In this document: positions 1 through 64,000 of the stretch, in pieces
Layout of the letters: every line of letters begins with the position of its first letter
How positions within the stretch are numbered: position 1 is the stretch's first letter
NCBI GenBank assembly: GCA_965652925.1
Contig: CBFGXL010000004.1
Span: 358-64,357, forward strand
Direction: 5' to 3'
From: an uncultured bacterium
GTDB taxonomy: Bacteria > Patescibacteriota > Minisyncoccia > Phycocordibacterales > UBA918
Length of the DNA stretch: 64,000 nt
Made by a program: the position numbers and the translations under genes
The notes under the pieces: generated by a model
Told to the model about the DNA's origin: nothing
Database searches by the model: none
What the model saw: the letters and a program-made list of their open reading frames with translations, nothing else

Positions 1-203
1 GGTGCGCCCATAGGGCGCACCCCCACCCCAAGCACACGCTTGGGGTTTTAATGTGGCGACTTTACAAAGCAGATTTTCCATAGTACACTCGCCGCACCTT
101 TCATAAGGTTTATTAATTCTCCCGATATACGGCCTAACCCTGGCGATACGGACACGGCACACGAGAAACTGCTCGCCAAACACCGTAGATCGGCATAGAC
201 ACA

Positions 204-1316
204 ATGTCAGACACAACAATGGCAACCCCAGAGGTTGCAGCAGGTGTAATGAACACCTTCATTACCAAGACCCCGACACCACCTCAAGCTGGTGATCTTG
301 TTGATGGTACCGTCTCAGCTATCGGCCGAGCACGTGTATACATCGACATCCATCCATTTGGATCAGGACTGATCTACGGACGTGAGTACATGAATGCCCG
401 CGACATCCTTCGCAAGGTGCGTGTGGGTGACGCTATCGCAGCGAAAGTAGTTGATACCAACAATGAGGACGGCTACATCGAGCTTTCGCTCAAAGAAGCA
501 CGGCAGGCGCTTATCTGGGCTGACGCTGAAACAGCAGCCAAGAACCAGACGATCCTTTCACTTGAAGTAAAAGAAGCAAACAAAGGTGGGCTCATTATCG
601 AGTGGCAGGGCATTCAGGGATTCTTACCTGCTTCACAGCTTTCAGCTGAACACTATCCGCGTGTTGCAGACGGTGACAAAGATAAGATCCTTACGGCGCT
701 TAATGACCTCGTCGGCAAGCACCTCAATGTGATCGTGATCACTGCAGACCAAAAGGAAGGAAAGCTCATCTTCTCTGAGAAAGGACCTCAAGAGAAAGAG
801 GTGAAGGAAGAAAAAGTGAGCAAGTACGAAGTTGGTGACGTACTCAATGGAGAAGTTACCGGCGCAGTAGACTTCGGCGTATTCGTGAAGATCGAAGACG
901 GACTTGAAGGACTCGTCCACATCTCTGAACTCGACTGGGGCTTGGTTGAGGACACACGTTCTCTCTACAAGGTAGGCGACAAGGTACAGGTGAAGGTCAT
1001 TGAAGTGAAAGACGACAAGATCTCACTTTCTATCAAGCAGCTGAAAGAAAACCCTTGGAACGAGGCAGCAAACAAGTACAAGAAGGACGACATCGTCAAT
1101 GGTGTGGTCATCAAGTACAACAAGCATGGCGCCCTTGCTTCTATCGAAGAAGGAGTTGCGGGACTCGTCCACATCTCTGAGTTCGAGAACGAGGAAGAAT
1201 TGAAGAACACGCTTCCACTTGGAGGTGTCCAGAAGTTCAAAATCTCACTCTTTGAGCCAAAAGAACAGCGCATGACACTCACCTACAAGGAAGTGAATCA
1301 GGCTGAGGTGAAATAA
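204..1316 (+). CDS. rpsA: 30S ribosomal protein S1 (short form, four S1 domains)
   Basis: Repeated S1 RNA-binding domain signatures (GDxVxGxV...G.V...GLVHISE repeated). 370 aa. Followed by a bidirectional hairpin terminator. Confidence 0.8.
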   Translation: MSDTTMATPEVAAGVMNTFITKTPTPPQAGDLVDGTVSAIGRARVYIDIHPFGSGLIYGREYMNARDILRKVRVGDAIAAKVVDTNNEDGYIELSLKEARQALIWADAETAAKNQTILSLEVKEANKGGLIIEWQGIQGFLPASQLSAEHYPRVADGDKDKILTALNDLVGKHLNVIVITADQKEGKLIFSEKGPQEKEVKEEKVSKYEVGDVLNGEVTGAVDFGVFVKIEDGLEGLVHISELDWGLVEDTRSLYKVGDKVQVKVIEVKDDKISLSIKQLKENPWNEAANKYKKDDIVNGVVIKYNKHGALASIEEGVAGLVHISEFENEEELKNTLPLGGVQKFKISLFEPKEQRMTLTYKEVNQAEVK

Positions 1317-1352
1317 ATACTCAGCTATTGCGTAGCACTCTATAGAACAGCA

Positions 1353-1387
1353 CAAAAAAGCTCGCCGCATGCGGCGAGCTTTTTTGT
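1353..1387. terminator. Bidirectional rho-independent terminator between rpsA (+) and pth (-)
   Basis: Perfect hairpin gctcgccgcatgcggcgagc flanked by A-run and T-run. Confidence 0.75.
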
Positions 1388-1398
1388 GCATCATAATA

Positions 1399-1983
1399 TT
1401 AATTAAATGTATTCATGACCTCCTGCGGTCCCTGTTGCACAAAAACACCGATCAGTGAAGCAATCATATCCTGCACAGGCGCCAGCTCCTGCAGTTCCCT
1501 TTTAGAAAAAGTACCCAATACATATGAGGAGAGTTTCTCGCCTTTTGGCCGGACGAGTTTGCCTGTCCATAGACTCTTTTTGCCGATGCCGATGCGCAGC
1601 CGTGCAAAATCCCTGCTGTGGAGACTTTCAATCACTGACTTGACGCCATTGTGTCCGCCATCCCCTCTGCCAAAAGAGGCTTTCATCTCCCCAAGAGGTA
1701 TGTCAATTTCGTCATACACGAGCATGAGCTTCTCAACAGCATCTTTGGGAACCAATTTTTTAACAGCGCTCCCTGAAGCGTTCATAAATGTCGATGGCAG
1801 TAGCACCGTTATCTCCTTGCCCTCGTATACGCCTTCTGAGATCAACCCGCTGAAAGTGCTCGACTGCCGTAGCTGCGGCAAACCTGCTGTTTCCACAAAA
1901 TTCCGCAGCAGCATGAAACCAATGTTATGCCGGGTGTTCTCATACTCCTTTCCTGGGTTGCCCAATCCGACTATGTAATGCAT
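1399..1983 (-). CDS. pth: Peptidyl-tRNA hydrolase
   Basis: Motif IVGLGNPGKEYENTRHNIGF is classic Pth. I place the start at the internal MHYIVGLGNPG; the track ORF runs upstream to 2079. Confidence 0.85.
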   Translation of the reverse strand: MHYIVGLGNPGKEYENTRHNIGFMLLRNFVETAGLPQLRQSSTFSGLISEGVYEGKEITVLLPSTFMNASGSAVKKLVPKDAVEKLMLVYDEIDIPLGEMKASFGRGDGGHNGVKSVIESLHSRDFARLRIGIGKKSLWTGKLVRPKGEKLSSYVLGTFSKRELQELAPVQDMIASLIGVFVQQGPQEVMNTFN

Positions 1984-2117
1984 GAGATGAGTATACCAGG
2001 TAGCATTTATTTTTTCCGTAGTCACTTCTGATGTGGTGTTGTGCCAAAGTAGATGCGAATTTTTGCTTAATTCCTCCATTGAACTATAATAGGGAGCGAT
2101 AGATTCCTAACCACATT

Positions 2118-2735
2118 ATGAGCACCTTACAAACACCACAACCTATGCAAGAAGAGCATACTGCAACAGAACAAAACCTTGAAAAAAAGAAGCATCCGTT
2201 TGCTGAAATCGTGGAGTTTGCGCTCATTGCCCTCCTGATCGTTGTCCCGGTTCGCATGTTCATTGCCCAGCCGTTTATTGTGTCTGGCGCCTCAATGGAG
2301 GACACATTCCATAGCGGTGAATATCTCATCATCGACCAGGTCACATATCGTCTTCAGGACCCGAAACGCGGAGATGTCATCGTGTTCCGCTATCCGCAAG
2401 ACCCCTCAAAATACTTCATAAAGCGTATTATTGGCATTCCTGGCGATATCATTGATATACAAGGAGACGTAGTAAACGTCACTACCAAAGAGGGTGAAAC
2501 ACTCGTACTTGACGAGCCCTATATAAAATCGATGGCTGAGAATACCACTCTTACCGAAACCCTCGGCGACCGCGAATACTTCGTCATGGGAGACAACCGC
2601 GACGCAAGCTCTGACTCTCGCGTGTGGGGAGTACTTCAGAAGGAAAAAATAATCGGCAAGGCCTTCGTTCGACTGTTCCCGTTCAGCGAGGCTGGAGTAC
2701 TTCCTGGAGAGTACAACATTACCAATAACAATTAA
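2118..2735 (+). CDS. lepB: Signal peptidase I
   Basis: N-terminal TM helix, catalytic SGASME region, and GDNRDASSDSRVWG box typical of the SPase I S26 family. Confidence 0.85.
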   Translation: MSTLQTPQPMQEEHTATEQNLEKKKHPFAEIVEFALIALLIVVPVRMFIAQPFIVSGASMEDTFHSGEYLIIDQVTYRLQDPKRGDVIVFRYPQDPSKYFIKRIIGIPGDIIDIQGDVVNVTTKEGETLVLDEPYIKSMAENTTLTETLGDREYFVMGDNRDASSDSRVWGVLQKEKIIGKAFVRLFPFSEAGVLPGEYNITNNN

Positions 2736-2741
2736 ATACGT

Positions 2742-3920
2742 ATGGAGGTCACCGCAACAGATTTTTTGAAGCACGCATCAAGCACTGCTGAGCATTTTGG
2801 TTTCAAGAATATTGAAGCCCTAAAAAAACACCCAGCCTGCAAAAGTTGCGCAAAAAAACTGGAACACACCGCAAGCGCACAAGACCGGCGCATCGACGCC
2901 TTGCACGGCATGCTCACTTCAGGTATGCACACCTTCTGTGACGCGAAACTCCACGCCATACCTGAACCCGTCCTTTTCTATACTATTGAACAGGTGCCTC
3001 GCTCAGGCGAGGCTGCGGTCACCTTCCAGGTGTTTAATGTCGAGAAGAGCATTGCTGAAGCAATTCTCATTCAAGCTACGCGGGCACTCACCCGTGATCT
3101 GGGGTTTTTGAATCACAGTGTGCGCATCAATTCGCTCGGCGATCGGGATTCTTCGACGCGATACATCCGGGAACTCACCAATTATCTCCGAAAGCGTCTG
3201 GACGATATGCCTGAAGCTGCTCGCGAGCTCATGAAGGAGCATGCACTCTCAGCTCTTACTCATCTCATAGAGAAGGAACACGAACTCGCCTATAAATCAC
3301 CCAACCCTCTGGAATATCTCTCCGACCAGAGCCGCAAGCACTTCAGAGAAATTGTCGAGTATTTGGATATGACTGATACACCGTATGAGATAGATCCAAA
3401 GCTCATCGGCCATCACGAGTGCTATTCTGACGCGCTGTTTGCCATTGACCTCCTCAACGACGAAGGTTCTCGAATACAGCACGCGCCACTCTATATACGA
3501 GGCGGACGATACAATGAATTCGTATACCGCAACACCAAACAGCAGATCCCTGCAGCGGGGGCAGTTGTTGTACTCCGTGACAAGAAGGCACCGGCACGAA
3601 CGCCTCGCACTCGTCTATCAACCCCGTCAGTATATGTGGTGCAGCTTGGATTCGGACCAAAGGTGACAAGTCTGGTTCTTATAGATGAACTGCGCAAAGC
3701 GGGTATCAGCGTCCACCAGAATCTTGCAAGTGATTCCCTCTCAACACAGCTACGCGATGCGGAGTCACGCAATGTGAAATATACGATCATCATAGGACAA
3801 AAAGAGTTTGTTGATGGCACAGTGATTCTTCGAGACATGGAGGGTCGCAATCAGGAGTACGTACCTATACAGGCTCTGGCTGGACGCTTGAAGCGTTCAG
3901 CACGGCAATCGACCCTGTAA
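2742..3920 (+). CDS. hisS: Histidyl-tRNA synthetase-like class II aaRS (divergent)
   Basis: GGRYNEF resembles the HisRS GGRYD motif. The C-terminal ~90 aa look like a class II anticodon-binding domain (VYVVQLG...TIIIGQKEFVDGTVILRDMEG). The N-terminal catalytic motifs are weakly conserved. Confidence 0.5.
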   Translation: MEVTATDFLKHASSTAEHFGFKNIEALKKHPACKSCAKKLEHTASAQDRRIDALHGMLTSGMHTFCDAKLHAIPEPVLFYTIEQVPRSGEAAVTFQVFNVEKSIAEAILIQATRALTRDLGFLNHSVRINSLGDRDSSTRYIRELTNYLRKRLDDMPEAARELMKEHALSALTHLIEKEHELAYKSPNPLEYLSDQSRKHFREIVEYLDMTDTPYEIDPKLIGHHECYSDALFAIDLLNDEGSRIQHAPLYIRGGRYNEFVYRNTKQQIPAAGAVVVLRDKKAPARTPRTRLSTPSVYVVQLGFGPKVTSLVLIDELRKAGISVHQNLASDSLSTQLRDAESRNVKYTIIIGQKEFVDGTVILRDMEGRNQEYVPIQALAGRLKRSARQSTL

Positions 3921-3978
3921 TAGAGGCCAGAAATTCACTTGCGTTGTTGGCGAGGGAATGGTATTCTTTCGCCCACAT

Positions 3979-4224
3979 ATGGCAACAAACGTTCAAGTAG
4001 AAAAGAATCAAAACGAGAGCAGCGCAAACGTCATTCGACGGTTCACTAAGCGCATGCAGGGATCGGGTGTACTTCAGCGCGTCCGCAAGAATCGCTACTA
4101 TTCTCGAACCAAGAGCGAGAACGTCCGCAAGGAGGCTCGGCTCAAGAAACTTACAAAGATGGTAGAGTACGAGAAGCAACTGAAACTCGGCAAGATCCAG
4201 GAAAAAGCTCCACGTCGACGATAA
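3979..4224 (+). CDS. rpsU: 30S ribosomal protein S21
   Basis: Basic 81-aa protein with an IRRFTKRMQGSGVLQRVRKNRYYSRTKSE pattern like S21. Start taken at internal MATNVQV. Terminator hairpin at 4229-4256. Confidence 0.7.
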   Translation: MATNVQVEKNQNESSANVIRRFTKRMQGSGVLQRVRKNRYYSRTKSENVRKEARLKKLTKMVEYEKQLKLGKIQEKAPRRR

Positions 4225-4279
4225 TACCCAAAGCCCAGCGTTCAGCTGGGCTTTGTTGTAATGCTATACTTAAGAACGC

Positions 4280-4663
4280 ATGCATATTACTTTCTCCCTC
4301 AGCGCGACAAGCAAAACCTATCCGAACTTCCCCTATCAGAAGATGAAAGATGATATCCTCGGAAAACAGTATGCCCTCTCACTTGCGTTCATTGGTGCTA
4401 CCCGTGCACAAAGGCTTAACCAAGAACACCGGGGCAAAACATATGTGCCAAACGTGCTTTCGTTTCCACTCGACGATACTGCGGGCGAGATTTATATCGC
4501 TCCCTCTGTTGCCAAAAAGCAGGCGCACAAGTACAACATGAGTGTTGATGGCTATATTGGCTTCTTATTTATCCACGCATTGCTCCATTTGAAAGGGTAC
4601 GACCATGGCGCTACAATGGACAAAGCAGAAAAGAGGTATTGTAATAAATACCATCTGCGCTAA
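4280..4663 (+). CDS. ybeY: rRNA maturation endoribonuclease YbeY
   Basis: HALLHLKGYDH zinc-binding motif (HxxxHxxGYDH), the YbeY signature. Confidence 0.8.
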   Translation: MHITFSLSATSKTYPNFPYQKMKDDILGKQYALSLAFIGATRAQRLNQEHRGKTYVPNVLSFPLDDTAGEIYIAPSVAKKQAHKYNMSVDGYIGFLFIHALLHLKGYDHGATMDKAEKRYCNKYHLR

Positions 4664-4694
4664 TAGACGCATTACGCGTACTTTTTTATAGATA

Positions 4695-5867
4695 ATGACT
4701 GACCGCATCATAACTGGCATAGACGTAGGAACCTATCAGGTGAAGGTCGTTATTGTTCGTGTACCTATGAAAAAACAAGGAGAGCATACTCTCCCCCAAA
4801 TTATCGGTACCGGATACGCGGAAAGTCGCGGACTACGCAACGGATACATCATCAATGAAACTGACGTGGTGCGTAGCGTACGCAGTGCTGTTGCACAGGC
4901 AGAAAAAGCCGCGGGTGTGGAAGTAAAAAAAGCTTATGTGGCAATAGGAGGCATCGGTATAGATGAAATTACCTCAAAGGGGGAAATCATCACTTCTCGA
5001 GCGGATTCAGAGATCACACAGATCGACATCGACAAAGCCATGCAAGACAGCGAGGAACGGATCCAGGAACACATACCTAATCGAAAGATCCTCCACGCAA
5101 TTCCGCTGTCATACCGTGTTGACAATGAGCTCGTGCTCGGAAAGGCAATTGGCATGCGTGGGACAAAACTGGAGGTGGAGACACTTTTCATAACCACATT
5201 CGAACAACACCTCAACGACTTGGTAACTGCCATCGAAAACACAGGCATCGCTGTTGAGGATGTCATGGCTTCACCTCTTGCTGCTTCCTTTGTCATGCTC
5301 ACCAAAGCGCAGAAACGAGCCGGCTGTGTTTTGGCCAACATCGGAGCAGAAACGGTTTCCATAGTTGTGTTCGAGAACAGCACTCCTATTTCTATAAAAA
5401 TATTCCCTATCGGATCAAACGACATCACCAATGACATTGCTCTTGGCCTGAAGATCACTCTCGAAGAAGCTGAGAAGATCAAGCGCGGAGGGATGAGCAC
5501 AACCAATTACTCGAAGCGAAAACTTGACGAGATCATTGCTGCACGCCTCACCGACATCTTTGAACTCATCGACATGCATCTGAAGAAAATCAGGAAGGAT
5601 GGTCTCCTCCCCGCGGGAATCGTGATCACCGGTGGAGGTTCTGGTGTTGCAAGCATTCAGGACCTCGCCCGTGCTTCCCTTAAACTCCCTTCCCGCATCG
5701 CTACACTTGATCCAGGCCAGAACGGCAAAGTACGGGATGCTTCATGGGCAGTCTCCTATGGTCTGTGCATGTGGGGCGCAAGCGACAGCGAAGACAGCTC
5801 AACCATTGGAATCGCAAAGAAGACCAAGAACACACTTGTTAATTGGCTCAGTCAATTCCTCCCCTAA
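4695..5867 (+). CDS. ftsA: Cell division protein FtsA
   Basis: Actin-like ATPase motifs (ITGIDVGT..., IGGIGIDE, VITGGGSGV) at FtsA-like length. Confidence 0.85.
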   Translation: MTDRIITGIDVGTYQVKVVIVRVPMKKQGEHTLPQIIGTGYAESRGLRNGYIINETDVVRSVRSAVAQAEKAAGVEVKKAYVAIGGIGIDEITSKGEIITSRADSEITQIDIDKAMQDSEERIQEHIPNRKILHAIPLSYRVDNELVLGKAIGMRGTKLEVETLFITTFEQHLNDLVTAIENTGIAVEDVMASPLAASFVMLTKAQKRAGCVLANIGAETVSIVVFENSTPISIKIFPIGSNDITNDIALGLKITLEEAEKIKRGGMSTTNYSKRKLDEIIAARLTDIFELIDMHLKKIRKDGLLPAGIVITGGGSGVASIQDLARASLKLPSRIATLDPGQNGKVRDASWAVSYGLCMWGASDSEDSSTIGIAKKTKNTLVNWLSQFLP

Positions 5868-5868
5868 T

Positions 5869-6504
5869 TTAGTATTTAAGCCACTCTCCTTCAGACACGA
5901 CCTGTATAAGGTCGTTTTCTATTTTGATACCCGACTGATCATCTATCGCATAGAGTTCGTTGGAAATACCCTCTAAATATTTTCTGTTGCCCTGGTGACT
6001 CACCTGTTCAGGAGTATGCGGCGAGATCTCAAAATTGATAAAACCTAAACCAGAGAAGTCAGTAAGATCAGACAGATTCTTGTCTCCATCATCAATGCTT
6101 GCAATAGCAATACTTGGCGTCATTACAATTGTCCCAGCACTAATGCCAACTACAACTTTTTCGTCTCTATGAGAGTAAAGCCACTCCCCAAAGCCCGCCT
6201 TCCGTATCTGATCAATAAGGTGAAACGTATTACCTCCTGAGATCACTACACAGTCCACACTCTCGAACCGCCCTTTCCAGTCCACACCTTCGGCAGATAT
6301 GTCGATTATGTCTATCCACTGAAATCCAAATCCCTGAAGGTTTGAGAGCTGACGCAAAAACCATTCCTTATTGCCCGGTTCCACATTTGCAGCGGTGGGA
6401 ATGAATCCTATCTTTGTCTGACCATTAGGCTTCCCAAGAAGATCAGAAAGAGCGTCGGCAAGAGACCTATTAGTAATACCTGCGGAGGTAAGAAGCATTT
6501 TCAC
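5869..6504 (-). CDS. Peptidase S51 family (dipeptidase E-like)
   Basis: MKMLLTSAGI start and the VISGGNTFHLIDQIRKAGF segment match the S51 / class I glutamine amidotransferase-like fold. It lies between ftsA and ftsZ on the opposite strand. Confidence 0.6.
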   Translation of the reverse strand: MKMLLTSAGITNRSLADALSDLLGKPNGQTKIGFIPTAANVEPGNKEWFLRQLSNLQGFGFQWIDIIDISAEGVDWKGRFESVDCVVISGGNTFHLIDQIRKAGFGEWLYSHRDEKVVVGISAGTIVMTPSIAIASIDDGDKNLSDLTDFSGLGFINFEISPHTPEQVSHQGNRKYLEGISNELYAIDDQSGIKIENDLIQVVSEGEWLKY

Positions 6505-6680
6505 ATAATGATTATAACAGTTTTTGAGTGATTAATTGTAACAAAAAAGTGTTTAGGTCAATCACACGAAAGAGAAAAGTGTCAATATAGTGACAGGCTT
6601 ACATCAGCACTGTATGATTGTGCTACTTATCAGTTCAGGACCTAGGGATGGGTTTCTGGGGTATTACATATTAAAGTGTT

Positions 6681-7931
6681 ATGGAACAAATAAAGTCAGA
6701 TGTTGAATCGTTTGCACGTATACGCGTTATTGGTGTTGGTGGTTCGGGAAACAATGCGGTCAACCACATGGTGGCCTCAAAGATCAAAGGAGTTGAGTTC
6801 ATTGCCATCAACAGCGATGCGCAGGACCTCCATCACTCTCTTGCAAAGAAGAAGATCCACATCGGAAAGAACCTTACTCGAGGGCTTGGTGCAGGAGGAA
6901 ACCCTGACATGGGAAAGCGTGCTGCTGAAGAGACACGTGAGGAGATCGCAAATTCTTTGAAAGGTTCAGACATGATCTTCATTACCGGAGGTATGGGTGG
7001 AGGAACCGGAACAGGAGCTGCTCCCGTAGTGGCAAAGATCGCTCGGGAAAGCGGAGCGCTGACTGTAGGTGTAGTGACCAAGCCGTTCTTGTTCGAAGGA
7101 CAGGAACGTATGCGCTTGGCACTGCAGGGTATTGAAGAACTCAAGCGCGAAGTTGATGCACTCATCACCATCCCTAACGACCGACTGCTCGCTATTGTAG
7201 ACAAAGACACAACGGTAAAGACCGCGTTCGCCATGTGTGACGACATCCTTAAGCAGGCTGTTGAGGGAATTTCTGACCTCATCACGATGCCAGGTATCAT
7301 CAACGTTGACTTTGCTGACATTCGTTCTGTCATGGAAAATGCAGGAAGTGCACTTATGGGTATCGGTATGTCTACCGGCGAGAAGCGTGCTGAGGAAGCT
7401 GCACGGGCTTCGATCAATTCTCCCCTTCTTGAAGTATCAATCACTGGAGCGAAAGGTGTACTCTTCGCTATTGCAGGAGGCGATGACCTCGGAATGCTTG
7501 AGATCCAGGACGCTGCACGAGTGATCACTGAATCGATTGATCCACATGCAAAGGTCATCTTTGGAGCTATCCGCGACGAGAAGCTTAAGAAGAATGAGAT
7601 CAAGGTTACTGTTATCGCAACCGGGTTCCCTGAGCCTGAAAGCAATCACATCAGCTCATCAACTATTGTTCGTACGCCAATCCAGACGCGCGTACCTGAG
7701 GAAGCTGTTGCTCAAGAAGACACTCGTGGAAGGATATTCAATTCGCTTGGCACGCCACGACGCCGCGAGATGACCGAGGAAGTGGCTGAACAGGAAGCAG
7801 AACGCCCCGTTATTGCGCAGCCCAAATCAGACATCAAAGCTGAACCTCGACCAGTTGATCCAATCGATGAGGAGGACGACGAGGACTGGGGGGCAGTACC
7901 TGCATTTTTGAGGAGATCAAAGTTAAAGTAA
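6681..7931 (+). CDS. ftsZ: Cell division protein FtsZ
   Basis: [13 protein letters not shown] and the tubulin signature [13 protein letters not shown]. Acidic C-terminal tail. Terminator hairpin at 7944-7982. Confidence 0.95.
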
Positions 7932-8066
7932 GACATAGGCCAGAACAACAAAACACACGCGTCTGCGTGTGTTTTGTTGTTTATGCATGTTTGGGTATAA
8001 TAGGCCAACATTACAAATCAATAGAGGCAGACGGGGTGTTTGTCTCAGCTATTCTTACTTCATCAC

Positions 8067-8987
8067 ATGTACGACTTGATCATCATTGGCGGCGGACCGG
8101 CAGGTGTCGCAGCTGGAGTCTATGCGTCTCGCAAGCAGCTACGCACACTTTTTGTCACTAAAGAATGGGGTGGGCAAAGTACTGTATCTGTTGAGATCCA
8201 GAACTGGATAGGTACCCCAGCAATATCAGGCTCCGAGCTCGCGAAGAATCTCCAGAATCATCTACAGACCTATGCGGGTGAATTTGTTGAGATCAAGCCC
8301 AACATGCTCGTGACCGCTCTCACGAAGGAAGACAATGTGTTTACAGTAACCCTCGGCTCCGGCGAGACTGTTCAAGCACTTTCAGTCTTGATCGCAAGTG
8401 GATCACAACGCAGACGTTTGCAAGCCCCAGGAGCAGATGAGTTTGAGCACAAAGGCCTCACTTACTGTGCTTCGTGTGATGGGCCACTCTTTGCCGGACA
8501 GGATGTTGCTGTTGTCGGAGCGGGCAATGCCGGTTTCGAGACCGCCGCGCAGCTGCTTGCGTACGCGAAGAGCGTTACCCTCTTCCAGCGAAGTGCCGTT
8601 CCAAAAGCTGACCCAGTTACGGTTGAGCGTGTTCTCTCGCACCCCAACATGCGAAGCATCGCAAATTCAACCATCACTGGTGTATATGGCGAGAAATTTG
8701 TGTCGAGCATTGGCTACAGCGTAGATGGCGCCGAGGAACAGAAGCTCCCGGTTGCAGGAGTGTTCGTGGAGATCGGTATGGTACCAAACACTGACTTTGC
8801 AGCAGGTGCTGTCGAGCTCGATGAGTACAACCGCATCAAGATAGACCCATGGACGCAGAAGACCTCTACCCCAGGCATATGGGCTGCTGGCGATTGCACG
8901 AACATTAAGTACCACCAGAACAATATTTCAGCTGGAGACGCAGTGCGTGCGCTTGAGGACATCTACGTACACCTCAAGACCAAATAG
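8067..8987 (+). CDS. trxB: Thioredoxin-disulfide reductase
   Basis: FAD Rossmann motif IIGGGPAG, redox-active CASCDG (CxxC), and NAD(P) motif VVGAGNAG. Start taken at MYDLIIIGG. Confidence 0.85.
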   Translation: MYDLIIIGGGPAGVAAGVYASRKQLRTLFVTKEWGGQSTVSVEIQNWIGTPAISGSELAKNLQNHLQTYAGEFVEIKPNMLVTALTKEDNVFTVTLGSGETVQALSVLIASGSQRRRLQAPGADEFEHKGLTYCASCDGPLFAGQDVAVVGAGNAGFETAAQLLAYAKSVTLFQRSAVPKADPVTVERVLSHPNMRSIANSTITGVYGEKFVSSIGYSVDGAEEQKLPVAGVFVEIGMVPNTDFAAGAVELDEYNRIKIDPWTQKTSTPGIWAAGDCTNIKYHQNNISAGDAVRALEDIYVHLKTK

Positions 8988-9266
8988 CAACCACCTGCCG
9001 GTTGAATCTGAATATTAAAAAACAAAAGGCCGCCTTATTTAAGGGCGCCTTTTGTTGTACAACGTAGAGCTTTGGCCTGCACGCCTGTGTTGCGTAGCCT
9101 CGCAACAGAGTATGAAGATTCACCACCGCGCAAACCTTCAATAATGTTCTCACATGAAAATGAAGCGTCAATGAATCGTGAAAAACGTTATTTTAAGGCG
9201 TTGCTGTGCATAACCTGTGCATATGTGGGTGCATAACAGAGAGGAGAAGTGAGTGCAGAACTATGT

Positions 9267-9698
9267 CTACAACTCACTTGCACAATCTAACAGCGAAAGC
9301 CCGGTCTCTTCGTCATATTCCCGCTCAACGGTGGTCGGTAGAGTCCGCAGGACAACCTCGAGCACGATACCCGCGCTCATCTTTTCAATATGTCCACCAA
9401 AAGCCTTATTGTCTCTTCCTGTGAATACCCCGTGCACATGCACAAAGGGCTTGCCGTCTTTAAGCGCTACATTTCCCGTGAGACTCACCACCTCCACGAT
9501 CTCTGGGTATTGCGTGAAATAATATTTCTTTTCATCAAGAGCATAGTAGCCGCACGAGATATCCTTTGCCGCACCGATGCCGGTGAACGAAGCATTGTTG
9601 ATGCCCTCCTCAACGCAAAACTCAGTGAGCGAGGTAATGAACTCCTCGCCTTTATCGATCCGTAAGATATACGTTGCATCAGTTTTGGTGTACCGCAT
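9267..9698 (-). CDS. PPC/DUF296 domain protein (PD1-like DNA-binding fold)
   Basis: 143 aa with a HVHGVFTG...GGHIEKMSAGIVLEVVL pattern typical of the PPC (plants and prokaryotes conserved, COG1661) domain. Confidence 0.55.
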   Translation of the reverse strand: MRYTKTDATYILRIDKGEEFITSLTEFCVEEGINNASFTGIGAAKDISCGYYALDEKKYYFTQYPEIVEVVSLTGNVALKDGKPFVHVHGVFTGRDNKAFGGHIEKMSAGIVLEVVLRTLPTTVEREYDEETGLSLLDCASEL

Positions 9699-9707
9699 GG
9701 ATAAGTA

Positions 9708-10472
9708 CTATACCTCAAAAAGTGAACCGACAAGAAACGCAACCGTTGCAGCAGCGCCACCCACGAGCACAACCTCAATAAGCGATGAGCGCAAAGACGA
9801 TCCGACGATCTTCCATTTCAGAAGCCCGAGCAGCAAGAGCGCAACACCAGTGCCTACCACTGAATAGACGAACACCGTGCTTGCTGGCGCAGTAGTAGCA
9901 AACATAAATGGCAAAAGCGGAATGACCCCGAAAATAAGGAAAGAGAAAAACGTCGCCAAGCCCGTACGAACAGGGTTATCTCCTCGAGGATCAGGCATCT
10001 CAAGCTCATGATTCATCATGAAGTCTACCCAATACTCCTCATTCTTCCGGTAGAGCGCAGCCATAGTACGCGCATCAGTTTCCTCGTACCCTTTTTTCAT
10101 AAGGATGGTCACGGTCTCCTCAAATTCCATTTCAGTGTGTTGCTTCACCTCATTTGTCTCTTTGCGCCGTGCTGCTTTGTAGAGGTCTTGGTCAGACTTC
10201 ACTGATAAAAAGTTGCCGAGACCCATTGAGACACCATCGGCAAAGAGGTTTGCAAGCCCGAACAAGAGCACTACCAAAAACGACAACTGCGTTGTCGTTT
10301 CATTGGAAAGTGCAGCGCCTGAAAACCCGGCCACAACAGCAAACGTGGTGATAATGCCGTCGATACCGCCGTAAATCACTTCCTTGAAATAACTTTCAAA
10401 AGCTGACTGTTTGTGTTCATTATGAAGATGCTGCTCCAATACTTCCTCCCTTTTTTCAAGTGTGGAGTTCAT
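9708..10472 (-). CDS. VIT1/CCC1 family iron/manganese transporter-like membrane protein
   Basis: GGIDGIITTFAVVAGFSGA motif of the VIT family. Cytoplasmic helical insert, then C-terminal TM helices. Confidence 0.7.
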   Translation of the reverse strand: MNSTLEKREEVLEQHLHNEHKQSAFESYFKEVIYGGIDGIITTFAVVAGFSGAALSNETTTQLSFLVVLLFGLANLFADGVSMGLGNFLSVKSDQDLYKAARRKETNEVKQHTEMEFEETVTILMKKGYEETDARTMAALYRKNEEYWVDFMMNHELEMPDPRGDNPVRTGLATFFSFLIFGVIPLLPFMFATTAPASTVFVYSVVGTGVALLLLGLLKWKIVGSSLRSSLIEVVLVGGAAATVAFLVGSLFEV

Positions 10473-10502
10473 AATTGTATGGTAGCACAGCAGAGCTTCC
10501 GC

Positions 10503-11006
10503 CTATAATTTTCGGGCATCATATGCCCAGTGCAGGAGTGATTGCCGCTGTTTCGGACGGCACAGATGATCGCCCGCCTCACAGTTCTTTCTCACCTGCA
10601 CTCCGTGTCTCCGGTAAGCTCTCCAGCGTTTGATCTGACGTTCGTCGTCCTCATGTCTTCTCCCCATATAGTACCTGCAGTACCACTGAAACCAACCACG
10701 TGGGTCATCTGCATGTATCCATTTCTTTTTCTCCCACTCTGTTCGTGACTGACTGGCCATTACTCTAAAATAATTTAATTCCTTGTGTGGCTTTTGATCA
10801 AATGAAAGTTTTGCATTCTTAAACCATGCCCGAGGAAATTCAGATGGGACTTCTCCAAAATATAAACCTCCAAACACCCCAAGTGACAGCATCTCCTGTG
10901 GCATTAATTCGGGAATAAACTCAGGGTCAAAATTCTTCCCGACCGGTTCAGTAAGATAATATTCGTAGTGCTGATATCGATCGTGACACGTTACTTTCTT
11001 TTTCAT
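10503..11006 (-). CDS. Conserved hypothetical protein (W/Y-rich basic C-terminal region)
   Basis: 167-aa ORF with a GWFQWYCRYYMGRR...RQIKRWRAYRRHG motif. I do not recognise a family with confidence. Confidence 0.4.
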   Translation of the reverse strand: MKKKVTCHDRYQHYEYYLTEPVGKNFDPEFIPELMPQEMLSLGVFGGLYFGEVPSEFPRAWFKNAKLSFDQKPHKELNYFRVMASQSRTEWEKKKWIHADDPRGWFQWYCRYYMGRRHEDDERQIKRWRAYRRHGVQVRKNCEAGDHLCRPKQRQSLLHWAYDARKL

Positions 11007-11011
11007 TTCAC

Positions 11012-11410
11012 TTACACAAACAGCTTCTGCGCGATGAAGTAGGTAATGGTAGATACTGAAGAGGCAAGCACCGCTCCCCAGAGAATATCAACGCCAGTGA
11101 CAAGCAGTGGCCAGTTTTTTAACGTAGCAAGATTGGTGAGATCATAGGTCGCATAGGCAATGCCTCCAAATAGTGCGCCAAACAAAAGCGCATGCGCCCA
11201 CTCCCCTTTCTCAATGGCAGGAACAATCACAAACACGATCAATCCAACAATAAAAATGAGATAGAAGAGTATCGCAGCAGTCCAGTTAATTGACGGAGCC
11301 ATCAAAAACCCGATCTGCTCACGATAAAAATTTCGAGCGATGAACCCAAGCCAAACAAGGTCGATGAGAAAAAAGATCGGCAGTGCAATAAGAAAGAGCT
11401 TTAGAAGCAT
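11012..11410 (-). CDS. Small integral membrane protein (DUF2177-like)
   Basis: 132 aa with four predicted TM helices. The pattern resembles COG4852/DUF2177. Confidence 0.45.
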   Translation of the reverse strand: MLLKLFLIALPIFFLIDLVWLGFIARNFYREQIGFLMAPSINWTAAILFYLIFIVGLIVFVIVPAIEKGEWAHALLFGALFGGIAYATYDLTNLATLKNWPLLVTGVDILWGAVLASSVSTITYFIAQKLFV

Positions 11411-11573
11411 ACGTAATTGGTTATCATTACAGTGTATGACGCATTGGCTTTTTTAGCTAGAGTCGCCTTTTTTATGATTCTTGCTACGCACATACTTGTA
11501 CAACAGTGGTTACGAGTTATTGTAACGAAGAATCGAAGCTTACAGCTTCAGTACACCTTTTTGTATGCTCTGT

Positions 11574-11640
11574 GGTCACGAATTACTAAGGATTATTCGT
11601 CGTAAACTCCTCAAATCCTAAGTACTCTCGACCCCGCCTC
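11574..11640. repeat. tRNA-associated intergenic repeat, copy A
   Basis: Sequence is GGTCACGAATTACTAAG-N-CTAAGTACTCTCGACCCCGCCTC. It is homologous to the copies at 29261/29313, 53423 and 60350. Confidence 0.8.
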
Positions 11641-11966
11641 ACTTGTTCGCAGGCTCACAGCGCTCCGGCTATCACAACGGCACGCAAGCGACGCAGGTCG
11701 CTTGCTAGAACAAAAAAGACCCCAGCTCTTGCTGAGGTCTTTTTTGTTCTGCCGTTGTGAACATCATCGAGCCAATTCTCGAATGCCAAAACGGCAAATT
11801 AGGCAGCCTTTTCAGGACGACGATGATGAGGTGAAGCACCCTGAGCTACACGCATACATACGATTTTGCCATCAGAGCTACATGCGGATGAAGCGTGAAG
11901 GCTCGTGGCCATGGACCAGAAATAAATCTGATTGTGACGAGTGGTGAGGAGCTGCGTAGAGAGAAC

Positions 11967-12494
11967 TTATTTCTTAAGACTATCAAATAGACGAATAAGC
12001 TCCTTTGAGAACTTATTCAATTCTTTAGTACTTATCAATGGTCTAACATACGGAAGAGGCTTATTAAACTTGGGTGGTATCTTAAATCCGAGTAATCGGA
12101 GGATTTTTTTCGATAGAGCTACACCGTCCTTGTATGTTGCTTGAGCCTCTTTCATCAATGCTTCTATTGATTCATAGTGAAGAGTATTGTGGATAATTTT
12201 ATTGCGTCGTGCGTTATAGGTTACCAACTCAGCAACAATAGATGGCTTTCCCCCCAACAGTTCATAAAATGAAATCAGCTGCGAGAATTTGGCATCGCCG
12301 TCCCAGTATTTCTTATGGGTTTTCTTCCGCTTACCTACAAAGGTGGTAATTAGCAATCTCAACATCATCTCGAGGGATGCCGTCTGCAGAACTAGGGCTT
12401 CAATATGGTCACCATTCACTTCGCTAGCCATTCTGGCCTTTAATCTAACGAGGCTAATAGTGTCCTTGCTGAGTTTGTTCCAGTAATTGGCCAT
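11967..12494 (-). CDS. Hypothetical protein with HEPN-like Rx4-6H motif
   Basis: ORF starts ~50 nt after the tRNA-Glu 3' end with no terminator between. Contains NARRNKIIHNTLHY, which fits the Rx4-6H HEPN signature. Start taken at MANYWNKL. Confidence 0.4.
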   Translation of the reverse strand: MANYWNKLSKDTISLVRLKARMASEVNGDHIEALVLQTASLEMMLRLLITTFVGKRKKTHKKYWDGDAKFSQLISFYELLGGKPSIVAELVTYNARRNKIIHNTLHYESIEALMKEAQATYKDGVALSKKILRLLGFKIPPKFNKPLPYVRPLISTKELNKFSKELIRLFDSLKK

Positions 12495-12541
12495 AAAGAT
12501 TGGCAGACAGCTAGGCTGCCCGAGTTGCCAGACTGGCAAGT

Positions 12542-12613
12542 GTGATCCCACGGAGAATCGAACTCCGGTTTCCAGGATGAAAACCTGGCGTCCTAGCCGC
12601 TAGACGATGGGAC
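12542..12613 (-). tRNA. tRNA-Glu (anticodon TTC)
   Basis: Manual fold: GGTCCCA acceptor stem, D-arm GTCTAGCGGCTAGGAC, anticodon stem CCAGG/CCTGG with loop TTTTCAT, T-arm CGGAG TTCGATT CTCCG. Close to a canonical bacterial tRNA-Glu. Confidence 0.85.
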
Positions 12614-12690
12614 CGCATATACGCTGAAGGTGTATTCAAACGTGCGCCATATAGTAACAAAAAAACTGGAAAATGCTAGGGTATATTTCC

Positions 12691-14586
12691 CTACGGCTGG
12701 GCCATTATTTTCTCCGATTTGACGAACTCTATAACGTTCTGGTTGTGGTCTATGGTAAACAATACCCCTTTGGTGGTGCCGTTTTTGAGCATCAGCTCGC
12801 TTGCCTCTTCCACGGTCGTATACAACGCGACATTCCGATGAGCGCAGAGGATGACTACCGACGATATGATGTCATTGAAACGGTCCGGGTCAGCGGGGAT
12901 AAGGAATGCAACCTCATCATCTGCAGTGCGCTCCCGAATGACATCCCCCAAATTGCAATATTCAAAACGGTCGGCAGTCACACGTGTTCGGAGGTCGAGG
13001 GCATAGATAGTGAGTGACCCTGCAATAATGACAAAAAACAGAAACGCTGACGTTATACGTATGAGCGTCTGTTTAGGGGTCTTAAGAAGCCACAGCTTGT
13101 ATAAGCATAGTGGGATAATAATGCAGAACAGAGGAACTGTTTTGAGTACAGAATAGAAGTGTATCTCAAACGCAGACCAATCAAGAAACACCAGGTGATG
13201 GAGCACTACCGGCAATGCAAAGAAATAGAGCACCGGATACGCGAAGCGCAATGACGTGATAGAATCCTCTTTTGCCTTTCTCCCGCCAAACCAAAGCAGT
13301 GCGGCAAACAGAACAAGGGACATCAGCAACGGACTGAACCATTTAAGGTAATTTTTTCCGAGTGCAATGAGCAATTGCGAAACACTTCCCGCTTCGCTTT
13401 CTTCAGGCACATACCCGTTTAGATAACGATCGGTCATCACCGATAAAAATGAACCAGTATCCGAAACCGACGCATACTGGAGGACTGTTGCAGTGAGCAC
13501 CACTATAGGAATAATTATGCTCATGAGCAAAAGCGGCAATGCGAATCGCTCTCTTCTGCGAATGAACGCATAGAAAAAAAGAGCTGCACATATGAACAGG
13601 CCAATCCACTCACTGTATACGGTCAGCGCAAGTGTAAGCGCAAGTGCAATATATTCTCTATGCAAAACTTCTTTTCTAGAAGTAATGATCGTATAGAAAA
13701 GATACCCGGCAAGAACAAACAATACTTGAACAAACATATCCGACATGTAGTTCACCGTATGCATATAGAGAGATATGCCCGTAAACAAATATAAACAAAA
13801 GCCGATCAGCCCTACATACACATTCTTGGTCATCCTATACAAGAGGAGCAAGAGGATGCTGGCAGTTGCTATCTGAACAAGGACGTTAAAGATGCGTAAC
13901 CCGACAACATTTGGCTCAAATCCAGACGCAGCAAAAAGTGCATATGGAGCAATGTATGCAAAGGGCGGGTAGGAAACATAGTAATAGTCGCCTGCATCAT
14001 TGCTGTATCCCATCCTATCCACTTCGATCGAAGAATGGTTGTTTATGTGCTTATTGCTTTCTCCAGGATACGTCACTGGAGGTACAAAGTGATGTGTCAA
14101 TCCTCCATCCTCGTGCCATATTTCCAGATGCCGAAGCACGGTTGCGGTGTGCCATTCATAATCGAACGCACGAGGTGTCACAATTGATTCCCACCTGATG
14201 CCCAGAGAAAAAAGCGTCACCACGACGCCAGACGCAGCAAAAAGTGCATATGGAGCAATGTATGCAAAGGGCGGGTAGGAAACATAGTAATAGTCGCCTG
14301 CATCATTGCTGTATCCCATCCTATCCACTTCGATCGAAGAATGGTTGTTTATGTGCTTATTGCTTTCTCCAGGATACGTCACTGGAGGTACAAAGTGATG
14401 TGTCAATCCTCCATCCTCGTGCCATATTTCCAGATGCCGAAGCACGGTTGCGGTGTGCCATTCATAATCGAACGCACGAGGTGTCACAATTGATTCCCAC
14501 CTGATGCCCAGAGAAAAAAGCGTCACCACGACGCAAATGCCCAACACAATCGCATTATTTCTCTTCATGATAGTCCTCTTCTGCAT
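12691..14586 (-). CDS. Polytopic membrane glycosyltransferase (GT-C fold, ArnT/PMT-like) with an internal 102-aa perfect tandem duplication
   Basis: About 14 predicted TM helices. The N-terminal loop [15 protein letters not shown] resembles the GT39/GT83 loop motif. Residues 19-120 are repeated exactly as 121-222. Confidence 0.5.
13917..14533. repeat. Perfect 306-bp direct tandem duplication (2 units) inside the glycosyltransferase CDS
   Basis: Unit 13922-14227 is identical to 14228-14533, with a CAAAT microhomology at the junctions. The two antisense track ORFs 13911-14198 and 14244-14504 encode identical peptides because of it. Confidence 0.95.
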
Positions 14587-16120
14587 TTATATCCCAGACT
14601 TTTTCCTTCGGATAGTTTCCCAAGATTGATTCCACCGAAGCCATTGCAGTCAGCATGGAATGATCCTGATTATTGTAACGGTGCATACCGTTTCGACCAA
14701 TGGGATAGAGGTTGGCAATGCCGTTGAGGTACCGCTTCACAATATCAAAATCCTTATATACGCCCGAATACACCGGGTAGGCTTTCGGTACTTTTTCAAC
14801 ATGATAGGCCAGGGCCTGATGCTTCGAGAGACCTATGTGCTCAAGCTCTTTCGATGCAAGTGCACCGAGGTCCTCCTCTGACATCCTCCAGAGCGGATCG
14901 GTATCATTGCAAAAATATTCCATACCAAGCACCTGGGCATTGGGTGACTGCACCATATATGGGCTCCAGTTACGAAACAGCTGGATGCGCCCTACCTGTA
15001 CTTCAGGATCATGGATGTAAATCCAGTTGTCCGTGAGTTTGAGTAGCTCTGCATCCTCCACGAGCACACCTATGGTGACAAAATCCCGAAATGTGAGGTG
15101 TTGCGCAACAGCAGAGACCTCTTGTGGTGGTGCCTGCGTGAACGCTGCAAACAGTTCAGTAATGGGCATTGTTGAAAAAAAATAGTCTGCCTCCAGCATG
15201 TGTTCTTCTCCCGTTTCAGTATCCCGATACGTTACTGCACGAACCCGCTCGTTGTTATTCTCAATTTTTATCACTTCAGCATTTGTTACGATCGATCCAC
15301 CTTTCTCTTCTATGGTACGAGCAACCACCTCCCACAGATGTCCAGGGCCGTATTTAGGATAAAGAAAATATTCGATAAGTGACGTTTCGACATTCTTCTG
15401 ACTGATGTTCGCTTTACGAAACAAACGCAGTATGCTGTTCTGAACAGCTTTCCATACGGAAAGACTCTTTACACGCTGCCTTCCCCAGTCAGCTCCCAAA
15501 TCTGTACAACGCAGTCCCCACACTTTTTCAGTGTATGTCTTAAAAAACGTCAGATACAGTTCATACCCAAAACGATTGATGAAAAAATCCTCCAAATTCT
15601 TCTCTTCTCTAGGAAAAAGAAGAGAATGTACATAACTCGTTCCTATTTTGAGCATCTTCACCACACCCAGATTCGAGAGTGTCTTCCATGAAAGCTCAAC
15701 AGGATATTCATAGAATTTCCCGCCATAGAATATGCGTGATCTCCTTTTGCGCACAAGCATGACATCTTCATCATTGTCATGGATTGCAGAGGATGGGCGC
15801 TCAAGAACATGCGTTCTGTTTTGATATGAGAGTGCTATATGCTCATCACTTCCTTTTTCAAGTGGCAGCACATCAAGCCACCATGAGACAACCTTGTCAG
15901 ACTTTGAGAAAAAACGATGCCCTCCAATATCCATTCTGTTTTCCCCAAACTGCACTGTCCGAGAAATACCGCCAAGATGCCGGCTTTTCTCAAGGATAAT
16001 GGGTTGAATATCCGTGTGACGGAGAAGTTCTAGCGCCGCAGTGAGTCCCGCGGGTCCAGCCCCGATGATCACTGCCTTTTTTGTTTTCGGTGTTTGTTCA
16101 GTCATTGGCTGTGGAGACAT
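14555..16120 (-). CDS. FAD/NAD(P)-binding oxidoreductase (amine-oxidase/UDP-galactopyranose-mutase-like Rossmann fold)
   Basis: [17 protein letters not shown]...[13 protein letters not shown] dinucleotide-binding motif. About 520 aa. Start uncertain (MSPQP at 16120 or MTEQ at 16105). It overlaps the GT-C gene start by ~30 nt. Confidence 0.6.
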
Positions 16121-16154
16121 GCGTGCATTGTATGCTCTAGTATATACTATCTGC

Positions 16155-16547
16155 ATGACCAGAATGTTGCGCTCGTTTATCGTCTTTTGCTTTGTCGGCG
16201 CCATTAGTTCCCTCATAGATCTCGGCATTTTGTATATGCTTGTTGAATACTTCGAGTTTTCTGTATATCTAGCAGCCACGCTCTCTTTTACCCTTTCATC
16301 GCTCAATGGCTACACCCTCAATAAACTCATCACTTTCAGAGACACTTCTCTGAGCGTCAAACGCCAATATATCTCTTATGTGTTAGTCAATCTCATTGGA
16401 CTCGGGCTTACGCTTATGCTCCTCTTCCTCTTTATAAATACTTTTGGGCTCTACTATATGCATGCTAAGATACTCACCCTTGCTATCGTCGTCCTTTGGA
16501 ATTTCGGAGGCAGCAGGACTTTTGTATTCAAAAATAGAACACACTGA
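16155..16547 (+). CDS. GtrA-family membrane protein (polyprenyl-linked sugar translocation-associated)
   Basis: About 130 aa with four TM helices and a [21 protein letters not shown]...[11 protein letters not shown] pattern typical of GtrA. Start taken at MTRML. Confidence 0.6.
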
Positions 16548-16550
16548 CAT

Positions 16551-17300
16551 ATGAAAATCGTATCGCTCAATATCGAGGGATCAAAGCATGTAAACCGGGT
16601 TATCCCTTTTCTTGAAGCTGAACAAGCTGATGTTATATGCCTTCAGGAAGCACAGCTCGATCTCCATCCTTATCTTGAAAAAGCTGGATACACATTTCAT
16701 GTGCTTCCCATGACTTTGCGCACTGACGATTCACATTTGAATGAACCAGAAGGACTCCTTTTGGCAACTCGTCATGAGACAACGTTTGATTCCTTCTATT
16801 ATCATATGCCCGAAGAAGGCATCCAGCCATTTATCAAAGCCGCATGGAGAGACACCTGCGCTTATGGAGTGTTGTTTGCGGATGTAACCTTTCAAGGAAA
16901 GCTATTCAGGATCGGAACTACGCATTTTACCTGGACCCCAGACGGTATGCCCAATAGCGAACAGGACGCTGACGCAGATGCGCTTTTCTCGTTTCTCCGC
17001 ACACAAAAGCCGCATGTGATCTGTGGGGATTTCAACATACCTCGTCTGCACAATTATAATTATAAGCGCCTTACAGAACTGTACACCGATGCTATTCCCA
17101 CGAACTATACAAGCAGTCTTGACCGCACACTCCATCGATGCGGGAAGGATGCACAACGGTCTATTATGTTTGACGAATACATGGTGGATTACCTCTGCAC
17201 CCAGACACCATACACAGCCTCAGATGTGCGTTTACAGTTTGGCATCAGCGACCACGCAGGCATTGTCGCAACCCTTCACTCCGACCTCACTCGACCGTAA
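16551..17300 (+). CDS. Endonuclease/exonuclease/phosphatase (EEP) family protein
   Basis: MKIVSLNIEG...DVICLQEA N-terminal motif and C-terminal SDHAGI motif of the EEP fold. Confidence 0.7.
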   Translation: MKIVSLNIEGSKHVNRVIPFLEAEQADVICLQEAQLDLHPYLEKAGYTFHVLPMTLRTDDSHLNEPEGLLLATRHETTFDSFYYHMPEEGIQPFIKAAWRDTCAYGVLFADVTFQGKLFRIGTTHFTWTPDGMPNSEQDADADALFSFLRTQKPHVICGDFNIPRLHNYNYKRLTELYTDAIPTNYTSSLDRTLHRCGKDAQRSIMFDEYMVDYLCTQTPYTASDVRLQFGISDHAGIVATLHSDLTRP

Positions 17301-19101
17301 CAGATTTTGCCAGATTACGCGGGCGGTCTACATTTAAACCGCGTGCAATGCCTACGTAATATGCAAATAGGTGCAATGGTACTGTCGAGACAATCGGCTG
17401 AATGATCGGATGTACTTTTGGCATATAAATGATATCTGTTGCAAGTGACGCCAGGTGGGAATCACCAAGTGTGCCGAAAGCAAGAACCGGCGCTTTTCTA
17501 GCTCTGACCTCTTCAATGTTTGAAATCATCTTTTCATAGACATCATCCTGCGGACAAAGAGCAACAACAGGAAAATCAGCATCAAGCATGGCAATCGGCC
17601 CATGTTTAAGCTCGCCGCCGGCATACGCTTCTGCATGAATATATGCAACCTCTTTCAGTTTAAGAGATCCCTCATAAGCAATTGGCGTATGGAATTTTCT
17701 TCCAATGAAAATCATATCCCGCGACGAAGCGTACTTCTGGGCAATGCGTTTTATCTCTTCAGACTGTTTGAGTACACTGCGAAGAACTTCAGGCAAGCTC
17801 TGAAGCGCCTCTGCGATCTCTATTCCTTCTTCTTGCCTCATGCCTCGCTCACGTCCAATAAGAAGCGTCAAAAGCGCGAAGACAGCAAGCTGCGAGATGA
17901 ATGCCTTGGTTGAGGCAACAGCAACCTCGGGACCAGCGTGGTTATATACTCCAGCATGTGTCTCACGTGCGATGGTCGACCCGACAGAGTTTATGATGCC
18001 GAGGGTTAACAAACCTTGTTTCTGTGCAGACCGGATCGAAGCAAGCGTGTCAGCGGTCTCACCAGACTGCGAGACAGCAAGAACTGCGCTTTTTTTATCT
18101 GGCAAATTGCGTTTGTAACGGTACTCACTTGCCAACTCAACCTCTGTGGGCAGACCAGCATACTCTTCAAGAAGATATCGGCCTACAAGTCCTGCATAAT
18201 AGGCAGAACCGCAGCCCACGATCTGCAGGCGATTGAGCACAGAAAGCTTATCAAGTACCGTTTCAAGACCGCCAAGCTTCGCCCTCCCTTTATCCATAAG
18301 AAGCCTGCCTCGGATCGTATTTTCAATAACCTCAGGTGCCTCAAAAATCTCTTTGATCATGAAGTGGTCATACCCCTCTTTCTGTGCCGCCTCAAAATCC
18401 CACGCAACCTTTTGCGGAGTTTTTTGTCGTGCCTCCCCCGAAAGCGAACTGATGCTGTACGAGTCTTTGGTAATGACCGCAACTTCTCCGTCATCTAGGT
18501 ACACAACATCCTTCGTGTGGGACACCAGAGCTGATGGATCAGATGAAACAAAATGTCCATCCGTGCCGATGCCGAGCACAATAGGGCTACCCATGCGCCC
18601 AATAACAATCACTCCCGGCTCATGCTCGCTCATTACGGCAAGACCATACGTACCGCGGACCATGCGCAACGCTTCCAAGACCGCACTCTTGAGATCGCCC
18701 TTATAGAGGGTGCCTATGAGTTTAGCGAGCACCTCGGTGTCGGTATCAGACTCAAACGAAATGCCCTGCGCAAGAAGTCCTTCCTTCAATGCGCGGTAGT
18801 TTTCTATGATTCCATTGTGGACGATCCATATCTGTCCGCTGGCATCATGATGCGGGTGTGCATTCTTTTCAGTCGGTTCTCCGTGTGTTGCCCAACGCGT
18901 GTGCGCAATACCAGAAGTGCCGCCGATGGTTTCAGTGATGCTTGCCACAAGATTGTCTATAGGACCAACTGACTTCACCACACCATATCCCGGAACAAAT
19001 ATCCCCGCAGAGTCGTATCCGCGATATTCGAGTGTCCGCAATCCTTCAATTAAAAGAGGTTCTGCTGTCCGCTGTCCCACATATCCGAAAATACCACACA
19101 T
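17287..19101 (-). CDS. glmS: Glutamine--fructose-6-phosphate aminotransferase
   Basis: N-terminal MCGIFGY Ntn amidotransferase, two SIS domains, and the conserved C-terminus ...NVDRPRNLAKSVTVE. Confidence 0.95.
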   Translation of the reverse strand: MCGIFGYVGQRTAEPLLIEGLRTLEYRGYDSAGIFVPGYGVVKSVGPIDNLVASITETIGGTSGIAHTRWATHGEPTEKNAHPHHDASGQIWIVHNGIIENYRALKEGLLAQGISFESDTDTEVLAKLIGTLYKGDLKSAVLEALRMVRGTYGLAVMSEHEPGVIVIGRMGSPIVLGIGTDGHFVSSDPSALVSHTKDVVYLDDGEVAVITKDSYSISSLSGEARQKTPQKVAWDFEAAQKEGYDHFMIKEIFEAPEVIENTIRGRLLMDKGRAKLGGLETVLDKLSVLNRLQIVGCGSAYYAGLVGRYLLEEYAGLPTEVELASEYRYKRNLPDKKSAVLAVSQSGETADTLASIRSAQKQGLLTLGIINSVGSTIARETHAGVYNHAGPEVAVASTKAFISQLAVFALLTLLIGRERGMRQEEGIEIAEALQSLPEVLRSVLKQSEEIKRIAQKYASSRDMIFIGRKFHTPIAYEGSLKLKEVAYIHAEAYAGGELKHGPIAMLDADFPVVALCPQDDVYEKMISNIEEVRARKAPVLAFGTLGDSHLASLATDIIYMPKVHPIIQPIVSTVPLHLFAYYVGIARGLNVDRPRNLAKSVTVE

Positions 19102-19163
19102 ATTTTTTTCTATTATCTGTTTCTTTATGATACTACGGCAACCTGAGATTGGTTACTTATAGA

Positions 19164-20951
19164 TTATTCCTGCAAAAATCCCCCTGCCTGGTGCTTCCAG
19201 AGCCGAGCATAGGTTCCGCCGCGGTTAACAAGTTCAGTGTGACTGCCGCTTTCAGTAATAACTCCTTCCTCAAGAACAATGATACGATCCATTTCACGCA
19301 ATGTCGAAAGGCGGTGAGCGATCGCTATCACTGTTTTGCCCTCCATGAGTACCCGCAGTGCTTTCTGTATTTCCACTTCGCTCTCAGAGTCGAGTGCAGA
19401 AGTCGCCTCATCGAGAATGAGTATAGGAGCATCCTTGAGCATGGCGCGGGCAATTGCTATACGTTGTTTCTGTCCTCCTGAGAGCTTAATGCCGCGCTCG
19501 CCGACGATAGTGTCGTAGCCGTTCTCAAGTTTTATGATGAAATCATGCGCCTGCGCCTTCTGTGCGGCTGCAATCACCTCCTCATCGGTTGCGTCAAGCT
19601 TGCCATACATAATATTCTCTTTGACTGTACGGTGGAACAAAAGCGGCTCCTGCGGCACAACAGCAATATGCTCACGCAATGAATCCTGCGTGACATCACG
19701 TATATCTTGTCCATCAATTGCGATACTACCATCGGTGACATCGTGCTGCCGAAGCAAGAGCGAGACGAACGTGGTCTTACCAGCACCCGAAGGCCCAACC
19801 AAGCCAATGCGCTCACCCCCTTGTATGCTGAGATCAAACGCATTGAAGACACGATGTGCGCCATAGTCAAAGGTTACATTCTTCCACGCGATCTCTCCTG
19901 CTGTTGCTGTAAGCGGTTGCGCGTTTTGCTTGTCTTCAATCTCATAGGACGATAAAAGTTCACTTAACCCTTCTTCCATTTCGCCGTATGCAGCAGACGT
20001 ATCATTGAAAGCTCGGCCAATGAATACGAGCCGATCAGTAAAAGTACTAAAAATGACCAGAACAAGGAGTAGATCCCCCGTCGATATTTCTCCGAGCCTC
20101 CATCGAGCCAACAGCATATACATAATGAGTGCCGCAAACACAAAGAGAACCAGGCTGTTGAGAAACATGGTGATCTCCGAATACCGCCAGCTTGCTTTAT
20201 GTGCAGATCTGTTGAGTCCTGATAGTTCTTTAAGTTTTTTGTTTTCAAAATGCGAGAGCGCGTATTGCCGTACCGCAGCGATGTTCGTGAAGGTATCGAC
20301 AATATAACCGCGCAGTTTTGTTGCACTCTCAGCACTTTCTCTGGAAAGCTGCCGTTTACGCGGCGTGAGCCTCCAGTTAATGCCAATCACGATAAAAATA
20401 AGGACAAAGTATGCAATGGCAGAGTAAATATCAACTGACGCAATAAGGAAGAGAGAAACAATGATACCGACAACAGTCGGAAGATGCGTCCAGAGAAAAT
20501 CGGCAATAATACGTTCTGCTGCATGGACGACATTGCTGACCTTACTCAAAAGCGACCCTGCGAATCTGTTGCTGAAGTATGCGTGGCTATGCTTATTAGC
20601 GTATGAAACGAGCTCATCATATATGTCCTTAAGCATGCCCGTTATCCAGTACATACCGCTGAATCCACTCCCGCGCCACACGAGGCTGATCACAAAATCA
20701 GCAAGCGGATAGGCAATTGCAAGAAGAAATACAAAATCATAACGCTCTCCCTCGATGGCCTCGACTATGTATTTGAATATAAGTGCCAAAAGCCGTGAGC
20801 TGATAGCGCCCACGAGCACGCAGCCGATTGCAATAAAAACCCACACCGCATGCTTCCGCGACATGTGCCACACAAAAGCAAGCGGTGTTTTTGGCAAAAC
20901 GCCATTTTGCTGCGGTATGTATTCTTGTGGCCGCTCCATAGGCATACACAA
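19164..20951 (-). CDS. ABC transporter, fused permease/ATP-binding (type I exporter, MsbA-like)
   Basis: Six N-terminal TM helices, Walker A GPSGAGKTT, signature LSGGQKQRIAIARAML, Walker B ILILDEATSALD. Confidence 0.9.
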   Translation of the reverse strand: MCMPMERPQEYIPQQNGVLPKTPLAFVWHMSRKHAVWVFIAIGCVLVGAISSRLLALIFKYIVEAIEGERYDFVFLLAIAYPLADFVISLVWRGSGFSGMYWITGMLKDIYDELVSYANKHSHAYFSNRFAGSLLSKVSNVVHAAERIIADFLWTHLPTVVGIIVSLFLIASVDIYSAIAYFVLIFIVIGINWRLTPRKRQLSRESAESATKLRGYIVDTFTNIAAVRQYALSHFENKKLKELSGLNRSAHKASWRYSEITMFLNSLVLFVFAALIMYMLLARWRLGEISTGDLLLVLVIFSTFTDRLVFIGRAFNDTSAAYGEMEEGLSELLSSYEIEDKQNAQPLTATAGEIAWKNVTFDYGAHRVFNAFDLSIQGGERIGLVGPSGAGKTTFVSLLLRQHDVTDGSIAIDGQDIRDVTQDSLREHIAVVPQEPLLFHRTVKENIMYGKLDATDEEVIAAAQKAQAHDFIIKLENGYDTIVGERGIKLSGGQKQRIAIARAMLKDAPILILDEATSALDSESEVEIQKALRVLMEGKTVIAIAHRLSTLREMDRIIVLEEGVITESGSHTELVNRGGTYARLWKHQAGGFLQE

Positions 20952-20983
20952 TACACCAAGCTGAATAATTTGCGATGAAAACG

Positions 20984-21547
20984 TTATGTGAGCGCCTTTC
21001 TGAGATCAGACTCAGTTATCTCTCCCTCGCGCAATATGGTGAACTCTTCATCAACAACTCGCACGATAGTTGAAGCCAATCCTTTGCGCGGACCATCATC
21101 GATCACTTTACTAATGAGATGCGCCCGAGAGCCAAATTGTTGCAGTATCTCACCAACTGTTGGGAGCGTGGGGGCGCCGCTTACGTTTGCGCTGGTACAA
21201 GTAAGCGGCGCATCATACTCATCCATGAACGATGTAATGAGTGTTTGAGCGTGTGGATCGCTTGATATGCGGAAGCCGATGGTGCGGTCCTTAGCAACAA
21301 ATTCGTCCGATATGTGAAGTTTTGCTTTCAAAACAAGCGTGAGCGACCCTGGCAGAAAATGCTCCGCGATGCGCACAGCATAGGGCGGTAGTTCAGCATA
21401 GCGGGCGATATCATCGAGACTACGGACGAGCCAGCTTGCTGCCTTGTTTCTGTCCCGCTCTTTGAGCGTGAAAAGCACATTAAGTTCCTGCGTATCTAAC
21501 GCATTCGCACCAAGCGCATACAGCGTTTCAGTGGGATAGAGAATCAT
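20984..21547 (-). CDS. tsaC: L-threonylcarbamoyladenylate synthase (YrdC/TsaC family)
   Basis: YrdC-domain N-terminus MILYPTETLYALGANALD. About 187 aa. Confidence 0.8.
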   Translation of the reverse strand: MILYPTETLYALGANALDTQELNVLFTLKERDRNKAASWLVRSLDDIARYAELPPYAVRIAEHFLPGSLTLVLKAKLHISDEFVAKDRTIGFRISSDPHAQTLITSFMDEYDAPLTCTSANVSGAPTLPTVGEILQQFGSRAHLISKVIDDGPRKGLASTIVRVVDEEFTILREGEITESDLRKALT

Positions 21548-21559
21548 CTGAGTACTGTA

Positions 21560-21626
21560 CTCCTCCCTCCCGCAATTTCAAGAAAAAGAAAATGCCAGCG
21601 TCCTTCCGAAGAAATACGCTGGCACG
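21560..21626 (-). terminator. Rho-independent terminator after the kinase-like/small-protein operon
   Basis: The gccagcg...cgctggc hairpin is followed by a T-rich run on the minus strand. Confidence 0.5.
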
Positions 21627-21848
21627 TCAGTAGCCGCTGAGGCGGCTGAAGAAATAGAACTTTTTGCCGTCGATGATCAGTGAGTACATGTAGGTGTACT
21701 CATGATGACGCTTATCGACGTCGCGCGTAAGCGAGACGTAGAGTTCGCCCATCCCTTCGATCCGACGGATCTCTCCATCGGTAAGCGGAAACGCAGTCAT
21801 CTGGTTCTTGATGAGCTGCTGCATAGGCTGAGTCGGGATCATGTTCAT
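21627..21848 (-). CDS. Small hypothetical protein (73 aa), translationally coupled to the upstream kinase-like gene
   Basis: Its start overlaps the kinase stop (ATGA), and a terminator hairpin follows it. No recognisable family. Confidence 0.4.
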   Translation of the reverse strand: MNMIPTQPMQQLIKNQMTAFPLTDGEIRRIEGMGELYVSLTRDVDKRHHEYTYMYSLIIDGKKFYFFSRLSGY

Positions 21849-22753
21849 ACGCCCCTGTTTGACGCTATTCGTGCTTTAAGTGCACGATTTACCTCACTAA
21901 TAGTACCATAATCATCGGAATATGTAAAGGTGTCTCCCGCCATCTCTTTCCGGTACGCAAATTCCTCGATTTCCGCCCGTCCTGAAAGTCCAAAATCAAT
22001 GATATAGCCTTGTTTATCGCCCTCTTGTAGCTCCATTTTTTGGGTGATCATAATATTTCCGAAGTGCATATCCCGGTGATAGAGATGATTCTCATGGAAC
22101 TGGTCAATGAGCGTGCACAGTTCTCTGCAAAATACATCGGGGTCAAGCCAAGGCGGCACAAATCCTTTGCTGTGGAGTATGTCATCGAGGCTCGCTGCAG
22201 GAAGCTTTTCCATCGCAATAAGCTTCTTGTCCCCAATCTCAAGACTATAGAATGGGATCGGCACGCCGATCTTGCTTTCACTTTGAGTAGCCACGTCGTA
22301 AAACTGTTCGTGCAATTCCGCTTCTTCTTGTATAGGGTTGCGACCTCGAGGCGTTTTTTCCGCCGTGGCAAATTTATAGCATATCTCAGGAGGGATGTTA
22401 CGTATTTCGTTCTTGAATATGACAACCACTGCATCACCCCCCTGCCCGATCTTCTGCTGATTCTGCCACACGGTCTCAACAGTGGACTGAAGACCCTCAG
22501 GACTGAGCTCGCTCATTTCTATGCCTTCTATAGTCTTCAGTCCCTTAAATGATGTACTCGCTTCAATACGCTTCCGTATGCGCTCTTGTACAAAGGCAAG
22601 TGCCTCCTTTGCTGATTCAGCATTTTCAATACGTTCCCGATTTGCGGAATTTTCAATAAGAAATTTGTTGGCAGGATCTTCAAGAAGTGTATCGAGCTTA
22701 TCCTGTGCCTGAGATTCGGTAAGTGCGGGGTTTCCGGGTAGTGCTTCTTTCAT
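21845..22753 (-). CDS. Protein kinase-like fold protein (atypical Ser/Thr kinase-like)
   Basis: Gly-rich loop IGQGGDAVVV, a candidate VAIK-type lysine (CYKFA), catalytic loop HRDMHFGNIMI, and DFG (IIDFGLS). Confidence 0.6.
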   Translation of the reverse strand: MKEALPGNPALTESQAQDKLDTLLEDPANKFLIENSANRERIENAESAKEALAFVQERIRKRIEASTSFKGLKTIEGIEMSELSPEGLQSTVETVWQNQQKIGQGGDAVVVIFKNEIRNIPPEICYKFATAEKTPRGRNPIQEEAELHEQFYDVATQSESKIGVPIPFYSLEIGDKKLIAMEKLPAASLDDILHSKGFVPPWLDPDVFCRELCTLIDQFHENHLYHRDMHFGNIMITQKMELQEGDKQGYIIDFGLSGRAEIEEFAYRKEMAGDTFTYSDDYGTISEVNRALKARIASNRGV

Positions 22754-22797
22754 GTATTTAACATCATCGATGGATATGCTACTATCCTATCACTTTT

Positions 22798-22870
22798 GCG
22801 CGGTTAGCTCAGCTGGTAGAGCATCACATTGACATTGTGGGGGTCACAGGTTCAAGTCCTGTATCGCGCA
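22798..22870 (+). tRNA. tRNA-Val (anticodon GAC)
   Basis: Manual cloverleaf: acceptor GCGCGGT/ATCGCGC, D-arm GCTCAGCTGGTAGAGC, anticodon loop TTGACAT, T-arm ACAGG TTCAAGT CCTGT. CCA not encoded. Confidence 0.85.
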
Positions 22871-22931
22871 CAAACGGGGCACCCTAATGGGTGCCTTTGC
22901 CGTTTGTGCGCGATACAGGACTTGAACGGCG
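22871..22931 (+). terminator. tRNA-Val trailer: hairpin terminator plus inverted copy of the tRNA 3' end
   Basis: Hairpin caaacggggcaccc taat gggtgcctttgccgtttg, then tgcgcgatacaggacttgaacgg. The latter is a perfect ~28-nt inverted repeat of the tRNA 3' end gttcaagtcctgtatcgcgca. Confidence 0.6.
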
Positions 22932-23074
22932 GAGCGATGTGAGTGAAGCGAACCAGCGAGCCGTGTCCCGCGGCACTTATGAACGGATGCGAATTAGTGA
23001 CCATCAGGACAAGTCCTAGAGAAGACTTATATGAATCAAGTCCATTCTTTTCTTTAAATGCTATACTTCCCCAC

Positions 23075-23929
23075 ATGGAAAACCTTAAGAAAATAGTGGT
23101 CATCTACCATGACCAATGCCGCGACGGTTTTGGCGCGGCATACGCAGCCTGGAAGAAGTTCGGTGATGACGCAAGCTACATCCCTCGCAAGACACAGGAC
23201 CCTGCCCCAGAAGGACTGCAAGACAAGGATATTTTCATTGTCGACTACAGCTACAAGAAACCTGTACTTGAGGATCTACAAAAGAACAACAGATCAGTTG
23301 TCGTCATTGATCACCATGAAACTGCAAAAGAAGCGGTACAGTCATTTAAAGAAAATGTCTTCGACATGGGACACTCTGGTGCAGTGCTTGCCTGGAAGTA
23401 TTTCCATCCAAAAACCGAAGTGCCAAAACTCCTCCTTTATATTGAGGACCATGATCTCTGGAAATTTGAAATGGAGTTCAACCGCGAATTCGGCGCAGCG
23501 CTTGGAGAGTACAACCAGGACTTTGAGACATGGGATCAGCTGAATAAAAATCTCGAAGACAGAGAACACTTCAACAAGTTCATATCGCACGGAGCAACCA
23601 TTGCCGGATTTGAAGATAAGCTGGTGCAAAAACTCGTTTCATTCAAGGAGAAAGTGCTTTTTGAAGGACATGAGATCTTCGCCGTGAACTGTTCCCGAAT
23701 ATATCGATCAATTGTTGCACACGAGCTTTCCAACCTCAACGGAAAAGAAGGCGGCCTAGAAATGGCGATCGTCTACTACCGGTACGATGGACAAGTACAC
23801 TGTTCACTTCGCAGCAATGGAGACGTCGACGTGCGGGCAATGGCAGAGAAATACGGCGGAGGAGGACACAAAAACGCTGCAAGCATTCGCGTTGCCTCAT
23901 TTGAGGAACTGCCATTCACTTTTCTTTAA
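23075..23929 (+). CDS. DHH/DHHA1 family phosphoesterase (NrnA-like)
   Basis: DHH motif region (HDQCRDGFGAAYA, DHHE) and C-terminal DHHA1 GGGH motif (GGGGHKNAASIRV). Start taken at MENLKK. Confidence 0.7.
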   Translation: MENLKKIVVIYHDQCRDGFGAAYAAWKKFGDDASYIPRKTQDPAPEGLQDKDIFIVDYSYKKPVLEDLQKNNRSVVVIDHHETAKEAVQSFKENVFDMGHSGAVLAWKYFHPKTEVPKLLLYIEDHDLWKFEMEFNREFGAALGEYNQDFETWDQLNKNLEDREHFNKFISHGATIAGFEDKLVQKLVSFKEKVLFEGHEIFAVNCSRIYRSIVAHELSNLNGKEGGLEMAIVYYRYDGQVHCSLRSNGDVDVRAMAEKYGGGGHKNAASIRVASFEELPFTFL

Positions 23930-23948
23930 AATGCGGTAAAGTGCTCTG

Positions 23949-25121
23949 ATGCGTATTTTGAGCATCGAAACCTCGTGTGACGAAACAGCCATAAGCATCG
24001 TTGAAGCAACGGGCGAATTTCCTGATGCGACCTATGAAATCCTCGGGAATGCACTTTATTCCCAAGTAGAGATACACCAAGAGTATGGTGGAGTCTTCCC
24101 TGCGCTCGCTAAACGTGAGCATATCAAGACAGTTCTGCCCATGTTGCAGAAAGCACTTGCGGAGGCAGAATTACTTCACCAAACGCAGCAGTCACTGGAG
24201 GAAACTACCAAAGAAAAGCTCGTGAAACTCCTGGAGCGTGAGGAAGGGCTTGCAACTGAACTCATCACATTCTTTGAGCAGTATGAGATACCGCAGATTG
24301 ATCTCATTGCGGTGACCTCAGGCCCTGGGCTTGAGCCAGCATTATGGGTTGGTGTGAACTTTGCAAAGGCACTCAGCGCAGTGCTTGAAGCGCCGGTTAT
24401 GCCGATCAACCATATGGAAGGACATATCCTCGCCTCTCTATTTGATGTGGTTGAGGACGATAAACTTGCACACGTGCAGTTTCCAGCAATCGCACTATTG
24501 ATCTCTGGAGGACACACAGAACTGGTGCTCATGAAAAACTGGGTCACCTACGAAAAAATAGGAGCAACTAAAGACGATGCGGTTGGTGAAGCGTTCGATA
24601 AGGTGGCACGGATGATGGGTCTTCCCTACCCAGGTGGGCCAGAGATAAGCATCAGAGCAAAAGAAGCGCGTGAGCGTATGCTTCCTCCGTATAAAGCGGA
24701 TCTGCCGCGCCCGATGCTCCATTCAAATGATCTCTCCTTCTCTTTCTCAGGACTAAAGACATCAGTGCGCTACGCTATTGAAGGCAAGAGTCTTACTGAA
24801 GACGAAGCAAAGGCGCTGTGCCGGGACTTTGAAGATGCAGTCACACAGGTATTACTTAAGAAGACACAAGATGCGCTGACACAGTACGGTGCACACACCC
24901 TCATCATCGGCGGCGGAGTAAGCGCCAATGAACACATCAGACGGACTTTCCAGATAGAACTTCTTTCTTCTCATCCTGATGTTGAGGTCTACATTCCGCA
25001 GCCGAAGCTTTCAACCGACAACAGCATCATGATCGCTCTCTCTGGACATGCACACAAAGAACACGCGAGCAGCGCCGGAGCGATCGCTCTGATTAAAGCT
25101 GATGGAAATAAGTCGCTCTAA
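23949..25121 (+). CDS. tsaD: tRNA N6-adenosine threonylcarbamoyltransferase
   Basis: MRILSIETSCDETAISIV N-terminus and HMEGH metal-binding motif, Kae1/TsaD family. Terminator at 25122-25150. Confidence 0.9.
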   Translation: MRILSIETSCDETAISIVEATGEFPDATYEILGNALYSQVEIHQEYGGVFPALAKREHIKTVLPMLQKALAEAELLHQTQQSLEETTKEKLVKLLEREEGLATELITFFEQYEIPQIDLIAVTSGPGLEPALWVGVNFAKALSAVLEAPVMPINHMEGHILASLFDVVEDDKLAHVQFPAIALLISGGHTELVLMKNWVTYEKIGATKDDAVGEAFDKVARMMGLPYPGGPEISIRAKEARERMLPPYKADLPRPMLHSNDLSFSFSGLKTSVRYAIEGKSLTEDEAKALCRDFEDAVTQVLLKKTQDALTQYGAHTLIIGGGVSANEHIRRTFQIELLSSHPDVEVYIPQPKLSTDNSIMIALSGHAHKEHASSAGAIALIKADGNKSL

Positions 25122-25164
25122 AGCCCTTCAATAAGGGCTTTTTTCGTGCTACTATCGCCCTTAT

Positions 25165-27327
25165 ATGAGCGAAGAAAAAAGCACTATTCCTGAGGTTTTT
25201 CTTAAGCCTTACGAACCAACTGACCACGAAAGACGCATCTACGCGCTCTGGGAGGAATCAGGTTATTTCAATCCTGATAACCTGCCTGGAGATCGCACTA
25301 CCCCGTTTTCTATCGTGATGCCCCCGCCAAACGCTAATGGCTCACTTCATGCAGGCCACGCCCTCTTTGTGACCATCCAAGACATCATGATGCGTTTTAA
25401 GCGCATGCAAGGGTATAAAGCGCTCTGGCTTCCCGGAGCCGACCACGCGGGCTTTGAGACACAGGTAGTATACGAAAAGAAGCTTGAGAAAGAGGGTCGT
25501 TCACGTTTTTCTATGGATCCGCAGGATCTCTACAAGGAGATCATGGATTTTACACTCTCCAACAAATCGTTCATGGAGAATCAAATACGTGAGCTTGGCG
25601 CTTCGTGCGACTGGAGCCGTGAACTCTTCACACTTGATGATTCAGTCATCAAGATCGTGTACGACACCTTCAAGAAACTCGATGAGGATGGCCTCCTTTA
25701 CCGTGGGGCTCGGAGCGTAAACTGGTGCCCAAAGCACCAGACCTCTCTCTCGAACCTTGAGACGGTGCACAACGAACGCACTGACAAGTTCTACTACTTC
25801 CAATACGGACCATTTGTGATCGGTACTGCGCGTCCTGAAACAAAATTCGGCGACAAGTATGTTGTCATGCATCCAGATGATGCTCGATATAAAGACTTTG
25901 CTCACGGGCAAAAGATTGAGCTTGAGTGGATTAATGGCCCTATTACCGCAACGGTCATCAAGGATGAAGCAGGCGATCCTGAGATGGGTACTGGTGTGAT
26001 GACCATTACCCCGTGGCATTCAGGCATTGACTTTGAGATCGCAAAACGTCACAACCTCGACTACGAGCAGATCATCGATTGGCGCGGGAAGCTCCTCCCT
26101 ATTGCGGGAGAATTTGCTGGCATGAGCATCACTGAAGCTCGGGAGAAGATCGTTGAGAAACTGAAGGAGAAAGGGCTTTTGGTGAAGATCGATGAGAACT
26201 ACAGCCATGCTGTCCCTTGCTGTTACAAATGCGAGCGGGAGATCGAGCCGCAGATCAGGGAGCAGTGGTTCGTAAGAATGGAACCGCTAGCACAGAAAGC
26301 GCTCGAAGCTGCTGATCGGAAGGAAGTTACATTCGTTACCGACCGTGACGAACGCGTCTTCCGCGACTGGATGGAAAAGATCGAAGATTGGAATATCTCC
26401 CGCCAGATCGTCTGGGGAATCAAGATCCCCGCAAAGATCTGTACTGCATGCGATCATGGCATGGTAGATCTCGACGATACGGTGACTGTATGCACCAAGT
26501 GCGGAGGTGAGGTCGTGCCTGACCCTGACACGTTTGATACCTGGTTCTCAAGCGGACAGTGGCCGCTTGCGACCACCCGCTTCCCAGAGAGCGACGATTT
26601 CAAAACTTACTACCCTACGTCTGTGATGGAAACAGGAAAAGATATCCTCTTCTTCTGGGTATCCCGCATGATCATGTTGGGGATCTACCGCACAGGTAAG
26701 GTGCCGTTTAAGAAGGTGTACCTGCACGGCATGGTGCGCGACAAACATGGCAAAAAGATGAGTAAGTCGAAGGGCAATGTGATCGCACCGAGCGAGATAC
26801 AGGAGAAGTACGGCACTGATGCGCTCCGCATGGGACTGGTTGTCAACAACGCTCCAGGCACCGACATGAACCTCGACCCAGACAAGGTCAATGCGTACAA
26901 GAAATTTGGCAACAAGCTCTGGAACATCACACGTTTCGTCCTCGATGCCACAAGTGATTTTACTCATGATCGCAATACAGAATTGTCTGAAACAGAAATC
27001 CAAATCAGAAACCGTCTCAATGAAGTTGTTGGGGAGATAACTGAGTATATGAATAAGGATCGGTTCGATCTTGCAAGTGAAAAGATATATCAGTACGTCT
27101 GGACAGAACTTGCTGACAAGATACTCGAAGAATCAAAACCACTACTTTCTGGCGAGGACCAGAATGCAAGAAAGGCACGTCAATATGTTCTTTCTGAGTG
27201 TCTTACCACATCACTAAAGATGCTTCACCCATATATGCCGTTCATCACAGAGACCATCTGGCAGCAACTTCCAAAAGACATGAAGGATAGTGAACTGCTC
27301 ATGGTGGCAACCTGGCCAAAGCTCTAA
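25165..27327 (+). CDS. valS: Valyl-tRNA synthetase (short form lacking C-terminal coiled coil)
   Basis: HIGH motif (PPPNANGSLHAGHAL), KMSKS (KMSKSKGN), and the ValRS-type editing-domain motif VNWCPKHQTSLSNLET. 720 aa. Strong terminator at 27337-27380. Confidence 0.85.
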   Translation: MSEEKSTIPEVFLKPYEPTDHERRIYALWEESGYFNPDNLPGDRTTPFSIVMPPPNANGSLHAGHALFVTIQDIMMRFKRMQGYKALWLPGADHAGFETQVVYEKKLEKEGRSRFSMDPQDLYKEIMDFTLSNKSFMENQIRELGASCDWSRELFTLDDSVIKIVYDTFKKLDEDGLLYRGARSVNWCPKHQTSLSNLETVHNERTDKFYYFQYGPFVIGTARPETKFGDKYVVMHPDDARYKDFAHGQKIELEWINGPITATVIKDEAGDPEMGTGVMTITPWHSGIDFEIAKRHNLDYEQIIDWRGKLLPIAGEFAGMSITEAREKIVEKLKEKGLLVKIDENYSHAVPCCYKCEREIEPQIREQWFVRMEPLAQKALEAADRKEVTFVTDRDERVFRDWMEKIEDWNISRQIVWGIKIPAKICTACDHGMVDLDDTVTVCTKCGGEVVPDPDTFDTWFSSGQWPLATTRFPESDDFKTYYPTSVMETGKDILFFWVSRMIMLGIYRTGKVPFKKVYLHGMVRDKHGKKMSKSKGNVIAPSEIQEKYGTDALRMGLVVNNAPGTDMNLDPDKVNAYKKFGNKLWNITRFVLDATSDFTHDRNTELSETEIQIRNRLNEVVGEITEYMNKDRFDLASEKIYQYVWTELADKILEESKPLLSGEDQNARKARQYVLSECLTTSLKMLHPYMPFITETIWQQLPKDMKDSELLMVATWPKL

Positions 27328-27390
27328 AAACAACCCACAGCAAGACGGTGCGGACAAAAGTCCGCACCGTCTTGCTGTTACAATAGAAGT

Positions 27391-28095
27391 ATGGAGTCGA
27401 CAAATTTCGCCATCGCATTTTTAGGCGGCTTAATACCCGCTCTTTTCTGGCTCTGGTTCTGGCTGCGCGAAGACAAGGAACGGCCTGAACCATACTTGTT
27501 GGTTGCAATCGCGTTCATCGGCGGCATGATGGTCGTGCCTTTGGCACTACCGCTTCAAAAACTTGCCCTCGACACCTATACAGGCGACAATCTCATCTTC
27601 GTTTGGGTCATTATCGAAGAAGTACTTAAGTATGCCGCCGCACTTTTGATGATCCTTTGGAACAAGGCAGTTGATGAGCCTATTGATGTCATCATCTACA
27701 TGATCACTATTGCGCTTGGATTCGCGGCGCTTGAGAACGCTCTGTTCATCTTTAATCCCCTTACTACTGGGGATTTTGCAGGTTCGGCACTCACCGGATT
27801 CTTCCGATTTGTAGGTGCAACACTGCTCCACGTACTCGCGTCGGGAACTGTTGGCGCATTTTTGGCTCTTGCCTTCTTCAAAAGCAGCGCGGCTAAACTT
27901 GCTCTGGGTTCTCTTGGGTTGTTCATCGGCATTGTATTGCATGCCCTATTCAACTTTTTTATAATGGATGCAAGCGGAGAAACCATTTTAGGCGTGTTTC
28001 TCTTCGTATGGATGGGCATTATCGTCCTCTTCCTCATCTTTGAGAAAGTGAAGATCCTTGAAGCGCGGCATAATGCGCAACAAATCATTAAATAA
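27391..28095 (+). CDS. PrsW-family intramembrane metalloprotease
   Basis: Polytopic membrane protein with an IIEEVLKYAAA (EExxK) motif and downstream His-containing helix typical of PrsW/YpdC. Confidence 0.6.
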   Translation: MESTNFAIAFLGGLIPALFWLWFWLREDKERPEPYLLVAIAFIGGMMVVPLALPLQKLALDTYTGDNLIFVWVIIEEVLKYAAALLMILWNKAVDEPIDVIIYMITIALGFAALENALFIFNPLTTGDFAGSALTGFFRFVGATLLHVLASGTVGAFLALAFFKSSAAKLALGSLGLFIGIVLHALFNFFIMDASGETILGVFLFVWMGIIVLFLIFEKVKILEARHNAQQIIK

Positions 28096-28096
28096 C

Positions 28097-28600
28097 ATGA
28101 AAAAACCATCATTTTTAGAGCGACTCACCGGTTCAGTCAAAACCGACAAATACGATGACGTCCTTGATGATGATCATGAGTTCGGTTCTGAAGAGACCCC
28201 ATCCCAATACGAAGAGGAATCTGATTGGCATGGACAGGAAGGACCTGATGATGAGGAGCAAGACGGCGAATTGCCAGTAGATATGTATCAGACAGGTGAT
28301 GCTATTGTCATACGCGCACTCGTTGCCGGAGTTTCTCCTGACGACCTTGATATTGCAATAACACGCGATATGGTCACCATCAAAGGATCACGTGAAGAAT
28401 ATAAAGAAGCAGCAAATGATGACTACTACCATCGTGAACTGTTCTGGGGCTCATTTTCACGAACCCTCCTTCTTCCTGAGGAAGTTGTCATAGACGAGGC
28501 GGAAGCACAGGAAAAACACGGACTCCTTGAGATACGATTGCCAAAGGTTGATAAAGGGCGAAGTACACGATTGAAGGTAAAGCCGCATGCTCCTAAATAA
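28097..28600 (+). CDS. Hsp20/alpha-crystallin family small heat-shock protein
   Basis: Alpha-crystallin domain (DMYQTGDAIVIRALVAGVSPDDLDIAIT...LLEIRLPK). Starts 2 nt after the PrsW stop. Bidirectional terminator at 28601-28636. Confidence 0.8.
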   Translation: MKKPSFLERLTGSVKTDKYDDVLDDDHEFGSEETPSQYEEESDWHGQEGPDDEEQDGELPVDMYQTGDAIVIRALVAGVSPDDLDIAITRDMVTIKGSREEYKEAANDDYYHRELFWGSFSRTLLLPEEVVIDEAEAQEKHGLLEIRLPKVDKGRSTRLKVKPHAPK

Positions 28601-28630
28601 AAGAAAGGCCGCCTCTGTGTGGCCTTTCTT

Positions 28631-29221
28631 TTATTTGTTTCTGTTTACCCACCAACTATCTTGCTTCTCTTTGAACCACCAGCGGTCTGAGTCAATGGTA
28701 AGCATGACCTCTGCGATCTTCTTTGCTTCTTCAGTCTTCAAGCGCTGTGCTGCAGGTTCGATCCACGTTTTTGCACGCTCGTTGCCTATATCGTACTGTT
28801 CTTTCAAGCAGAAGATGAATTCAAGATTATCTGCATCTTTTACCAAAGTTGATTCAACCGATTCTCGTTCTTCATACTCATCGATAAGCGCCTTCATGTC
28901 ATCTCCAAAAGGAAGCGGTGCAACAACATCCGCATGCGCTTTTTCTTCCAGACGCTCTGTATACTTTTGATGTACGTAGTTGAGGTCAGAGATACGGGAT
29001 TCTGAGATGTCGTGGAAAAGACATAATTGTACAACTTTCCCCACATCGACTCCGCCATGCATCTTGGCCAGACAGTAACCTATGTAGCAGACACGGTTTA
29101 TATGTTCAGCAACGCTCTGTTCGCCGGAGCCCAAAAAGAAAAAACCGCTTCGTGGCGTTTTTGAAAGCATGCCTACCTCATAGAGAAAATCTGCAACACT
29201 CTCAATGTCATCTTTGTTCAT
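28631..29221 (-). CDS. HD-domain phosphohydrolase (YfbR-like)
   Basis: HD motif region (EHINRVCYIGYCL...LFHDISESRISD). Confidence 0.7.
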   Translation of the reverse strand: MNKDDIESVADFLYEVGMLSKTPRSGFFFLGSGEQSVAEHINRVCYIGYCLAKMHGGVDVGKVVQLCLFHDISESRISDLNYVHQKYTERLEEKAHADVVAPLPFGDDMKALIDEYEERESVESTLVKDADNLEFIFCLKEQYDIGNERAKTWIEPAAQRLKTEEAKKIAEVMLTIDSDRWWFKEKQDSWWVNRNK

Positions 29222-29260
29222 GAGAAGTAGGATAGCACAAACTATTGCCGAGGTCAGGTT

Positions 29261-29400
29261 CGGTCACAAGTTACTAAATCAAGACCAGGCTCGTCCTGAC
29301 GGTCTTTACTTATGGTCACGAATCACTAAGTATATTTGTTCGCATTCGCTCCAAATCTACTAAGTCAGGCTCGTCCTGACGGTCTCTAAGCTCGCAAGCT
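29261..29400. repeat. tRNA-associated intergenic repeat, copies D' and D (tandem, with degenerate tRNA-Phe T-arm copies)
   Basis: GGTCACAAGTTACTAA... at 29261 and GGTCACGAATCACTAAG... at 29313. Each is followed by CAGGCTCGTCCTGACGGTCT, which is similar to the tRNA-Phe 3' end GTCAGGCTCGAACTGACGACC. Confidence 0.75.
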
Positions 29401-29491
29401 CGCTAAGAGCCGCGGGACACGCCTCACTCGCCTAGCGGCATCGTTCCGGCGTTCGAGCCTGACCTCACTGTGCGCAGGCACAGTGCTCTCT

Positions 29492-29537
29492 GAGCACAAA
29501 TGAAAACAGCCCCTCGGGGCTGTTTTCATTTGTGCTC
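29492..29537 (-). terminator. tRNA-Phe trailer hairpin (22-bp stem) incorporating the tRNA 3' acceptor nucleotides
   Basis: Perfect palindrome gagcacaaatgaaaacagcccc-tcg-gggctgttttcatttgtgctc. It overlaps the 3' end of tRNA-Phe. Confidence 0.6.
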
Positions 29538-29605
29538 AGAGTCAGGCTCGAACTGACGACCCTTCCCTCTTCAGGGGAATGCTCTACCAACTGAGCTATC
29601 TGAGC
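29531..29605 (-). tRNA. tRNA-Phe (anticodon GAA)
   Basis: Manual fold: acceptor GCTCAGA/TCTGAGC, D-arm GCTCAGTTGGTAGAGC, anticodon stem-loop TTCCC CTGAAGA GGGAA, T-arm GTCAG TTCGAGC CTGAC. Confidence 0.85.
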
Positions 29606-29662
29606 GGCGTACTGTTTTTCAACAGTCGTGCCATTGTACCGGTTTTTAAGGTTTTTTCAATC

Positions 29663-29971
29663 CTATTCTTTCCCCGCTTTTATGGCTTCAACAGTCTCCG
29701 TAAATTGCTTCCACCCAGGGATTTCCTGCATGCCGGCGCTGAACGTCTCATACGAAGAACCCATGGCAGTGAAGTACGGTTCGAGGACATAAAAGTATAG
29801 TGCGAACGGCAATCCAATGAGCAAAATGTACCATGCTACACGCGTCCAAAACTCTATGAGTCCGTTTCGATGAATCTTATGCAAAAGTCTGTTGTTTTCC
29901 TTAAGGATTGCGGTGTTTTCCAAGATCAGCCGTTTAAGCTCCGCGTGATCGTTTTCATGTTCCATGCGCAT
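29663..29971 (-). CDS. Hypothetical small membrane protein
   Basis: 102-aa ORF with one or two TM helices, between tRNA-Phe and tRNA-Arg. No family recognised. Confidence 0.35.
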   Translation of the reverse strand: MRMEHENDHAELKRLILENTAILKENNRLLHKIHRNGLIEFWTRVAWYILLIGLPFALYFYVLEPYFTAMGSSYETFSAGMQEIPGWKQFTETVEAIKAGKE

Positions 29972-30032
29972 TATTATAGCAGAGCACTCTGAATGCTTAT
30001 CTCTTATTCTGTGGTAGAGTATCCCTGCTTAT

Positions 30033-30104
30033 GCCTTCATAGCTCAATGGATAGAGCAGTCCCGTCCTAAGGGAAAGATGTAGGTTCGATTCCTGCTGAG
30101 GGCA
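30033..30104 (+). tRNA. tRNA-Arg (anticodon CCT)
   Basis: Manual fold: acceptor GCCTTCA/TGAGGGC, D-arm GCTCAATGGATAGAGC, anticodon loop GTCCTAA, T-arm GTAGG TTCGATT CCTGC. Terminator hairpin at 30112-30150. Confidence 0.8.
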
Positions 30105-30235
30105 CCCGTATAAAAAGGACCAGTTTCACACTGGTCTTTTTTATATGGGCTTAAGGAATCGAAGAGGCTGACTAGTCTCTTACAAATGAAAATGACCCTT
30201 AGGTGGGTCATTTTCAATGCCAAACAATGTCTTGC

Positions 30236-30472
30236 TTATACAGCAAGCAGCTCTCTAACTTTATCTTCGTCAAATCCCACCACCACATCATTATCGATGC
30301 GGATGACGGGCACACCCATTTGTCCGGTCATTTCGATCATTTCCTGACGTTTCACCTGATCAGAAGCAACATCGAATTCAGTATATGCAACATTGTGCTC
30401 CTTAAAGAACTCCTTCGCAGCCTGACAAAAATGGCACACGGGAGTGCTGTAAATTGTTACTGTTTTTTCCAT
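30236..30472 (-). CDS. Glutaredoxin/NrdH-like thiol-disulfide protein
   Basis: TIYSTPVCHFCQAAKEFF has a CxxC active site in a thioredoxin-fold context. About 78 aa from MEKTVTIY. Confidence 0.75.
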   Translation of the reverse strand: MEKTVTIYSTPVCHFCQAAKEFFKEHNVAYTEFDVASDQVKRQEMIEMTGQMGVPVIRIDNDVVVGFDEDKVRELLAV

Positions 30473-30511
30473 AGGTATGTAGTATATCACACGTGCTATG
30501 TCCACACCTAA

Positions 30512-30877
30512 TCACCAGAACTGATACCATGGTTTTTTTGGCTCAATAGGTACCACCGGCTCGACTTTCTCCTCCTCCCCCACAATGATGATTACTTGTT
30601 CGCCTTCTTTTGCTACATCAAAATGCTTGCGGATTTCTTCTTCGATGCCCCGCTCTCCAGAAAGGTACTCCACCCGCTGCTCAAGCTGATTCTTCCGTTC
30701 CATGAGCTGGGCTTTTTTCTGTTCTGTCTCATGTTTCCGTTGTGCCATTTCCCGTTCAACTGTAAAACGCGCATACACCGCCACGCTTAAAAAGACTACC
30801 AAAATTCCCAAAATCACGAGCACTGGCCGTGAGTAGAGGTAGTCGGTAATTCTTCTCTTCTTGCCGAAGCTTGCCAT
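30512..30877 (-). CDS. Septum formation initiator-like protein (FtsB/DivIC-like)
   Basis: Single N-terminal TM helix followed by a coiled-coil (QKKAQLMERKNQLEQRVEYL). 121 aa. Confidence 0.45.
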   Translation of the reverse strand: MASFGKKRRITDYLYSRPVLVILGILVVFLSVAVYARFTVEREMAQRKHETEQKKAQLMERKNQLEQRVEYLSGERGIEEEIRKHFDVAKEGEQVIIIVGEEEKVEPVVPIEPKKPWYQFW

Positions 30878-30926
30878 GTGGTATCATTCTAGCATTCTTT
30901 AAAGACACGTTAACATACAGAGCTAC

Positions 30927-31052
30927 ATGAGTTTTCTTTTCCACAAACGAACCAAATCAGCCATTAAATGGATATGGATAGTGATCGCCATTCTTATCAT
31001 ACTCAGCATGGTATTCGCATACTCAGGAGGAAGCGGTGGTCTATTCTAAAAA
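30927..31052 (+). CDS. Small membrane protein (41 aa)
   Basis: ATG at 30927 encodes MSFLFHKRTKSAIKWIWIVIAILIILSMVFAYSGGSGGLF, which has one TM helix. A strong terminator hairpin follows at 31049-31083. It is below the track's length cut-off. Confidence 0.4.
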
Positions 31053-31109
31053 AGACCGGACAGTCGTCCGGTCTTTTTTATTCTTATTTTTTGAGAGTAT
31101 ACTGTCTTT

Positions 31110-31742
31110 ATGCGTATCACAAAACTAGGCCATTGTTGCCTCATATTAGAAGAAAAAGGTGTGAAAATCCTTACAGATCCAGGTGCTTTCACCACTGCAC
31201 AGGATGAAGTGAGTGGTATAGATATCATTTTGATAACTCATGAACATTTTGATCACTACCATGTGCCATCGCTCACAAAAGTTTTGAAGAACAACCCTGA
31301 AGCGGTTGTGGTCACAAACAAGGCGGTGGGCTCACTCTTAGAGAAAGAAGGAATTTTATACACAGTAGTCGGAGACGGGGACTCCACAGAAATAAAAGGC
31401 CTCACTATCGAGGGCTTCGGAACAGAACATGGAAAAGTATACGGCAACTTGCCTGCGGTTGAGAACACGGGATATCTTGTATCAAGCAGATTCTACTTTC
31501 CTGGCGATGCGCTTCACAACCCACAAAGACAAATTGATATTCTCGCCCTTCCGGTTGCTGGACCTTGGCTCAAGATGTCTGAAGTGATCGCCTACGCACA
31601 AGAGGTCGCACCTCGAGTTGCTTTCCCCGTACATGATGGTTGGAAACCTCAGGAAGTATGGCAAAAATTCCCCTCTCAGATCTTACCTGAGATGGGTATT
31701 GATTTCGTCATTCTCAAAGACGGAGAAACTCAAGAGTTTTAA
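31110..31742 (+). CDS. MBL-fold metallo-hydrolase
   Basis: THEHFDHY (HxHxDH) metallo-beta-lactamase motif. Confidence 0.75.
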   Translation: MRITKLGHCCLILEEKGVKILTDPGAFTTAQDEVSGIDIILITHEHFDHYHVPSLTKVLKNNPEAVVVTNKAVGSLLEKEGILYTVVGDGDSTEIKGLTIEGFGTEHGKVYGNLPAVENTGYLVSSRFYFPGDALHNPQRQIDILALPVAGPWLKMSEVIAYAQEVAPRVAFPVHDGWKPQEVWQKFPSQILPEMGIDFVILKDGETQEF

Positions 31743-31799
31743 AAAGTCTTATTATCTGGTTTAGAATTCAAAAATACCAGTCAAAGTCTAAAGAGCTAC

Positions 31800-33590
31800 C
31801 TATTCGTCGCTCTTTACCATTTTCATGAAGACCTCTGGTGGTATATTTACCTTTCCATAGGCAAGCATTCGTTTCTTTCCCTTCTTCTGCTTCTCGCGCA
31901 GTTTCATCTTTCGGGTTATGTCTCCGCCGTAGAGATAACCTGTTACGTCTTTCTTCATTGCAGAAAGCGAACGTGAGGCGATGATGCGTCCCATGGTCTT
32001 TGCCTGTATTTTAACAACGAACATCTGACGTGGAAGTGTGGTATAGAGTTTTTCAACAACTGCTTTTGCCTCGGTCTCAGCCCGGCGGATACCGATCACG
32101 CGGGAGAACGCAGGCACAATCTCCTCAGCAACGAGAACATCAAGCCGTGCAACTGACGCAGGGCGAACCTCGACAATCTCGTATGAAAGCGAGGCATAGC
32201 CACTTGATGCATTTTTGAGCTTATCGAAAAAACCGCGCATAAGCTCACGCAATGGCATCTCAACAGTCAAAAGCGTACGGCCATCACCAAACACCTCCGT
32301 TTCAAGCACCGTTCCCTCATGGTCATACAGAAGCGTCATAACATTTCCCATGTAATCGGGGGGCATAATGATCGAGGCCAAGATCCACGGTTCCCGGACG
32401 GTTACTTTATCGTGAAAATCTGGAAACCGTGACGCAGCGTAAATTTCTTCGCTATGACCATCTTCATGTGTAACCTCGTATGAAATTGAAGGTGAGGTAA
32501 TGATAAGCTCGACATTGAACTCCCGCTTAAGGCGCTCAGTTATGATCTCCAGGTGAAGCATTCCCAAAAAACCGCAACGGAAACCCCGGCCTAAAACACC
32601 GGATGATTCCTCTTCATAAGAGAGAGAAGAGTCTGAAAGCTTCAAACGGTCAAGCGCTTGGCGGAGTATCGTGAAATCATCCTGGCTTTCAGGAAAGACC
32701 GACGCCCACACCACTGGTTTTGCCTCTTGGTAGCCGGGAAGCGGCTCTGAGACACTTTTCTCAAATACGATAGTGTCTCCTACAGAGGCAACGCCTGGCT
32801 CCTTAATGCCAGTTACAATATAGCCGATCTCCCCAGAAGAGAGCGAAGGTACAGGCACTTCACTTGGTGCAAGCATGCCAACTTCCAGAGCCTGAAACGT
32901 CTTTCCGCTTATTGCAAACTTCAGCTGATCCCCTTTTTTGACGGTACCGTCAAAAACGCGCAAATATACAATGATACCTCTGTGATTTGAGTACTGAAAA
33001 TCAAAGATAAGACCGCGTAAATTTGTTCCTTCTGTTGCACGCGGCGCAGGAATGCGTTCGCAAATCGCATCAAGAAGATCAGTAACTCCCTCCCCGGTCT
33101 TTCCTGACACTCGAAGAATGGAATCAGCATCACAGTCAAGCAGCTTTACAATTTCCTCGCCAACTTCAGCAATACGCGCGTGCGGCACATCCACTTTTGT
33201 TAAAACAGGAATGATCGTAAGGTTCTGCTCCTTCGCCATCTGCAAAACGCTCAGTGTCTGTGCCTGTACTCCCTGCGTGCTGTCAACAAGAAGAAGTACG
33301 CCTTCAACGGCATTGAGCGCACGCGACACTTCATAAGAAAAATCTATGTGCCCAGGCGTGTCGATGAGGTTAAGCTCAAACGGCACACCGTTGTGAGTAT
33401 ATGACATCCGTACCGGCTGCATCTTGATGGTAATGCCACGCTCGCGCTCAAGATCCATCGAATCAAGCACCTGCTCTTTCATCAGGCGTGCTTCAACCGT
33501 TTTTGTCTCTTCAAGCATGCGGTCAGCAAGGGTCGATTTGCCGTGGTCGATATGTGCAATAATGCTGAAGTTTCTGATCTGCGGCTTCAT
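31800..33590 (-). CDS. lepA: Elongation factor 4 (LepA)
   Basis: GTPase G1 motif AHIDHGKSTL, EF-G-like domains and the LepA-specific C-terminal domain. 596 aa. Confidence 0.95.
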   Translation of the reverse strand: MKPQIRNFSIIAHIDHGKSTLADRMLEETKTVEARLMKEQVLDSMDLERERGITIKMQPVRMSYTHNGVPFELNLIDTPGHIDFSYEVSRALNAVEGVLLLVDSTQGVQAQTLSVLQMAKEQNLTIIPVLTKVDVPHARIAEVGEEIVKLLDCDADSILRVSGKTGEGVTDLLDAICERIPAPRATEGTNLRGLIFDFQYSNHRGIIVYLRVFDGTVKKGDQLKFAISGKTFQALEVGMLAPSEVPVPSLSSGEIGYIVTGIKEPGVASVGDTIVFEKSVSEPLPGYQEAKPVVWASVFPESQDDFTILRQALDRLKLSDSSLSYEEESSGVLGRGFRCGFLGMLHLEIITERLKREFNVELIITSPSISYEVTHEDGHSEEIYAASRFPDFHDKVTVREPWILASIIMPPDYMGNVMTLLYDHEGTVLETEVFGDGRTLLTVEMPLRELMRGFFDKLKNASSGYASLSYEIVEVRPASVARLDVLVAEEIVPAFSRVIGIRRAETEAKAVVEKLYTTLPRQMFVVKIQAKTMGRIIASRSLSAMKKDVTGYLYGGDITRKMKLREKQKKGKKRMLAYGKVNIPPEVFMKMVKSDE

Positions 33591-33605
33591 AATGGTCCGC
33601 GTACT

Positions 33606-35282
33606 TTACAGTACATCCTCTTGCGGCGCAACGACATCAGTCTTGAATATACGTCGATGGAATGCCTTATATATCTCCTGAAGCTCAGGCGAGCGGAGCA
33701 TGTGATAAGTCAAAATCACTCCGACAATGCCTACCCCGCCGCCAAGCATTCCCTGGATGAGAATACCGAGGAAAGAAGCCTCGTTGATACCTCCAACAAA
33801 GAAGTTGAGAGTGGCATACGCACACAAAGAGCCCACCAAAGTTGCCAAAAAAGCTCTGCCGAGGTTTGAGGAAAGCCATACAAGAGGTATCGAGAAACTT
33901 CGCACAGCACAAAAGAACAACACCAACGTCTGTGCGCAGATTGCAATGCTGTAGGAGAGCGCCACAATGACCACTTCAGAGCCGGACACTCCTTCAATGC
34001 GAAGCAAGGATCCGAGCACAGAGACAAAGCCGGGGTAGTTGACATACATGCCGTACATGAAGAATGTCAGAGCAACAGCGAACAGCGAACCGACAAACGT
34101 GACGACAAATGGCGTTTTAGTATTACCGCCTGCATAGAATGCACGAACAATGAGGAGGTTGATCGCCTGGGCAAAAAGAGACAGGCAGAGAAGTGCGAGT
34201 GTTGCTGCTGTCAGACGTGTATCTCCCCAATCAAATGCGCCGCTTCCAAGTACCACACGGACCAATTGTGCACGAAGGACTATAACAAGTCCTATTGCCG
34301 GCACCGACCAGAAAATAATATGGCGCAGGGCTGTGACAATGTGAAGCCGGAATGCATCCATTTTCTTCTGCGCAAACAGATCAGCCAAAAAAGGAAACGC
34401 GGCAATAGAGTAACTCGCTCCAATGACGGCAAGCGGCACCGACTGTAGATTGTATGCTAACTGAAACACCGCAACGGAACCCACGGTCATGAGACTAGTG
34501 ATACCGATCAATACCAAAAGAACTATCTGATGCATGGCAAGCGTTATAGCGCGCGGAACCGAAACGCCGAGCACTTGTTTGATGAGCGGAAAAGAAACTG
34601 TTGTGGTGAAACCGAACGAGAGATTACTCTTCTGAACCAAGGGAAGTTGGACGAGCATATGTCCTAACGCGCCCAACACTACGCCAAGTGCCAATCCGGA
34701 AAGTCCCATGTATGGATACAAAAAAACAATGCCGGCGATGATACCGATATTATAAATAAGCGGACTTACTGCATAGAGCACAAATCGGTGTCCGAGCTGC
34801 GTAACCACACCGAACAAGCTCGAGATACCAAGCAGCATTGGCTGCAAAAGCAGGATACGCGTAAGTGTTACAAGCTCCTCCTGATGCTCCACCATGCCAG
34901 GAAAAAGCAAAGGGAGAATGAAGGGTGCACACACAGCGATGAAAAGCGCCAGAACTGTGTACACTGCAAGGAACACGCTAAACACCTGACTTAAAAGTTG
35001 TCGTGCTGAGGACGCATCGTCACCTTTAATGCGGCTCGCAACAAAAGGAATGAGCACATACACTGACAAAGTTGAGGCGAACAGCACATACAAGAGATCG
35101 GGTATTCGGAACGCAGCATAGTACAGGTCAAGCTCAACACCAGCACCGAATTCGTGAGCAAGCATGCGGTCCCGCACAAGTGCAAGAAGTTGTGAACCGA
35201 AAGTGAAAAGCCCAAGAACGTACGCGGCCTGATGCAGGCCGCGTACTTCTTTGTATACTATCTCGAACACCTTCTTTACCAT
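33606..35282 (-). CDS. murJ: Lipid II flippase MurJ (MviN)
   Basis: 558-aa protein with about 14 TM helices. N-terminal region ...GSQLLALVRDRMLAHEFGAG...DLYYAAFRIPDLLY is typical of MurJ/MOP. Confidence 0.85.
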   Translation of the reverse strand: MVKKVFEIVYKEVRGLHQAAYVLGLFTFGSQLLALVRDRMLAHEFGAGVELDLYYAAFRIPDLLYVLFASTLSVYVLIPFVASRIKGDDASSARQLLSQVFSVFLAVYTVLALFIAVCAPFILPLLFPGMVEHQEELVTLTRILLLQPMLLGISSLFGVVTQLGHRFVLYAVSPLIYNIGIIAGIVFLYPYMGLSGLALGVVLGALGHMLVQLPLVQKSNLSFGFTTTVSFPLIKQVLGVSVPRAITLAMHQIVLLVLIGITSLMTVGSVAVFQLAYNLQSVPLAVIGASYSIAAFPFLADLFAQKKMDAFRLHIVTALRHIIFWSVPAIGLVIVLRAQLVRVVLGSGAFDWGDTRLTAATLALLCLSLFAQAINLLIVRAFYAGGNTKTPFVVTFVGSLFAVALTFFMYGMYVNYPGFVSVLGSLLRIEGVSGSEVVIVALSYSIAICAQTLVLFFCAVRSFSIPLVWLSSNLGRAFLATLVGSLCAYATLNFFVGGINEASFLGILIQGMLGGGVGIVGVILTYHMLRSPELQEIYKAFHRRIFKTDVVAPQEDVL

Positions 35283-35290
35283 GTGCTTCT

Positions 35291-37780
35291 TTATTGCTGC
35301 TGTGTTTCTACATCGGCATCTTCCTCGCTATCAATGATATTCACGGGGGAAACAAGCGACGTGTCAGGAGTTTCGGTGGTTGTTATCGCATCATCTTCAG
35401 CACTCACCGTCTGAGGTTCATCAACCTGTCCAGTCGTCTCAGGAGCAAGGATAAGCGGCTGCCCAGACTGCAGCTGAGCAATAAGTGTCTCCACTTCGAC
35501 ATTGCCAGGGTTTAGCGCCAAGACTGCCTGCAGTTGAGCAATCGCCCCTTTTGTGTCACCTTTTTGAGCGAGAGAAAGTGCGAGGAAATAGCGAGCATTG
35601 GCATAATTGGTATCAAGTTCTATTGCTTTATTAAAAGCCACAATCGAACCATCAATATCACCGCTTGCGGCAAGCAATACGCCAAGCTGATAGTGCCGGG
35701 CAGGGTTGTTCGGTTCAAGAGAAGTGATCGCTCGGGTTGTTGCAACAGCGTTATCGGTTTTTCCTTCGGCAATATCTATCTGCGTAAGAAAGAACAATGC
35801 ATCAGTGTAATTACGTTTAAGTGTAGCTGCCTCTTGCGCTTTTGTGCGCGCATTTTCAAGATCACCTGTTCGTGAAGCAAGCTGAGCTTCAAGAAGAGCA
35901 TAGAGAGGGTTCGCCGGATCAAATGACCTCGCTTTTGTGAAAGCTTCACCTGCCTTGTCTTGTGCACCTTCTACAGAAGCGGCCGCCAGAACACTGTAAA
36001 TGCTGCCGAGCATAGACCAGTTAAGTGAATCAGTCGGATCCTGATTTGTAGCAAGCATTGCTGCATCAATACCTGTCTGCACACTTGCCTGAAACTCAGC
36101 CTGCTGTTCCTCAGAAAGTTCAGGCAGTGATACAAGGGCATTGATCTTAGCAAGCTGATACGATGCAAGTTGGAGCGCATACGCCTCATTTTGAGAAAGT
36201 CGGTATGCTTCCACAATATCCTCTTCAATCTGTGCAATGTCCGCACCAACAACCTGTGCTGAAGACAGCGCTTTACCATACGTATGCACACCCGAATAAT
36301 GTCGAATGGTGTAGTACAGTGCGCTTGATGACCCGACAATGACGATCATGACAAAACCCACAAGCAGGATACCGGCTCGCTTATTTGAGGCGATAGAGAA
36401 CGAAAAGACTCTTGAGGGCACTGACACGCTGTATGCCGCAAATGTAACACTGGTAAGAATGCCAGCCAGGAGGATGATAGTTGCGCCCGGTACATACACA
36501 AAGGACATGACCCACAGATACGTCGATGCAACGAATGAAGAACTGCCTATGAAGTACCAGAAAGTATCTTCCCGTGTCGCTCTGAAAAGCATGCGGAAGC
36601 CTGCGTAGAAAAACAGGGAGAAAAAGACCAACCACGCAGCGATGCCAAGAATACCTGTAGTTGCGAAGAATGTTGTCAGATAGCCACTGGCACCCTTGAA
36701 ATCCGTTGCCCAAAATACCGTCTCATTGATCGCCGGGTCTTTGTAGAGACGCCAGGCATCAACGAATTTATTCGGTCCGATCCCAACAAACGCATTCTCC
36801 TTGAAAACATTCCGTGTTATTTCCATAGTTGAAGAGAATGATGGCCTCACCTCAATATATGAGATACCTGTCGCCTTTGAGATCATCCCTCCAATAGGAC
36901 CACTTCCGATAATAAAAAGAAGAGAAACAATAAAAACGAGTGTGGTAAGTACGATAGAAGGTATTGATATGCTTGTCTTTTTCCCTTCCAGAGTCATGGT
37001 CTTCTCAGCAAACCGATCCTTGGTGAGACTGTACATCAAGAGGACAAGGCTCACGAGCCCGAGAACGATCCAGACGGCATAGAAGTTGACCACCCCAAGC
37101 ATGATAAGCGCAAAAACGATAACTGTGGCAAACAGAGTTTTGCCTGAACGAGTAAGCGGTAGTTGTTCAAATGCAACTAGCGCTACAAGAATTGAGAGGC
37201 CGAAAAACAAAGCCAAGTCATTCCATCCCCCAATCGGCGTGGACACAAGATCACGCAAGAGTCCCAACGATAGCATTTCCGGCCCAAAAAACAGCCGCAG
37301 CAGGTGGAATACGCCGAGGACAACCGCACTTCCGGTTAACAGTACGTATAAGCGCATGATGCTTCCTTTGGTCTGACCAATAAGAAGCGTGACAGTTGCA
37401 ATGCCTGCTAGTAACACAAGAAACAAACTTGTATGCACGCCGATGTCATCTCCAATGAAGGCATCGCGCATATCTCCCGATAAGACAGCCGACACCACTG
37501 TTGCAAGGGCAACCCCCCATAAGCCCCACAAAGCAAGCGGGGCAGCAAGAGACACCTTGCCTGAGCGCAGGACCGACAAACTGAAAAAAATAACAGAGAG
37601 CAGTACGCCGACTATGACAAAAATGGTCTTTGCATAATCAAATGGTATGTACGAAACGGGAATAAAAAAAAGCGGAAGGACTCCAAACACAACCGCAATA
37701 ATGTTCTGTGCTATTTCTAACAATGTTTGTTCGATCGGATCCTTCGAGTCATTCTGCTTGAGCAATATTGTTTCCTGCAT
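35291..37780 (-). CDS. Large polytopic membrane protein (O-antigen ligase/Wzy_C-like) with C-terminal TPR repeats
   Basis: N-terminal ~500 aa contain 10 or more TM helices. C-terminal ~300 aa contain multiple TPR-like repeats (…NARYFLALSLAQKGDTKGAIAQLQAVLALNPGN…). Confidence 0.45.
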   Translation of the reverse strand: MQETILLKQNDSKDPIEQTLLEIAQNIIAVVFGVLPLFFIPVSYIPFDYAKTIFVIVGVLLSVIFFSLSVLRSGKVSLAAPLALWGLWGVALATVVSAVLSGDMRDAFIGDDIGVHTSLFLVLLAGIATVTLLIGQTKGSIMRLYVLLTGSAVVLGVFHLLRLFFGPEMLSLGLLRDLVSTPIGGWNDLALFFGLSILVALVAFEQLPLTRSGKTLFATVIVFALIMLGVVNFYAVWIVLGLVSLVLLMYSLTKDRFAEKTMTLEGKKTSISIPSIVLTTLVFIVSLLFIIGSGPIGGMISKATGISYIEVRPSFSSTMEITRNVFKENAFVGIGPNKFVDAWRLYKDPAINETVFWATDFKGASGYLTTFFATTGILGIAAWLVFFSLFFYAGFRMLFRATREDTFWYFIGSSSFVASTYLWVMSFVYVPGATIILLAGILTSVTFAAYSVSVPSRVFSFSIASNKRAGILLVGFVMIVIVGSSSALYYTIRHYSGVHTYGKALSSAQVVGADIAQIEEDIVEAYRLSQNEAYALQLASYQLAKINALVSLPELSEEQQAEFQASVQTGIDAAMLATNQDPTDSLNWSMLGSIYSVLAAASVEGAQDKAGEAFTKARSFDPANPLYALLEAQLASRTGDLENARTKAQEAATLKRNYTDALFFLTQIDIAEGKTDNAVATTRAITSLEPNNPARHYQLGVLLAASGDIDGSIVAFNKAIELDTNYANARYFLALSLAQKGDTKGAIAQLQAVLALNPGNVEVETLIAQLQSGQPLILAPETTGQVDEPQTVSAEDDAITTTETPDTSLVSPVNIIDSEEDADVETQQQ

Positions 37781-37867
37781 GGTTAAACACGGGCTTACCT
37801 CCTTTATAATACTTATAGGATAGCACGTATATCTCGCCTTGAATCACTCCGCAGGCGCTACCCGTGT

Positions 37868-38272
37868 AAAAGAAAAGCCCCATAAAATGGGGCACTTCTT
37901 CACGCTATAAGCCGGATTCTGTCTAGAATCAAAAGATTTCTAGGATGACCATATACCTGGGCTGCCTGTTGCCAGACAGCTCTTGCGGCTCTCCTGGCCG
38001 CATTTTTGGTTGGACATGCATCATATCTCCCCAAAAATGCGGCCAGGCGCGGCCTTGCACGCGAGTAAGGATTTAGCCGTTTCACCTCCCCTGTTGCCAG
38101 GAAAGCTCATCCCAAGGGGATGCCCGAGGCTTTCGCTTTGGGCGTCTCTGCTCGCACCTCGCTTTAAGAATGCATGAAGCCTCTTAAAGGACGGGAATTA
38201 CCCGCTACCCTGTTTGACGTACTTTCGCACGAAAGCGTGTCCGGACTTTCCTCCCCGATCATGTAGACCAGG
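37868..38272 (-). ncRNA. rnpB: RNase P RNA (bacterial type)
   Basis: On the minus strand: the P4 5' strand GGAGGAAAGTCCGGAC near the 5' end, ACAGAATCCGGCTTA near the 3' end, and a GGTGAAACGG module. A terminator gccccattttatggggc + T-run follows. No credible ORF. Confidence 0.75.
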
Positions 38273-38312
38273 GCGATCATCTGCGCGGGGACATTATGCA
38301 ACATAAATAGTG

Positions 38313-38819
38313 TTATTGCAAATTTCTCTTTATATCTTCAGGAATGAGCGACGGGGGTAGTGTGAGCGTGTCTCCAACTTTTATCTTCAACGAGGAAACA
38401 AAAAATGCATTCATCTCAAGCACAAACCGCGCATCCAGGGGTGGCGAAAAGACCGTATGAGGATACGAGTCGGGTGAAGCATTCTCCACGATATGGATCA
38501 CTTTGAGATTCTTATCTATCCAAAGAATATCAATAGGAATGAGCATGTCCTTCATCCAAATACCGTGCTTTCCATCAGCGTCGAAAATGAACAGTTTCCC
38601 TTCCAGATCACGCAGACCTGATACTCCGCTCAGCCCAGCAATACGTTCATCGGTTTCGTCGGCAACAGTCACATCAATCGCGACAGAGGCGAGGTATATA
38701 GTATGCACCGGTTCATCACTGAACAATGCGTAACGAAGATCATCCCAGTAATTCTGGTACAAGTAGAGTGCCATGACTACACATATGACCATTATTGCTG
38801 TTTCAAAGAAAAATCGCAT
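38313..38819 (-). CDS. DUF192 (COG1430) domain protein
   Basis: LFIFDADGKHGIWMKDMLIPIDILWID motif typical of DUF192. N-terminal TM anchor. Confidence 0.6.
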   Translation of the reverse strand: MRFFFETAIMVICVVMALYLYQNYWDDLRYALFSDEPVHTIYLASVAIDVTVADETDERIAGLSGVSGLRDLEGKLFIFDADGKHGIWMKDMLIPIDILWIDKNLKVIHIVENASPDSYPHTVFSPPLDARFVLEMNAFFVSSLKIKVGDTLTLPPSLIPEDIKRNLQ

Positions 38820-38825
38820 ATCTCT

Positions 38826-39233
38826 TTACCAAGGCCAATACTGGATAACAAATGCTCCCCCAACTACAAAAATGAAAAAGAAGCTTGCGTGTAAAAGAAA
38901 ATAGATAAGCGTTCTGCCTTCCTTCAGACACAGCGATGCGAGGAATGCACATACAAACAAAAATACATAGAGCGAGACATAAAATGGTGAAAGTGCAAGC
39001 AATGGTGAAAGCGCAAGCAGATATGAAAGCAAAGACAATAGTATGGCGTACGTTACTCCCATAAATAGGAGCTGCAGTGCTTCACTGTATTCTTTTTTCT
39101 GCGCCGAAGTGAGGGCGTGTTTCTCCCACACACCGCCAAATAAATAAGACGAATACCAGATAGTACTGATAGCAAGCATCAGGAAAGTACTCCCGATAAC
39201 TGCGATTTCATTTATGATCGTGAAAGGTGGCAT
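38826..39233 (-). CDS. Hypothetical polytopic membrane protein (135 aa)
   Basis: Start taken at internal MPPFTIIN. The longer track ORF would overlap the upstream methyltransferase gene. Four TM helices. Confidence 0.4.
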   Translation of the reverse strand: MPPFTIINEIAVIGSTFLMLAISTIWYSSYLFGGVWEKHALTSAQKKEYSEALQLLFMGVTYAILLSLLSYLLALSPLLALSPFYVSLYVFLFVCAFLASLCLKEGRTLIYFLLHASFFFIFVVGGAFVIQYWPW

Positions 39234-39282
39234 GGGTACTTTCAGTATACCAGAGCACCAGAGGCGATGACACGGCGCGTGT

Positions 39283-40029
39283 TTAGGAAAGAGCGGTAGG
39301 GTGCGCGACACTCCATGCATAAAAAGCCACTGCTGCTGACGCTGATGCGTTGAGCGACTCTGTTCGTTTGTGCATCGGGATGCTGAGTATGACATCACAG
39401 TGCTCGCGCGTCTTCTGTCGTATGCCCTCCCCTTCATTGCCAAGCACAAAGACAGTTGGCTTGCGGAAATCCTCGTCAGGGAGTGCTGTATCCCCATGTG
39501 CATCAAGTCCGTAGACGAAGAAACCATCCTTCTTCAAGTGCTCGATTGCACGGTTCACATTGGGCACCTCAACGAGCGGCACCTTAAACGCCATCCCTGC
39601 CGAAACCTTCACCACCGTACCGGTGACGCCCGCTTGCCGATGTTTAGGTATGAGTACGCCAGAAAGGCCAAATGCTGCCGCTGATCGCACGATCGCTCCC
39701 ACATTATGTGGATCCTGTACTTCACCCAGAAGCGCCAGAGCAGTATCATCCTGCACAGACAGTGTTGCCCTGAAGTCATCAAATGACAGCACGAGCCGTT
39801 CCTTATCTATCTTGGCAATCATGCCCTGGTGCACGGCATGCTTATCAACCCCCCGCGGAACCGCATCGCCTTTGAAGTACTGCACCTTCTTAACTGAAGA
39901 GAGGAGCTTACTGCGCACCTCTTCCTTTACATCCTCCCGCAAAAAAACCTCAGCGATCACATCGCTTCGAAAAGTAAGCGCCTCGATCACCGCGTGCTTG
40001 CCGTAGATATATATGTATCGGTCATCCAT
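39283..40029 (-). CDS. TrmH/SpoU-family RNA 2'-O-methyltransferase (RlmB-like)
   Basis: SPOUT motifs (LGEVQDPHNVGAIVRSAAAFG, VFVLGNEGEGI, LNASASAAVAFY) and an N-terminal substrate-binding domain. Start taken at MDDRYIYIYG. Confidence 0.8.
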   Translation of the reverse strand: MDDRYIYIYGKHAVIEALTFRSDVIAEVFLREDVKEEVRSKLLSSVKKVQYFKGDAVPRGVDKHAVHQGMIAKIDKERLVLSFDDFRATLSVQDDTALALLGEVQDPHNVGAIVRSAAAFGLSGVLIPKHRQAGVTGTVVKVSAGMAFKVPLVEVPNVNRAIEHLKKDGFFVYGLDAHGDTALPDEDFRKPTVFVLGNEGEGIRQKTREHCDVILSIPMHKRTESLNASASAAVAFYAWSVAHPTALS

Positions 40030-40089
40030 GTCACTGTGAGCATACGGCAATTTGCAAAACACGCAAGATGTGTGCTCTAATGCGAGTCT

Positions 40090-40818
40090 ATGGCACGTCA
40101 TGTCAAAAACACCAAACGCAATCGCCACGGCACTGCGTTCTGGGATCAGGAATACACAAAGGCTGAGCACTTGGCGCTTTCAACGGATGCTAGTGACGAC
40201 CTGGAGAAATTCACCCGATGGCTACAGCGCCAGACGAAGCTATCAATCCTTAATCCGCTCTCGTCGGCGGTTGATTTCGGGTGCGGCAATGGGCGCAACC
40301 TTGTATATTTAGCGCGGAATTTCGGTATGCGCGGAGTCGGCTACGATTCTTCAGCCGCAGCGATCAAGGAGGCAGAACGTCTTTCACAGGGACTCAATCT
40401 TTCATATGAGGTGCGATCGATCGCTGGGACATTCGATCTTGCCGAAGAATCCCAGATGCTTGCCCTTGATATGATGAGTTCCCATTTCCTCAAGAAAGAT
40501 GAACGCGCGCTTTTGCGTGATGAAGCATATCGCATCTTGAAACCGGGCGGATACTTGTTCATGAAGACATTTCTGCGAGACAAAGACCTGCACACCAAGC
40601 GCCTGATTGCTGAGAATCCGGCTGAGGAAGAACATGCGTACATTCACCCAGTTATCGGCGTACAAGAATATGTCTATAGTGAGGAGGAGCTCGTTGCATT
40701 TCTTGAAGAGAAATTCATCGTGCACAAGACCTACCCTTCGCATAAACATGTATCCAGAGGCAAAGCACGGAAGCGGCGCACTATTGCCGTCTATGCACAG
40801 AAAGATCCCTACAAATAA
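40090..40818 (+). CDS. Class I SAM-dependent methyltransferase
   Basis: Motif I VDFGCGNGRN and acidic motif II. Bidirectional terminator at 40829-40858. Confidence 0.75.
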   Translation: MARHVKNTKRNRHGTAFWDQEYTKAEHLALSTDASDDLEKFTRWLQRQTKLSILNPLSSAVDFGCGNGRNLVYLARNFGMRGVGYDSSAAAIKEAERLSQGLNLSYEVRSIAGTFDLAEESQMLALDMMSSHFLKKDERALLRDEAYRILKPGGYLFMKTFLRDKDLHTKRLIAENPAEEEHAYIHPVIGVQEYVYSEEELVAFLEEKFIVHKTYPSHKHVSRGKARKRRTIAVYAQKDPYK

Positions 40819-40866
40819 CAAAAAACACCCGGGCGAGCGCCCGGGTGTTTTTTGTGTGTCTTAAGC

Positions 40867-41064
40867 TTACGCTCGAGATACATTTGCCGCAGCTGGTCCT
40901 TTAGGGCCATCTACAATCTCAAATGTTACAGCCTCTCCTTCCTTAAGGTCGTTGAACTCAACGCCGTTAAGATCCTTAGCGTGGAAGAATACATCCTTCT
41001 CGCCATTATCTGGAGTAATGAAACCGAAACCTCGGTCTGTAACACGTGCAATTTTACCTGTCAT
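40867..41064 (-). CDS. cspA: Cold-shock protein (CspA family)
   Basis: MTGKIARVTDRGFGFITPDNGEKDVFFH has the RNP1 (GFGFI) and RNP2 (VFFH) motifs. Confidence 0.9.
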   Translation of the reverse strand: MTGKIARVTDRGFGFITPDNGEKDVFFHAKDLNGVEFNDLKEGEAVTFEIVDGPKGPAAANVSRA

Positions 41065-41345
41065 CTTTTTTTGTTTACTTATTATCACAAAACTTCGCTG
41101 TGCCTATGATCCACTTCTTTTTGAGAAAGATTCTCAAGAGGAGCTTTGCTTTGTTTGCCGCTATTAAAGCACATCTATAAATATATACAAGGGTTGCAGG
41201 CCTGTGTGCTACCCCATGTCCACACAGCCAGCCACTTGCTACCGATGAGCTTTGGGGGTATATTCAGAAAGTCGCCCACCCCATCGGGGATCGGGGCGAT
41301 TCGCACGCAGCCCCATGGCTGCTTTTCAGGAAAGGACTTTTCGAA

Positions 41346-41513
41346 ATGAAACGTTCCACCACGTCGTATGCCGGCCGTCTGACCGCGCTCATTACCGCCA
41401 ATGCGCAGAGCTTCGCCGGCTTCCAGGACCTCGACCGTGATCCGTCGACCGCCGCCGCTGCTGCCCCCAACGAGACCGGGCTGGCCATCGTTTCGGTGAA
41501 CACGGCGATCTGA
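41346..41513 (+). CDS. GC-rich 55-aa ORF of unknown function within a compositional island
   Basis: ATG...TGA encodes MKRSTTSYAGRLTALITANAQSFAGFQDLDRDPSTAAAAAPNETGLAIVSVNTAI. Local GC is about 60% versus about 48% for the window. Terminator-like hairpin at ~41545-41590. Very uncertain. Confidence 0.25.
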   Translation: MKRSTTSYAGRLTALITANAQSFAGFQDLDRDPSTAAAAAPNETGLAIVSVNTAI

Positions 41514-41600
41514 CCCGTCTACGCGCGCTGCACGCTATGCAGCATTCCATCCAACGCCGCCTGCGCTTGCATCAGCAAGCCAGGCGGTTTCTTTTTTATC

Positions 41601-42059
41601 TTAAGCAACAGTGACCCGCTCTATCTCTTGAGCTATCTTCTCAAGGATGATCAGCGGATGACGATAGTAATAATTGCCAACAATAGTCGCGCGCACCTTC
41701 TCTTTCCAACTATTTTGGAGTGCTGCAGCTATCCGGTTCTTCGTATCCGCAGGTGCAAACAAATAAATATGCTCGAATGATGGCGCAGACTTCAAACGCA
41801 CTTTAAGCTCTTTGATGAAATCACGGATGATATCCTCATCACGCAACTCAAGCACGCCACCGGTGACATTCCCACCACCTTTCCCTCGCACCCCGAACCT
41901 CCCCTCCTTGTCTGAATATCGAGGCCGGGGAATTTTAAAAGCATCAAGACGTTCGATGATACCATCAGAAGCACTGTAGAAAGCAGCGTCCTGTTTGCCT
42001 GCAACAATAATATATGCGGTGGTGCGTGAGAACTGGGGCAATTTTCGTGGAATTTTCAT
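41601..42059 (-). CDS. Host-attachment-protein/baeRF-like (bacterial eRF1-fold) family protein
   Basis: The N-terminal pattern TAYIIVAGKQDAAFY resembles the W-[IV]L[IV]AD...ARIF start of PF10116-like proteins. About 150 aa. Low-confidence family assignment. Confidence 0.35.
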   Translation of the reverse strand: MKIPRKLPQFSRTTAYIIVAGKQDAAFYSASDGIIERLDAFKIPRPRYSDKEGRFGVRGKGGGNVTGGVLELRDEDIIRDFIKELKVRLKSAPSFEHIYLFAPADTKNRIAAALQNSWKEKVRATIVGNYYYRHPLIILEKIAQEIERVTVA

Positions 42060-42071
42060 AGGTGCATATAT

Positions 42072-42275
42072 TTATTCGTTTAGAGATACCAGGGAGAGAA
42101 CCTCTTCTTCATGGGCATATGATTTTTTTGGCAGATTTTCCAATGCATGGATGACACCGTTGCTGCCTCCTTTATTCCGTGCGTAGGCAACGATTTCTTG
42201 CTGTGTTGTGGGGTACGGGATGCCGCTTATATAACTGCGCAGATGCGGAATGGAAAGTGTATCTTTTGCACTCAT
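42072..42275 (-). CDS. DUF2795 domain protein
   Basis: 67 aa with LRSYISGIPYPTTQQEIVAYARNKGGSNGVIHALENLPKKSY, matching the DUF2795 consensus (L.GV.YPA.K.DL...A...GA...V...L..LP...Y). Confidence 0.55.
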   Translation of the reverse strand: MSAKDTLSIPHLRSYISGIPYPTTQQEIVAYARNKGGSNGVIHALENLPKKSYAHEEEVLSLVSLNE

Positions 42276-42386
42276 ACAATATTCATTACGCTGATAAATG
42301 AGATGTACTCCGATAGTACTGTATTTTCATGAGTCTGAAGTGAAGACAAAAAAACCGGAGCGTGCTCCGGTTTTTTATGGTTGAGG

Positions 42387-43127
42387 TTAGAGTTCAAAGG
42401 TTGCGCGGACCGTCACCATCACTTCTTTGTTCAAGCTCTGCGTGTCATACATGCCATAGTCGCTGATATCAATTCCTCCCTGCGGCAAAACCTGCACAAC
42501 GCCGCTTGAAGCATTGCGCAAAACGCCGATCGAACGTCCTGACTCACTTGCAATTGCCTGCGCACGTGCCTTTGCATCCTTGATTGCCTCACTTAAGAGG
42601 GTCACCCTCATCTCATCGAGCTTGCTGTATGTGAGTTCAAGCGAGTAGGTAGAGACGTTGTAGTTTGCCCCTGTAAATGGCTCGATATTGTTGGCGAGCT
42701 CGCTGATCTTTGCCACATCGCTGCTGCGAACTATAACCTGTCTACTGACAGAATACCCGGTCATGGTCGGCTCTCCGTACTGTGGATACACGTAGTTAGG
42801 GTAGCTCGTTACTGCAGGAGTTTCGAAATCAGTGAATCCTTGTTCCGTCAAATACTCCGTTATTCTCCCCACAGCCTCTTCCAGGCGCGTGTAACCGGTC
42901 TGTTGATCCTGCACTCCAGTGCGCGTTTCAAGGTTAAGCACCCACCGTGCGGTGTCAGCAACTACCGCCTCACGCGCTGAGCCAGTTACTTCAACACTGT
43001 CGCGGGAAAGCTTTATGTCGTATGCAGTGTAAGCGGCAATACCGGCAATAATGATCCCGCCAACAACCAGGATGGTCGCTGCTGCAACCAGAGGGACTGA
43101 GTAGTCAAACAATTTTTTTGCATTCAT
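42387..43127 (-). CDS. SIMPL/DUF541 domain protein (BP26-like periplasmic protein)
   Basis: N-terminal TM anchor, about 246 aa, mixed alpha/beta pattern and ...VTVRATFEL C-terminus as in SIMPL proteins. Moderate confidence. Confidence 0.45.
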   Translation of the reverse strand: MNAKKLFDYSVPLVAAATILVVGGIIIAGIAAYTAYDIKLSRDSVEVTGSAREAVVADTARWVLNLETRTGVQDQQTGYTRLEEAVGRITEYLTEQGFTDFETPAVTSYPNYVYPQYGEPTMTGYSVSRQVIVRSSDVAKISELANNIEPFTGANYNVSTYSLELTYSKLDEMRVTLLSEAIKDAKARAQAIASESGRSIGVLRNASSGVVQVLPQGGIDISDYGMYDTQSLNKEVMVTVRATFEL

Positions 43128-43265
43128 ATGCCTACAGTATATACCTCAGTTAGAGGAGTGAAAAATGTTTGACTTTTAAGCTGTATTTGCCATGATACGA
43201 GCCTCCCAATTGGACACTCGTCCTATGGGCGAGCTGTTCTTTTCACCGCTTTTCGGAGGTCTTGA

Positions 43266-44612
43266 ATGCGGCAAGCAATATATAGTGTCTGGAGTTTCAT
43301 TATCGAAAACTCCTTTCTTCTGGTTATCGGCGCGGCGGCGGCCCTCATCTGGGCCAATACCGACCCGAGTACCTACCATGCGCTCCAGGAGATGGTGCTC
43401 ATCGAGCACTTCTTCATCGGCCACGCGCATGTCAATGAAGCGGGCGAGACGATCCGCACACTGACACTGCACTACCTGGTCAATGACGTTCTCATGGCCC
43501 TCTTCTTTGCCCTTGCAGGCAAAGAGATATGGGAAGCTGTCGCGCTGAAGCCCGAGGATCACAACGGCATCAAGCGCGACAAGGGCGGACAACTGCGCGG
43601 CAAGACCGCGCTTACTCCGCTTATTGCAACCCTTGGCGGCATGGCTGGTCCCGCACTGGTATACCTCGGGGTCATCAGCATGCTTGGCCCTGACGGGTTT
43701 GCCACGCTCGTGCGCGGCACCGCGATCCCCACTGCAACCGACATTGCGTTCAGCTATTTCGTTGGCCGCATCGTGTTCGGGGCGAAGCACCCAGCAGTAA
43801 GCTTTCTGCTCTTGCTTGCAGTTGCAGATGATGCCGGCGGATTGATGATCCTCGCGATCTTCTATCCGTCCGCACAGATGCAGCCGATGTGGCTTCTGCT
43901 GTCGCTTGCGGTTGCTGTCGCTGCGGGTCTTTCCTGCAACTACCTACCGCGTGCACTTGATGCGAAAGACAACGGAGGCCGCTTCCGCTTCATGCGCACG
44001 GTATTGGGTCCATGGCCGTACGTCGTAGCCGGATGTATCTCCTGGTACGCTTTCCAGGAGAGCGGAATTCATCCTGCGCTTGGGCTTTTGCCGATCATTC
44101 CGGCGATTCCCCATGCCGACCACGACGCCGGCATCTTCGCTCAGGAGGAGCGCTCTGCACACGACCTTCTGAATGTCATGGAACACGCGATCAAGCTGCC
44201 AGTACAGTTCGTACTGTTTGCGTTTGCGTTTCTCAACGCCGGCATCACGATTACCATGCCTGGAGAGGCGACGTATCCGGTACTGCTCGGACTGCTCTTG
44301 GGCAAGCCGTTGGGAATCTTCCTCTTCGGCATGTTCGCAGCATACGTGCTTCGCCTAGACCTTCCTGAGAGCATGCGTCCTCGAGACCTCTGGGTATTGG
44401 GGTGGGTTGCCGGAATAGGCTTCACTGTCGCACTCTTCGTCTCGGTTGTTGCCTTTGCTCCTGGAGCAATCCAAGACCAGGCAAAGATGGGTGCGCTCTT
44501 GAGCATCCTCGCTGCTCTCCCCGCTGTCTTCTTCGGAATCGTCTTGCGAGTCAAGCAGTCTGTGAGAAGACCAGAGACCATGACCGAACAAGCAGAACGT
44601 GCCGTTGCGTAA
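43266..44612 (+). CDS. nhaA: Na+/H+ antiporter NhaA
   Basis: Matches conserved NhaA segments: VNDVLMALFFALAGKEI, GTAIPTATDIAFSYFV, AVADDAGGLMILAIFY. Terminator at 44636-44670. Confidence 0.9.
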   Translation: MRQAIYSVWSFIIENSFLLVIGAAAALIWANTDPSTYHALQEMVLIEHFFIGHAHVNEAGETIRTLTLHYLVNDVLMALFFALAGKEIWEAVALKPEDHNGIKRDKGGQLRGKTALTPLIATLGGMAGPALVYLGVISMLGPDGFATLVRGTAIPTATDIAFSYFVGRIVFGAKHPAVSFLLLLAVADDAGGLMILAIFYPSAQMQPMWLLLSLAVAVAAGLSCNYLPRALDAKDNGGRFRFMRTVLGPWPYVVAGCISWYAFQESGIHPALGLLPIIPAIPHADHDAGIFAQEERSAHDLLNVMEHAIKLPVQFVLFAFAFLNAGITITMPGEATYPVLLGLLLGKPLGIFLFGMFAAYVLRLDLPESMRPRDLWVLGWVAGIGFTVALFVSVVAFAPGAIQDQAKMGALLSILAALPAVFFGIVLRVKQSVRRPETMTEQAERAVA

Positions 44613-44678
44613 GCAACGGCACCCACAAACAAATCGCCCGGCGTGCAAGCATGCCGGGCGTTTTTTCTTTTAATGTAG

Positions 44679-45608
44679 TTAAATACCAACAATAAACTCA
44701 ACAAGGACAAAGGTGATCCAAAAGACAATAAGCGAGAGTGCCTCCTTCTTCGTGACCATCTTTCCCGAGCGCATGAAGTTGAAAAGGATGAATGATGCAG
44801 CCACCATAAATACACCGCCGATATAGATGGTAGTCTTCGGAAAATCAAACGGATTGAGAAGCGCAATGAGACCAATGACGATGGTTGCGTCCGCGAGCAC
44901 CACTCCAAGCAAGTCGCCAACCGCAAGCGAATCGCTATGCTGTTTCACTGAGGTCACTGCAAAGAAAAGCTCTGGCATAGTGGTGCCGAGCGCCACAACG
45001 AGCAGGCCAATGAGCGCGGGACTAATACCCCAGGCCAAGCCAAGGGCTGAACCGGAGGAAACAATGAAATAAGATCCAGCAAGAAGAGCACCGAGCCCGA
45101 GGCACAACATGAGTATATTCATGAACCTATCTTTTTTGCGCAGTTCCAGTTCTTCGGAGCGCTCCTCGCTCTTAAGCGCCAGATAATAAAAGATGAATCC
45201 GAGCAGGATAAGCGCCGCACCTTCGAAGCGAGAGAAATGCCCATCAAGTCCGAGCACAATAGGAACAAGCAGAATGAGCGGGTAAAGCAAATGCTGTTTA
45301 AGTATCTTCTGTTCAACCCGAAGGCTTCTTCCTGTGAGCAATACTACAAGCGCAAAAATGAGGGTGAGGTCTGCAACATTGGACCCTAAAAGCATACCGA
45401 GCCCAAGTTCAGGGACGTCCCGCAAGGCGGCATTGATCGCTACAAATGTCTCCGGAAGAATTGAAATAACCGCAATAATGAGAAAGCCTACCGTGTATTT
45501 TGAAAGCCGAAGACCCTGTGCGATCCTTCCAGCATACTGTGTGGCAAGGGTAGCACCGCGTGCGATCATCAGAAGCGCAACAAGAAAGATAAAAAGATTC
45601 GTAAGCAT
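44679..45608 (-). CDS. Sodium/calcium exchanger (CaCA family, YrbG-like) membrane protein
   Basis: Two alpha-repeat regions (GxSxPE-like: ...ALGTTMPELFFAVTSV...; ...ISILPETFVAINAAL...). About 10 TM helices. Confidence 0.75.
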   Translation of the reverse strand: MLTNLFIFLVALLMIARGATLATQYAGRIAQGLRLSKYTVGFLIIAVISILPETFVAINAALRDVPELGLGMLLGSNVADLTLIFALVVLLTGRSLRVEQKILKQHLLYPLILLVPIVLGLDGHFSRFEGAALILLGFIFYYLALKSEERSEELELRKKDRFMNILMLCLGLGALLAGSYFIVSSGSALGLAWGISPALIGLLVVALGTTMPELFFAVTSVKQHSDSLAVGDLLGVVLADATIVIGLIALLNPFDFPKTTIYIGGVFMVAASFILFNFMRSGKMVTKKEALSLIVFWITFVLVEFIVGI

Positions 45609-45684
45609 GACTTAAGTATAGTACATACGAGCGCAACACGTGCACAAACGAAAACAGCTGCACGCGTGCGTGCAGCTGCAGAAC

Positions 45685-46053
45685 TCATGGCCCAGCCCAG
45701 GGTGCCAATTGGAAGACAGGGTGTATCCAAGTGGGACAAGGGCCACGCGCGAAAAGGACTATTCCCTGCGATGGCTCACCGATGAGTCTCCGTGCCTCCT
45801 CCATGGACGTGCCGGTAGTAAGCACATCATCAACAATAAGTGTCTGGCCGTAACTCAGACAATGTTTCTGGAGTGCTGCAGCAAGCCGTAACCCGCCGCG
45901 GGGAACACCGTACACTTTCCCGAAGAGGTGTGTACGGCCGATGATGCCTGCGATGGTTTCTAGGTCCTGATCAGAGAGAGCGTCGCATTCTATCTTGAAA
46001 GAAAGACGCCCGCCTGCATGACCGACAAACGACTGATCTGCAAAGAGCGGCAA
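45685..46053 (-). CDS. Phosphoribosyltransferase-domain protein (ComF C-terminal-like)
   Basis: PRPP-binding motif LIVDDVLTTGTS. 122 aa. Confidence 0.6.
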   Translation of the reverse strand: MPLFADQSFVGHAGGRLSFKIECDALSDQDLETIAGIIGRTHLFGKVYGVPRGGLRLAAALQKHCLSYGQTLIVDDVLTTGTSMEEARRLIGEPSQGIVLFARGPCPTWIHPVFQLAPWAGP

Positions 46054-46107
46054 GAAAACCTCCTGTGAGAGAGCGTATACCTGGTCAATACTAGCACACT
46101 ATTCTCT

Positions 46108-47523
46108 TTAGTTGATTCCCGCTTCGGCATGCACTGGAGCATCACCTGCATCGAATTGCTTCAGTGTCTTACTGATCCAGATAAAGCCAATAAGCGACGC
46201 CACCACGTTCCCTGCAACAATCGCAAGCCACACACCCCATAGCGGCAAGGGGAAAACCTGCGTGAGCACATACGCAAGCGGAAGTGAGACAACCATAAAA
46301 CGGATGAAGAAGATCCAAAAGCCCGGCCAAGAGCGTCCGATCGCCTGAAAAGCGCTTGCCTCGATCATCGTGGCCGACATGAACGCATAGCTGAGGGCGA
46401 CAATCCAGATATACGAAAGTGAATACTCGGTCACGAGCGGGTCAGTAGTAAAGATACGAGTAATTGGCACAGCCAAGAGCATACAGAGCACACCAAATCC
46501 GGCAGATGCACCAGCACCATACAACAGTGACTTGTTGAATGCTTCACGTGCACGAGCAATGTTGCCCGCCCCGATGTTCTGCCCGATAAGTGACATCGCT
46601 CCAAACCCAAAACCAATTGCAGGCAAGAATGCGAAGAACTCGACACGTGAACCAATACTGAATGCAATGGTACCCGCCTCTTTAAACCCTAGCGCCACAA
46701 TGAACATAAGGGCGGCAACACCCAAGGGGTTGATCACTTGCGTCAGTGACGCAGGGATACCGATGTTCAACACTTTTTTGACTGATTCCCAAACCAAGGT
46801 GAGATTGCGGAAACTGAAGCGGACCATCATTGCGGGACTCGCAAGCTTGTGGAGCGCCATCACCAAGAAGACAGCCTGTGAGATGAGCGTTGCGTACGCT
46901 GCACCTTCGATACCGAGCGCCGGAAACCCGAGCCATCCGAAGATCATTATTGGATCAAGAACAGCATTCACTGCCGTCGAGACCGCAAAGAGTTTTGTGA
47001 GACTAAACGTGTCCCCTTGTGCGTTAAACGCAAAGTTCACCGTCATCATAAGGAACAAAAGCATTGAACCAGCAGCAGTGATGGTGAAGTATTGGACTGC
47101 CGGCTCAAAGATCGTCCCCGTTGCACCTGAAAGCACAAGAAGCTCATTCCGAAACATAAGCGCAATGATGGTAAAGCCCAACCCCACAAGCGCCGAGAGA
47201 AGAAACGACTGCCCCAAAACCCGCTCAGCCTCCTTTTTTTCCTTTGCCCCGATATGCATGGCCATAAGCACCCCGCTTCCTGCAGTGATACCCATACTCA
47301 AGGACACCATGATGAAGAGCGAGATCTGTGAGATGCTCACCGCGGCAATTGCGTCAGGCGAAAGCTTGCTCACCCAAAATGCATCGACGATGTTGTAGAG
47401 CGTATAAAAAAAGATCGAAAGCATGATCGGCCATGCAACCGACCACAGCTGTTTTCGTAAATTCCCTTGCGTAAGGTCGTGTCCAAAATGTTCCTGTTCT
47501 GTTTGCTGTGTTTCTTCATTCAT
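46108..47523 (-). CDS. MATE family efflux transporter
   Basis: 12-TM protein whose N-terminus LWSVAWPIMLSIFFYTLYNIVDAFWVSKL is typical of MATE/NorM. Confidence 0.85.
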   Translation of the reverse strand: MNEETQQTEQEHFGHDLTQGNLRKQLWSVAWPIMLSIFFYTLYNIVDAFWVSKLSPDAIAAVSISQISLFIMVSLSMGITAGSGVLMAMHIGAKEKKEAERVLGQSFLLSALVGLGFTIIALMFRNELLVLSGATGTIFEPAVQYFTITAAGSMLLFLMMTVNFAFNAQGDTFSLTKLFAVSTAVNAVLDPIMIFGWLGFPALGIEGAAYATLISQAVFLVMALHKLASPAMMVRFSFRNLTLVWESVKKVLNIGIPASLTQVINPLGVAALMFIVALGFKEAGTIAFSIGSRVEFFAFLPAIGFGFGAMSLIGQNIGAGNIARAREAFNKSLLYGAGASAGFGVLCMLLAVPITRIFTTDPLVTEYSLSYIWIVALSYAFMSATMIEASAFQAIGRSWPGFWIFFIRFMVVSLPLAYVLTQVFPLPLWGVWLAIVAGNVVASLIGFIWISKTLKQFDAGDAPVHAEAGIN

Positions 47524-47641
47524 ATGTACAGCAGGCTATCATATCGTCTCTTTCTCACCAATTGTTCATTCGGGATGAAAAAACTGCATACAAAAACAGG
47601 AAGCTTCCGCTTCCTGTTTTTGTATGTGACTTAAGAGTCAA

Positions 47642-48997
47642 CTATGCATCCGTGTCTGTCTCTTCCACCACAACCGATGCTCCTACCGAAGCGGTGTGTC
47701 CCTCCTCGTCAGTGACCGTAAACGTAGGGTAGTAGGTTCCCTCGTTATTGTAGGTATGCGTGAAGGTTGCAGATGCCTGTGTCATGCTGTCGTCTGACAT
47801 CATCAGTCTCGCCATTGAACTTTCACCCCAGTCTACTGAGTAGGTGAGGTTGCCGGAGGAATTGGTTGCTGCCTGAACAGTCCATGTTCCTTCTTCCCCC
47901 ACTTGAAGCTTCACTGGTGCGCTCACGCCTGAGATCGTAACCTTTCCATTGTCCACGATTTCTAGGTCAACAGCGTTGCTGGTACCGTCGTTGTCAGTAA
48001 CAGTCACTGCATAGGTTGCGAGTGTGAGATCCGGCGCTTCAAACGTGATCGACGTACTGCTTACGACGTCAACATTCAAAGCCGATGTTGTTCCTACAGC
48101 GACTGTACTGTCCTCATCAAACCCATGACCCGTGATGGTCACAGTAGCACCTGCTTCAACTGACAGCGGAGCAAGTGCAGTGATGTGTGGGACTTCATTG
48201 TCCTCACCATCGCCAACCACCACCGTGGTTGTTGATGAGACTTCATTGCCTTCCTCGTCCATCACCTTGAACTCAGGATAGTAGGTTCCCTCGTTTGTAT
48301 AGGTGTGGGTGAAGGTAGCAGAAGACTGAACGGTCTCATCGGCGCTGAAGAGTCGGAGCGGGCTCCAGCCTTCGTCTCCCCATTTCACGGAGTACTGAAG
48401 ATTGCTTTCTCCATCACTCTCAACATGTACACTCCAAGTTCCCTCTTCTCCCGTTTCAAGATTTGCTGGTCCATCAATTGCACTGATGAAAAGGGGCTCT
48501 TCCGGAGTGGTCGTCTCTTCGGTTACCTCAAACTGGACCGCATTGCTTGTTCTGAACCCGTCTTGAACTCGGACGTTATACTTACCCGGCTCTACATCGT
48601 AGGCTATTGCCGTACACATGCGCCACGGTGGACAGTATCGGCCCATTTCGTCGGGGATGACAAACGTGAGTGTTTCCCCATCGTCGGAGACAACCGGGTC
48701 GTGTATCGCTCCCTTGCCGAACCGGACGATGTTATCTTCATCGAACCGCATACCCGTAAGAGTAACCGTTGTACCGGTCGGACCTTCTTCAGGACTAATA
48801 TCTTCTATAACTGCTTTGGTGCCTCTCCAATAATCATTCCATGAGGCTCGGTCACGTTTCAGTTCCACATTCGCGGACTGTTCTACCTGTGCTGACGCAC
48901 GCGGTATCGCAGACTTGATTGAGTCAACAGTGCCGCCAAATGATGTCAATGCAAGCACTGATGCAAGCAGAGATGATGCTATATTCTCTAAGATCAT
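47642..48997 (-). CDS. Secreted repeat protein with PKD and IPT/TIG-like Ig-fold domains
   Basis: Signal peptide. Two PKD-like repeats (SVKWGDEGWSP...TFTHTYTNEGTYYPEFKVMDEEGN and SVDWGESSMA...TFTHTYNNEGTYYPTFTVTDEEGH) plus IPT-like segments (TVTLTGMRFDEDNIV). Confidence 0.6.
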   Translation of the reverse strand: MILENIASSLLASVLALTSFGGTVDSIKSAIPRASAQVEQSANVELKRDRASWNDYWRGTKAVIEDISPEEGPTGTTVTLTGMRFDEDNIVRFGKGAIHDPVVSDDGETLTFVIPDEMGRYCPPWRMCTAIAYDVEPGKYNVRVQDGFRTSNAVQFEVTEETTTPEEPLFISAIDGPANLETGEEGTWSVHVESDGESNLQYSVKWGDEGWSPLRLFSADETVQSSATFTHTYTNEGTYYPEFKVMDEEGNEVSSTTTVVVGDGEDNEVPHITALAPLSVEAGATVTITGHGFDEDSTVAVGTTSALNVDVVSSTSITFEAPDLTLATYAVTVTDNDGTSNAVDLEIVDNGKVTISGVSAPVKLQVGEEGTWTVQAATNSSGNLTYSVDWGESSMARLMMSDDSMTQASATFTHTYNNEGTYYPTFTVTDEEGHTASVGASVVVEETDTDA

Positions 48998-49253
48998 AAT
49001 GTATTTTTTAGTTGTTAAGCTTGTAAGTTTAACTTCTAATCATGTCGACCTGCATTGAGTAGTGACGTATGGGGGCGATGACTCTTACTTCATGAAAAAC
49101 TCATAATAGCCATATTTTAAGCCCTAGAATAGATTTTTTACAGCCGAAAAAACTATGGTACTTGCGGATCCCTTTGCTCTTCCAAGGCACACTGCACACA
49201 GCAAAAATGCCTGCCGATACAGCAGCGGTTAGATCATCGTCTGGAGAGCAAGA

Positions 49254-49811
49254 TCAGCTTATAAGCTTGGCTGAGCGGCGCATGTTGAGATAGAGAGCAA
49301 TCAGAAGAGCAAACGTGATCGCAGACAAAAGCGGAAATGTCATAAACCCAAACTCATCTATCACCTTTGTGGCACAGTCAGCGGTACCGTCGGCAAGACA
49401 CGGCATGATCCCCGAAGTTGCAATTTCCTGAGGGATCATCTGGTATGCGTATTGATAGAGAGCAACACAAAGTCCGAACAGTGAAAGGGCAATACCGTAC
49501 AGCGGGAAATAAACTACATCTTTTATCTTCCATGCGATCACAGACATAAGTGCCTGCGGATATATAGCAATACGCTGCAGCCAGCACAGTGAACAAGGTA
49601 CAAATCCATAGTATTCAGAATACAAAAGCGATATCGCAACGCTCCCCGTTGTCAGAAGCATGACTGCAATTACTGCATATGGTGAAAACCACCGCTTGTA
49701 GTAGACACTTTTGAAAAGAAAATAGTCTACAAAAAGGAAAAGTGTGACTGGGATCAAAGCCAGTCCGCCAAGCGCAAAGAGGAAATTGAGGGTGTCGATC
49801 CAGAAATACAT
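49254..49811 (-). CDS. Disulfide bond formation protein B (DsbB/BdbC family)
   Basis: Four TM helices with a PCSLCWLQR CxxC motif in the first periplasmic loop. Confidence 0.7.
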   Translation of the reverse strand: MYFWIDTLNFLFALGGLALIPVTLFLFVDYFLFKSVYYKRWFSPYAVIAVMLLTTGSVAISLLYSEYYGFVPCSLCWLQRIAIYPQALMSVIAWKIKDVVYFPLYGIALSLFGLCVALYQYAYQMIPQEIATSGIMPCLADGTADCATKVIDEFGFMTFPLLSAITFALLIALYLNMRRSAKLIS

Positions 49812-49871
49812 AGCTTGTCTATTTACAAAAGCAGTATACCACGATGAGCCTTCACCTTACACGGCCAGTTT

Positions 49872-50408
49872 TTACCCAAAGAAGCGTGAACGGGTTCTCT
49901 GTTCCCACGAAGAAATGATCAGAGCCACATTCTCTTCCGGGGACTGTGTGCCGTCGATTTCCAGATCATATTTATTGAAAGTATGGATCGTCTCAAAGTC
50001 TTTACGCGCAGTTCCAAGCGGACGGTCACCTCTCTCTTTTTCCCGCCGCTCAAGTTCCTCAACAGGACAGTGTACGCCCACAAAAAAGAGATCGGTATCC
50101 TTGAGTATCTCAGACAGAAAGCTCTTCCATTCTTGATTTTCAATGATGTGTTCAACAATAAGATTATTGCCACTCTCAGCGTATGCTCGAAGCGAAAGAT
50201 GGAACCCCTTAAAAAATACCTCCCGGTGCTCTCCCCACTTGAATTCCCCTTGGGCAAATCTTTGGAGCGGCAAAACGCCCGCGTCACGAAGATGATCGAT
50301 TGAAATATGCCAAAAAGGCTCATCAATTTTAGATTGCAACAACTTTGCGATAGTTGACTTGCCTGAGCTCGTTGCTCCATGAAGCAAGATGATCTTTCCC
50401 GGCAACAT
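49872..50408 (-). CDS. Chloramphenicol phosphotransferase-like (CPT family) P-loop kinase
   Basis: Walker A ILLHGATSSGKSTIAK. The overall motif order (…HISIDHL…IVEHII…FFVGVHCPVEELERREKERGDRPLGTARKDF…) mirrors the Streptomyces Cpt/PF07931 architecture. Confidence 0.6.
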   Translation of the reverse strand: MLPGKIILLHGATSSGKSTIAKLLQSKIDEPFWHISIDHLRDAGVLPLQRFAQGEFKWGEHREVFFKGFHLSLRAYAESGNNLIVEHIIENQEWKSFLSEILKDTDLFFVGVHCPVEELERREKERGDRPLGTARKDFETIHTFNKYDLEIDGTQSPEENVALIISSWEQRTRSRFFG

Positions 50409-50461
50409 CCCGAAAGTATAACAAAAGTGGAGGCAAATCCGCTTACGGCGGACTCACCCCG

Positions 50462-51016
50462 TTAAGCTTCAGCGGGTCTCACCATTTCAATAACTGGCAT
50501 GCCTTTAAAAAGAGGCATTTCTGCATCAGTCTTTTCAAATCCGTACTTGGTATAGAATCCGATCGCCGAAGTGTTAAAAGCAAATGCCTCTAAACGAGCA
50601 GGCTTATCTTTGTCGGCCCATGATAAAAATGTTTCCATGAGTTTGCCTCCCACCCCCGAGGCCTTGGCCTCATTCAGCAAATAAACAGCATCGAGCTCGG
50701 TATAGTCATCATGTTTAGACCCATGTAGAAAACCCACGATGTTCCCATCTTTATTTTTAACAACCCTGTAGAGAACTTTGTCTGGATCTGCCAAAGCTTC
50801 TTTGATCGTGTTTTTTCGGAAATCGGTATTGATCAGCAGATGCTTAAGCAGCTCATCAACCTTTTCTTCTGTGAGGCCGGATTCCTGGAGCACATATGTT
50901 TCTTTCCAAGCTTGTATATGCATGGGCGCCAAGGCAAGTTCATCTCCCACTTTTGGTAGTTCAATTTTGAATGTCGGTTCAGTTTCTACTGACATAGATT
51001 TTTCTAGCTCTTCCAT
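50462..51016 (-). CDS. GNAT family N-acetyltransferase
   Basis: Acetyl-CoA binding motif region ...ASGVGGKLMETFLSWA. 184 aa. Confidence 0.7.
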   Translation of the reverse strand: MEELEKSMSVETEPTFKIELPKVGDELALAPMHIQAWKETYVLQESGLTEEKVDELLKHLLINTDFRKNTIKEALADPDKVLYRVVKNKDGNIVGFLHGSKHDDYTELDAVYLLNEAKASGVGGKLMETFLSWADKDKPARLEAFAFNTSAIGFYTKYGFEKTDAEMPLFKGMPVIEMVRPAEA

Positions 51017-51137
51017 AGATTTATTACATCACCGTGACAAAGAAATGTCGAGCCAATGCTCTGGTAGGAAATTGCCGCTGCACAAAAACAAATGCCGCCC
51101 AGTAGTGCCGGGGCGGCTTCGGTTTGTTCGTATTCAT

Positions 51138-51500
51138 TCAGGTCTCGCACAGTGCGTCGATCTCTTCAGATGGCGGGGGTTCAGGTGAAAGAACCGATTC
51201 GCCGAACCGAAGCTCAATGTTTGTGAGAATGCGCCTGATAATCTCCTCCGCCAGTTCAGCGTTCACGTCCTCGACTTTCTCGCCGCGGGCGTTCGCAAAC
51301 ATCTCGCAGAGGGTTCTGATGGCCTCTTTCTGCCCTTCTCTGTTACTCATTTCGTGGGCGAACGTAATGAGCTCTTCTTTTTGCCTATCTTTGACAAAAA
51401 GAGCAGCGGTTAACACCGCTGTGTTAATATCCCTCTGCAGCAGCGTCATGACGCTCTCCTGTGAGTTTGAGATGAAAAAGCCGCAATGCGGTCTGGCCAA
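51138..51500 (-). CDS. Hypothetical protein
   Basis: 120-aa ORF, acidic and helical. No family recognised. The start could be the internal MTLLQRD. Confidence 0.3.
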   Translation of the reverse strand: MARPHCGFFISNSQESVMTLLQRDINTAVLTAALFVKDRQKEELITFAHEMSNREGQKEAIRTLCEMFANARGEKVEDVNAELAEEIIRRILTNIELRFGESVLSPEPPPSEEIDALCET

Positions 51501-51618
51501 TTTATACCATGTTATTTATAAAAGTCGAGCTAGCGTTCTGGGCGAGATTGGAACTTTTTAATACAAAAAGAACCCTTTGTTTAGACTCGCGGGTTCAAAC
51601 GAGTTATACATTTGCAGG

Positions 51619-52026
51619 TTAGTCGCGCAAGCGGAATCTCCGTTGCCGTTCAACACTGCGGAATTTGATGGCAACCTTCTTTTCCTCGGGTCTTGTCAGA
51701 GTAAGCACCCCCGCAGCTTTTCCGCACGAAAACGGAATGCCCCGCGATTGGTTCACCAGCAGACGAAACTCCGCTTTGAGTTCGCGATAAGGTGCAGGAG
51801 TCATTCGGTCTTTCACCCTAACACTGCAGGCGCCCTCGACAGTAATCTCATAGTCCTCATAGGCTGTGTCGAGCCGAATCCAAGAGATCTTCCTGTGCGA
51901 CCACCGCGGAGAGGTCGAGGCATCCGCCTCCTCTCCAGTGTCTCTGAGAAAGAACTCACGAATGAGCGCGTCGACCTTGCGAAGCGCTTCTTCTGTGTAG
52001 CGAGTCGTCTCAAAAGAATTTCCCAT
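51619..52026 (-). CDS. Hypothetical protein
   Basis: 135-aa ORF with no recognised family. The region upstream of it (52030-52200) is AT-rich and promoter-like. Confidence 0.3.
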   Translation of the reverse strand: MGNSFETTRYTEEALRKVDALIREFFLRDTGEEADASTSPRWSHRKISWIRLDTAYEDYEITVEGACSVRVKDRMTPAPYRELKAEFRLLVNQSRGIPFSCGKAAGVLTLTRPEEKKVAIKFRSVERQRRFRLRD

Positions 52027-52199
52027 TCACATTCTCCATCGCGGAAATGAGTGATATCAACCGACATCGCATCGGCACAATATTTATATCATAAATATTG
52101 AAAAAGTCAATATATTGCTGTCCATTGTCCATATGGGATGAAGTCGGGACTTTTGTAAAATTGACAAATTGATATTCCGCATAGATACTTCTTCTAAGT

Positions 52200-52592
52200 C
52201 TGAAGAGATAGGAAATCAAACGAGACTCCGGGAAGTAGGTGCCGTACCAAAAACCGGATCAGGCCAATTAGGAACCAGGTCTGCGCGAGAAGCTCCTCAT
52301 ACGTGAGTATTGGAGCACCATAGAGGGTACACAGTCCCGTATTGTGAGCAGGAAAGTTCAAACTGAGTAGGGGTAAGTTGCGGACAGACCCAACCCGAAA
52401 ATGGGGGCACGGTTTGCCTCCAAGCCTCAGGTCTCTTCAGACGGGGAGAAATTACACGTGCAAGCTTAAGCCGTTAGGTGTAGGCGCAGCGCAAGCGAGT
52501 TCCAACGCGGAGCGAACAAGTACGTTTCTCCCCTCAAACAAGCCGTGGTGGTCACTGATCACCACGGTTTTTCTTTTCTGTGGCGCTCTGGG
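52200..52592 (+). ncRNA. Candidate structured ncRNA of unknown class (promoter-to-terminator unit lacking an ORF)
   Basis: A sigma70-like promoter TTGACA-17nt-GATACT at 52163-52196. Strong intrinsic terminator ccgtggtggtcactgatcaccacgg + T-run at ~52552-52590. No ORF longer than 70 aa in sense. Long-range complementary segments (ggtctgcgc...gcggacagacc; acggggagaaa...tttctccccuc). Confidence 0.35.
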
Positions 52593-52700
52593 ACGAAGCT
52601 TGAAATGTATGGGTATACATTTCAAGGAGGTTACCTGCTCTTTTGTTTAAAAAGAGCGATAACCTGTACTGAACATGTAATGTTGGAACTTTTTTTATCT

Positions 52701-53267
52701 TTATTGTGACTCACCGTCAGAATAAACAGCAATTCTGTCATCAATATATTTGCTTTGTCTTTTATAGGAAACAAGTAAGAAGATGAGCGCGAAAATAAAT
52801 ATCAATTCAGGGTTAATATTTGCAAAACTTTGGGACTCTGTATAAAGCTTCATAAAAAGCCAAACAGCTGGTGTTAGCACCACAACCGCTATAAGGGTTT
52901 TGTAGAGCTCCTTCATCATAACTAGTTTTTCAATAGTGATGTCCTTTTTAGAAGCAATGACATAGTCTCGGTACCAATTACTTTTCTTATTAGGATCCTG
53001 ATTTTTCTCCTTTTTTGATGAAGAAGAAAAGGTCTTGGAAAAATACATCATGATAAATGTCCCTACTCGGTTCGCAAACACACCCGCAATGAAATACAAG
53101 ACGAGTAGATTCACGATATCAAGCGTTTGAGGTGAATCGGGAGTAACATCAACCCCAGCAAAAGTTTCCAAGAGGAAAACAAAAAACACTCCAGGTATGA
53201 AGTGACATATCAAATTGTAGGATGAAACTGTTGAAAAATTGGCTGTGACCGACTCGGGAATATTCAT
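52701..53267 (-). CDS. Hypothetical membrane protein
   Basis: 188 aa with about four TM helices. It lies immediately downstream (minus sense) of repeat copy B. No family recognised. Confidence 0.35.
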   Translation of the reverse strand: MNIPESVTANFSTVSSYNLICHFIPGVFFVFLLETFAGVDVTPDSPQTLDIVNLLVLYFIAGVFANRVGTFIMMYFSKTFSSSSKKEKNQDPNKKSNWYRDYVIASKKDITIEKLVMMKELYKTLIAVVVLTPAVWLFMKLYTESQSFANINPELIFIFALIFLLVSYKRQSKYIDDRIAVYSDGESQ

Positions 53268-53422
53268 AATTTTCTTGATTTAATTGAAGCTTTTACTCAG
53301 CCTCCTTACTGAGCAATATATACCCGAATAAAGCTTAACTATTTCCAAGCAACGAATTTGGGTTTTCGTCAAAAATTTGTACCCTGAGCTTCGAGTGCTT
53401 GGTGCAAAGCCTCCCAGGATTC

Positions 53423-53489
53423 GGTCACGAGTTACTAAGCCTTTTGCTCCAAGCGTTCACAAAAGTCTAAGTACTCTCGACCCCGGCTC
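53423..53489. repeat. tRNA-associated intergenic repeat, copy B
   Basis: GGTCACGAGTTACTAAG-N26-CTAAGTACTCTCGACCCCGGCTC. It is followed at 53527-53541 by an inverted copy (ttcgagtccttgtac) of the tRNA-Gln 3' end. Confidence 0.8.
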
Positions 53490-53549
53490 GCAGGCCCAGA
53501 GGGTTCCCTGCTCCGCCTTTCGAGTCCTTGTACTCCGAGCAACGGCAAA

Positions 53550-53577
53550 GGCCGCAAACACTCACGTGTTTGCGGCC
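53550..53577 (-). terminator. Hairpin terminator downstream of tRNA-Gln
   Basis: ggccgcaaacac-tcac-gtgtttgcggcc, a 12-bp stem. Confidence 0.55.
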
Positions 53578-53586
53578 TGCCGATTG

Positions 53587-53657
53587 CTGGGGTACAAGGA
53601 CTCGAACCTCGATACTCAGGACCAAAACCTGATGTCCTACCATTAGACGATACCCCA
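53587..53657 (-). tRNA. tRNA-Gln (anticodon TTG)
   Basis: Sense strand TGGGGTATCGTCTAATGGTAGGACATCAGGTTTTGGTCCTGAGTATCGAGGTTCGAGTCCTTGTACCCCAG. U1-A72 and the TGGGGTA...TACCCCAG ends match bacterial tRNA-Gln. Confidence 0.85.
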
Positions 53658-53675
53658 ATATGCATCTGTACTGCA

Positions 53676-53810
53676 GCGTCAATACTCAGGACCATTTCAT
53701 TACATGAACGGTTCAGGTTGTCGCTCTTTCTTCCAAAAAGAGCTGGCAACCTCCTTCAAGACTCCCCCGGACTCTTGAAGCCTGATGTCCTGCCATGAGA
53801 CGATACCCCA
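53676..53810 (-). pseudogene. Degenerate tRNA-Gln-like fragments (pseudo-tRNA / possible integration-site remnant)
   Basis: On the minus strand, GGGGTATCGTCTCATGGCAGGACATCAGG (near-copy of the tRNA-Gln 5' half) is followed by a ~60-nt insert containing a hairpin, and then GGTCCTGAGTATTGACG (copy of the anticodon 3' stem/variable region). There is no intact T-arm. Confidence 0.5.
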
Positions 53811-53918
53811 AGTGCAAGCGCAATACTAACGCACTGACACCACTATTTCAACCGGACTTCATGCGTTCTTCGGGGTCTGTCTGGTACACTATTTTCATTA
53901 ACATTAAGCACGAGCACT

Positions 53919-54281
53919 ATGGCTTACGTAGATGGTTTTGTATTGGTGGTCCCCAAAGAGAACAAGGCAGCATATAAGAAGATGGCAAAAGAAGGAGCAA
54001 AAGCCTGGAAGGAATTTGGCGCCCTTGAGTACAAGGAATGCCGGGCTGACGATATGACCCCCAACAATGTATTCTTCACTTTTCCCAAGATGGCCAAGGC
54101 AAAAGAAGGAGAAGAGGTGTGGTTCTCTTTTATTGTATTCAAGAATAAAGCTGAACGAAATGCGATCAACAAGAAAGTAATGGCGTATTTTGACAAGAAG
54201 TATGCAGGCAAAGACATGCCAATGCCATTTGACATGAAGCGCTTTGCATACGGCGGGTTCACTGTTGAAATCGAGGCATAG
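53919..54281 (+). CDS. DUF1428 domain protein
   Basis: MAYVDGFVLVVPKENKAAYKKMA... matches the DUF1428 consensus. 120 aa. Bidirectional terminator at 54296-54335. Confidence 0.65.
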   Translation: MAYVDGFVLVVPKENKAAYKKMAKEGAKAWKEFGALEYKECRADDMTPNNVFFTFPKMAKAKEGEEVWFSFIVFKNKAERNAINKKVMAYFDKKYAGKDMPMPFDMKRFAYGGFTVEIEA

Positions 54282-54334
54282 CTCCATGGCCTCAACAAAA
54301 ATGCCGGCACAGCGCCGGCATTTTTTGTTTTTCT

Positions 54335-54622
54335 TTACCCACCCTTGCTTCTTTTGTAGCAGTCCAAGCACAGAAGGTTGCTCGTATCGCGCGGCGTAAA
54401 AGGAAGGCTTGTTATCGCTGTTCCGCAATTACTGCACTTCCAATCCCCCTCAACACGCGGGCGATCGCTTGTTGGAGTGGCGGCTCCTCCGCTCCCTTCC
54501 GCTCGCTTCTTTGCATGACACTCCCTGCACGTAAGTCCAGCAGTTGAGCGCGGTTCAAATGGCAGTTCGGTTATCGCCTTTCCGCACGTGCTGCACGTCC
54601 AATTTCCTTGAAATGTATTCAT
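54335..54622 (-). CDS. Tandem zinc-ribbon protein (two CxxC-X17-CxxC modules)
   Basis: Internal duplication: W(T/K)CS(T/N)CG(K/T)AIT(E/S)LPF(E/T)PR...L(T/L)C(R/L)(E/D)C appears twice. Eight Cys in four CxxC pairs. Confidence 0.45.
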   Translation of the reverse strand: MNTFQGNWTCSTCGKAITELPFEPRSTAGLTCRECHAKKRAEGSGGAATPTSDRPRVEGDWKCSNCGTAITSLPFTPRDTSNLLCLDCYKRSKGG

Positions 54623-54682
54623 AAATTTCTAGTATACACCGCTGCTGTACAATTGCCTCCATTTTTGGAGTAAAATTACAGG

Positions 54683-55567
54683 GTGAGTTTGCTCAATCAG
54701 ACCAACCTCGAATTTATAAGGGAAAAGCTTTTCTCCTTCCCTATTGCCCTTTCGATTCTTTTACTGCTGCCGCCATTGGGCGTTGGGGACGCATACCTTA
54801 TTCTCGGGCACGCGCATTTTATGATGACTGCCTTGTACCAATACAAGATGGGCAGAATCACAAAATGGAGTATCGTTGCATATATCGGGCTTTTTGCACT
54901 CTTGTTCTTTATCGCTTACGAGATACCACAGGCTTTTACGCTCTTTGTTGCGATATCACTCTTGTTCCATGTATACCGAGGCGAGGCGCGGCACATTAAA
55001 AAGCCTTTTAGTCTGCCTTATCTTTTCATGACCTTGGGCATAGGCGCTCTTATTGGGACATGGCTCTCAGTTGAACTCTGGCAATTGGCCATCAACCCGC
55101 TGATCCCGCTTGTCTCTTCTGCGCTTTTGGTATTACTTGCGATCTATTTTTTCATACGCGAGCAAGGCAAGCAGGTAGAGCTTTTGTTTTACACCCTCGT
55201 TGTACTCTATCTCGTGTTCGTCTCTCTGGAATTTCTCGGCCTGCGGCCTTCTGGACTCCAAAGTTTCGGCTTTATTGTTATTGGTCATTATATGGCGACG
55301 TATTTCAACGTCTACCATAGCTTCACCCGCAAAGGTGAGGGCCGGCAGTGGATCTTTGTTTTAGAAAGTTTTGCTATGAATCTTCTCTTTCTGGCGGGCT
55401 ACCTATTTGTCTTCAATTTCCTTGGTACCGATAACGCCCTTTATGACTATGTCTACAACCCTATCTCATTCTATGTATGGACGCTCATGCACTTCATCAC
55501 GACCATGGATTTCAAAAAGTACAAAGAGCAAGTACTTGCGTATGCCCATGCGCGAAAAGGAGCGTGA
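54683..55567 (+). CDS. Hypothetical polytopic membrane protein
   Basis: 294 aa with 8 or more predicted TM helices. No family recognised. Confidence 0.4.
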   Translation: MSLLNQTNLEFIREKLFSFPIALSILLLLPPLGVGDAYLILGHAHFMMTALYQYKMGRITKWSIVAYIGLFALLFFIAYEIPQAFTLFVAISLLFHVYRGEARHIKKPFSLPYLFMTLGIGALIGTWLSVELWQLAINPLIPLVSSALLVLLAIYFFIREQGKQVELLFYTLVVLYLVFVSLEFLGLRPSGLQSFGFIVIGHYMATYFNVYHSFTRKGEGRQWIFVLESFAMNLLFLAGYLFVFNFLGTDNALYDYVYNPISFYVWTLMHFITTMDFKKYKEQVLAYAHARKGA

Positions 55568-55568
55568 A

Positions 55569-57230
55569 CTATTTTGATTCGTAAGCTGCCTTCACAAATG
55601 CAGTAAACAGCGGATGTGGGTCCAACGGACGCGCGTGAAACTCTGGATGGAACTGCACACCCACGAAAAACGGATGCACATCCTTCGGAAGCTCCGAGAT
55701 CTCCATCAGGCGGTTGTCAGGAGACTTCCCTGAGAACACCCAGCCGGAGGCTTCAAGCTGGTCAATATACGCTGGGTTAACTTCATAGCGGTGGCGGTGG
55801 CGCTCACTGATCTCCTCTTTGCCGTACGCTTTTGCTGCGATTGAGCCTTTCTTCAAAAGCGCAGGGTATTCCCCGAGTCGCATGGTGCCGCCCATCTGCG
55901 ACTTCGCAATCTTCTCCTTCTGGTCAGGCATGACGTCGATAACCAAATGCTGTGCAGATGGCTCTATCTCGGCAGTTGAGACACTCTTGAGCTTAAGGAC
56001 GTTCTTTGCGTATTCCAAAACTGCAAGCTGCATGCCGTAGCAGATGCCGAAGTATGGGATCTTGTTCTTGCGGATGTACTCGATGACATTGAGCTTGCCG
56101 TCAATGCCAGTTGAACCAAAGCCTCCAGGAATAAGGATGCCGTCGAACGCCTTAAGCTCTTTGAGGTTCTTCTTGTCTGCAAAGCGCTGTGCGGGCAGAT
56201 AGGTGATAACCGGCTTCAAGCCAAGCTTGTACGTAGAGTACTTGATCGCCTCAAGGACCGAGATGTATACGTCCGAAAGGATGAAATCTCCTGAGTTGAA
56301 ATATTTGCCTACAACGGCGATCTTCACGGTGTCCTTGCCGTTCTTGGACTTTGCCACAAACTTCTTCCACTCCTCGAGGTTGGACTTCTTCTTCGGAAGA
56401 CCAAGGAGATCGCATAAACGGGCTGAGAGATCGTCTTTCTCGAAATTGACCGGCACGTCATACACGCTCGCAACGTCAGGAGCGGAGATAACGTGCTCAG
56501 GCTTCACGTTGCAGAACTGCGCGATCTTCTCTTTGCGCTTCTGATCAATAGGTACCGGAGCGCGTGCAAGGATGAAATCAGCGAAAACGCCGGCGCTATT
56601 AAGCGTACGTGATGCGTGCTGGGTGGGCTTGGTCTTCATCTCACCGATAGAGCCGGGGACCGGCAAGTAGCTTACCATCACAACAGCAACACCATTTGGA
56701 GTCTGTGACTTCATCATACGTACTGCCTCAAGGAAGAGGATGTTCTCGTATTCACCAATAGTGCCGCCTATCTCCACAATGACCACGTCCGCATGCGCGT
56801 GCTCCCCCGCTTTCTTGATGCGGGAAATGACCTCAAGCGGCACGTCCGGCACCACCTGCACATTCTTGCCTTTGTATTCAAGGTTGCGTTCTTTTTTGAT
56901 GACAGAGCTGTATACGCTTCCGGTGGTCATGTAGTTGATGTCCGGGATATCAACATTGAGGAAACGCTCATAGTTTCCCATATCCTGATCGGTCTCAAGG
57001 CCACCCTGCAAAACAAAAACCTCGCCGTGCTCGGTGGGGTTCATGGTGCCTGCGTCGACGTTGATGTAGGGGTCGATCTTCATGGCGGTTACGATGAGTC
57101 CCCGCGCCTGCAGTATCTTTGCAATTGATGATGATGCAACACCCTTTCCCACTCCCGACATAACACCGCCGACGACAAAGATGTATTTAGTTGTACTGGA
57201 TTTCTTTGATGCTGATTTCTTGCTTGCCAT
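55569..57230 (-). CDS. pyrG: CTP synthase
   Basis: N-terminal synthetase domain KYIFVVGGVMSGVGKG and C-terminal GATase with catalytic Cys in GICYGMQ. Confidence 0.95.
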   Translation of the reverse strand: MASKKSASKKSSTTKYIFVVGGVMSGVGKGVASSSIAKILQARGLIVTAMKIDPYINVDAGTMNPTEHGEVFVLQGGLETDQDMGNYERFLNVDIPDINYMTTGSVYSSVIKKERNLEYKGKNVQVVPDVPLEVISRIKKAGEHAHADVVIVEIGGTIGEYENILFLEAVRMMKSQTPNGVAVVMVSYLPVPGSIGEMKTKPTQHASRTLNSAGVFADFILARAPVPIDQKRKEKIAQFCNVKPEHVISAPDVASVYDVPVNFEKDDLSARLCDLLGLPKKKSNLEEWKKFVAKSKNGKDTVKIAVVGKYFNSGDFILSDVYISVLEAIKYSTYKLGLKPVITYLPAQRFADKKNLKELKAFDGILIPGGFGSTGIDGKLNVIEYIRKNKIPYFGICYGMQLAVLEYAKNVLKLKSVSTAEIEPSAQHLVIDVMPDQKEKIAKSQMGGTMRLGEYPALLKKGSIAAKAYGKEEISERHRHRYEVNPAYIDQLEASGWVFSGKSPDNRLMEISELPKDVHPFFVGVQFHPEFHARPLDPHPLFTAFVKAAYESK

Positions 57231-57250
57231 TGATTACAAATTACTATTTC

Positions 57251-58171
57251 CTAAACGTGCAGATACCTCGCGACGGCAAGTATGCTCGATGCCATGCCGA
57301 GCACAATGCCTGACCCCACGATAATGCCGAATATCCGTGCAAAATCTGAGACGAAATATTCAAAGAGATTGAACTGGAAGAAGGCCTGTGTCTCTGGTCC
57401 GATCCATAACACAAGCGGGTACAAGATAAGGAGCGCCAGCACGCCTGCTACCACGCCATACATGATCCCCTGCAGCATAAATGGCCCACGGATGAAGGTG
57501 TTGCTCGCTCCCACAAGACGCATAACCGCAATTTCTTCGCGGGAAGTGTAGATTGCCAGCCGGATAGTATTGAACGTGATCAGCACTGACGCAGAGACAA
57601 GTACGATCATCGTCACCCATGTCGAGCGCTCAACAGCACTGATGATGCTCGTGAGCTTATCAATCGCCTCCTTATTCTTCACGAAGTTGACTTCATCGAT
57701 AATCGGCTTCTGCGGATCCTCCGATGCCTGCTGATCACTTAAGAACTGAGCGATGCCCTCGTACTGCGAAGTCTCTTTTGCGCGGATAGACAGTGACGCA
57801 CCGAGCGGGTTGTCGCCAAGCTCCTCAAGTCCCTGCATGATTGTTTCATCGTTTTGATGACGCTCACTAAACTGTGCGAGTGCTTCTTCACGCGAGGTGA
57901 ATGTCACTTCTGCCACGTCCGGCAGCGCCTCAAGCGAAGATCGAAGCGCGTCTATGTCCGATTGCTCAGCGGTAGTAACAAAATAAACATTGATATCAAC
58001 TTTGCTTTGAATATTCTCAAGTGAAACAGCAAGCAGTTTATCAATCATCATTGTGGAACCGACCACAAACAGAGCGACAGTCATCACAAAAATGGCGGCA
58101 ATGGAAACAAACGCATTGCGCCAGAACCCCACAAAACCTGATCGTATTACGCGCTTGGTAGCTGTCCACAT
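57251..58171 (-). CDS. ftsX: Cell division permease-like protein FtsX
   Basis: Topology of N-terminal TM, large periplasmic loop and three C-terminal TM helices. It lies directly downstream of ftsE. Confidence 0.85.
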   Translation of the reverse strand: MWTATKRVIRSGFVGFWRNAFVSIAAIFVMTVALFVVGSTMMIDKLLAVSLENIQSKVDINVYFVTTAEQSDIDALRSSLEALPDVAEVTFTSREEALAQFSERHQNDETIMQGLEELGDNPLGASLSIRAKETSQYEGIAQFLSDQQASEDPQKPIIDEVNFVKNKEAIDKLTSIISAVERSTWVTMIVLVSASVLITFNTIRLAIYTSREEIAVMRLVGASNTFIRGPFMLQGIMYGVVAGVLALLILYPLVLWIGPETQAFFQFNLFEYFVSDFARIFGIIVGSGIVLGMASSILAVARYLHV

Positions 58172-58200
58172 AAAAAATAAATACTTGAAATTATCCCCTT

Positions 58201-58881
58201 TTACAAAACATATTTCCCTTCCTGGTCGTCGCGCACGATGCGTCCCTCATCCATGGTAATGACGCGTCGGCCGAGCTCATCAATGACCCCTTTGTTGTGC
58301 GTGGTCATAATGACTGTCGTGCCGAGGTCATTGATCTTTCTGAGGATCTGTACGACTTCGTAGGTAGCAATCGGGTCAAGATTGCCCGTAGGTTCATCGG
58401 CAATGATAATGTCCGGCTGGTTCACAATAGCCCGCGCGATCGCTACACGCTGTTTCTCTCCTCCTGAGAGCTCTCCAGGGAAATTCCAGATCTTATCCTC
58501 AAGATCAACCAGTGCCAAAGCCTGGGGCACATTCTCGCGAATCTCCTCGTCGCTACGGCCATTGGCTTCCATGGCGAACGCAATATTCTCATAAGCAGTC
58601 ATATGCGGGAGCAGCTTGAAATCCTGAAAGACGGTCCCGATCTTGCGGCGATATTTGGGAAGCTTTGTGCGAGGTATCTTGTGTATATCAAGCGACTCAA
58701 AAAAGACCTGCCCCTCTGTTGGCCTGTCTTCAGCAATAAGCATCTTCAGAAGCGTGGTCTTTCCTGCTCCTGAATGTCCCACAATAGAGACGAATTCTTT
58801 CGGGGCAACCTGAAACGATACACCTTGAAGTGCTATTGAACCTCCGTTGTACAGTTTCGATACATTATCGAAGTAGATCAT
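58201..58881 (-). CDS. ftsE: Cell division ATP-binding protein FtsE
   Basis: ABC ATPase motifs: Walker [10 protein letters not shown], signature [15 protein letters not shown], Walker [13 protein letters not shown]. 226 aa. Confidence 0.9.
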
Positions 58882-58972
58882 AAAAACAAAATGTTATGTA
58901 TTACCACCTTCCGTCCTTCCTGTACACGCAAAGATCCCTTGTGGTACTGCATCATAACTAACGCTTCCCATT

Positions 58973-59848
58973 TTACTTTAGTTCCGCACTCGCGTCTAGA
59001 AATAGCTGTATATCGCCATTCAAAACCGCGTCAATCTTTGCAGTTTCGGTGTTAGTTCGGTGGTCTTTTACCATCTGGTATGGATGGAGTACATAAGAGC
59101 GTATTTGGCTTCCCCACTCGATCTTGAGCGTTTTCTCAACAGAAAGTCCTTGCAGTTCCCGCTTGCGCTGTTCCTCATTGAACGCGAAGACCTTGCCGGC
59201 AAGAAGCGCCAGACCGCGCTCTTTGTTCTGCAACTGGCTGCGCTCGCTGGAGACATTGACGCTGATGTTTGTCGGTTTGTGCACAATACGCACTGCGGTT
59301 TCCCGCTTGTTGACGTTCTGTCCGCCGGCTCCGCCGGAGCGCGCAAAGCTCACCTCAATATCTTCTTCTGCAATGCCGATCTCGCCTGCGTTCGCCACTT
59401 TTGGCGACACTTCAACAAGTACAAATGAGGTCTGGCGTTTGCCATTGCTGTTAAATGGCGATATACGGACCAAACGGTGCACTCCTGATTCGTGCTGCAG
59501 CGTGCCGTACGCTTCACGGCCACCTATCTCAAAAGTGATATTGCGATAGCCGTTGTGGTCGTTCTGGTTGGAATCGATCTCCGACACACCCCATCCACGT
59601 TTTTCAGCGTATCTCTGATACATCTGAGTGAGCATGCGTGCGAAGTCTTCTGCGTCATCCCCTCCAGCTCCTGCAACAATAGTGACAATAGCATCATTGC
59701 GGTCGTACTTGCCCTTTCCTTCTTTGGCATCCTTCAGCTCCTCAAGCTCCTTGAACATAGCCTGTGCTTTCTGTGGGTCACTCCAAAAATCATTCTGCAG
59801 CATTGCATGTTCGATCTCGTCAATGCGTTTTTGAATATCTTCTTGCAT
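58973..59848 (-). CDS. prfB: Peptide chain release factor 2 (N-terminally short)
   Basis: SPF tripeptide ([15 protein letters not shown]) and GGQ motif ([11 protein letters not shown]). At 291 aa it is about 40 aa shorter at the N-terminus than the E. coli protein. Confidence 0.85.
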
Positions 59849-59850
59849 GA

Positions 59851-60273
59851 CTAAATCATTTTTCGATAATACTTCGTATCTCGTTCTTCATATCCTCTTT
59901 TTATATAGAGTGGCTGCACCGTAGGACGTGAGCATGTAAGTGCTATCTCATCTGCCCCCCACTGCCGTGCCTTCTTTTCGAGGGCCTCCATGATGGTCGT
60001 AAAATACCCACGACCGCGATACGATTCATCCACGACAATGTTGTTGATATAAGCGGTAATGTGTACCGGGTGCGTGAGGTAGCCAACCACCCCCAACCCT
60101 CGTAGGTGTCCGGCCTCAACAAGCCCAAGCATGTACGTCTGTTCGTCAGTGGCGGTGCGGCGCAAGAGATCCTCGTTCGGTGCTTCCCCTAGCTTTATGA
60201 GTTGCTTCTGCAAAGAAAGGCAGTCTTGCATTACGGAGTCGATATTTGTCTCAGTTATCTCAATGAGTTCCAT
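59851..60273 (-). CDS. GNAT family N-acetyltransferase
   Basis: Motif A region [22 protein letters not shown]. Start taken at MELIEITE. The longer track ORF runs into repeat copy C. Confidence 0.7.
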
Positions 60274-60349
60274 GCACAGTAGTCTAACAAAGCCGCCATG
60301 ATTGCGGAAGCAATCATGGCGGCTTTCAATCACAGGATTGGTCACGAGT

Positions 60350-60403
60350 TACTAAGCAAATTGTCGCAAGCTCCATTTTGCTAAGTACTCGCGACCCCGC
60401 CTC
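60350..60403. repeat. tRNA-associated intergenic repeat, copy C
   Basis: GGTCACGAGTTACTAAG-N23-CTAAGTACTCGCGACCCCGCCTC. It is followed by partial copies of the tRNA-Thr 3' end: ttcaatcctg at 60425 and 60601, and gagccaatgatcaggattgaa at 60506-60526. Confidence 0.8.
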
Positions 60404-60633
60404 GCTCGTAAACATCGCTTCGGCCTTCAATCCTGAACAGAAGCGAATCAGTTCGCTTCTTTCATTGTCTTGCAGCAAAATTGCCCAGCACTATGCTGGG
60501 CAATTTTGCTGCTGAGCCAATGATCAGGATTGAAACTTACAGTTTCTGTATACCTTTTGGCTATTTCTGTTCGCTAGCTCCAGAAATAGCACAAAAGCTT
60601 TTCAATCCTGCTCCTTTTACTGCGTAAAAGTTG

Positions 60634-60691
60634 CGCACATTGGCTCATATACAAAAGACCCCGAAAAGGGGTCCTTGGATATGAGCCAATG
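60634..60691 (-). terminator. tRNA-Thr(GGT) trailer: hairpin plus inverted copy of the tRNA acceptor 3' end
   Basis: cattggctcatat-acaaaa-gacccc-gaaaa-ggggtc-cttgg-atatgagccaatg. The outer arms pair the tRNA 3' end with a downstream inverted copy. Confidence 0.6.
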
Positions 60692-60756
60692 ATCAGGATT
60701 GAACTGATGACCTCGCCCTTACCATGGGCGTGCTCTACCAACTGAGCTACATTGGC
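60684..60756 (-). tRNA. tRNA-Thr (anticodon GGT)
   Basis: Sense strand GCCAATGTAGCTCAGTTGGTAGAGCACGCCCATGGTAAGGGCGAGGTCATCAGTTCAATCCTGATCATTGGCT. Anticodon loop ATGGTAA. Confidence 0.85.
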
Positions 60757-60957
60757 AAATGAGGTCACCCCAGGGGAGAGCGGTCGCAAGACCACGATGA
60801 TCCTGGCTCATTTCCGAACAAAATCGCATTGTCGGGTTACCTGGGGTGACCATTGCCGGCATGTGGGAGGTGGAACTCCACAACAACGAAGCCGGCGCAA
60901 GCAGAATACCAAATAATGGATTGAAAACAAAGTACTCATGTACTAGGATAGAGGCCA

Positions 60958-61031
60958 CGCCACCTTAGCTCAGTTGGTAGAGCATTGCATTCGTAACGCA
61001 AAGGTCCGCAGTTCGATCCTGCGAGGTGGCT
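60958..61031 (+). tRNA. tRNA-Thr (anticodon CGT)
   Basis: GCCACCTTAGCTCAGTTGGTAGAGCATTGCATTCGTAACGCAAAGGTCCGCAGTTCGATCCTGCGAGGTGGCT. Anticodon loop TTCGTAA. It is divergent from tRNA-Thr(GGT). Confidence 0.8.
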
Positions 61032-61036
61032 CCGTT

Positions 61037-61330
61037 ATGAAAAAATTTGCTATTGCCACACTCATACTAAGTATCATCGTTGCTATTCTTCCTCTTGTAA
61101 GCATGTTCGTTGCAGGTTTTTTTGCACACATATTCGGATGTACCCTCAATGAGGCTGATGTCTCTGTTTGCCCAACGGTGTTTGGCGATATTGGCGGGAT
61201 GCTATCGCTAATGGCTCTTTTTGGATGGCTTGTTTTTTACACAGTACCGCTCGGATGCGCCGGCATACTCATAAGTATTCTCTTCTTCACCATCAGCGCT
61301 TTCAAAGCAAAGAAAGACCCCACTGTATAA
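61037..61330 (+). CDS. Small hypothetical membrane protein (98 aa)
   Basis: Its ATG lies 5 nt after the tRNA-Thr(CGT) 3' end. Three TM helices (MKKFAIATLILSIIVAILPLV...). The track ORF from 60974 overlaps the tRNA, so the start was trimmed. Confidence 0.45.
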   Translation: MKKFAIATLILSIIVAILPLVSMFVAGFFAHIFGCTLNEADVSVCPTVFGDIGGMLSLMALFGWLVFYTVPLGCAGILISILFFTISAFKAKKDPTV

Positions 61331-61331
61331 A

Positions 61332-61715
61332 CTAGAGTAATTTCCCCCGTTTAAATTCTTCCTGCGCGACCTCATCCTCATCCATGCCGAAGTGATGAGC
61401 AACTTCGTGCCACACAGTGTTCTCCACGCACTGCCGTATATCCTCCGGGTCGCTGTAGGTATCGAGTATGGCTTTTTTGAAGATGGTGATCTTATCTGGG
61501 AGCATCGGGAAATCTTCTAATCCCCGCTCCGTTTGCGGCACGCCCTCGTAGAGTCCGAACAATACCTCTCCCCTTTTTATATTGTTCTCCCTCCTTTGTA
61601 TTGGAGTCGGTTTATCCGCTATGACTATAGCGACATTACGCATCTGCCTTTTTATACCCTCGCGCAATGCATCAATACCTCCATCAACAAGTTTTAGAAA
61701 GTCTTCGTCACTCAT
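61332..61715 (-). CDS. Zinc metallopeptidase-like protein (HExxH; COG3824/DUF1025-like)
   Basis: WHEVAHHFG HExxH motif near the C-terminus. About 128 aa from MSDEDFLK. The start overlaps the upstream gene stop by 8 nt (ATGAGTGA). Confidence 0.55.
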   Translation of the reverse strand: MSDEDFLKLVDGGIDALREGIKRQMRNVAIVIADKPTPIQRRENNIKRGEVLFGLYEGVPQTERGLEDFPMLPDKITIFKKAILDTYSDPEDIRQCVENTVWHEVAHHFGMDEDEVAQEEFKRGKLL

Positions 61716-62316
61716 GTTTTTTGCTGCGATTAAACAGGTACAGAAAAGCGATTCCGAGCAGTGCGCCGCTGAAGTTGAAAATAAGGTCGAGCATTGCATT
61801 CTCGTAGCCGCCAACGCCATTACGCTCAAGGGAGATTGCGATGAGGAATTCCATGATCTCATTCATAGCAGAAACTCCCATTGATGCCATCAGTGCAATA
61901 AGTATGATGATCCACGAAGGGCCCGAGACTTTAAGCGTGGAGCGCAGCACGTGATGAAAGACAACTGCCATCACTCCATAGAGGTACGCATGCACAATTT
62001 GATCATATTTAAGGATATAGAATTCACCACCATAGTCTATAAACGGATAGATCCGATACGCGAAAAGGACGCCATCTTGGGTCTGCACTGAACCGCCAAG
62101 TATGTGCAAAAGTCCCCAGAAACTCACGAGCCACAGGATGAAGACAGGAAATTTGGTTATACGGAGCGTACCAAACAAAAGCGTGAATGCTGCCGCGATA
62201 ACAACCACATAGATAACAAACTCGAAGTTAAAGTCTTGGAGGAAATATATGCCGCCAAGCAAAAGATACGCCAGACTGAAAGCCAAAACGCCCCGCGGGG
62301 AATTGATGAATTGCAT
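61708..62316 (-). CDS. Hypothetical polytopic membrane protein
   Basis: About 200 aa with 6 or more TM helices. Translationally coupled to the downstream metallopeptidase-like gene. Start taken at MQFINSPRG. Confidence 0.4.
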   Translation of the reverse strand: MQFINSPRGVLAFSLAYLLLGGIYFLQDFNFEFVIYVVVIAAAFTLLFGTLRITKFPVFILWLVSFWGLLHILGGSVQTQDGVLFAYRIYPFIDYGGEFYILKYDQIVHAYLYGVMAVVFHHVLRSTLKVSGPSWIIILIALMASMGVSAMNEIMEFLIAISLERNGVGGYENAMLDLIFNFSGALLGIAFLYLFNRSKKHE

Positions 62317-62470
62317 ACCCCACCATTGTAGCAAAGGACAATTGCAAATATTGAGCAAAACCGCTATACTCTGCGCACTCGCAAGTAAAGCGATTCTGCG
62401 GTGGTAAGCAAAGCTTGCCCCTGCTGCGTTCGGACAAAATATGAGCTAGCTCCTATTTTGCTCCTCACTT

Positions 62471-62544
62471 GCGGTGGTAGCTCAACTGGTTAGAGCACCC
62501 GCCTGTCACGCGGGAGGTTGCGGGTTCAAGTCCCGTCTACCGCG
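62471..62544 (+). tRNA. tRNA-Asp (anticodon GTC)
   Basis: GCGGTGGTAGCTCAACTGGTTAGAGCACCCGCCTGTCACGCGGGAGGTTGCGGGTTCAAGTCCCGTCTACCGCG. Anticodon loop CTGTCAC. Palindromic terminator at 62546-62585. Confidence 0.85.
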
Positions 62545-62724
62545 CAGTATACATAAAGGCCGGCTTTATAGCCGGTCTTTATGTATACTACACCTGAGGG
62601 ACTTGAAGAGGTTGCCTGCAATTTTGAAGCATGAAAAATTGCGACAACCTGTACCGATCCTGTAAGGATCAAGTCCCTTTTTCCATTTGAAAGAAAGTGC
62701 CAAATATAGTAGTCTGTTGCTCAC

Positions 62725-62801
62725 GTCGATGTAGCTCAGTTGGTTAGAGCATCTCACTCATAAAGAGAAGGTCGCAGGTTCAATTCCCGCCATCGACACC
62801 A
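62725..62801 (+). tRNA. tRNA-Met (anticodon CAT; elongator-type or possibly Ile2/lysidine), CCA encoded
   Basis: GTCGATGTAGCTCAGTTGGTTAGAGCATCTCACTCATAAAGAGAAGGTCGCAGGTTCAATTCCCGCCATCGACACCA. G1-C72 is paired, so it is not an initiator. Terminator at 62803-62830. Confidence 0.8.
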
Positions 62802-62828
62802 ATACAAAAAGCCCCGCGAGGGCTTTTT

Positions 62829-63524
62829 TTAATCAATCTGTGTAGGACACAGTACCGCCTCTGCCTCAGTGATATGTTCCGGGTAGCCGATGGGGAGCCA
62901 CTGCGTCTGTTCGACGATCTCAACCTTGTGATCCTGTGCATACGCATTGAGCATATCAGTTACATAGAGCTCCCCGCTTGGTGAAACCGGCACCTTATAC
63001 TGGAAAATAGATGTGTCGATGACAAACCCGCCGATATTAACGAGATCGGACTTCGGGTGTTCAGGCTTCTCAACAATTTCCCGAAGCGAACCGTCCTCAT
63101 TCTGCTCAAGCACGCCAAAGCGTTCTGGTGTCTTCGAACGCATACCGAGCATGGCATGATCTTTCTTCACCACATCCTCAAGCGCATCCTTGCCATGGAT
63201 ATCATCGGCGTACATAAAGAGGAACTTTCCGCGGAGAATGTTTTTTGCGCACAAAAGCGCGTCGCCGGTTCCGCCGGCAAAATCCTCCTGAAAGACATAG
63301 CTCACTTTTCGGCCAGCATACTCTTCCTTGCAGAAGTCCATGATCTGCTCTTTGAGGTATCCGACCACAAGAACAAGCTCATCGACCTCTGGTGGTAGCG
63401 CCTCGATGATGTGCTGCAAGATCGGCTTTCCGCATACTTTGATCAAAGGTTTTGGTGTAGTCTCAGTCAGCGGCCGCATCCTCGTCCCCTTCCCTGCGCA
63501 AATGATGACGCATTGCATAGGCAC
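62829..63524 (-). CDS. Sugar-phosphate nucleotidyltransferase (NTP-transferase family)
   Basis: N-terminal CVIICAGKGTRMRPLTETTPKPL signature (GxGTRxxPxT) of RmlA/GlmU-type nucleotidyltransferases. Confidence 0.8.
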   Translation of the reverse strand: MPMQCVIICAGKGTRMRPLTETTPKPLIKVCGKPILQHIIEALPPEVDELVLVVGYLKEQIMDFCKEEYAGRKVSYVFQEDFAGGTGDALLCAKNILRGKFLFMYADDIHGKDALEDVVKKDHAMLGMRSKTPERFGVLEQNEDGSLREIVEKPEHPKSDLVNIGGFVIDTSIFQYKVPVSPSGELYVTDMLNAYAQDHKVEIVEQTQWLPIGYPEHITEAEAVLCPTQID

Positions 63525-63531
63525 AGTCTAT

Positions 63532-64000
63532 TTAGACCTCCATCTGAGGTACCGTATCAATATTAAAAAGCGCGTTGGCTTTCTCAACGTCCTCAGGAGT
63601 TGCAATTGGTATCCACTTACTCTGCTCAACAACCGCAATTGGGTATTCCTGCGCATAGCGCTCAATAACCTCAGTGAGATAGTATTCCTCTTTTACTGGT
63701 GTTTGCGGCTCAAACTTGAAAATATGTTCATCAAGCACCATAGCGCCTGTTGATGCACAGTTGCTTGGCGCATGTTCTGGCTTCTCGATCATAAGGCCGA
63801 GCGTCCCGTCAGGGTTGCGGACTACAATCCCAAATTTCTCTGGATTAGCAACTGAAGCAACCAAAAGAGATCGTGTAAAAGAAGTCGCGCGCGCGAGGTC
63901 TTCTTTGCCATGGATATCATCGGCAAACAAAAACAGAAAACGGCCTTTGATAAGGTCCTTGCACAGCCAGAGCGCTTTAGCAGTACCATTCTGCTCCTCC
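63532..64000 (-). CDS. Second sugar-phosphate nucleotidyltransferase paralog (5' end beyond window)
   Basis: The C-terminal 130 aa align with the C-terminal part of the adjacent gene (ADDIHGK...EKPEH...EIVEQ..W.PIG.PE). The reading frame stays open to the window edge. Confidence 0.6.
   Translation of the reverse strand, partial: EEQNGTAKALWLCKDLIKGRFLFLFADDIHGKEDLARATSFTRSLLVASVANPEKFGIVVRNPDGTLGLMIEKPEHAPSNCASTGAMVLDEHIFKFEPQTPVKEEYYLTEVIERYAQEYPIAVVEQSKWIPIATPEDVEKANALFNIDTVPQMEV

Follow-up and report, generated by a model that had tools for sequence, protein, structure and literature searches.

Integron attC sites and the attP(+) of CTX phage are folded single-stranded recombination sites, palindrome-associated transposable elements (PATEs) are non-autonomous derivatives of IS200/IS605, and CIMEs are cis-mobilisable elements left at tRNA genes by integrative conjugative elements. 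Sublocation classes of tRNA/tmRNA integration were reportedly set out by Williams in 2002. Islands at tRNA and tmRNA genes have been defined by Islander (PMC4383910), and group I introns are found in tRNA anticodon loops of Patescibacteria and in tmRNA T-loops (PMC13011429, PMC11915505).

Here we analyzed a window of 64,000 nucleotides from an uncultured bacterium of the Patescibacteriota, in which an earlier note had described a repeat family behind four tRNA genes. We give an even chance to the reading that this repeat, here called P3, is the conserved hairpin that ends a small non-coding element, found across candidate-phyla-radiation bacteria and inserted site-specifically in the 3' part of tRNA and tmRNA genes. 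The element matches no catalogued RNA or mobile-element family.

The repeat is one hairpin

The left arm, GGTCACGARTTACTAAG, lies on the plus strand at 11574, 29262 (2 mismatches), 29314 (1 mismatch), 53423 and 60340, against a mean of 0.13 matches in shuffled sequence, and the right arm, CTAAGTACTCTCGACCCCGCCTC, at 11618, 53467 and 60381, where none is expected; the repeat family is therefore real. The two motifs are the arms of one imperfect hairpin of roughly 60 nt, present at 11574-11633, 53423-53482 and 60340-60396 and in rearranged form at 29262-29384, and the variable spacer with its GCTCCAAA core is the hairpin tip, whose mini-stem covaries between copies. The spacing between the two arms is variable. 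All four proposed loci hold the repeat, the fourth starting at 60340 rather than 60350, whereas 29261-29400, rather than a clean tandem pair, holds a rearranged hairpin in which the left arm occurs twice, along with two T-arm-like inserts. The common orientation downstream of minus-strand tRNA genes for Glu, Phe, Gln and Thr (loci 1, 2, 3 and 4) holds in 4/4 cases, with tRNA-to-hairpin distances that are, in ascending order, 103, 148, 286 and 908 nt. Six of the nine tRNAs in the window carry a module or remnant, including diverged plus-strand modules at tRNA-Val and tRNA-Asp and a tRNA-Arg(cct) remnant that had been overlooked.

Arrangement of the modules

P3 is the 3'-terminal part of a larger module, which in every case has the orientation of the tRNA. 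Its parts follow in the order: tRNA X...TTC/A (X being the 5' part of the tRNA and the slash marking the junction), terminator hairpin, A', 1-nt spacer, P2 arm, GGG, P3 ending GUGACC, A''. A is the tRNA's own, complete and functional 3' part, directly after ...TTC; A' is the reverse complement of A, reaching exactly 3 nt beyond the junction; and A'' is a direct, displaced copy of the tRNA 3' part, immediately after the P3 end GTGACC. The tRNA gene thus stays intact, and its former 3' end is displaced downstream. The parts in the window are as follows.

Locus 3
53586..53657, minus strand: tRNA-Gln(ttg); A is its last 18 nt (53586-53603), from T-loop position 57 after ...GGTTC
53550..53577, minus strand: t1, a terminator-like GC-rich hairpin then TTT, directly 3' of the tRNA; no call by a strict terminator scan
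53519..53540, minus strand: A', the inverted tRNA-Gln 3' part, ending ...GGACTC/GAA, 3 nt across 56/57
53484..53518, minus strand: linker and P2 arm, A-GGC-GGAGC-(variable hairpin)-TGCGAG-CCG
53423..53482, minus strand: P3, ending ...CUCGUGACC at the junction; covariance-model match of 80 bits; predicted fold; the motif of the earlier note on the opposite strand
53410..53422, minus strand: A'', a degenerate direct copy of the tRNA 3' part (GAATCCTGGGAGG), directly 3' of P3

Locus 4
60683..60756, minus strand: tRNA-Thr(ggt); A is 60683-60700
60532..60673, minus strand: young type C module adjoining tRNA-Thr, with t1 (60657-60673), A' (60638-60649 and 60601-60613) and a core (60532-60600) whose terminal hairpin has a UGUAA loop
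60513..60531, minus strand: displaced tRNA-Thr 3' end, a perfect 19-nt copy and the right flank of the type C module
60398..60512, minus strand: upstream parts of an older A-type module, with old terminator (60472-60512), hairpin (60439-60460), A' GTTCAGGATTGAA (60426-60438) and linker plus P2 arm (60398-60425)
60340..60396, minus strand: P3; covariance-model match of 72.6 bits; fold z-score -4.1
60321..60339, minus strand: A'' of the older module, a degenerate tRNA-Thr 3' end (AATCCTGTGATTGAAAGCC)

Locus 1
12542..12614, minus strand: tRNA-Glu
11967..12494, minus strand: ORF of about 175 aa, a rare hypothetical protein
11635..11762, minus strand: rest of a 72/73-type module, with displaced tRNA-Glu end remnant ...GTTCAC (11757-11762), t1 (11708-11749), CUGC-loop hairpin (11684-11705), anti-trailer plus A' (11672-11682) and linker plus P2 arm (11635-11671)
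11574..11633, minus strand: P3; covariance-model match of 71 bits

Locus 2
29532..29605, minus strand: tRNA-Phe(gaa); A is 29532-29549
29439..29531, minus strand: upstream parts, with t1 (29498-29531) and linker (29439-29451)
29488-29497 and 29452-29465, minus strand: A', split at the acceptor/T-stem boundary by a CUGC-loop hairpin (29466-29485)
29246..29384, minus strand: rearranged P3, partial covariance-model match of 28.6 bits, with T-arm-like copies (29364-29384 and 29283-29304), tip plus 3' arm (29314-29363), second 3' arm (29262-29278) and degenerate A'' (29246-29261)

Plus-strand loci
22854..23026, plus strand: tRNA-Val(gac) module, weak covariance-model match, with A (22854-22871), t1 (22876-22895), A' (22906-22926), linker plus P2 arm (22927-22963), variant P3 ending AGGAC (22964-23010) and A'' (23011-23026)
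62528..62682, plus strand: tRNA-Asp type C module, with A (62528-62546), t1 (62547-62588), A' (62593-62607), core (62608-62670) and A'' (62671-62682); no Rfam family in this stretch
30147..30164, plus strand: tRNA-Arg(cct) remnant, an inverted copy of the T-arm region (A') with no recognisable core

The junction falls exactly at T-loop position 56/57 or at 72/73. The tRNA reads ...GGTTC/GANTCC and the element end ...GTGACC/GANTCC, and the direct repeats measure 18-49 nt and are perfect at many loci. Of 168 tRNAs, 61 have an inverted copy of the tRNA end (score at least 11) downstream and 66 a direct copy; the upstream control gave 3 and 2, respectively. The 3-nt overlap with 1-nt spacer was found in 40 of the 40 modules with an exactly matching A' (21 other modules could not be scored), the 3-nt rule applying in all site classes, and the fourth nucleotide is never paired. 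Modules are about 150-250 nt long and contain no protein gene; the core accounts for about 110-130 nt. A terminator-like hairpin separates tRNA and core in at least 45 of 72 cases, and P3 itself has no U-tract.

Folding and covariation

The covariation analysis of aligned copies that the earlier note had proposed supports a conserved fold in P3. Pairing holds in 89% of the alignment cells, and in 225 cells both sides have changed, compared with 71 +/- 7 in shuffles (0/500 reached the observed value), while one G.U pair is invariant in 72/72 sequences. The linker/P2 arm pairs GNC/GN'C and N1/M1 also covary across the family: N:N' is GC in 31, CG in 27, AT in 20 and TA in 3 sequences with 2 mismatches, and N1:M1 is paired in 76 and mismatched in 3. 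The covariation and the invariant G.U pair argue for a folded single strand rather than a binding site on duplex DNA. As a single strand the core adopts a three-way junction whose branch holds the insertion point, and conserved unpaired nucleotides cluster at the junction. The fold is better on the tRNA-sense strand; where A and A' mismatch, differences of the G.U type (22) do not significantly outnumber those of the A.C type (14).

GCGNAGC occurs at 3.9 per kb in modules compared with 0.33 per kb in the background, in a strand-specific manner; such mini-hairpins, compare d(GCGAAGC), are more typical of DNA than of RNA. A scan of two modules, those at loci 3 and 4, detected no sigma-70-like promoter.

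Distribution and insertion history

A pattern scan returned at least 120 matching genome loci, nearly all in labelled Patescibacteria lineages (Saccharibacteria, Paceibacterota, Yonath-, Kaiser- and Nomurabacteria). The tabulation of tRNA proximity, likewise proposed earlier, bears out the association: 88 copies follow a same-strand tRNA at a distance of 81-312 nt, with nearly all isotypes represented, and the same architecture of roughly 200 nt recurs at about 90 independent loci and about 19 isotypes. A tmRNA lies upstream at 5 confirmed loci, and some copies follow ftsZ or rpsI and lie outside tRNA genes. Type C is a second core family with the common layout (29 of 40 pattern matches lie behind a tRNA), and several core families and variant hairpins share that one layout. 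No match was found in Rfam, in viral, phage or plasmid collections, or in the literature, and neither a recombinase nor any other protein is enriched adjoining the copies.

Serial insertion is visible in the window at 60321-60700, where 60513..60531 is the former 3' end of the tRNA-Thr gene, and also in genomes L015, L051 and L084; repeated insertion at one site gives a tandem series. Module presence differs between related genomes, with filled and empty orthologous sites at tRNA-Leu-miaA (L066 vs L046) and downstream of ftsZ (L015 vs the window). The serial insertions and the filled and empty sites both point towards an insertion element that is site-specific and non-autonomous. Neither an excised form nor a circular junction nor a presence/absence polymorphism between strains was seen, and contigs of the same population from other samples have equal gene spacing at loci 1, 2 and 4. 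Contigs break at the repeat.

In older copies A' and A'' are degraded, and P3 is intact even where A'' has decayed. At locus 1, an insert of roughly 0.6-0.9 kb that holds the ORF at 11967..12494 and is absent from L015 splits tRNA-Glu from the older module, whose segment 11657-11759 (t1 through linker) shares 83% identity over 103 nt with its ortholog in L015, whereas ftsZ of the same two genomes is only 78% identical; the t1 and CUGC hairpins are conserved in place. The identity of the old module relative to ftsZ and the intact P3 beside decayed A'' suggest purifying selection in place, and hence a host-level or RNA function rather than pure selfishness.

Favored and alternative explanations

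Of the earlier candidates, the att flanks of small integrative elements are the best supported, given an element between an intact tRNA and a displaced 3' copy with an exact junction; the repeat itself, however, is neither a terminal inverted repeat nor an att site but a conserved hairpin inside the element, next to the right-hand junction. Under the favored explanation, the element would be mobile, now or formerly, with an enzyme supplied from elsewhere. Recognition would be of the folded strand, P3 and the A/A' hairpin mimicking a duplex target, and this strand may resemble a single-stranded attP or attC. We favor folded single-stranded DNA over RNA because of (i) the usual terminator between tRNA and core, (ii) the lack of a promoter in the two modules scanned, and (iii) the strong enrichment of GCGNAGC mini-hairpins; the G.U pairs and the co-orientation with the tRNA are equally compatible with RNA. 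Against an insertion element stand the copies behind ftsZ and rpsI, the lack of an observed excised form, circular junction, strain polymorphism or catalysing enzyme, and the match of A and A' to each of about 19 tRNA isotypes, for which this explanation offers no mechanism.

A possible though rather doubtful alternative is a structured RNA produced by read-through from the tRNA or tmRNA promoter, either intron-like or a ribozyme, or else a protein-binding or processing RNA serving the host. In the intron-like version A' would be an internal guide, comparable to group I P1/P10 pairing, with 3 nt of pairing on the 5' side and at least 5-18 nt on the 3' side, and GUGACC, the 3' end of the element, would be the reactive end at the three-way junction. 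The covariation, the invariant G.U pair, the better fold on the tRNA-sense strand and the strict co-orientation suit this proposal, as do the unpaired nucleotides clustered at the junction, the old displaced module conserved in place and the known group I introns in Patescibacteria tRNAs and in tmRNA T-loops (PMC13011429, PMC11915505); a guide reaching exactly 3 nt across the junction in all site classes fits a helix docked on a catalytic core. However, a canonical terminator usually precedes the core and no promoter of its own was seen at loci 3 and 4, no Rfam group I or ribozyme family matches even at E <= 10, the 3' terminal base is C and not G and position -1 is C and not U, the core is far below group I size, the tRNA is intact without any splicing, and the mini-hairpins are typical of DNA.

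The remaining explanations fare worse. Host palindromes of the REP/BIME type, or terminator/insulator cassettes that follow highly transcribed genes, with the tRNA-end copies as by-products, would account for the positions behind tRNA, tmRNA, ftsZ and rpsI, the terminator hairpins inside modules, the t1 and CUGC hairpins conserved in place and the contig breaks; they do not explain why the junction falls exactly in the T-loop, why the target is copied in both direct and inverted form or why the 3-nt rule applies, P3 has no U-tract, and the module is wholly missing at some orthologous sites, so that we consider them improbable. The earlier suggestion of a lineage-specific REP-like element holds only loosely: the hairpin is repeated, structured and extragenic, but it is tied to tRNA/tmRNA 3' ends. 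It is quite improbable that the modules are decayed scars of integrase-encoding islands or prophages, with attL, attR and an arm fragment left after interior deletion: the regenerated gene, displaced 3' fragment and T-loop/3'-end sublocations are the classic tyrosine-integrase island signature (PMC4383910) and tandem accretion is known for such islands, yet the architecture is the same across the independent loci and isotypes, the core fold covaries and is conserved across classes, integrases are not enriched nearby, viral, phage and plasmid collections give no matches, and A' and the 3-nt rule would have no role. A role as promoter or operator shared by the downstream genes is hardly credible. 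In the window every copy does lie 41-164 nt upstream of a minus-strand ORF, but in other genomes (123 copies) a same-strand ORF comes next in 61 cases and an opposite-strand one in 45 (convergent in 45/106), which contradicts a constant placement before a same-strand gene; in addition, loci 3 and 4 lack a sigma-70-like hexamer pair, the arm spacing varies, and strand-specific G.U pairing with covariation is unlike a duplex operator.

Comparison with known systems

The insertion element favored here shares with tyrosine-integrase islands and prophages the regeneration of the target gene by element-borne sequence, the displaced 3' fragment at the far end, crossover at the T-loop and acceptor 3' end, the use of tmRNA and tandem accretion. 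It differs in its size of 150-250 nt without integrase or cargo, in its internal inverted target copy, in a conserved part that is a covarying single-strand fold, and in apparently occupying dozens of tRNA genes per genome. CIMEs are likewise att-flanked, lack their own recombination genes and can accrete in tandem at a tRNA gene, but are kilobase-sized decay products rather than a conserved, structured 200-nt family across a superphylum.

Group I introns share the host lineage and, for tmRNA, the same loop, and their P1/P10 resembles the guide segment that pairs both sides of the insertion point; the element, however, has no group I core (no Rfam match), departs from the rules of a terminal G and a U at -1 with C at both positions, and brings its own 3' exon copy, so that no splicing is needed. 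With PATEs and REP/BIME it has in common a non-coding nature, hairpins at both ends without terminal inverted repeats, strand-specific structure and insertion 3' of a short defined sequence, but not the long direct target repeats, the tRNA T-loop association or a left-end hairpin that is target-specific rather than conserved. Like attC and attP(+), it has an imperfect, strand-specific hairpin in which paired boxes and bulged or mismatched bases are conserved and the tip varies, and, as in CTX, two inverted target copies (here A and A') can fold as a duplex target mimic; unlike them, it has no RYYYAAC/GTTRRRY box, intI-linked array or known recombinase, and its target is not dif but the 3' part of a tRNA or tmRNA gene.

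Occurrence of the hairpin

The 17-mer and the 23-mer singled out in the earlier note are both genuine repeats: the former has five matches on the plus strand of the window (11574, 29262, 29314, 53423 and 60340) against 0.13 expected by chance, and the latter has three against none expected. They are the two arms of a single imperfect hairpin, P3, with fold energies of -20.6, -24.3 and -29.2 kcal/mol on the minus strand versus -13.6, -17.1 and -22.9 kcal/mol on the plus strand. The four loci described previously stand, with the start of the fourth copy corrected from 60350 to 60340. ARAGORN predicts nine tRNAs in the window, and the proposed tRNA placement is borne out, in that all four minus-strand tRNAs (Glu, Phe, Gln and Thr; loci 1–4) have the element downstream. 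The tRNA-Thr(ggt) call at 60683–60756 (-) falls below the Rfam tRNA gathering score, and Rfam reported eight of the nine.

Related genomes were searched, as had been suggested, with the pattern GGTCACNNNTNACTAA-N19-39-TAAGTNCTCNCGAC (one genome per species, the sampled genomes being represented by 8-kb loci), which gave at least 120 loci. Among the matches listed, the labels are nearly all Saccharibacteria, Paceibacterota/Parcubacteria, Yonath-, Kaiser- or Nomurabacteria, Minisyncoccia or "Patescibacteria". One contig (L019; JBLHQB010000003.1) has three modules of the candidate phyla radiation (CPR) type behind tRNA-Trp, yet bears the label of a Patiriisocius (Flavobacteriia) metagenome-assembled genome; this contig was probably mis-binned. 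The two-arm pattern had no match in the viral contig collection, nor did the whole module by BLAST in phage or plasmid collections.

The element is absent from Rfam 15, the families of which include tRNA-like elements, ribozymes, group I introns, Y RNA, HEARO and ROOL/GOLLD: across the whole window tRNAs alone reach the gathering threshold, and at E ≤ 10 the segments 53350–53700 and 62440–62730 gave just tRNA and chance hairpin matches. We found no description in the searchable literature; exact sequence strings did not retrieve the element, and topical searches (Patescibacteria tRNA, mobile elements, MITEs, islands) yielded nothing beyond group I introns and general papers on islands.

Module anatomy and insertion sites

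On the tRNA strand, the 5' part of the tRNA is followed by segment A, the final 18 nt of the tRNA, which starts at T-loop position 57 after ...GGTTC. After the tRNA comes a terminator-like hairpin, t1 (found in 45 of 72 intervals by a strict scan), and then A', the reverse complement of A, which in many loci is split by a CUGC-loop hairpin precisely where the acceptor stem meets the T-stem. A 1-nt spacer, GNC-GSAG-N1, a variable hairpin, M1-YGAG-GN'C, GGG and P3 complete the core; the 3' end of P3 reads ...CUCGUGACC, and A'', which repeats the tRNA 3' end in direct orientation, comes immediately after it. CUGC tetraloops flanked by A- and U-runs are common in terminator-like hairpins of this lineage (7944–7985, +; after ftsZ; 11684–11705; 29466–29485; many module hairpins), and CUGC may be a preferred terminator loop of these bacteria.

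The right junction is exact: ...GTGACC|GANTCC... at the element versus ...GGTTC|GANTCC... in the tRNA. Direct repeats span 6–49 nt; many loci have a perfect 18-nt repeat, and in L022, a sampled locus, the repeat reaches 49 nt. The bases after GTGACC define the insertion-site classes.

Insertion-site classes (copies among the matches listed)
GA or AA: 68 copies, T-loop position 56|57
AC: 33 copies, 72|73, between acceptor position 72 and the discriminator base
GC: 10 copies, 72|73, seen with tRNA-Trp

In all classes A' overruns the junction by exactly 3 nt (...ATTC|GAA, GT|GCC, GC|GGG). This 3-nt rule holds in 40 of 40 modules with an exactly matching A', a further 21 being unscorable; the spacer after A' is always 1 nt, and the fourth nucleotide is never paired. 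Inverted copies of the tRNA end were found downstream of 61 of 168 tRNAs versus upstream (control) of 3, and direct copies downstream of 66 of 168 versus upstream of 2.

A conserved single-stranded fold

The element folds as a single strand. Its core is a three-way junction of P1 (A' paired with A'' or A), the P2 arm and P3, with the insertion point at the branch where the 3' end of P3 meets P1. The structure test that had been called for backs a conserved fold: in an alignment of 72 distinct P3 sequences (A1) tested against the proposed structure, paired cells amount to 89%, versus 77% in shuffles and 27–42% in slid controls, and 225 cells are changed on both sides versus 71 ± 7 in shuffles, with 0 of 500 shuffles as high. 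Specific exchanges that favour the fold include a pair switching from U-A to C-G (47 versus 24) and an A·G mismatch replaced by C-G along with an adjacent G-C to G·U change. A bulged A, a U·U mismatch and an A·G mismatch are conserved and the tip is variable; one G·U pair is invariant in 72 of 72 sequences. Because the G·U pairs would be A·C on the opposite strand, the tRNA-sense strand is the functional one.

Outside P3, the N:N' pair covaries (GC 31, CG 27, AT 20, TA 3; two mismatches), as does N1:M1 (76 paired, three mismatched). The tips of P3 and P2 have in common the motif GAG-C(N3)G-CGAA, whose mini-stem covaries, and GCGNAGC occurs at 3.9 per kb in modules versus 0.33 per kb in background, nearly always on the tRNA-sense strand.

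Neighbouring genes

Copies were oriented to the better-folding strand before neighbours were counted. Among the matches listed, a same-strand tRNA lies 81–312 nt upstream of P3 (mode 80–140 nt) in 88 of ~123 copies, with almost all isotypes represented, and an opposite-strand tRNA occupies that position in none; the upstream feature is instead a tmRNA gene in five copies, the ftsZ stop codon in three (from different genomes) and rpsI in one. Counted from the tRNAs, an HMM survey of loci among the matches listed found P3 within 400 nt downstream of 109 of 190.

The proposal that the element always precedes a gene on the same strand fails outside the window: among the matches listed, the next ORF is co-oriented in 61 cases and convergent in 45; no downstream gene is a constant partner of P3. 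Among 519 ORFs neighbouring the copies we found no recombinase cluster or enrichment, the clusters being solely housekeeping families. Nor did an autonomous copy or partner enzyme emerge from the ORFs in long tRNA-to-hairpin gaps, which are mutually unrelated (a rare hypothetical protein in the window, a LAGLIDADG protein in locus L089).

Other core families and further affected tRNAs

There is more than one core family. Among the matches listed, 30 of 79 tRNAs lacking the A-type hairpin (the P3 described above) still have A' and/or A''. Variant P3 types include one with GGGGTCGCGGAATTTTGGGAGCGACGGCGAACAAAATATCTGTGACC and another with a GUCC/GGAC base. A second core, type C, looks unrelated to the A-type and shares its layout, in which the core is preceded by the tRNA copy and the inverted copy and followed by the direct copy. 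The sequence of parts is A'-GAA, then a long hairpin, GUAC(Y)G and a short UGUAA-loop hairpin, with A'' directly after the last. Of 40 matches to the type C pattern, 29 lie behind a same-strand tRNA, which A'' copies; there was no Rfam match. Type C was seen in the window at 60532–60673 (-) and 62528–62682 (+) and in L015, L059, L061, L067, L074, L082, L089, L108 and L109. Just 3' of the tRNA-Met type C module in L089 lies a LAGLIDADG-type homing-endonuclease ORF (…ILGFLYADGN…; ~1122–1794 of the re-oriented locus).

Further affected tRNAs in the window
22854–23026, +, full variant module, tRNA-Val
62528–62682, +, type C module, tRNA-Asp
A' remnant only, tRNA-Arg(cct)

Six of the nine window tRNAs are affected in this way. 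The mechanically listed ORF 22943–23929 (+) has a GTG start at 22943 that overlaps the tRNA-Val module, and its true start is probably further downstream. At 53740–53811 (-) there is a 34-nt copy of the tRNA-Gln 5' half (53778–53811, 91% identical to 53625–53658), 153 nt upstream of the real gene and followed by the hairpin CTTCAAGA...TCTTGAAG; a tRNA pseudogene, a split gene and an intron-containing tRNA missed by ARAGORN and Rfam are all conceivable.

Insertion history and signs of selection in place

Serial insertion is evident in the window at tRNA-Thr, where a type C module adjoins the gene, followed by a perfect 19-nt displaced tRNA end (60513–60531) and, further on, by an old terminator and an A-type module with a degenerate A'' of its own. 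Tandem modules also occur in L015, L051, L071, L084 and L108. Orthologous sites are found both filled and empty: the tRNA-Leu/miaA site carries a module in L066 and none in L046, and the spacer 3' of ftsZ carries two in L015 and none in the window, the ftsZ genes being 78% identical at the nucleotide level.

By comparison with L015, the P3 of locus 1 is part of an old 72|73-type module behind a remnant of a displaced tRNA-Glu end. The insert next to tRNA-Glu differs by lineage: a T-loop module in L015 versus, in the window, a ~0.6–0.9-kb insert between tRNA-Glu and its displaced end that is absent in L015. The latter contains ORF 11967–12494 (-; ~175 aa), which has no Pfam family and only 11 database relatives, all hypothetical; the insert resembles a very small cargo island occupying the same target. 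In the L015 tRNA-Glu module, the hairpin tip (4576–4627) is 92% identical to the tip at the tRNA-Phe locus of the window (29313–29365) and the remainder matches the window tRNA-Glu locus; modules thus look mosaic, as if parts had been exchanged between copies. Exact-protein look-ups for loci 1, 2 and 4 revealed no strain-level polymorphism, gene spacing being the same in every same-population contig from other samples; several of these contigs stop at the module, as a repeat would cause them to. Separately, the 631-aa ORF 12691–14586, with a weak PMT glycosyltransferase match, contains two tandem 300-nt copies reported as identical (13922–14221 and 14228–14527), which reflect either a repeat within the protein or an error of assembly.

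Between the window and L015, the old displaced module of locus 1 has 83% identity over 103 nt, which exceeds that of ftsZ (78%) and of the next gene (65%); P3 is intact in many copies with a decayed A''; and in the ftsZ copy common to three genomes a short closing helix covaries (GGCAC/GTGCC versus GGTAC/GTACC). These observations point to purifying selection in place, and parts of the module seem to have a host or RNA function, the terminators at least and possibly P3. Because such selection is indicated, we retain the reading of the element as a structured RNA, although we consider it unlikely.

As the acting form we favour single-stranded DNA over RNA, since a canonical terminator usually precedes the core, since scans of two modules (loci 3 and 4) yielded no promoter, and since GCGNAGC matches d(GCGAAGC), a very stable DNA mini-hairpin. 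The types of A/A' mismatch (22 G·U-type versus 14 A·C-type) gave no significant signal for RNA versus DNA.

Proposed insertion mechanism

A regenerated gene with a displaced 3' fragment, and sublocations at the T-loop or 3' end, are the signature of site-specific integration at tRNA and tmRNA genes (PMC4383910). With no gene in the ~200-nt element and no recombinase enriched nearby, we infer that the element must depend on a trans-acting factor. All its parts are self-complementary; A and A' can pair as a duplex that mimics the target and has the terminator at its tip, and P3 combines conserved paired boxes and conserved bulges with a variable tip.

The 3-nt rule implies that A' derives from the uninterrupted target (TTC then A) or has been selected for pairing with it; A' fails to match the circular junction, where the sequence would be ACC then A. 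The rule is the least explained feature of the element, and would also be the expected look of a guide in a ribozyme-like or guide-dependent reaction. Snap-back synthesis of A'' was rejected, the duplicated terminator of L022 being a direct copy and not loop-inverted.

A bolder proposal, which we regard as doubtful, is that the element represents a new class of self-guided insertion element, ~200 nt long, protein-free, and acting as RNA or single-stranded DNA. Here A', a built-in target complement, would dock on the T-loops or acceptor ends of tRNAs and tmRNAs, and the conserved three-way-junction core would set the 3' end (GUGACC) exactly 3 bp from the helix end for strand joining. The element would then be a "harmless intron", ribozyme-like or structure-guided, supplied with a 3'-exon copy of its own, and most tRNA genes in the candidate phyla radiation would have been colonised by it. 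A mechanism new in kind seems to us similarly unlikely, though a real chance; we rate the element as a case of a known process, site-specific insertion at tRNA genes.

Implications

If these readings are correct, a large share of the tRNA and tmRNA genes across a bacterial superphylum carry a previously uncatalogued structured element, which would explain contig breaks at the tRNA loci of these genomes. It would give annotators a marker for tRNA and tmRNA 3' ends, and also for pseudo-3'-ends that could be mistaken for island att sites. It may further offer a compact, sequence-programmable system in which insertion at a defined nucleotide could be tested with no protein gene alongside, and for which the exact 3-nt rule and the target mimic would be concrete handles for biochemistry.

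Comparison with known systems

Several identities were rejected. A MITE does not fit, there being no terminal inverted repeats (the ends differ, A/terminator versus P3) and no fixed-length target-site duplication, the direct repeats varying over 6–49 nt. Group I introns were dismissed on the lack of an Intron_gpI match and on the C at position -1 (not a U·G pair) and as last base (not the terminal G). Defining features are absent for tRNA primer-binding sites, T-boxes, Y RNA, hammerhead and hairpin ribozymes, archaeal bulge-helix-bulge tRNA introns and transposon guide RNAs (TnpB/IscB omega RNA, IS110 bridge RNA); what is missing includes a CCA complement in A', conserved ribozyme cores, bulges at the sites and an adjacent nuclease or recombinase.

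Of the three options in the earlier note, the shared promoter or operator finds no support, given the absence of -35/-10 sigma-70 hexamers in the modules scanned at loci 3 and 4 and the inconstant downstream gene. As a REP/BIME sequence, the element would be atypical in its tRNA specificity and target copies. The small tRNA-targeting integrative element comes closest, on account of the displaced direct copies and the T-loop and 3'-end junctions.

CTX phage attP is a folded recombination site, as is integron attC. P3 shares with attC an imperfect hairpin, conserved extrahelical bases and a variable terminal structure, and its fold together with A/A' may be likened to both attC and the folded CTX-phage attP; the attC boxes RYYYAAC...GTTRRRY are not present, the invariant base of P3 being GGUCG.../...GUGACC, with no GTTRRRY. 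With tRNA- and tmRNA-integrating islands the element has in common an intact, regenerated target gene and a displaced 3' fragment in direct orientation. It differs in carrying no integrase, and the tRNA-to-P3 interval of 81–312 nt in 88 loci among the matches listed leaves no room for a gene. Our verdict is a CPR-wide set of small structured elements occupying the duplicated 3' end of tRNA and tmRNA genes: like the islands, they regenerate the target gene, but they do so in ~200 nt without a gene.

Follow-up and report, generated by a model that had tools for sequence, protein, structure and literature searches.

How does a membrane enzyme gene come to carry the same 306 nucleotides twice without a single difference between the copies, and what becomes of the enzyme? 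The question is raised by a gene of an uncultured Candidatus Saccharibacteria (TM7) bacterium, located on the reverse strand at 12691-14586 of the window (the whole 64 kb stretch of DNA analysed here) and encoding, as judged from its open reading frame, an AF2 model and Foldseek searches, a GT-C-fold membrane glycosyltransferase of 631 aa, compared with 529 aa in the ancestral form. Having compared the gene with its homologs and with public assemblies, we favor a recent illegitimate tandem duplication that segregates in a natural Saccharibacteria population and produces a reduced- or altered-function, revertible allele, a reading to which we assign a probability of roughly 0.6.

The repeat and its boundaries

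The 306 nt at positions 13922-14227 recur head to tail at 14228-14533 without a mismatch or indel (100% identity), and the copies have one extra nucleotide in common, giving a periodic stretch of 13922-14534. Chance cannot account for a perfect repeat of this length, and across the 64 kb window Tandem Repeats Finder reported it as the sole tandem repeat of long period. On the reverse-strand gene, the copy nearest the gene start is the one at 14228-14533, which encodes residues 19-120; the second copy (13922-14227, also read on the reverse strand) encodes residues 121-222 and, as modelled by AF2 for the duplicated protein, runs into the native second transmembrane helix (TM2). Residues 19-120 of the product are thus repeated exactly as residues 121-222, adding 102 residues with the frame kept, and deletion of one copy gives an exact match to a database protein of 529 aa (P0001). 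Sequence comparison and protein mapping therefore bear out the perfect, in-frame 306-bp duplication adding 102 aa that the earlier note described, with the proviso that copy number is chosen by the assembler and that two copies cannot be told from three or more in the contigs.

Read on the coding strand, the internal copy-to-copy joint (14226-14229) is ...GCGTCTGG / CGTCGTGG..., with the core GCTGCGTCTGG / CGTCGTGGTGAC, where the slash marks the boundary; the left boundary of the array is ...GGGCATTTG / CGTCGTGG... and the right boundary ...GCGTCTGG / ATTTGAGCC.... Homology at this novel junction amounts to 1 nt, and the same joint is present in five other loci (L011-L014 and L065). The pentamer CAAAT, which had been put forward as a 5-nt microhomology at the junctions, lies directly outside the low-coordinate end of the array (13917-13921) and directly outside its high-coordinate end (14534-14538), but when the three boundaries were read it was absent from the internal joint and is therefore not junction microhomology. 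Duplication mediated by CAAAT would have produced a period of 311 nt and a frameshift, whereas the real joint is essentially blunt. Nor did we accept the pentamers as a target-site duplication left by an insertion: taking out the array together with one pentamer would remove 617 nt, a length not divisible by three, and the unit also codes for conserved family sequence.

A separate observation concerns the pentamer pair itself. Flanking 5-mers coincide in this way at 0.11% of window positions (p = 0.0011), and a one-step blunt duplication leaves the pair without explanation at that level (p about 0.001). It may be a chance coincidence or the trace of a 311-nt duplication followed by a frame-restoring 5-nt deletion.

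One-copy and two-copy alleles in public assemblies

The two-copy allele is on record in ten contigs, nine from NCBI and ENA that encode the 631-aa protein itself and one more that encodes its T384A variant (P0176). The identical joint occurs in at least five distinct metagenome assemblies (the loci named above), whose SNP profiles differ from one another and from that of the window, and the duplicated loci therefore represent independent read sets. The one-copy allele (P0001), together with its point variants (P0171-P0175), is found on about 20 contigs. All loci of both kinds match the window at more than 99.9% identity; one with a single copy (L001) differs from it at 2 of 21,590 positions. 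SNPs in the flanks did not follow the allele state but formed a mosaic pattern. The SNP at 13434 (T282A), 488 bp away, for instance, occurs with both allele states to give all four allele-SNP combinations, which are no proof of recurrent gain and loss since metagenome consensus contigs can be strain mosaics. The scan of JGI metagenomes with a 37-mer from the unit gave no match. With zero divergence between the copies, and with one- and two-copy forms spread across samples in a manner that tracks coverage, the locus agrees with the earlier proposal of a very recent duplication at a heterogeneous locus.

That relation to coverage needs care. Among the SPAdes contigs, coverage was 6.4-8.0 for the five with the duplication and 2.4-5.3 for the 11 with a single copy, a perfect separation of the alleles (exact one-sided p = 1/4368). 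How often the assembler goes through a loop depends on support from read pairs, and at 3-5x coverage this is weak. Either the loop was traversed only where enough read pairs supported it, or the strain with the duplication is more abundant than the other; some or all of the single-copy SPAdes contigs could be loop collapses, in which case the contigs do not give the allele mix of each sample. Carried to its end, this argument makes the duplication fixed, with every single-copy contig a low-coverage collapse and neither polymorphism nor switching in the population, and the perfect split by coverage is what speaks for it. We nevertheless think it unlikely, because four Logan contigs from separate runs (L008, L009, P0174 and P0175) cross the unit as a single copy. 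Logan contigs are built as k=31 de Bruijn contigs without read pairs, and repeats longer than k break them. Had the joint been present, branch nodes would have interrupted these four; unbroken as they are, they argue that those runs contain it rarely or not at all. Nor does the protein cluster contain fragments of about 410 aa that lack the N-terminus, another point against fixation.

The opposite possibility, that the repeat is an artefact of assembly or library preparation and that no cell carries two copies, had been left standing by the earlier note. A loop-traversal error would result in just such perfect identity between copies, all duplicated contigs come from one assembler (they carry SPAdes-style NODE names), and they apparently belong to one project series (ERZ272459xx, ERZ27320xxx and ERZ27321xxx). 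But a de Bruijn assembler can write the joint between unit end and unit start only from reads that contain the joint k-mers, and random chimeric reads would not recreate one and the same joint across samples, whereas this one was assembled independently in several of them, on the differing SNP backgrounds described above. That the window has no further long tandem repeat is another point against an artefact. We therefore regard an artefact as very improbable. The joint itself is very probably real, and there is a strong likelihood that both alleles are real somewhere in the sample series.

The encoded enzyme and its duplicated segment

The transferase belongs to a family that curated models barely reach. 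Pfam PMT (PF02366) gives scores of 17.7-18.2 bits, below the curated threshold of 22.7, and matches 6 of 27 relatives at E ≤ 0.01 (best 7.5e-8); no NCBIfam model matched the transferase, and a search of the family profile against the sequences of solved structures in the PDB gave no match. Structure prediction was more informative. For the single-copy protein, an AF2 model from a 27-sequence alignment has a mean pLDDT of 90.2 and a pTM of 0.91, and a Foldseek search of the PDB with this model placed GT-C enzymes in all of the top 30 positions (E-values from 4e-8 to 2e-2, TM-scores relative to the query of up to 0.60), including human STT3A, yeast Stt3, PglB, ArnT, DPY19, AftA and Pmt4 (4e-8 to 5e-4) as well as ALG3. 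The description as a GT-C membrane glycosyltransferase is thus upheld at the level of the fold, for a family that is itself uncurated. Searching 1.84 billion cluster representatives with the family profile, we identified 2187 members with E ≤ 1e-3, of which 749 reach E ≤ 1e-30. These define an unnamed GT-C family of some 2,000 cluster representatives in Saccharibacteria, Bacteroidota and other phyla, usually paired with a flavoenzyme of the PRK07208 type.

In the window, this partner is the PRK07208-type FAD/NAD-dependent oxidoreductase encoded upstream in the same operon (14555-16306, reverse strand; NF005546, 703.7 bits). Its stop codon overlaps the start of the transferase gene, and the duplication leaves it untouched. 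In about 23 of 50 distant loci, the gene directly preceding the transferase again encodes a homolog of this oxidoreductase, and the two therefore form a conserved module. Divergently transcribed from this pair is a gene for a GtrA-family membrane protein (16041-16547, forward strand; Pfam PF04138, E = 2.3e-24), a candidate handler of a lipid-linked sugar, whose position beside a polytopic transferase suggests that the donor is a polyprenyl-phosphate sugar and is used outside the membrane. Beyond the window, this adjacency was detected only in the closest relative (L015). That relative is also the nearest species representative (CAZKFF010000006.1, 79% amino-acid identity over the transferase), while the other related loci are mostly from Bacteroidota and Rhodothermales.

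The homologs also indicate which form came first. All 29 that were retrieved as matches from a word-indexed database are 415-550 aa long with a single copy, as is the nearest species representative, and no repeat of the first extracytoplasmic loop (EL1) was seen among the best 150 of the 2187 cluster representatives, nearly all of which measure 480-560 aa. Three family members of about 640 aa owe their length to an unrelated extension at the N-terminus that contains two additional TM helices. The check on orthologs thus found a single copy in all those examined, down to 22% identity. An ancient internal domain repeat typical of the family would account for the presence of two copies and for nothing beyond it, and it is incompatible with copies that are 100% identical in a gene whose homologs carry one; we consider it excluded for practical purposes.

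When the repeat is placed on the AF2 model of the single-copy form, it covers a functionally loaded part of the protein. The model has TM1 as a helix at residues 2-34, EL1 from 35 to about 122 (helices at 43-58 and 107-119, with short strands between them) and TM2 as a helix at 125-151. The unit, residues 19-120, therefore comprises the outer, C-terminal half of TM1 (19-34) and the whole of EL1, so that the earlier statement of a doubled first TM helix and first extracytoplasmic loop is right for the loop but holds for only part of the helix. Charges fit an N-terminus inside the cell and EL1 outside: K3, R4, K8 and R9 precede TM1, arginines and lysines are found in the TM2-TM3 and TM4-TM5 loops, and the TM3-TM4 loop, which contains the invariant D181, has neither. 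Of 33 alignment columns that are fully or almost fully conserved in the family, the unit contains 13 (R29, E42, W43, W55, G59, P67, I79, G97, Y100, Y101, S103, P105 and P112). The Asp of the DAGDYYY motif is not one of them, as D98 varies across the family, and a catalytic role for it is not supported. The conserved acidic residues are instead E42 in EL1, at least 90% conserved and located eight residues past TM1, and D181, invariant between TM3 and TM4. Judging by conservation, E42 is likely the better candidate for a catalytic residue in EL1 than the GDYYY Asp.

At the joint, the last helix of EL1 is fused to half of TM1 to make a hydrophobic hybrid helix of about 25-30 residues, of which the segment 110-128, ending past the joint in VVVTLFSL, has a Kyte-Doolittle value of 1.88. 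When the 631-aa form was modelled with AF2, everything from copy 2 onward took the native fold, with the hybrid helix (107-136) in the place of TM1 and residues 1-106 at pLDDT 35-54, but the model decides nothing on function because the alignment covers one copy only. Since each unit carries half a TM helix, the duplication probably perturbs membrane topology. Adding half a membrane pass rather than an even number of passes would be expected to frustrate this topology in one of two ways. If the hybrid stretch crosses the membrane, the orientation of the second EL1 and of all that follows would be inverted; if it stays on the outer face, two copies of EL1 would compete for one active site. We infer that the 631-aa product is an enzyme of reduced or altered function. 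We also considered an internal restart at Met90, with the hybrid helix as a substitute TM1, but no convincing ribosome-binding site was seen on reading the sequence.

Proposed origin, possible reversion and relation to known systems

The duplication would have arisen in a single-copy gene for the 529-aa protein by illegitimate, essentially homology-free joining, with 1 nt in common, the likely routes being unequal sister-strand exchange or template switching during replication. Once present, perfect direct repeats of 306 bp should be a good substrate for RecA-dependent or RecA-independent deletion. Precise loss of one copy, by recombination or slippage, would restore the exact wild type, further unequal exchange would give three copies, and reversion or expansion would be expected far more often than point mutation. 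The duplication state could in this way serve as a slow on/off switch for one step of envelope glycosylation. Phase variation calls for a repeat that permits precise gain and loss, and the gene has two perfect 306-bp direct repeats; it also calls for both alleles in one clonal population, and here both are found across samples on backgrounds that are more than 99.9% identical, with allele calls that track coverage. A reversible switch between a normal 529-aa enzyme and a disabled or re-specified 631-aa enzyme, both kept by host or phage selection, nonetheless seems doubtful to us; the duplication may instead be a neutral or mildly deleterious mutation of passing duration.

A broader version of this idea makes the duplicated allele adaptive, either through a changed acceptor or donor specificity or as a contingency switch that varies a surface glycan against phage or host recognition. 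Several observations lean toward it. The duplication is in frame, for which the prior is 1 in 3, and the reading frame is intact in 10 of 10 duplicated contigs; the allele is common (about one third of contigs), sits on the more abundant populations and occurs on both T282 and A282 backgrounds; pneumococcal capsule genes provide a precedent; and the three family members with extra N-terminal TM helices indicate that the N-terminus tolerates additions. However, a unit that includes half a TM helix does not readily give a neatly folded gain-of-function protein, such a repeat was seen in no other family member among the 150 top-scoring of 2187 representatives, which speaks against its being kept in the long run, and zero divergence between the copies leaves no time for selection to have left a mark. 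An adaptive allele is therefore, in our estimate, improbable, and we continue to favor a recent, segregating and revertible duplication that impairs or alters the enzyme.

Such a duplication would have consequences beyond this gene. If both alleles coexist, it offers a natural case of an episymbiont with a small genome varying a surface enzyme without mobile elements or simple-sequence repeats. Were the switch also true, the locus would be the first of the contingency type to be described from an episymbiotic bacterium of the candidate phyla radiation (CPR), and it would tie the uncharacterised module of GT-C transferase and FAD oxidoreductase to surface variation. For those who use short-read metagenome assemblies, the locus illustrates that these can flip between structural alleles with coverage. 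Our search of the literature on tandem duplications in Saccharibacteria found none. In itself, the duplication adds one more example to a well-known type of mutation and does not represent a novel system.

Comparison with known enzymes places the transferase near STT3/PglB, ArnT and PMT. It resembles them in its predicted fold (Foldseek E-values down to 4e-8, query TM-scores of 0.5-0.6), in a long first external loop after TM1 with two helices and in a small soluble C-terminal domain, and its conserved acidic residues in the first loop (E42) and in the TM3-TM4 loop (D181) may correspond to theirs. Unlike them, it has no curated family match at threshold and no sequence match to a solved structure, and its conserved partner is an FAD oxidoreductase, which is foreign to the STT3, ArnT and PMT systems. 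The arrangement also recalls glycan modification modules of the GtrABC type, where a GtrA-family gene likewise adjoins a polytopic transferase, but there is no adjacent GtrB-like GT2 gene here, and the conserved neighbour is instead the PRK07208-type oxidoreductase.

As a mutation, the repeat has two sets of relatives. Work from the Roth and Lovett laboratories in Salmonella and E. coli reportedly describes tandem duplications with short junctions whose loss may be RecA-dependent or RecA-independent. The present case is similar in its joint homology of 0-1 nt and in being an unstable perfect direct repeat that can be precisely lost or amplified, whereas theirs are mostly kilobase-to-megabase duplications or engineered reporters and ours is small, natural, intragenic and seen in metagenomes only. 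Duplications in pneumococcal capsule genes are reported to span 11-239 bp; the unit here is 306 bp long, in frame, and located in a GT-C membrane transferase of a Saccharibacteria MAG. These pneumococcal genes offer the nearest documented parallel: according to Waite et al. (2001, 2003), as cited in PMC4022640, spontaneous tandem duplications in cap3A, cap8E/wchA and tts of Streptococcus pneumoniae turn the capsule off, and their precise loss restores it. By that account the two cases are alike in that the duplication is perfect, head to tail and inside a gene for surface polysaccharide synthesis, with coexisting wild-type and duplicated alleles and the possibility of exact reversion; they differ in that the pneumococcal duplications abolish the capsule and their switching was shown in culture, whereas the present duplication is known from metagenome contigs alone.

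A gene pair with a variable shared 5' region

Directly upstream of the gene for the GT-C-fold membrane glycosyltransferase (12691-14586, minus strand; 631 aa with its 306-bp tandem duplication) lies one for a PRK07208-type FAD/NAD oxidoreductase (14555-16306, minus strand). When examining the distant loci that carry a transferase homolog (L015-L059), we found that in about 23 of 50 the gene directly upstream of this homolog encodes an oxidoreductase of the PRK07208 type, with representatives in Saccharibacteria, Rhodothermales, Crocinitomicaceae, Flavobacteriales and Arenicella. The oxidoreductase and the GT-C transferase are a conserved two-gene module. Between the oxidoreductase gene and the divergent gtrA, in the 5' region common to both, two of the contigs with the two-copy 306-bp allele (L012 and L013) have a T/C SNP at position 16230 that shifts the called starts of both genes: GtrA grows from 103 to 127 aa, and the predicted oxidoreductase, 553 aa otherwise, is reduced to 516 aa. 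This SNP might alter expression of the module.

Sample-specific variation around tRNA-Glu and DUF2177

A comparison of contigs revealed that 780 bp of the window (11761-12540), directly adjoining the 3' end of tRNA-Glu(ttc) (12542-12614, minus strand), are missing from L010, a contig of one sample. Contigs of several further samples stop exactly at assembly branch points, at 12541-12543 or 11668, and the segment looks like a presence/absence polymorphism at the tRNA, with no att-like long direct repeat seen there. Within it lies an orphan ORF (11967-12551) for which no Pfam match was found. The DUF2177 gene (11012-11410, minus strand) contains dense SNP clusters, each confined to a single sample and set in an otherwise near-identical background: 13 SNPs in 136 bp (11081-11216) in L007, and 4 SNPs in 49 bp (11273-11321) in L005. 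Short tracts imported by recombination, or else a second haplotype, would fit the appearance of these clusters.

Genes near MurJ and a short tandem repeat

Next to the gene for the lipid II flippase MurJ (33606-35282) is one encoding an 829-aa protein (35291-37780, minus strand) with TPR repeats at its C-terminus. At a cut-off of 1e-5, Pfam matches nothing in its N-terminal ~570 residues. The protein may be a further large membrane protein of the envelope. A further ORF (38826-39527), encoding a DUF1761 protein, contains an 18-nt tandem repeat at 38983-39030 (2.1-2.7 copies, 87-94% matches), which is in frame because its period is a multiple of three.

N-terminal extensions in the transferase family

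Three distant members of the transferase family (P0047, P0100 and P0139; 632-646 aa) carry an N-terminal extension of ~110 residues with two additional predicted TM helices, its sequence unrelated to the first extracytoplasmic loop of the window's enzyme. These proteins thereby gain an even number of membrane passes, whereas the duplicated transferase of the window gains half a pass.

Follow-up and report, generated by a model that had tools for sequence, protein, structure and literature searches.

A candidate free-standing RNA gene derived from 23S rRNA in a CPR bacterium

The + strand of the window analysed here (the whole 64-kb stretch of DNA, or 128 kb when both strands are counted) carries a predicted RNA of ~380 nt that is a miniaturised derivative of bacterial 23S rRNA, homologous to it in sequence and in secondary structure. 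Judged by its sequence signals, the promoter-to-terminator unit for this non-coding RNA, at 52196-52580, is real. The favoured reading, to which we give a probability of about 40%, is that this interval is a free-standing gene for a 23S-derived rRNA mimic possibly binding the ribosomal proteins uL4/uL24. A more specific proposal, that a CPR bacterium has domesticated a mini-23S with a uL4/uL24 platform as a trans-acting r-protein sponge or assembly decoy, in a strain-specific island by a candidate defence gene, appears quite unlikely as it stands. The main rival is that the interval is a well-preserved rRNA relic.

Homology to 23S rRNA

The lead to 23S rRNA was a blastn comparison with plasmids, in which 43 of 45 nt of the H27-H31 module were identical to Ruegeria 23S. 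With nhmmer, the Ruegeria 23S gives two collinear matches (E 5.9e-10 and 2.6e-3), and a profile HMM made from nine diverse 23S segments has only two matches in 128 kb, both in the unit and also collinear (E 1e-6 and 8e-7). The segment 52190-52430 aligns to domain I H12-H22 and the segment 52456-52525 to domain II H27-H31, both in the order of 23S, and ~165 model positions (E. coli ~445-595) are absent between them. The covariance model R1 (H27-H31), built from nine real 23S sequences, has a single match in the window, at 52456-52525 (42.4 bits, E 3.8e-9), with no non-canonical pairs. The model R2, a single-sequence model of E. coli H14-H22 (a MAFFT alignment of proteobacterial H14-H22 had misplaced H14), matches over its full length with 28.9 bits (E 5e-6).

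In a search of 351 nt, the Rfam model LSU_rRNA_bacteria (RF02541) matches at model positions 198-470 (26.1 bits, E 2.8e-6) and 636-704 (24.0 bits, E 1.3e-5); these positions are all that is represented of a complete six-domain, ~2.9 kb LSU with its peptidyl-transferase centre. All rRNA-model matches to the unit are on the + strand. The RF02541 gathering score (50 bits) is not reached, Rfam at gathering finds only tRNAs in the whole window, and Rfam at E<=10 over 751 nt (52000-52750) returns only noise, with no LSU match. The cmscan proposed with the original prediction therefore does return a known family on the sense strand, but below gathering and in a very small search space only. As routine Rfam scans are silent here, such loci could be mistaken for novel ncRNA families. 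Beyond the two segments there is no further 23S, 16S or 5S similarity in the 64 kb window; the neighbouring genes are protein-coding and on the opposite strand, and the unit has no rRNA gene context.

Other structured RNAs were considered and rejected. The 6S RNA that had been suggested is a ~180-nt rod with a central bubble, while the RNA found here is multi-branched, ~380 nt long and has no 6S match in Rfam. ARAGORN finds no tmRNA, and Rfam at E<=10 has no match to tmRNA, SRP RNA or RNase P RNA, in line with the lack of tmRNA and SRP features remarked on at the outset. RNase P, tmRNA, T-box and hammerhead cores were excluded by eye comparison. An r-protein autoregulatory leader was also rejected: the RNA is closed off by a terminator, and beyond it comes a convergent membrane-protein gene, not an r-protein operon.

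Limits and fold of the unit

The positions of the predicted elements are given in Table 1. The promoter-like site matches the consensus at 10 of 12 positions, the -35 box being perfect and the -10 box fair (4/6 positions), and is one of eight equally good sites on both strands of the window, with others found upstream of a tRNA or ORFs. Transcription would start at A52196/A52197. The terminator hairpin alone folds with -21.6 kcal/mol (z = -5.6), and its core ccgtggtggtcactgatcaccacgg lies at 52543-52567. The 23S similarity begins a few nt from the putative start and ends shortly before this strong terminator, and the interior of ~380 nt has a GC content of 52.5%, compared with 35-38% in the flanks. 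The TTGACA-17-GATACT promoter and the strong terminator of the original prediction are thus both present, although its coordinates were 2-10 nt off, and the GC-rich interior that it described stands at a lower value than its ~55%.

Table 1. Predicted features of the 23S-like unit and its surroundings (positions in the window)
Feature	Position	Strand	Remarks
135-aa gene	51619-52026	-	divergent neighbour
Sigma-70-type promoter, predicted	52161..52189	+	-35 TTGACA 52161-52166, spacer 17 nt, -10 GATACT 52184-52189
P1 5' strand GUCUGAAGAGAU	52198..52209	+	neo-helix from 3' strand of 23S H11
Domain I-like module	52210..52430	+	RF02541 match, profile HMM, R2
H12	52216-52223	+	
H13	52227-52258	+	
H14	52261-52264/52424-52427	+	long-range pairing kept
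H16-H18, reduced	52270-52288/52342-52364	+	
H18/H19/H20 three-way junction	52280..52352	+	equivalent to uL4/uL24 primary binding site, E. coli nt 281-359
H19, extended	52292-52316	+	GUGA loop
H20a/H20	52319-52338	+	
H21, remodelled	52371-52391	+	
H22, extended	52403-52421	+	
P1 3' strand GUCUCUUCAGAC	52431..52442	+	closes domain I-like module
Domain II H27-H31-like module	52443..52533	+	R1 and RF02541 match
H27', extended	52443-52461/52520-52533	+	
H28	52464-52485	+	
H29	52489-52496	+	GCAA loop
H31	52499-52513	+	
Intrinsic terminator	52540..52580	+	14-bp stem-loop 52540-52570 (7 GC pairs), then TTTTTCTTTT U-run
Three-way-junction element, ~80 nt, outside the RNA	52615..52694	+	covariance model R3, 61.8 bits, E 4e-16
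188-aa gene	next gene after terminator	-	convergent, encodes membrane protein

The whole unit has a minimum free energy (MFE) of -142.8 kcal/mol, with z scores against shuffles of -5.1 on the + strand and -2.2 on the - strand; when the terminator is removed, the values are -4.4 and -2.2. The expectation of a highly structured RNA is borne out by the + strand score. A 23S-like fold threaded by hand contains 110 pairs, all of them canonical (110/110), and 82 are common to the unconstrained MFE fold. One of the two long-range pairings proposed earlier, acggggagaaa with tttctcccctc, is genuine and lies at 52441 and 52525, at the base of a helix of 10+3 bp. The other, ggtctgcgc at 52318 with gcggacagacc at 52432, does not hold: the true positions are 52278 and 52380 (40-50 nt off), and the pairing is imperfect and outside the 23S-like fold, in which GGUCUGC and GCAGG form H18 and the other segment belongs to H21.

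Retained and remodelled parts

Canonical pairing is kept at 32 of the 37 aligned pairs in the unit, and real 23S sequences on the same model have 35-44 of 48. When neutral decay is simulated from each of eight sampled 23S parents, ~13-20 canonical pairs are expected and none of the 2000 runs per parent reaches the observed 32, a comparison to be read knowing that a covariance-model alignment itself leans to pairing. Sequence conservation is less complete, as 36 of the 51 columns invariant in real 23S across phyla are kept and 15 are lost; the losses are clustered rather than scattered, 12 of them being within the H19, H21 and H22 hairpins, whose loop invariants are gone. In the H18/H19/H20 junction, all unpaired nucleotides (GAA, AC, CAUAG, A and GUA) equal the Rfam LSU consensus, and both parts sought as a platform, namely this junction with its nucleotides and H27-H31, are present. 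H18 is heavily shortened and the loop of H19 is lost, and so protein contacts may survive in part only.

The H19, H21 and H22 hairpins and the H13 and H31 loops have been exchanged or given new caps, in two cases a GNRA tetraloop. Two closing helices foreign to 23S, P1 and the lengthened H27 (H27'), stand exactly at the module boundaries. P1 has 12 bp (11 Watson-Crick and one G-U), and its 5' segment aligns to 'UCUAAGUACCCGGAGGAA' of 23S, whose pairing partner in the rRNA is elsewhere; a helix of at least 12 bp arises somewhere in 5% of shuffles, and the distinction of P1 is its placement alone. H27' can be drawn with 10+3 or 8+6 bp. The stretch missing between the modules corresponds to the 3' strands of H2-H4, the H23-H25 hairpins and the 5' strand of H26. 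Nothing of 23S remains upstream of ~195 or downstream of ~665.

A taxonomic signature may be discerned in these segments. Among references that include no CPR 23S, the H28-H31 block is closest to Ruegeria (85% identity, versus 58-72% for the others), and domain I, in the model-fitted alignment, is 59-67% identical to alphaproteobacterial versus 47-55% to other sequences. H14 is AGGC/GCCU, the same as in Azospirillum, while by profile-HMM identity domain I scarcely favours Alphaproteobacteria. Since no CPR 23S was in the comparison, the alpha-like signature may be common to this lineage. If it is real, the RNA could stem from a different organism, for instance a host, and target the ribosome-assembly machinery there.

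Distribution and genomic context

The locus occurs in identical form in seven independently assembled contigs of the same species, and therefore it is real DNA. In the three closest relatives, with CTP synthases 94%, 89% and 87% identical, the RNA is absent from the syntenic site, and 83 related loci (1.2 Mb) reached via CTP synthase relatives contain neither an RNA copy nor a 23S-like fragment. Pattern scans of GTDB, JGI and IMG/VR found no homologue. An interior 23-mer has no matches in viral contigs, nor do two further viral pattern scans; the pattern CCCGTA-N(105-135)-TTAAGCCGTTAGGTGTAG has none in genome contigs, where the source species is also unmatched, and the exact pattern ATAGNGGGTACACAGTCCCGTA has none in metagenomes. 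Comparison with phages by blastn gave nothing. The sole match to an architecture pattern of universal 23S motifs with shortened spacing (L021) proved to be a usual 23S fragment of alpha-like type, interrupted by an internal gap, and not a homologue.

These homologue searches were by exact pattern or limited by synteny, and absence is not thereby proven; within them, the only copies are the identical ones of the same species, and not those of a conserved ncRNA family. No homologue was found that could show covariation in P1 or H27', and population SNPs at the locus are sparse, too few to gauge constraint. The original prediction was made to depend on conservation in related genomes, and none was seen within the searches made (83 loci, 1.2 Mb). 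This lack of conserved copies speaks against an ncRNA family of wide distribution; it does not speak against the gene being real. The suggestion of a lineage-specific ncRNA is apparently right as to distribution, but the RNA is not without relatives, given its homology to 23S.

The unit sits in a species-specific island beside tRNA-Gln, among orphan genes. Variable islands with orphan genes are places where relics also accumulate. The 135-aa and 188-aa proteins have no relatives by word-indexed protein search. For the 135-aa protein there is no match in Pfam, PHROG, PADLOC, NCBIfam or PDB, and its AlphaFold model has a pLDDT of 37; HMMER against 1.8 billion representatives finds one homologue (38% identical), whose locus has no such RNA upstream. 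The 188-aa protein has matches to PDC-M48A, a candidate defence family in PADLOC (E 7.5e-24), and to phrog_11864; PDC-M48 is a candidate system only, and a literature search found no paper on it.

Possible function and alternative explanations

According to the favoured reading, two modules of a 23S ancestor would have been kept in native order, namely the domain I core H12-H22 and the domain II H27-H31 three-way junction, and the RNA would be transcribed and take the fold that the corresponding part has in the 50S subunit. In E. coli, nt 281-359, the H18-H20 junction, serve as the primary binding site of uL4 and uL24 (PMC6426284), and in early 50S intermediates the density of uL4 appears together with H27-31 (PMC9935924). 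Given that the retained modules are those organised by the early-assembly proteins uL4/uL24, the RNA would act as an rRNA mimic for them, and it is predicted to bind uL4, uL24 or both, as a sponge, regulator or chaperone. A role as a ribosome component is excluded, because invariant loops and all catalytic domains are missing.

A non-functional relic, that is, a fragment of the organism's own or a foreign 23S left in the variable island by recombination or integration, which then suffered deletions and has promoter- and terminator-like flanks by chance, is a somewhat unlikely explanation. It would account for the restriction to one species, with absence from the closest relatives and all scans, for the orphan neighbours, and for the sub-gathering Rfam score with 15 of 51 invariant positions lost; the high pairing might also come down from a parent 23S outside the sample, perhaps that of the organism itself, and long helices do turn up by chance in 5% of shuffles. 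The manner of the changes speaks for remodelling instead: the deletions take out segments left without partners (the 3' strands of H2-H4 and the 5' strand of H26) together with the intervening H23-H25 hairpins, both module ends have been turned into perfect helices, hairpins are lengthened with perfect pairs and GNRA caps, and the invariant nucleotides are lost mostly from three hairpins. Moreover, neutral decay from any sampled 23S gives far fewer pairs, and the 23S similarity spans the unit from its putative start to just before the terminator. The RNA could also be a functional decoy for some other target, such as a ribosome or assembly toxin, a phage or defence factor, or, in an episymbiont, the ribosome of an alphaproteobacterial host whose 23S it mimics. 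The adjoining 188-aa gene with its PDC-M48A and phrog_11864 matches, the island at a tRNA gene and the closeness to Alphaproteobacteria among the non-CPR references would agree with this, but no partner can be named, the signature may be lineage-wide and nearly vanishes in the domain I profile-HMM identities, and the defence family is itself a candidate, all of which makes such a decoy improbable.

The last two explanations are both very improbable. A trans-encoded piece of a split 23S that is built into the ribosome, like 5.8S or chloroplast 4.5S, would fit the homology and fold, which match a contiguous surface subdomain of 23S, and rRNA genes of CPR bacteria are often interrupted (PMC9297842, PMC11270868); the reported gaps in CPR 23S are at H9, H63, H78 and H98, elsewhere than H12-H31, and the RNA is absent from this site in close relatives, nucleotides invariant in all sampled 23S are missing (including the H19, H21 and H22 loops), and the extra closing helices would clash with native H2-H11 and H26. 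The interval lies between two minus-strand genes, as would a cis-regulatory leader or long UTR of the 135-aa gene, yet the rRNA-model matches are all on the + strand, the minus-strand fold is much weaker (z = -2.2), no T-run follows the terminator hairpin on the minus strand, and the only, distant homologue of the 135-aa protein lacks an upstream RNA. As to a small-protein gene, a 22-aa ATG ORF at 52401-52469, spotted by eye, and a mechanical 90-aa TTG ORF at 52378-52650 are found on the + strand; the latter contradicts the letter of the earlier claim that no sense ORF exceeds 70 aa, although it reads through the terminator and has no support as a gene. The ORFs of the unit have no ribosome-binding site and no homologues and overlap the helices; the interior has no credible ORF.

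Relation to known RNAs

The mini-RNA shares with 23S rRNA (RF02541) its collinear sequence and structure, the H14 pairing and the H18/H19/H20 and H27-H31 junctions. It differs in its size, ~340 nt against ~2900 nt with ~165 positions missing internally, in its sub-gathering score, in its P1 and H27' neo-helices, and in having its own promoter and terminator, no rRNA operon around it and no catalytic domains. In the L1, L20, S8 and S15 leaders and in the control of the S10 operon by L4, an extra-ribosomal RNA reproduces an r-protein site from rRNA. The concept of an r-protein binding site copied outside the ribosome would be common to both (here it is predicted), but those leaders are short cis segments in the 5' UTRs of r-protein operons and usually convergent mimics, whereas the mini-RNA is ~380 nt long and free-standing, has no downstream gene, and is a true rRNA homologue instead of a look-alike. 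Mimicry is also known from 6S RNA, which imitates open promoter DNA, and from tmRNA, which imitates tRNA and mRNA; the mini-RNA, if functional, would likewise be a stable decoy for the core gene-expression machinery, with no sequence or structural kinship to them and with an r-protein or assembly step as its proposed target.

Split rRNAs, such as 5.8S, chloroplast 4.5S, intervening-sequence fragments and the scattered mitochondrial rRNA pieces of Plasmodium (PMC3382252), are likewise separately encoded LSU sub-regions. They have native sequence and are assembled into the ribosome, in contrast to the mini-RNA, which has lost invariant loops and has closing helices unfit for the native context. 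Like a partial rRNA pseudogene, it is a truncated rRNA-like sequence that stands alone in a variable region and is restricted to one species, and it differs from such pseudogenes in its promoter and terminator, its kept pairing and the remaking of its module ends as helices.

Literature searches found no free-standing bacterial ncRNA homologous to an rRNA subdomain and used outside the ribosome. To our knowledge, the mini-RNA would be the first of this kind, truly homologous to rRNA and extra-ribosomal, if it is expressed and binds uL4/uL24. The domestication of rRNA modules would then be a new route to regulatory RNAs, and rRNA-derived molecular mimics a new class of them; the RNA would also offer a natural "minimal" uL4/uL24 platform, useful for studies of 50S assembly. 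Even as a relic, the locus would still show that a CPR genome captured a piece of rRNA, which was then reshaped.

A conserved element downstream of the unit

Outside the RNA, the three-way-junction element of Table 1 belongs to a lineage-conserved group, with covariation in 9 of 27 pairs, whose copies usually lie 25-78 nt downstream of a tRNA gene; among 35 copies, 16 come after a tRNA on the same strand, where 2.5% would be expected. As a further transcription-unit signal, the mini-23S unit is trailed by the same conserved element as the tRNA genes of this lineage.

Homology to 23S rRNA

The RNA is a remodelled, stand-alone mini-23S rRNA and not a new RNA family, and it is so far confined to one species; the guesses of the original prediction (6S RNA, a regulatory RNA or a lineage-specific ncRNA) missed this identity. 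A sensitive blastn search against plasmid records matched 178 records, all at query positions 261-317, with 90-98% identity and in unannotated DNA, and an Rfam scan of the region placed one of these matches, on the Ruegeria TM1040 megaplasmid, inside a 23S rRNA gene. Two collinear nhmmer alignments link the RNA to Ruegeria 23S rRNA, RNA 259-329 with 23S 619-687 (E 5.9e-10) and RNA 15-243 with 23S 261-464 (E 2.6e-3). When the whole window was searched with a profile HMM of nine diverse 23S segments (E. coli, Ruegeria, Azospirillum, Burkholderia, Bacillus, Clostridioides, Segatella, a cyanobacterium and the Rfam consensus), just two matches were returned, again collinear. Single matches were obtained in the window with a covariance model of domain II helices H27-H31, built from the same nine sequences and the Rfam structure, and with an E. 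coli model of domain I helices H14-H22, which recovers all real 23S genes at 60-119 bits. No further 16S-, 23S- or 5S-like sequence was found in the window.

At gathering thresholds, Rfam reports only tRNAs in the entire window, and a permissive scan of 52000-52750 (751 nt, E<=10) gave only noise. The Rfam scan of the unit proposed in the original prediction did match LSU_rRNA_bacteria on the sense strand when 52190-52540 was searched alone, with both scores below the gathering score of 50. Since detection depends on this search space of ~350 nt, "no Rfam hit" is misleading here. ARAGORN called no tmRNA, in line with the earlier exclusion, and DNA similar to the RNA is absent from the phage collection.

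Features of the RNA and its surroundings (RNA position 1 is window position 52196)
Feature	Position	Strand	Remark
Promoter-like site	52161-52189	+	TTGACA-17 nt-GATACT, 10/12 matches
Mini-23S RNA, predicted extent	52196-52580	+	
Terminator stem	52540-52570	+	14 bp with 7 GC, then TTTTTCTTTT
P1	RNA 3-14 with 236-247	+	12 bp, 23S-like fold
Closing long helix, second module	RNA 248-266 with 325-338	+	either of two registers
23S profile HMM match	52193-52435	+	E 1e-6
23S profile HMM match	52454-52521	+	E 8e-7
H27-H31 model match	52456-52525	+	42.4 bits, E 3.8e-9, all pairs canonical
H14-H22 model match	52259-52431	+	full length, 28.9 bits, E 5e-6
LSU_rRNA_bacteria match	52190-52430	+	model 198-470, 26.1 bits, E 2.8e-6
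LSU_rRNA_bacteria match	52456-52525	+	model 636-704, 24.0 bits, E 1.3e-5
Near-orphan gene, 135 aa	51619-52026	-	divergent from the RNA
Predicted membrane protein, 188 aa	52701-53267	-	convergent with the RNA
Variable region	~49118-53586		DsbB, CPT-like kinase, GNAT, two near-orphan genes, the RNA, 188-aa membrane protein
tRNA-Gln	53586-53657	-	
Degenerate tRNA-Gln	53670-53811	-	53778-53811 91% identical to tRNA 5' half; 53670-53694 80% to part of 3' half
DUF1428 protein	53919-54281	+	
Two treble-clef zinc fingers (PF23477), 95 aa	54335-54622	-	
Three-way-junction element	52615-52694	+	~80 nt, immediately after the RNA's terminator
Three-way-junction element	53686-53766	-	
Three-way-junction element	60523-60612	-	
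Three-way-junction element	62596-62679	+	
Three-way-junction element	11526-11572	-	weak
Three-way-junction element, other loci	L036 2327-2404; L025 5360-5447; L008 12640-12717; L030 5091-5174		among others

Predicted transcription unit and anatomy

The RNA is bounded by a promoter-like site and a terminator. A scan of both strands over 64 kb found only eight sites as good as this promoter, the remaining ones including sites upstream of a tRNA gene or ORFs. At 52.5% GC, the interior exceeds both its flanks (35-38%) and the window as a whole (48%). The minimum free energy of the plus strand is -142.8 kcal/mol (z = -5.1, or -4.4 with the terminator hairpin removed), while the minus strand reaches z = -2.2. 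The promoter, strong intrinsic terminator and structured, non-coding interior of the original prediction were thus all recovered, at shifted coordinates and with a GC content somewhat below its ~55%. Of its two long-range pairings, the second was confirmed (52441 with 52525), whereas the first, actually at 52278 and 52380, is imperfect and unused in the best-supported fold.

The fold opens with P1, whose strands align to the 3' strand of H11 and to the strand after H14; because these segments never pair together in the ribosome, P1 is a new helix. Helices of at least 12 bp appear anywhere in 5% of shuffles, so that only its placement at the module boundaries is remarkable. P1 is followed by H12, H13, a long-range H14 (AGGC with GCCU), shortened H16-H18, H19 (longer by a perfect 4-bp extension with a GUGA cap), H20a/H20, a remodelled H21 and a lengthened H22. 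The second module holds H28, H29 (GCAA loop) and H31, and the terminator comes next. Every one of the 110 pairs in this fold is canonical, and 82 are shared with the unconstrained minimum free energy structure. Absent are everything 5' of E. coli ~195 and 3' of ~665, as well as ~445-595 (the 3' strands of H2-H4, H23-H25 and the 5' strand of H26); the deletions therefore amount to strands without partners plus three local hairpins.

Fold retention, proposed function and alternatives

The 23S fold is retained in the RNA. In a structure-fitted alignment, 32 of 37 comparable pairs are canonical, real 23S rRNAs from other phyla having 35-44 of 48 in the same model-based alignment. Unconstrained decay simulated from eight real 23S rRNAs to the observed divergence leaves ~13-20 canonical pairs, and 0 of 2000 simulations per parent matched the observed count. 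Of the 51 columns invariant in these eight, 36 are kept, with 12 of the 15 losses falling within the H19, H21 and H22 hairpins, and at the H18/H19/H20 junction the single-stranded nucleotides (GAA, AC, CAUAG, A, GUA) equal the Rfam LSU consensus. An unsampled parent rRNA may be the source of this pairing. The main rival explanation, a structurally well-preserved relic, is only somewhat less probable than the reading proposed below.

The two retained modules have a known common denominator in the ribosomal proteins uL4 and uL24. The binding site of these 50S assembly initiators is the H18/H19/H20 three-way junction (E. coli nt 281-359), without contacts to the outer part of H18 (PMC6426284), and cryo-EM of early assembly shows uL4 and the density of domain II H27-31 arriving in one and the same state (PMC9935924). 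The RNA keeps the junction nucleotides and H27-H31, shortens outer H18, drops everything without a partner strand and seals both modules with new helices, so that its architecture resembles a pared-down uL4 (and uL24) platform. From this likeness and the binding-site data, we propose, with a probability of about 0.4 for the whole statement, that the RNA is a trans-acting rRNA mimic binding uL4/uL24; we infer that it is transcribed, folds in vivo and binds these proteins. Its surprising architecture suggests a mimic function that can be tested.

A decoy for another factor (toxin, phage or defence protein, host protein) seems quite improbable. For the 188-aa predicted membrane protein, matches were obtained to PDC-M48A, a candidate defence family in PADLOC (E 7.5e-24), and to phrog_11864 (E 2.6e-13), but none in Pfam or NCBIfam; a word-indexed search gave no close relatives, and no publication on PDC-M48 turned up. 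A split-rRNA component of the ribosome is unlikely. It is likewise unlikely that the interval is a minus-strand leader or encodes a small protein. Its ORFs are mechanical: a 90-aa TTG ORF crossing the terminator, and short ones on both strands.

Origin

Among the reference 23S rRNAs compared, all from outside CPR, the RNA is closest to Alphaproteobacteria. Its H28-H31 block has 43 of 45 nt identical to Ruegeria and is 85% identical overall, against 58-72% to others, and the AGGC/GCCU variant of H14 also occurs in Azospirillum and in one alpha-like 23S from soil. For domain I, the model-fitted alignment gives 59-67% identity to alphaproteobacterial sequences against 47-55% to the rest; this preference hardly shows in HMM-based identities. 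CPR 23S rRNAs are reported to lack other helices (H9, H63, H78 and H98; PMC9297842) than the RNA does. An otherwise ordinary alpha-like 23S fragment, unrelated to the RNA (L021, JGI contig Ga0193708_1032798, 70-535), lacks ~150 positions (profile 380-532, roughly E. coli 470-620) but is normal beyond the gap, which reflects either an artefact of assembly or a deletion that occurs naturally.

Distribution and genomic context

To go by the names on the closest CTP synthases and related loci, the organism is a CPR bacterium of Paceibacteria/Kaiserbacteria type. The locus is identical in seven contigs of this species that were assembled independently, and is therefore no assembly artefact. Beyond these copies, the conservation in related genomes considered by the original prediction failed to appear, with neither the RNA nor any 23S-like fragment in 83 related loci (1.2 Mb). 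Scans of large collections and a viral collection found no homologue; these require exact pattern matches, so a diverged family may have escaped.

Synteny with the three closest relatives found, whose CTP synthases are 94%, 89% and 87% identical, reaches tRNA-Gln and then ends. The species-specific variable region, starting at the 3' end of this tRNA, is absent from all three (L008, L010, L012), and no integrase was seen in it. Its 135-aa gene has one homologue (38% identical) among 1.8 billion representatives, which lies immediately behind the 3' end of a tRNA on a contig of 1.5 kb (L102, 218-643), with no 23S-like RNA nearby. The PF23477 and DUF1428 genes lie between CTP synthase and tRNA-Gln, as in relatives L008 and L009. 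Next to tRNA-Gln lies a second, degenerate copy of it that ARAGORN does not call; a three-way-junction element is inserted between the two parts of this copy.

Two hairpins, a long one (GGUUGCC...GACAACC) and a short one whose UGUAA loop is invariant, make up this element together with a closing stem. It has no Rfam match. A covariance model found 35 strong copies in 23 of 85 sources (the window and related Paceibacteria loci), the 23 totalling 0.35 Mb. It may be a stable-RNA terminator or processing element, a small RNA or a structured repeat, and could instead be a mobile repeat. As it adjoins both the RNA and tRNA genes, these have the same 3' neighbour in this lineage, which fits the RNA being a stable-RNA transcription unit. 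Double-sided changes occur in 9 of its 27 pairs, and 16 of the 35 copies follow a same-strand tRNA gene at a distance of 25-78 nt, against 2.5% expected.
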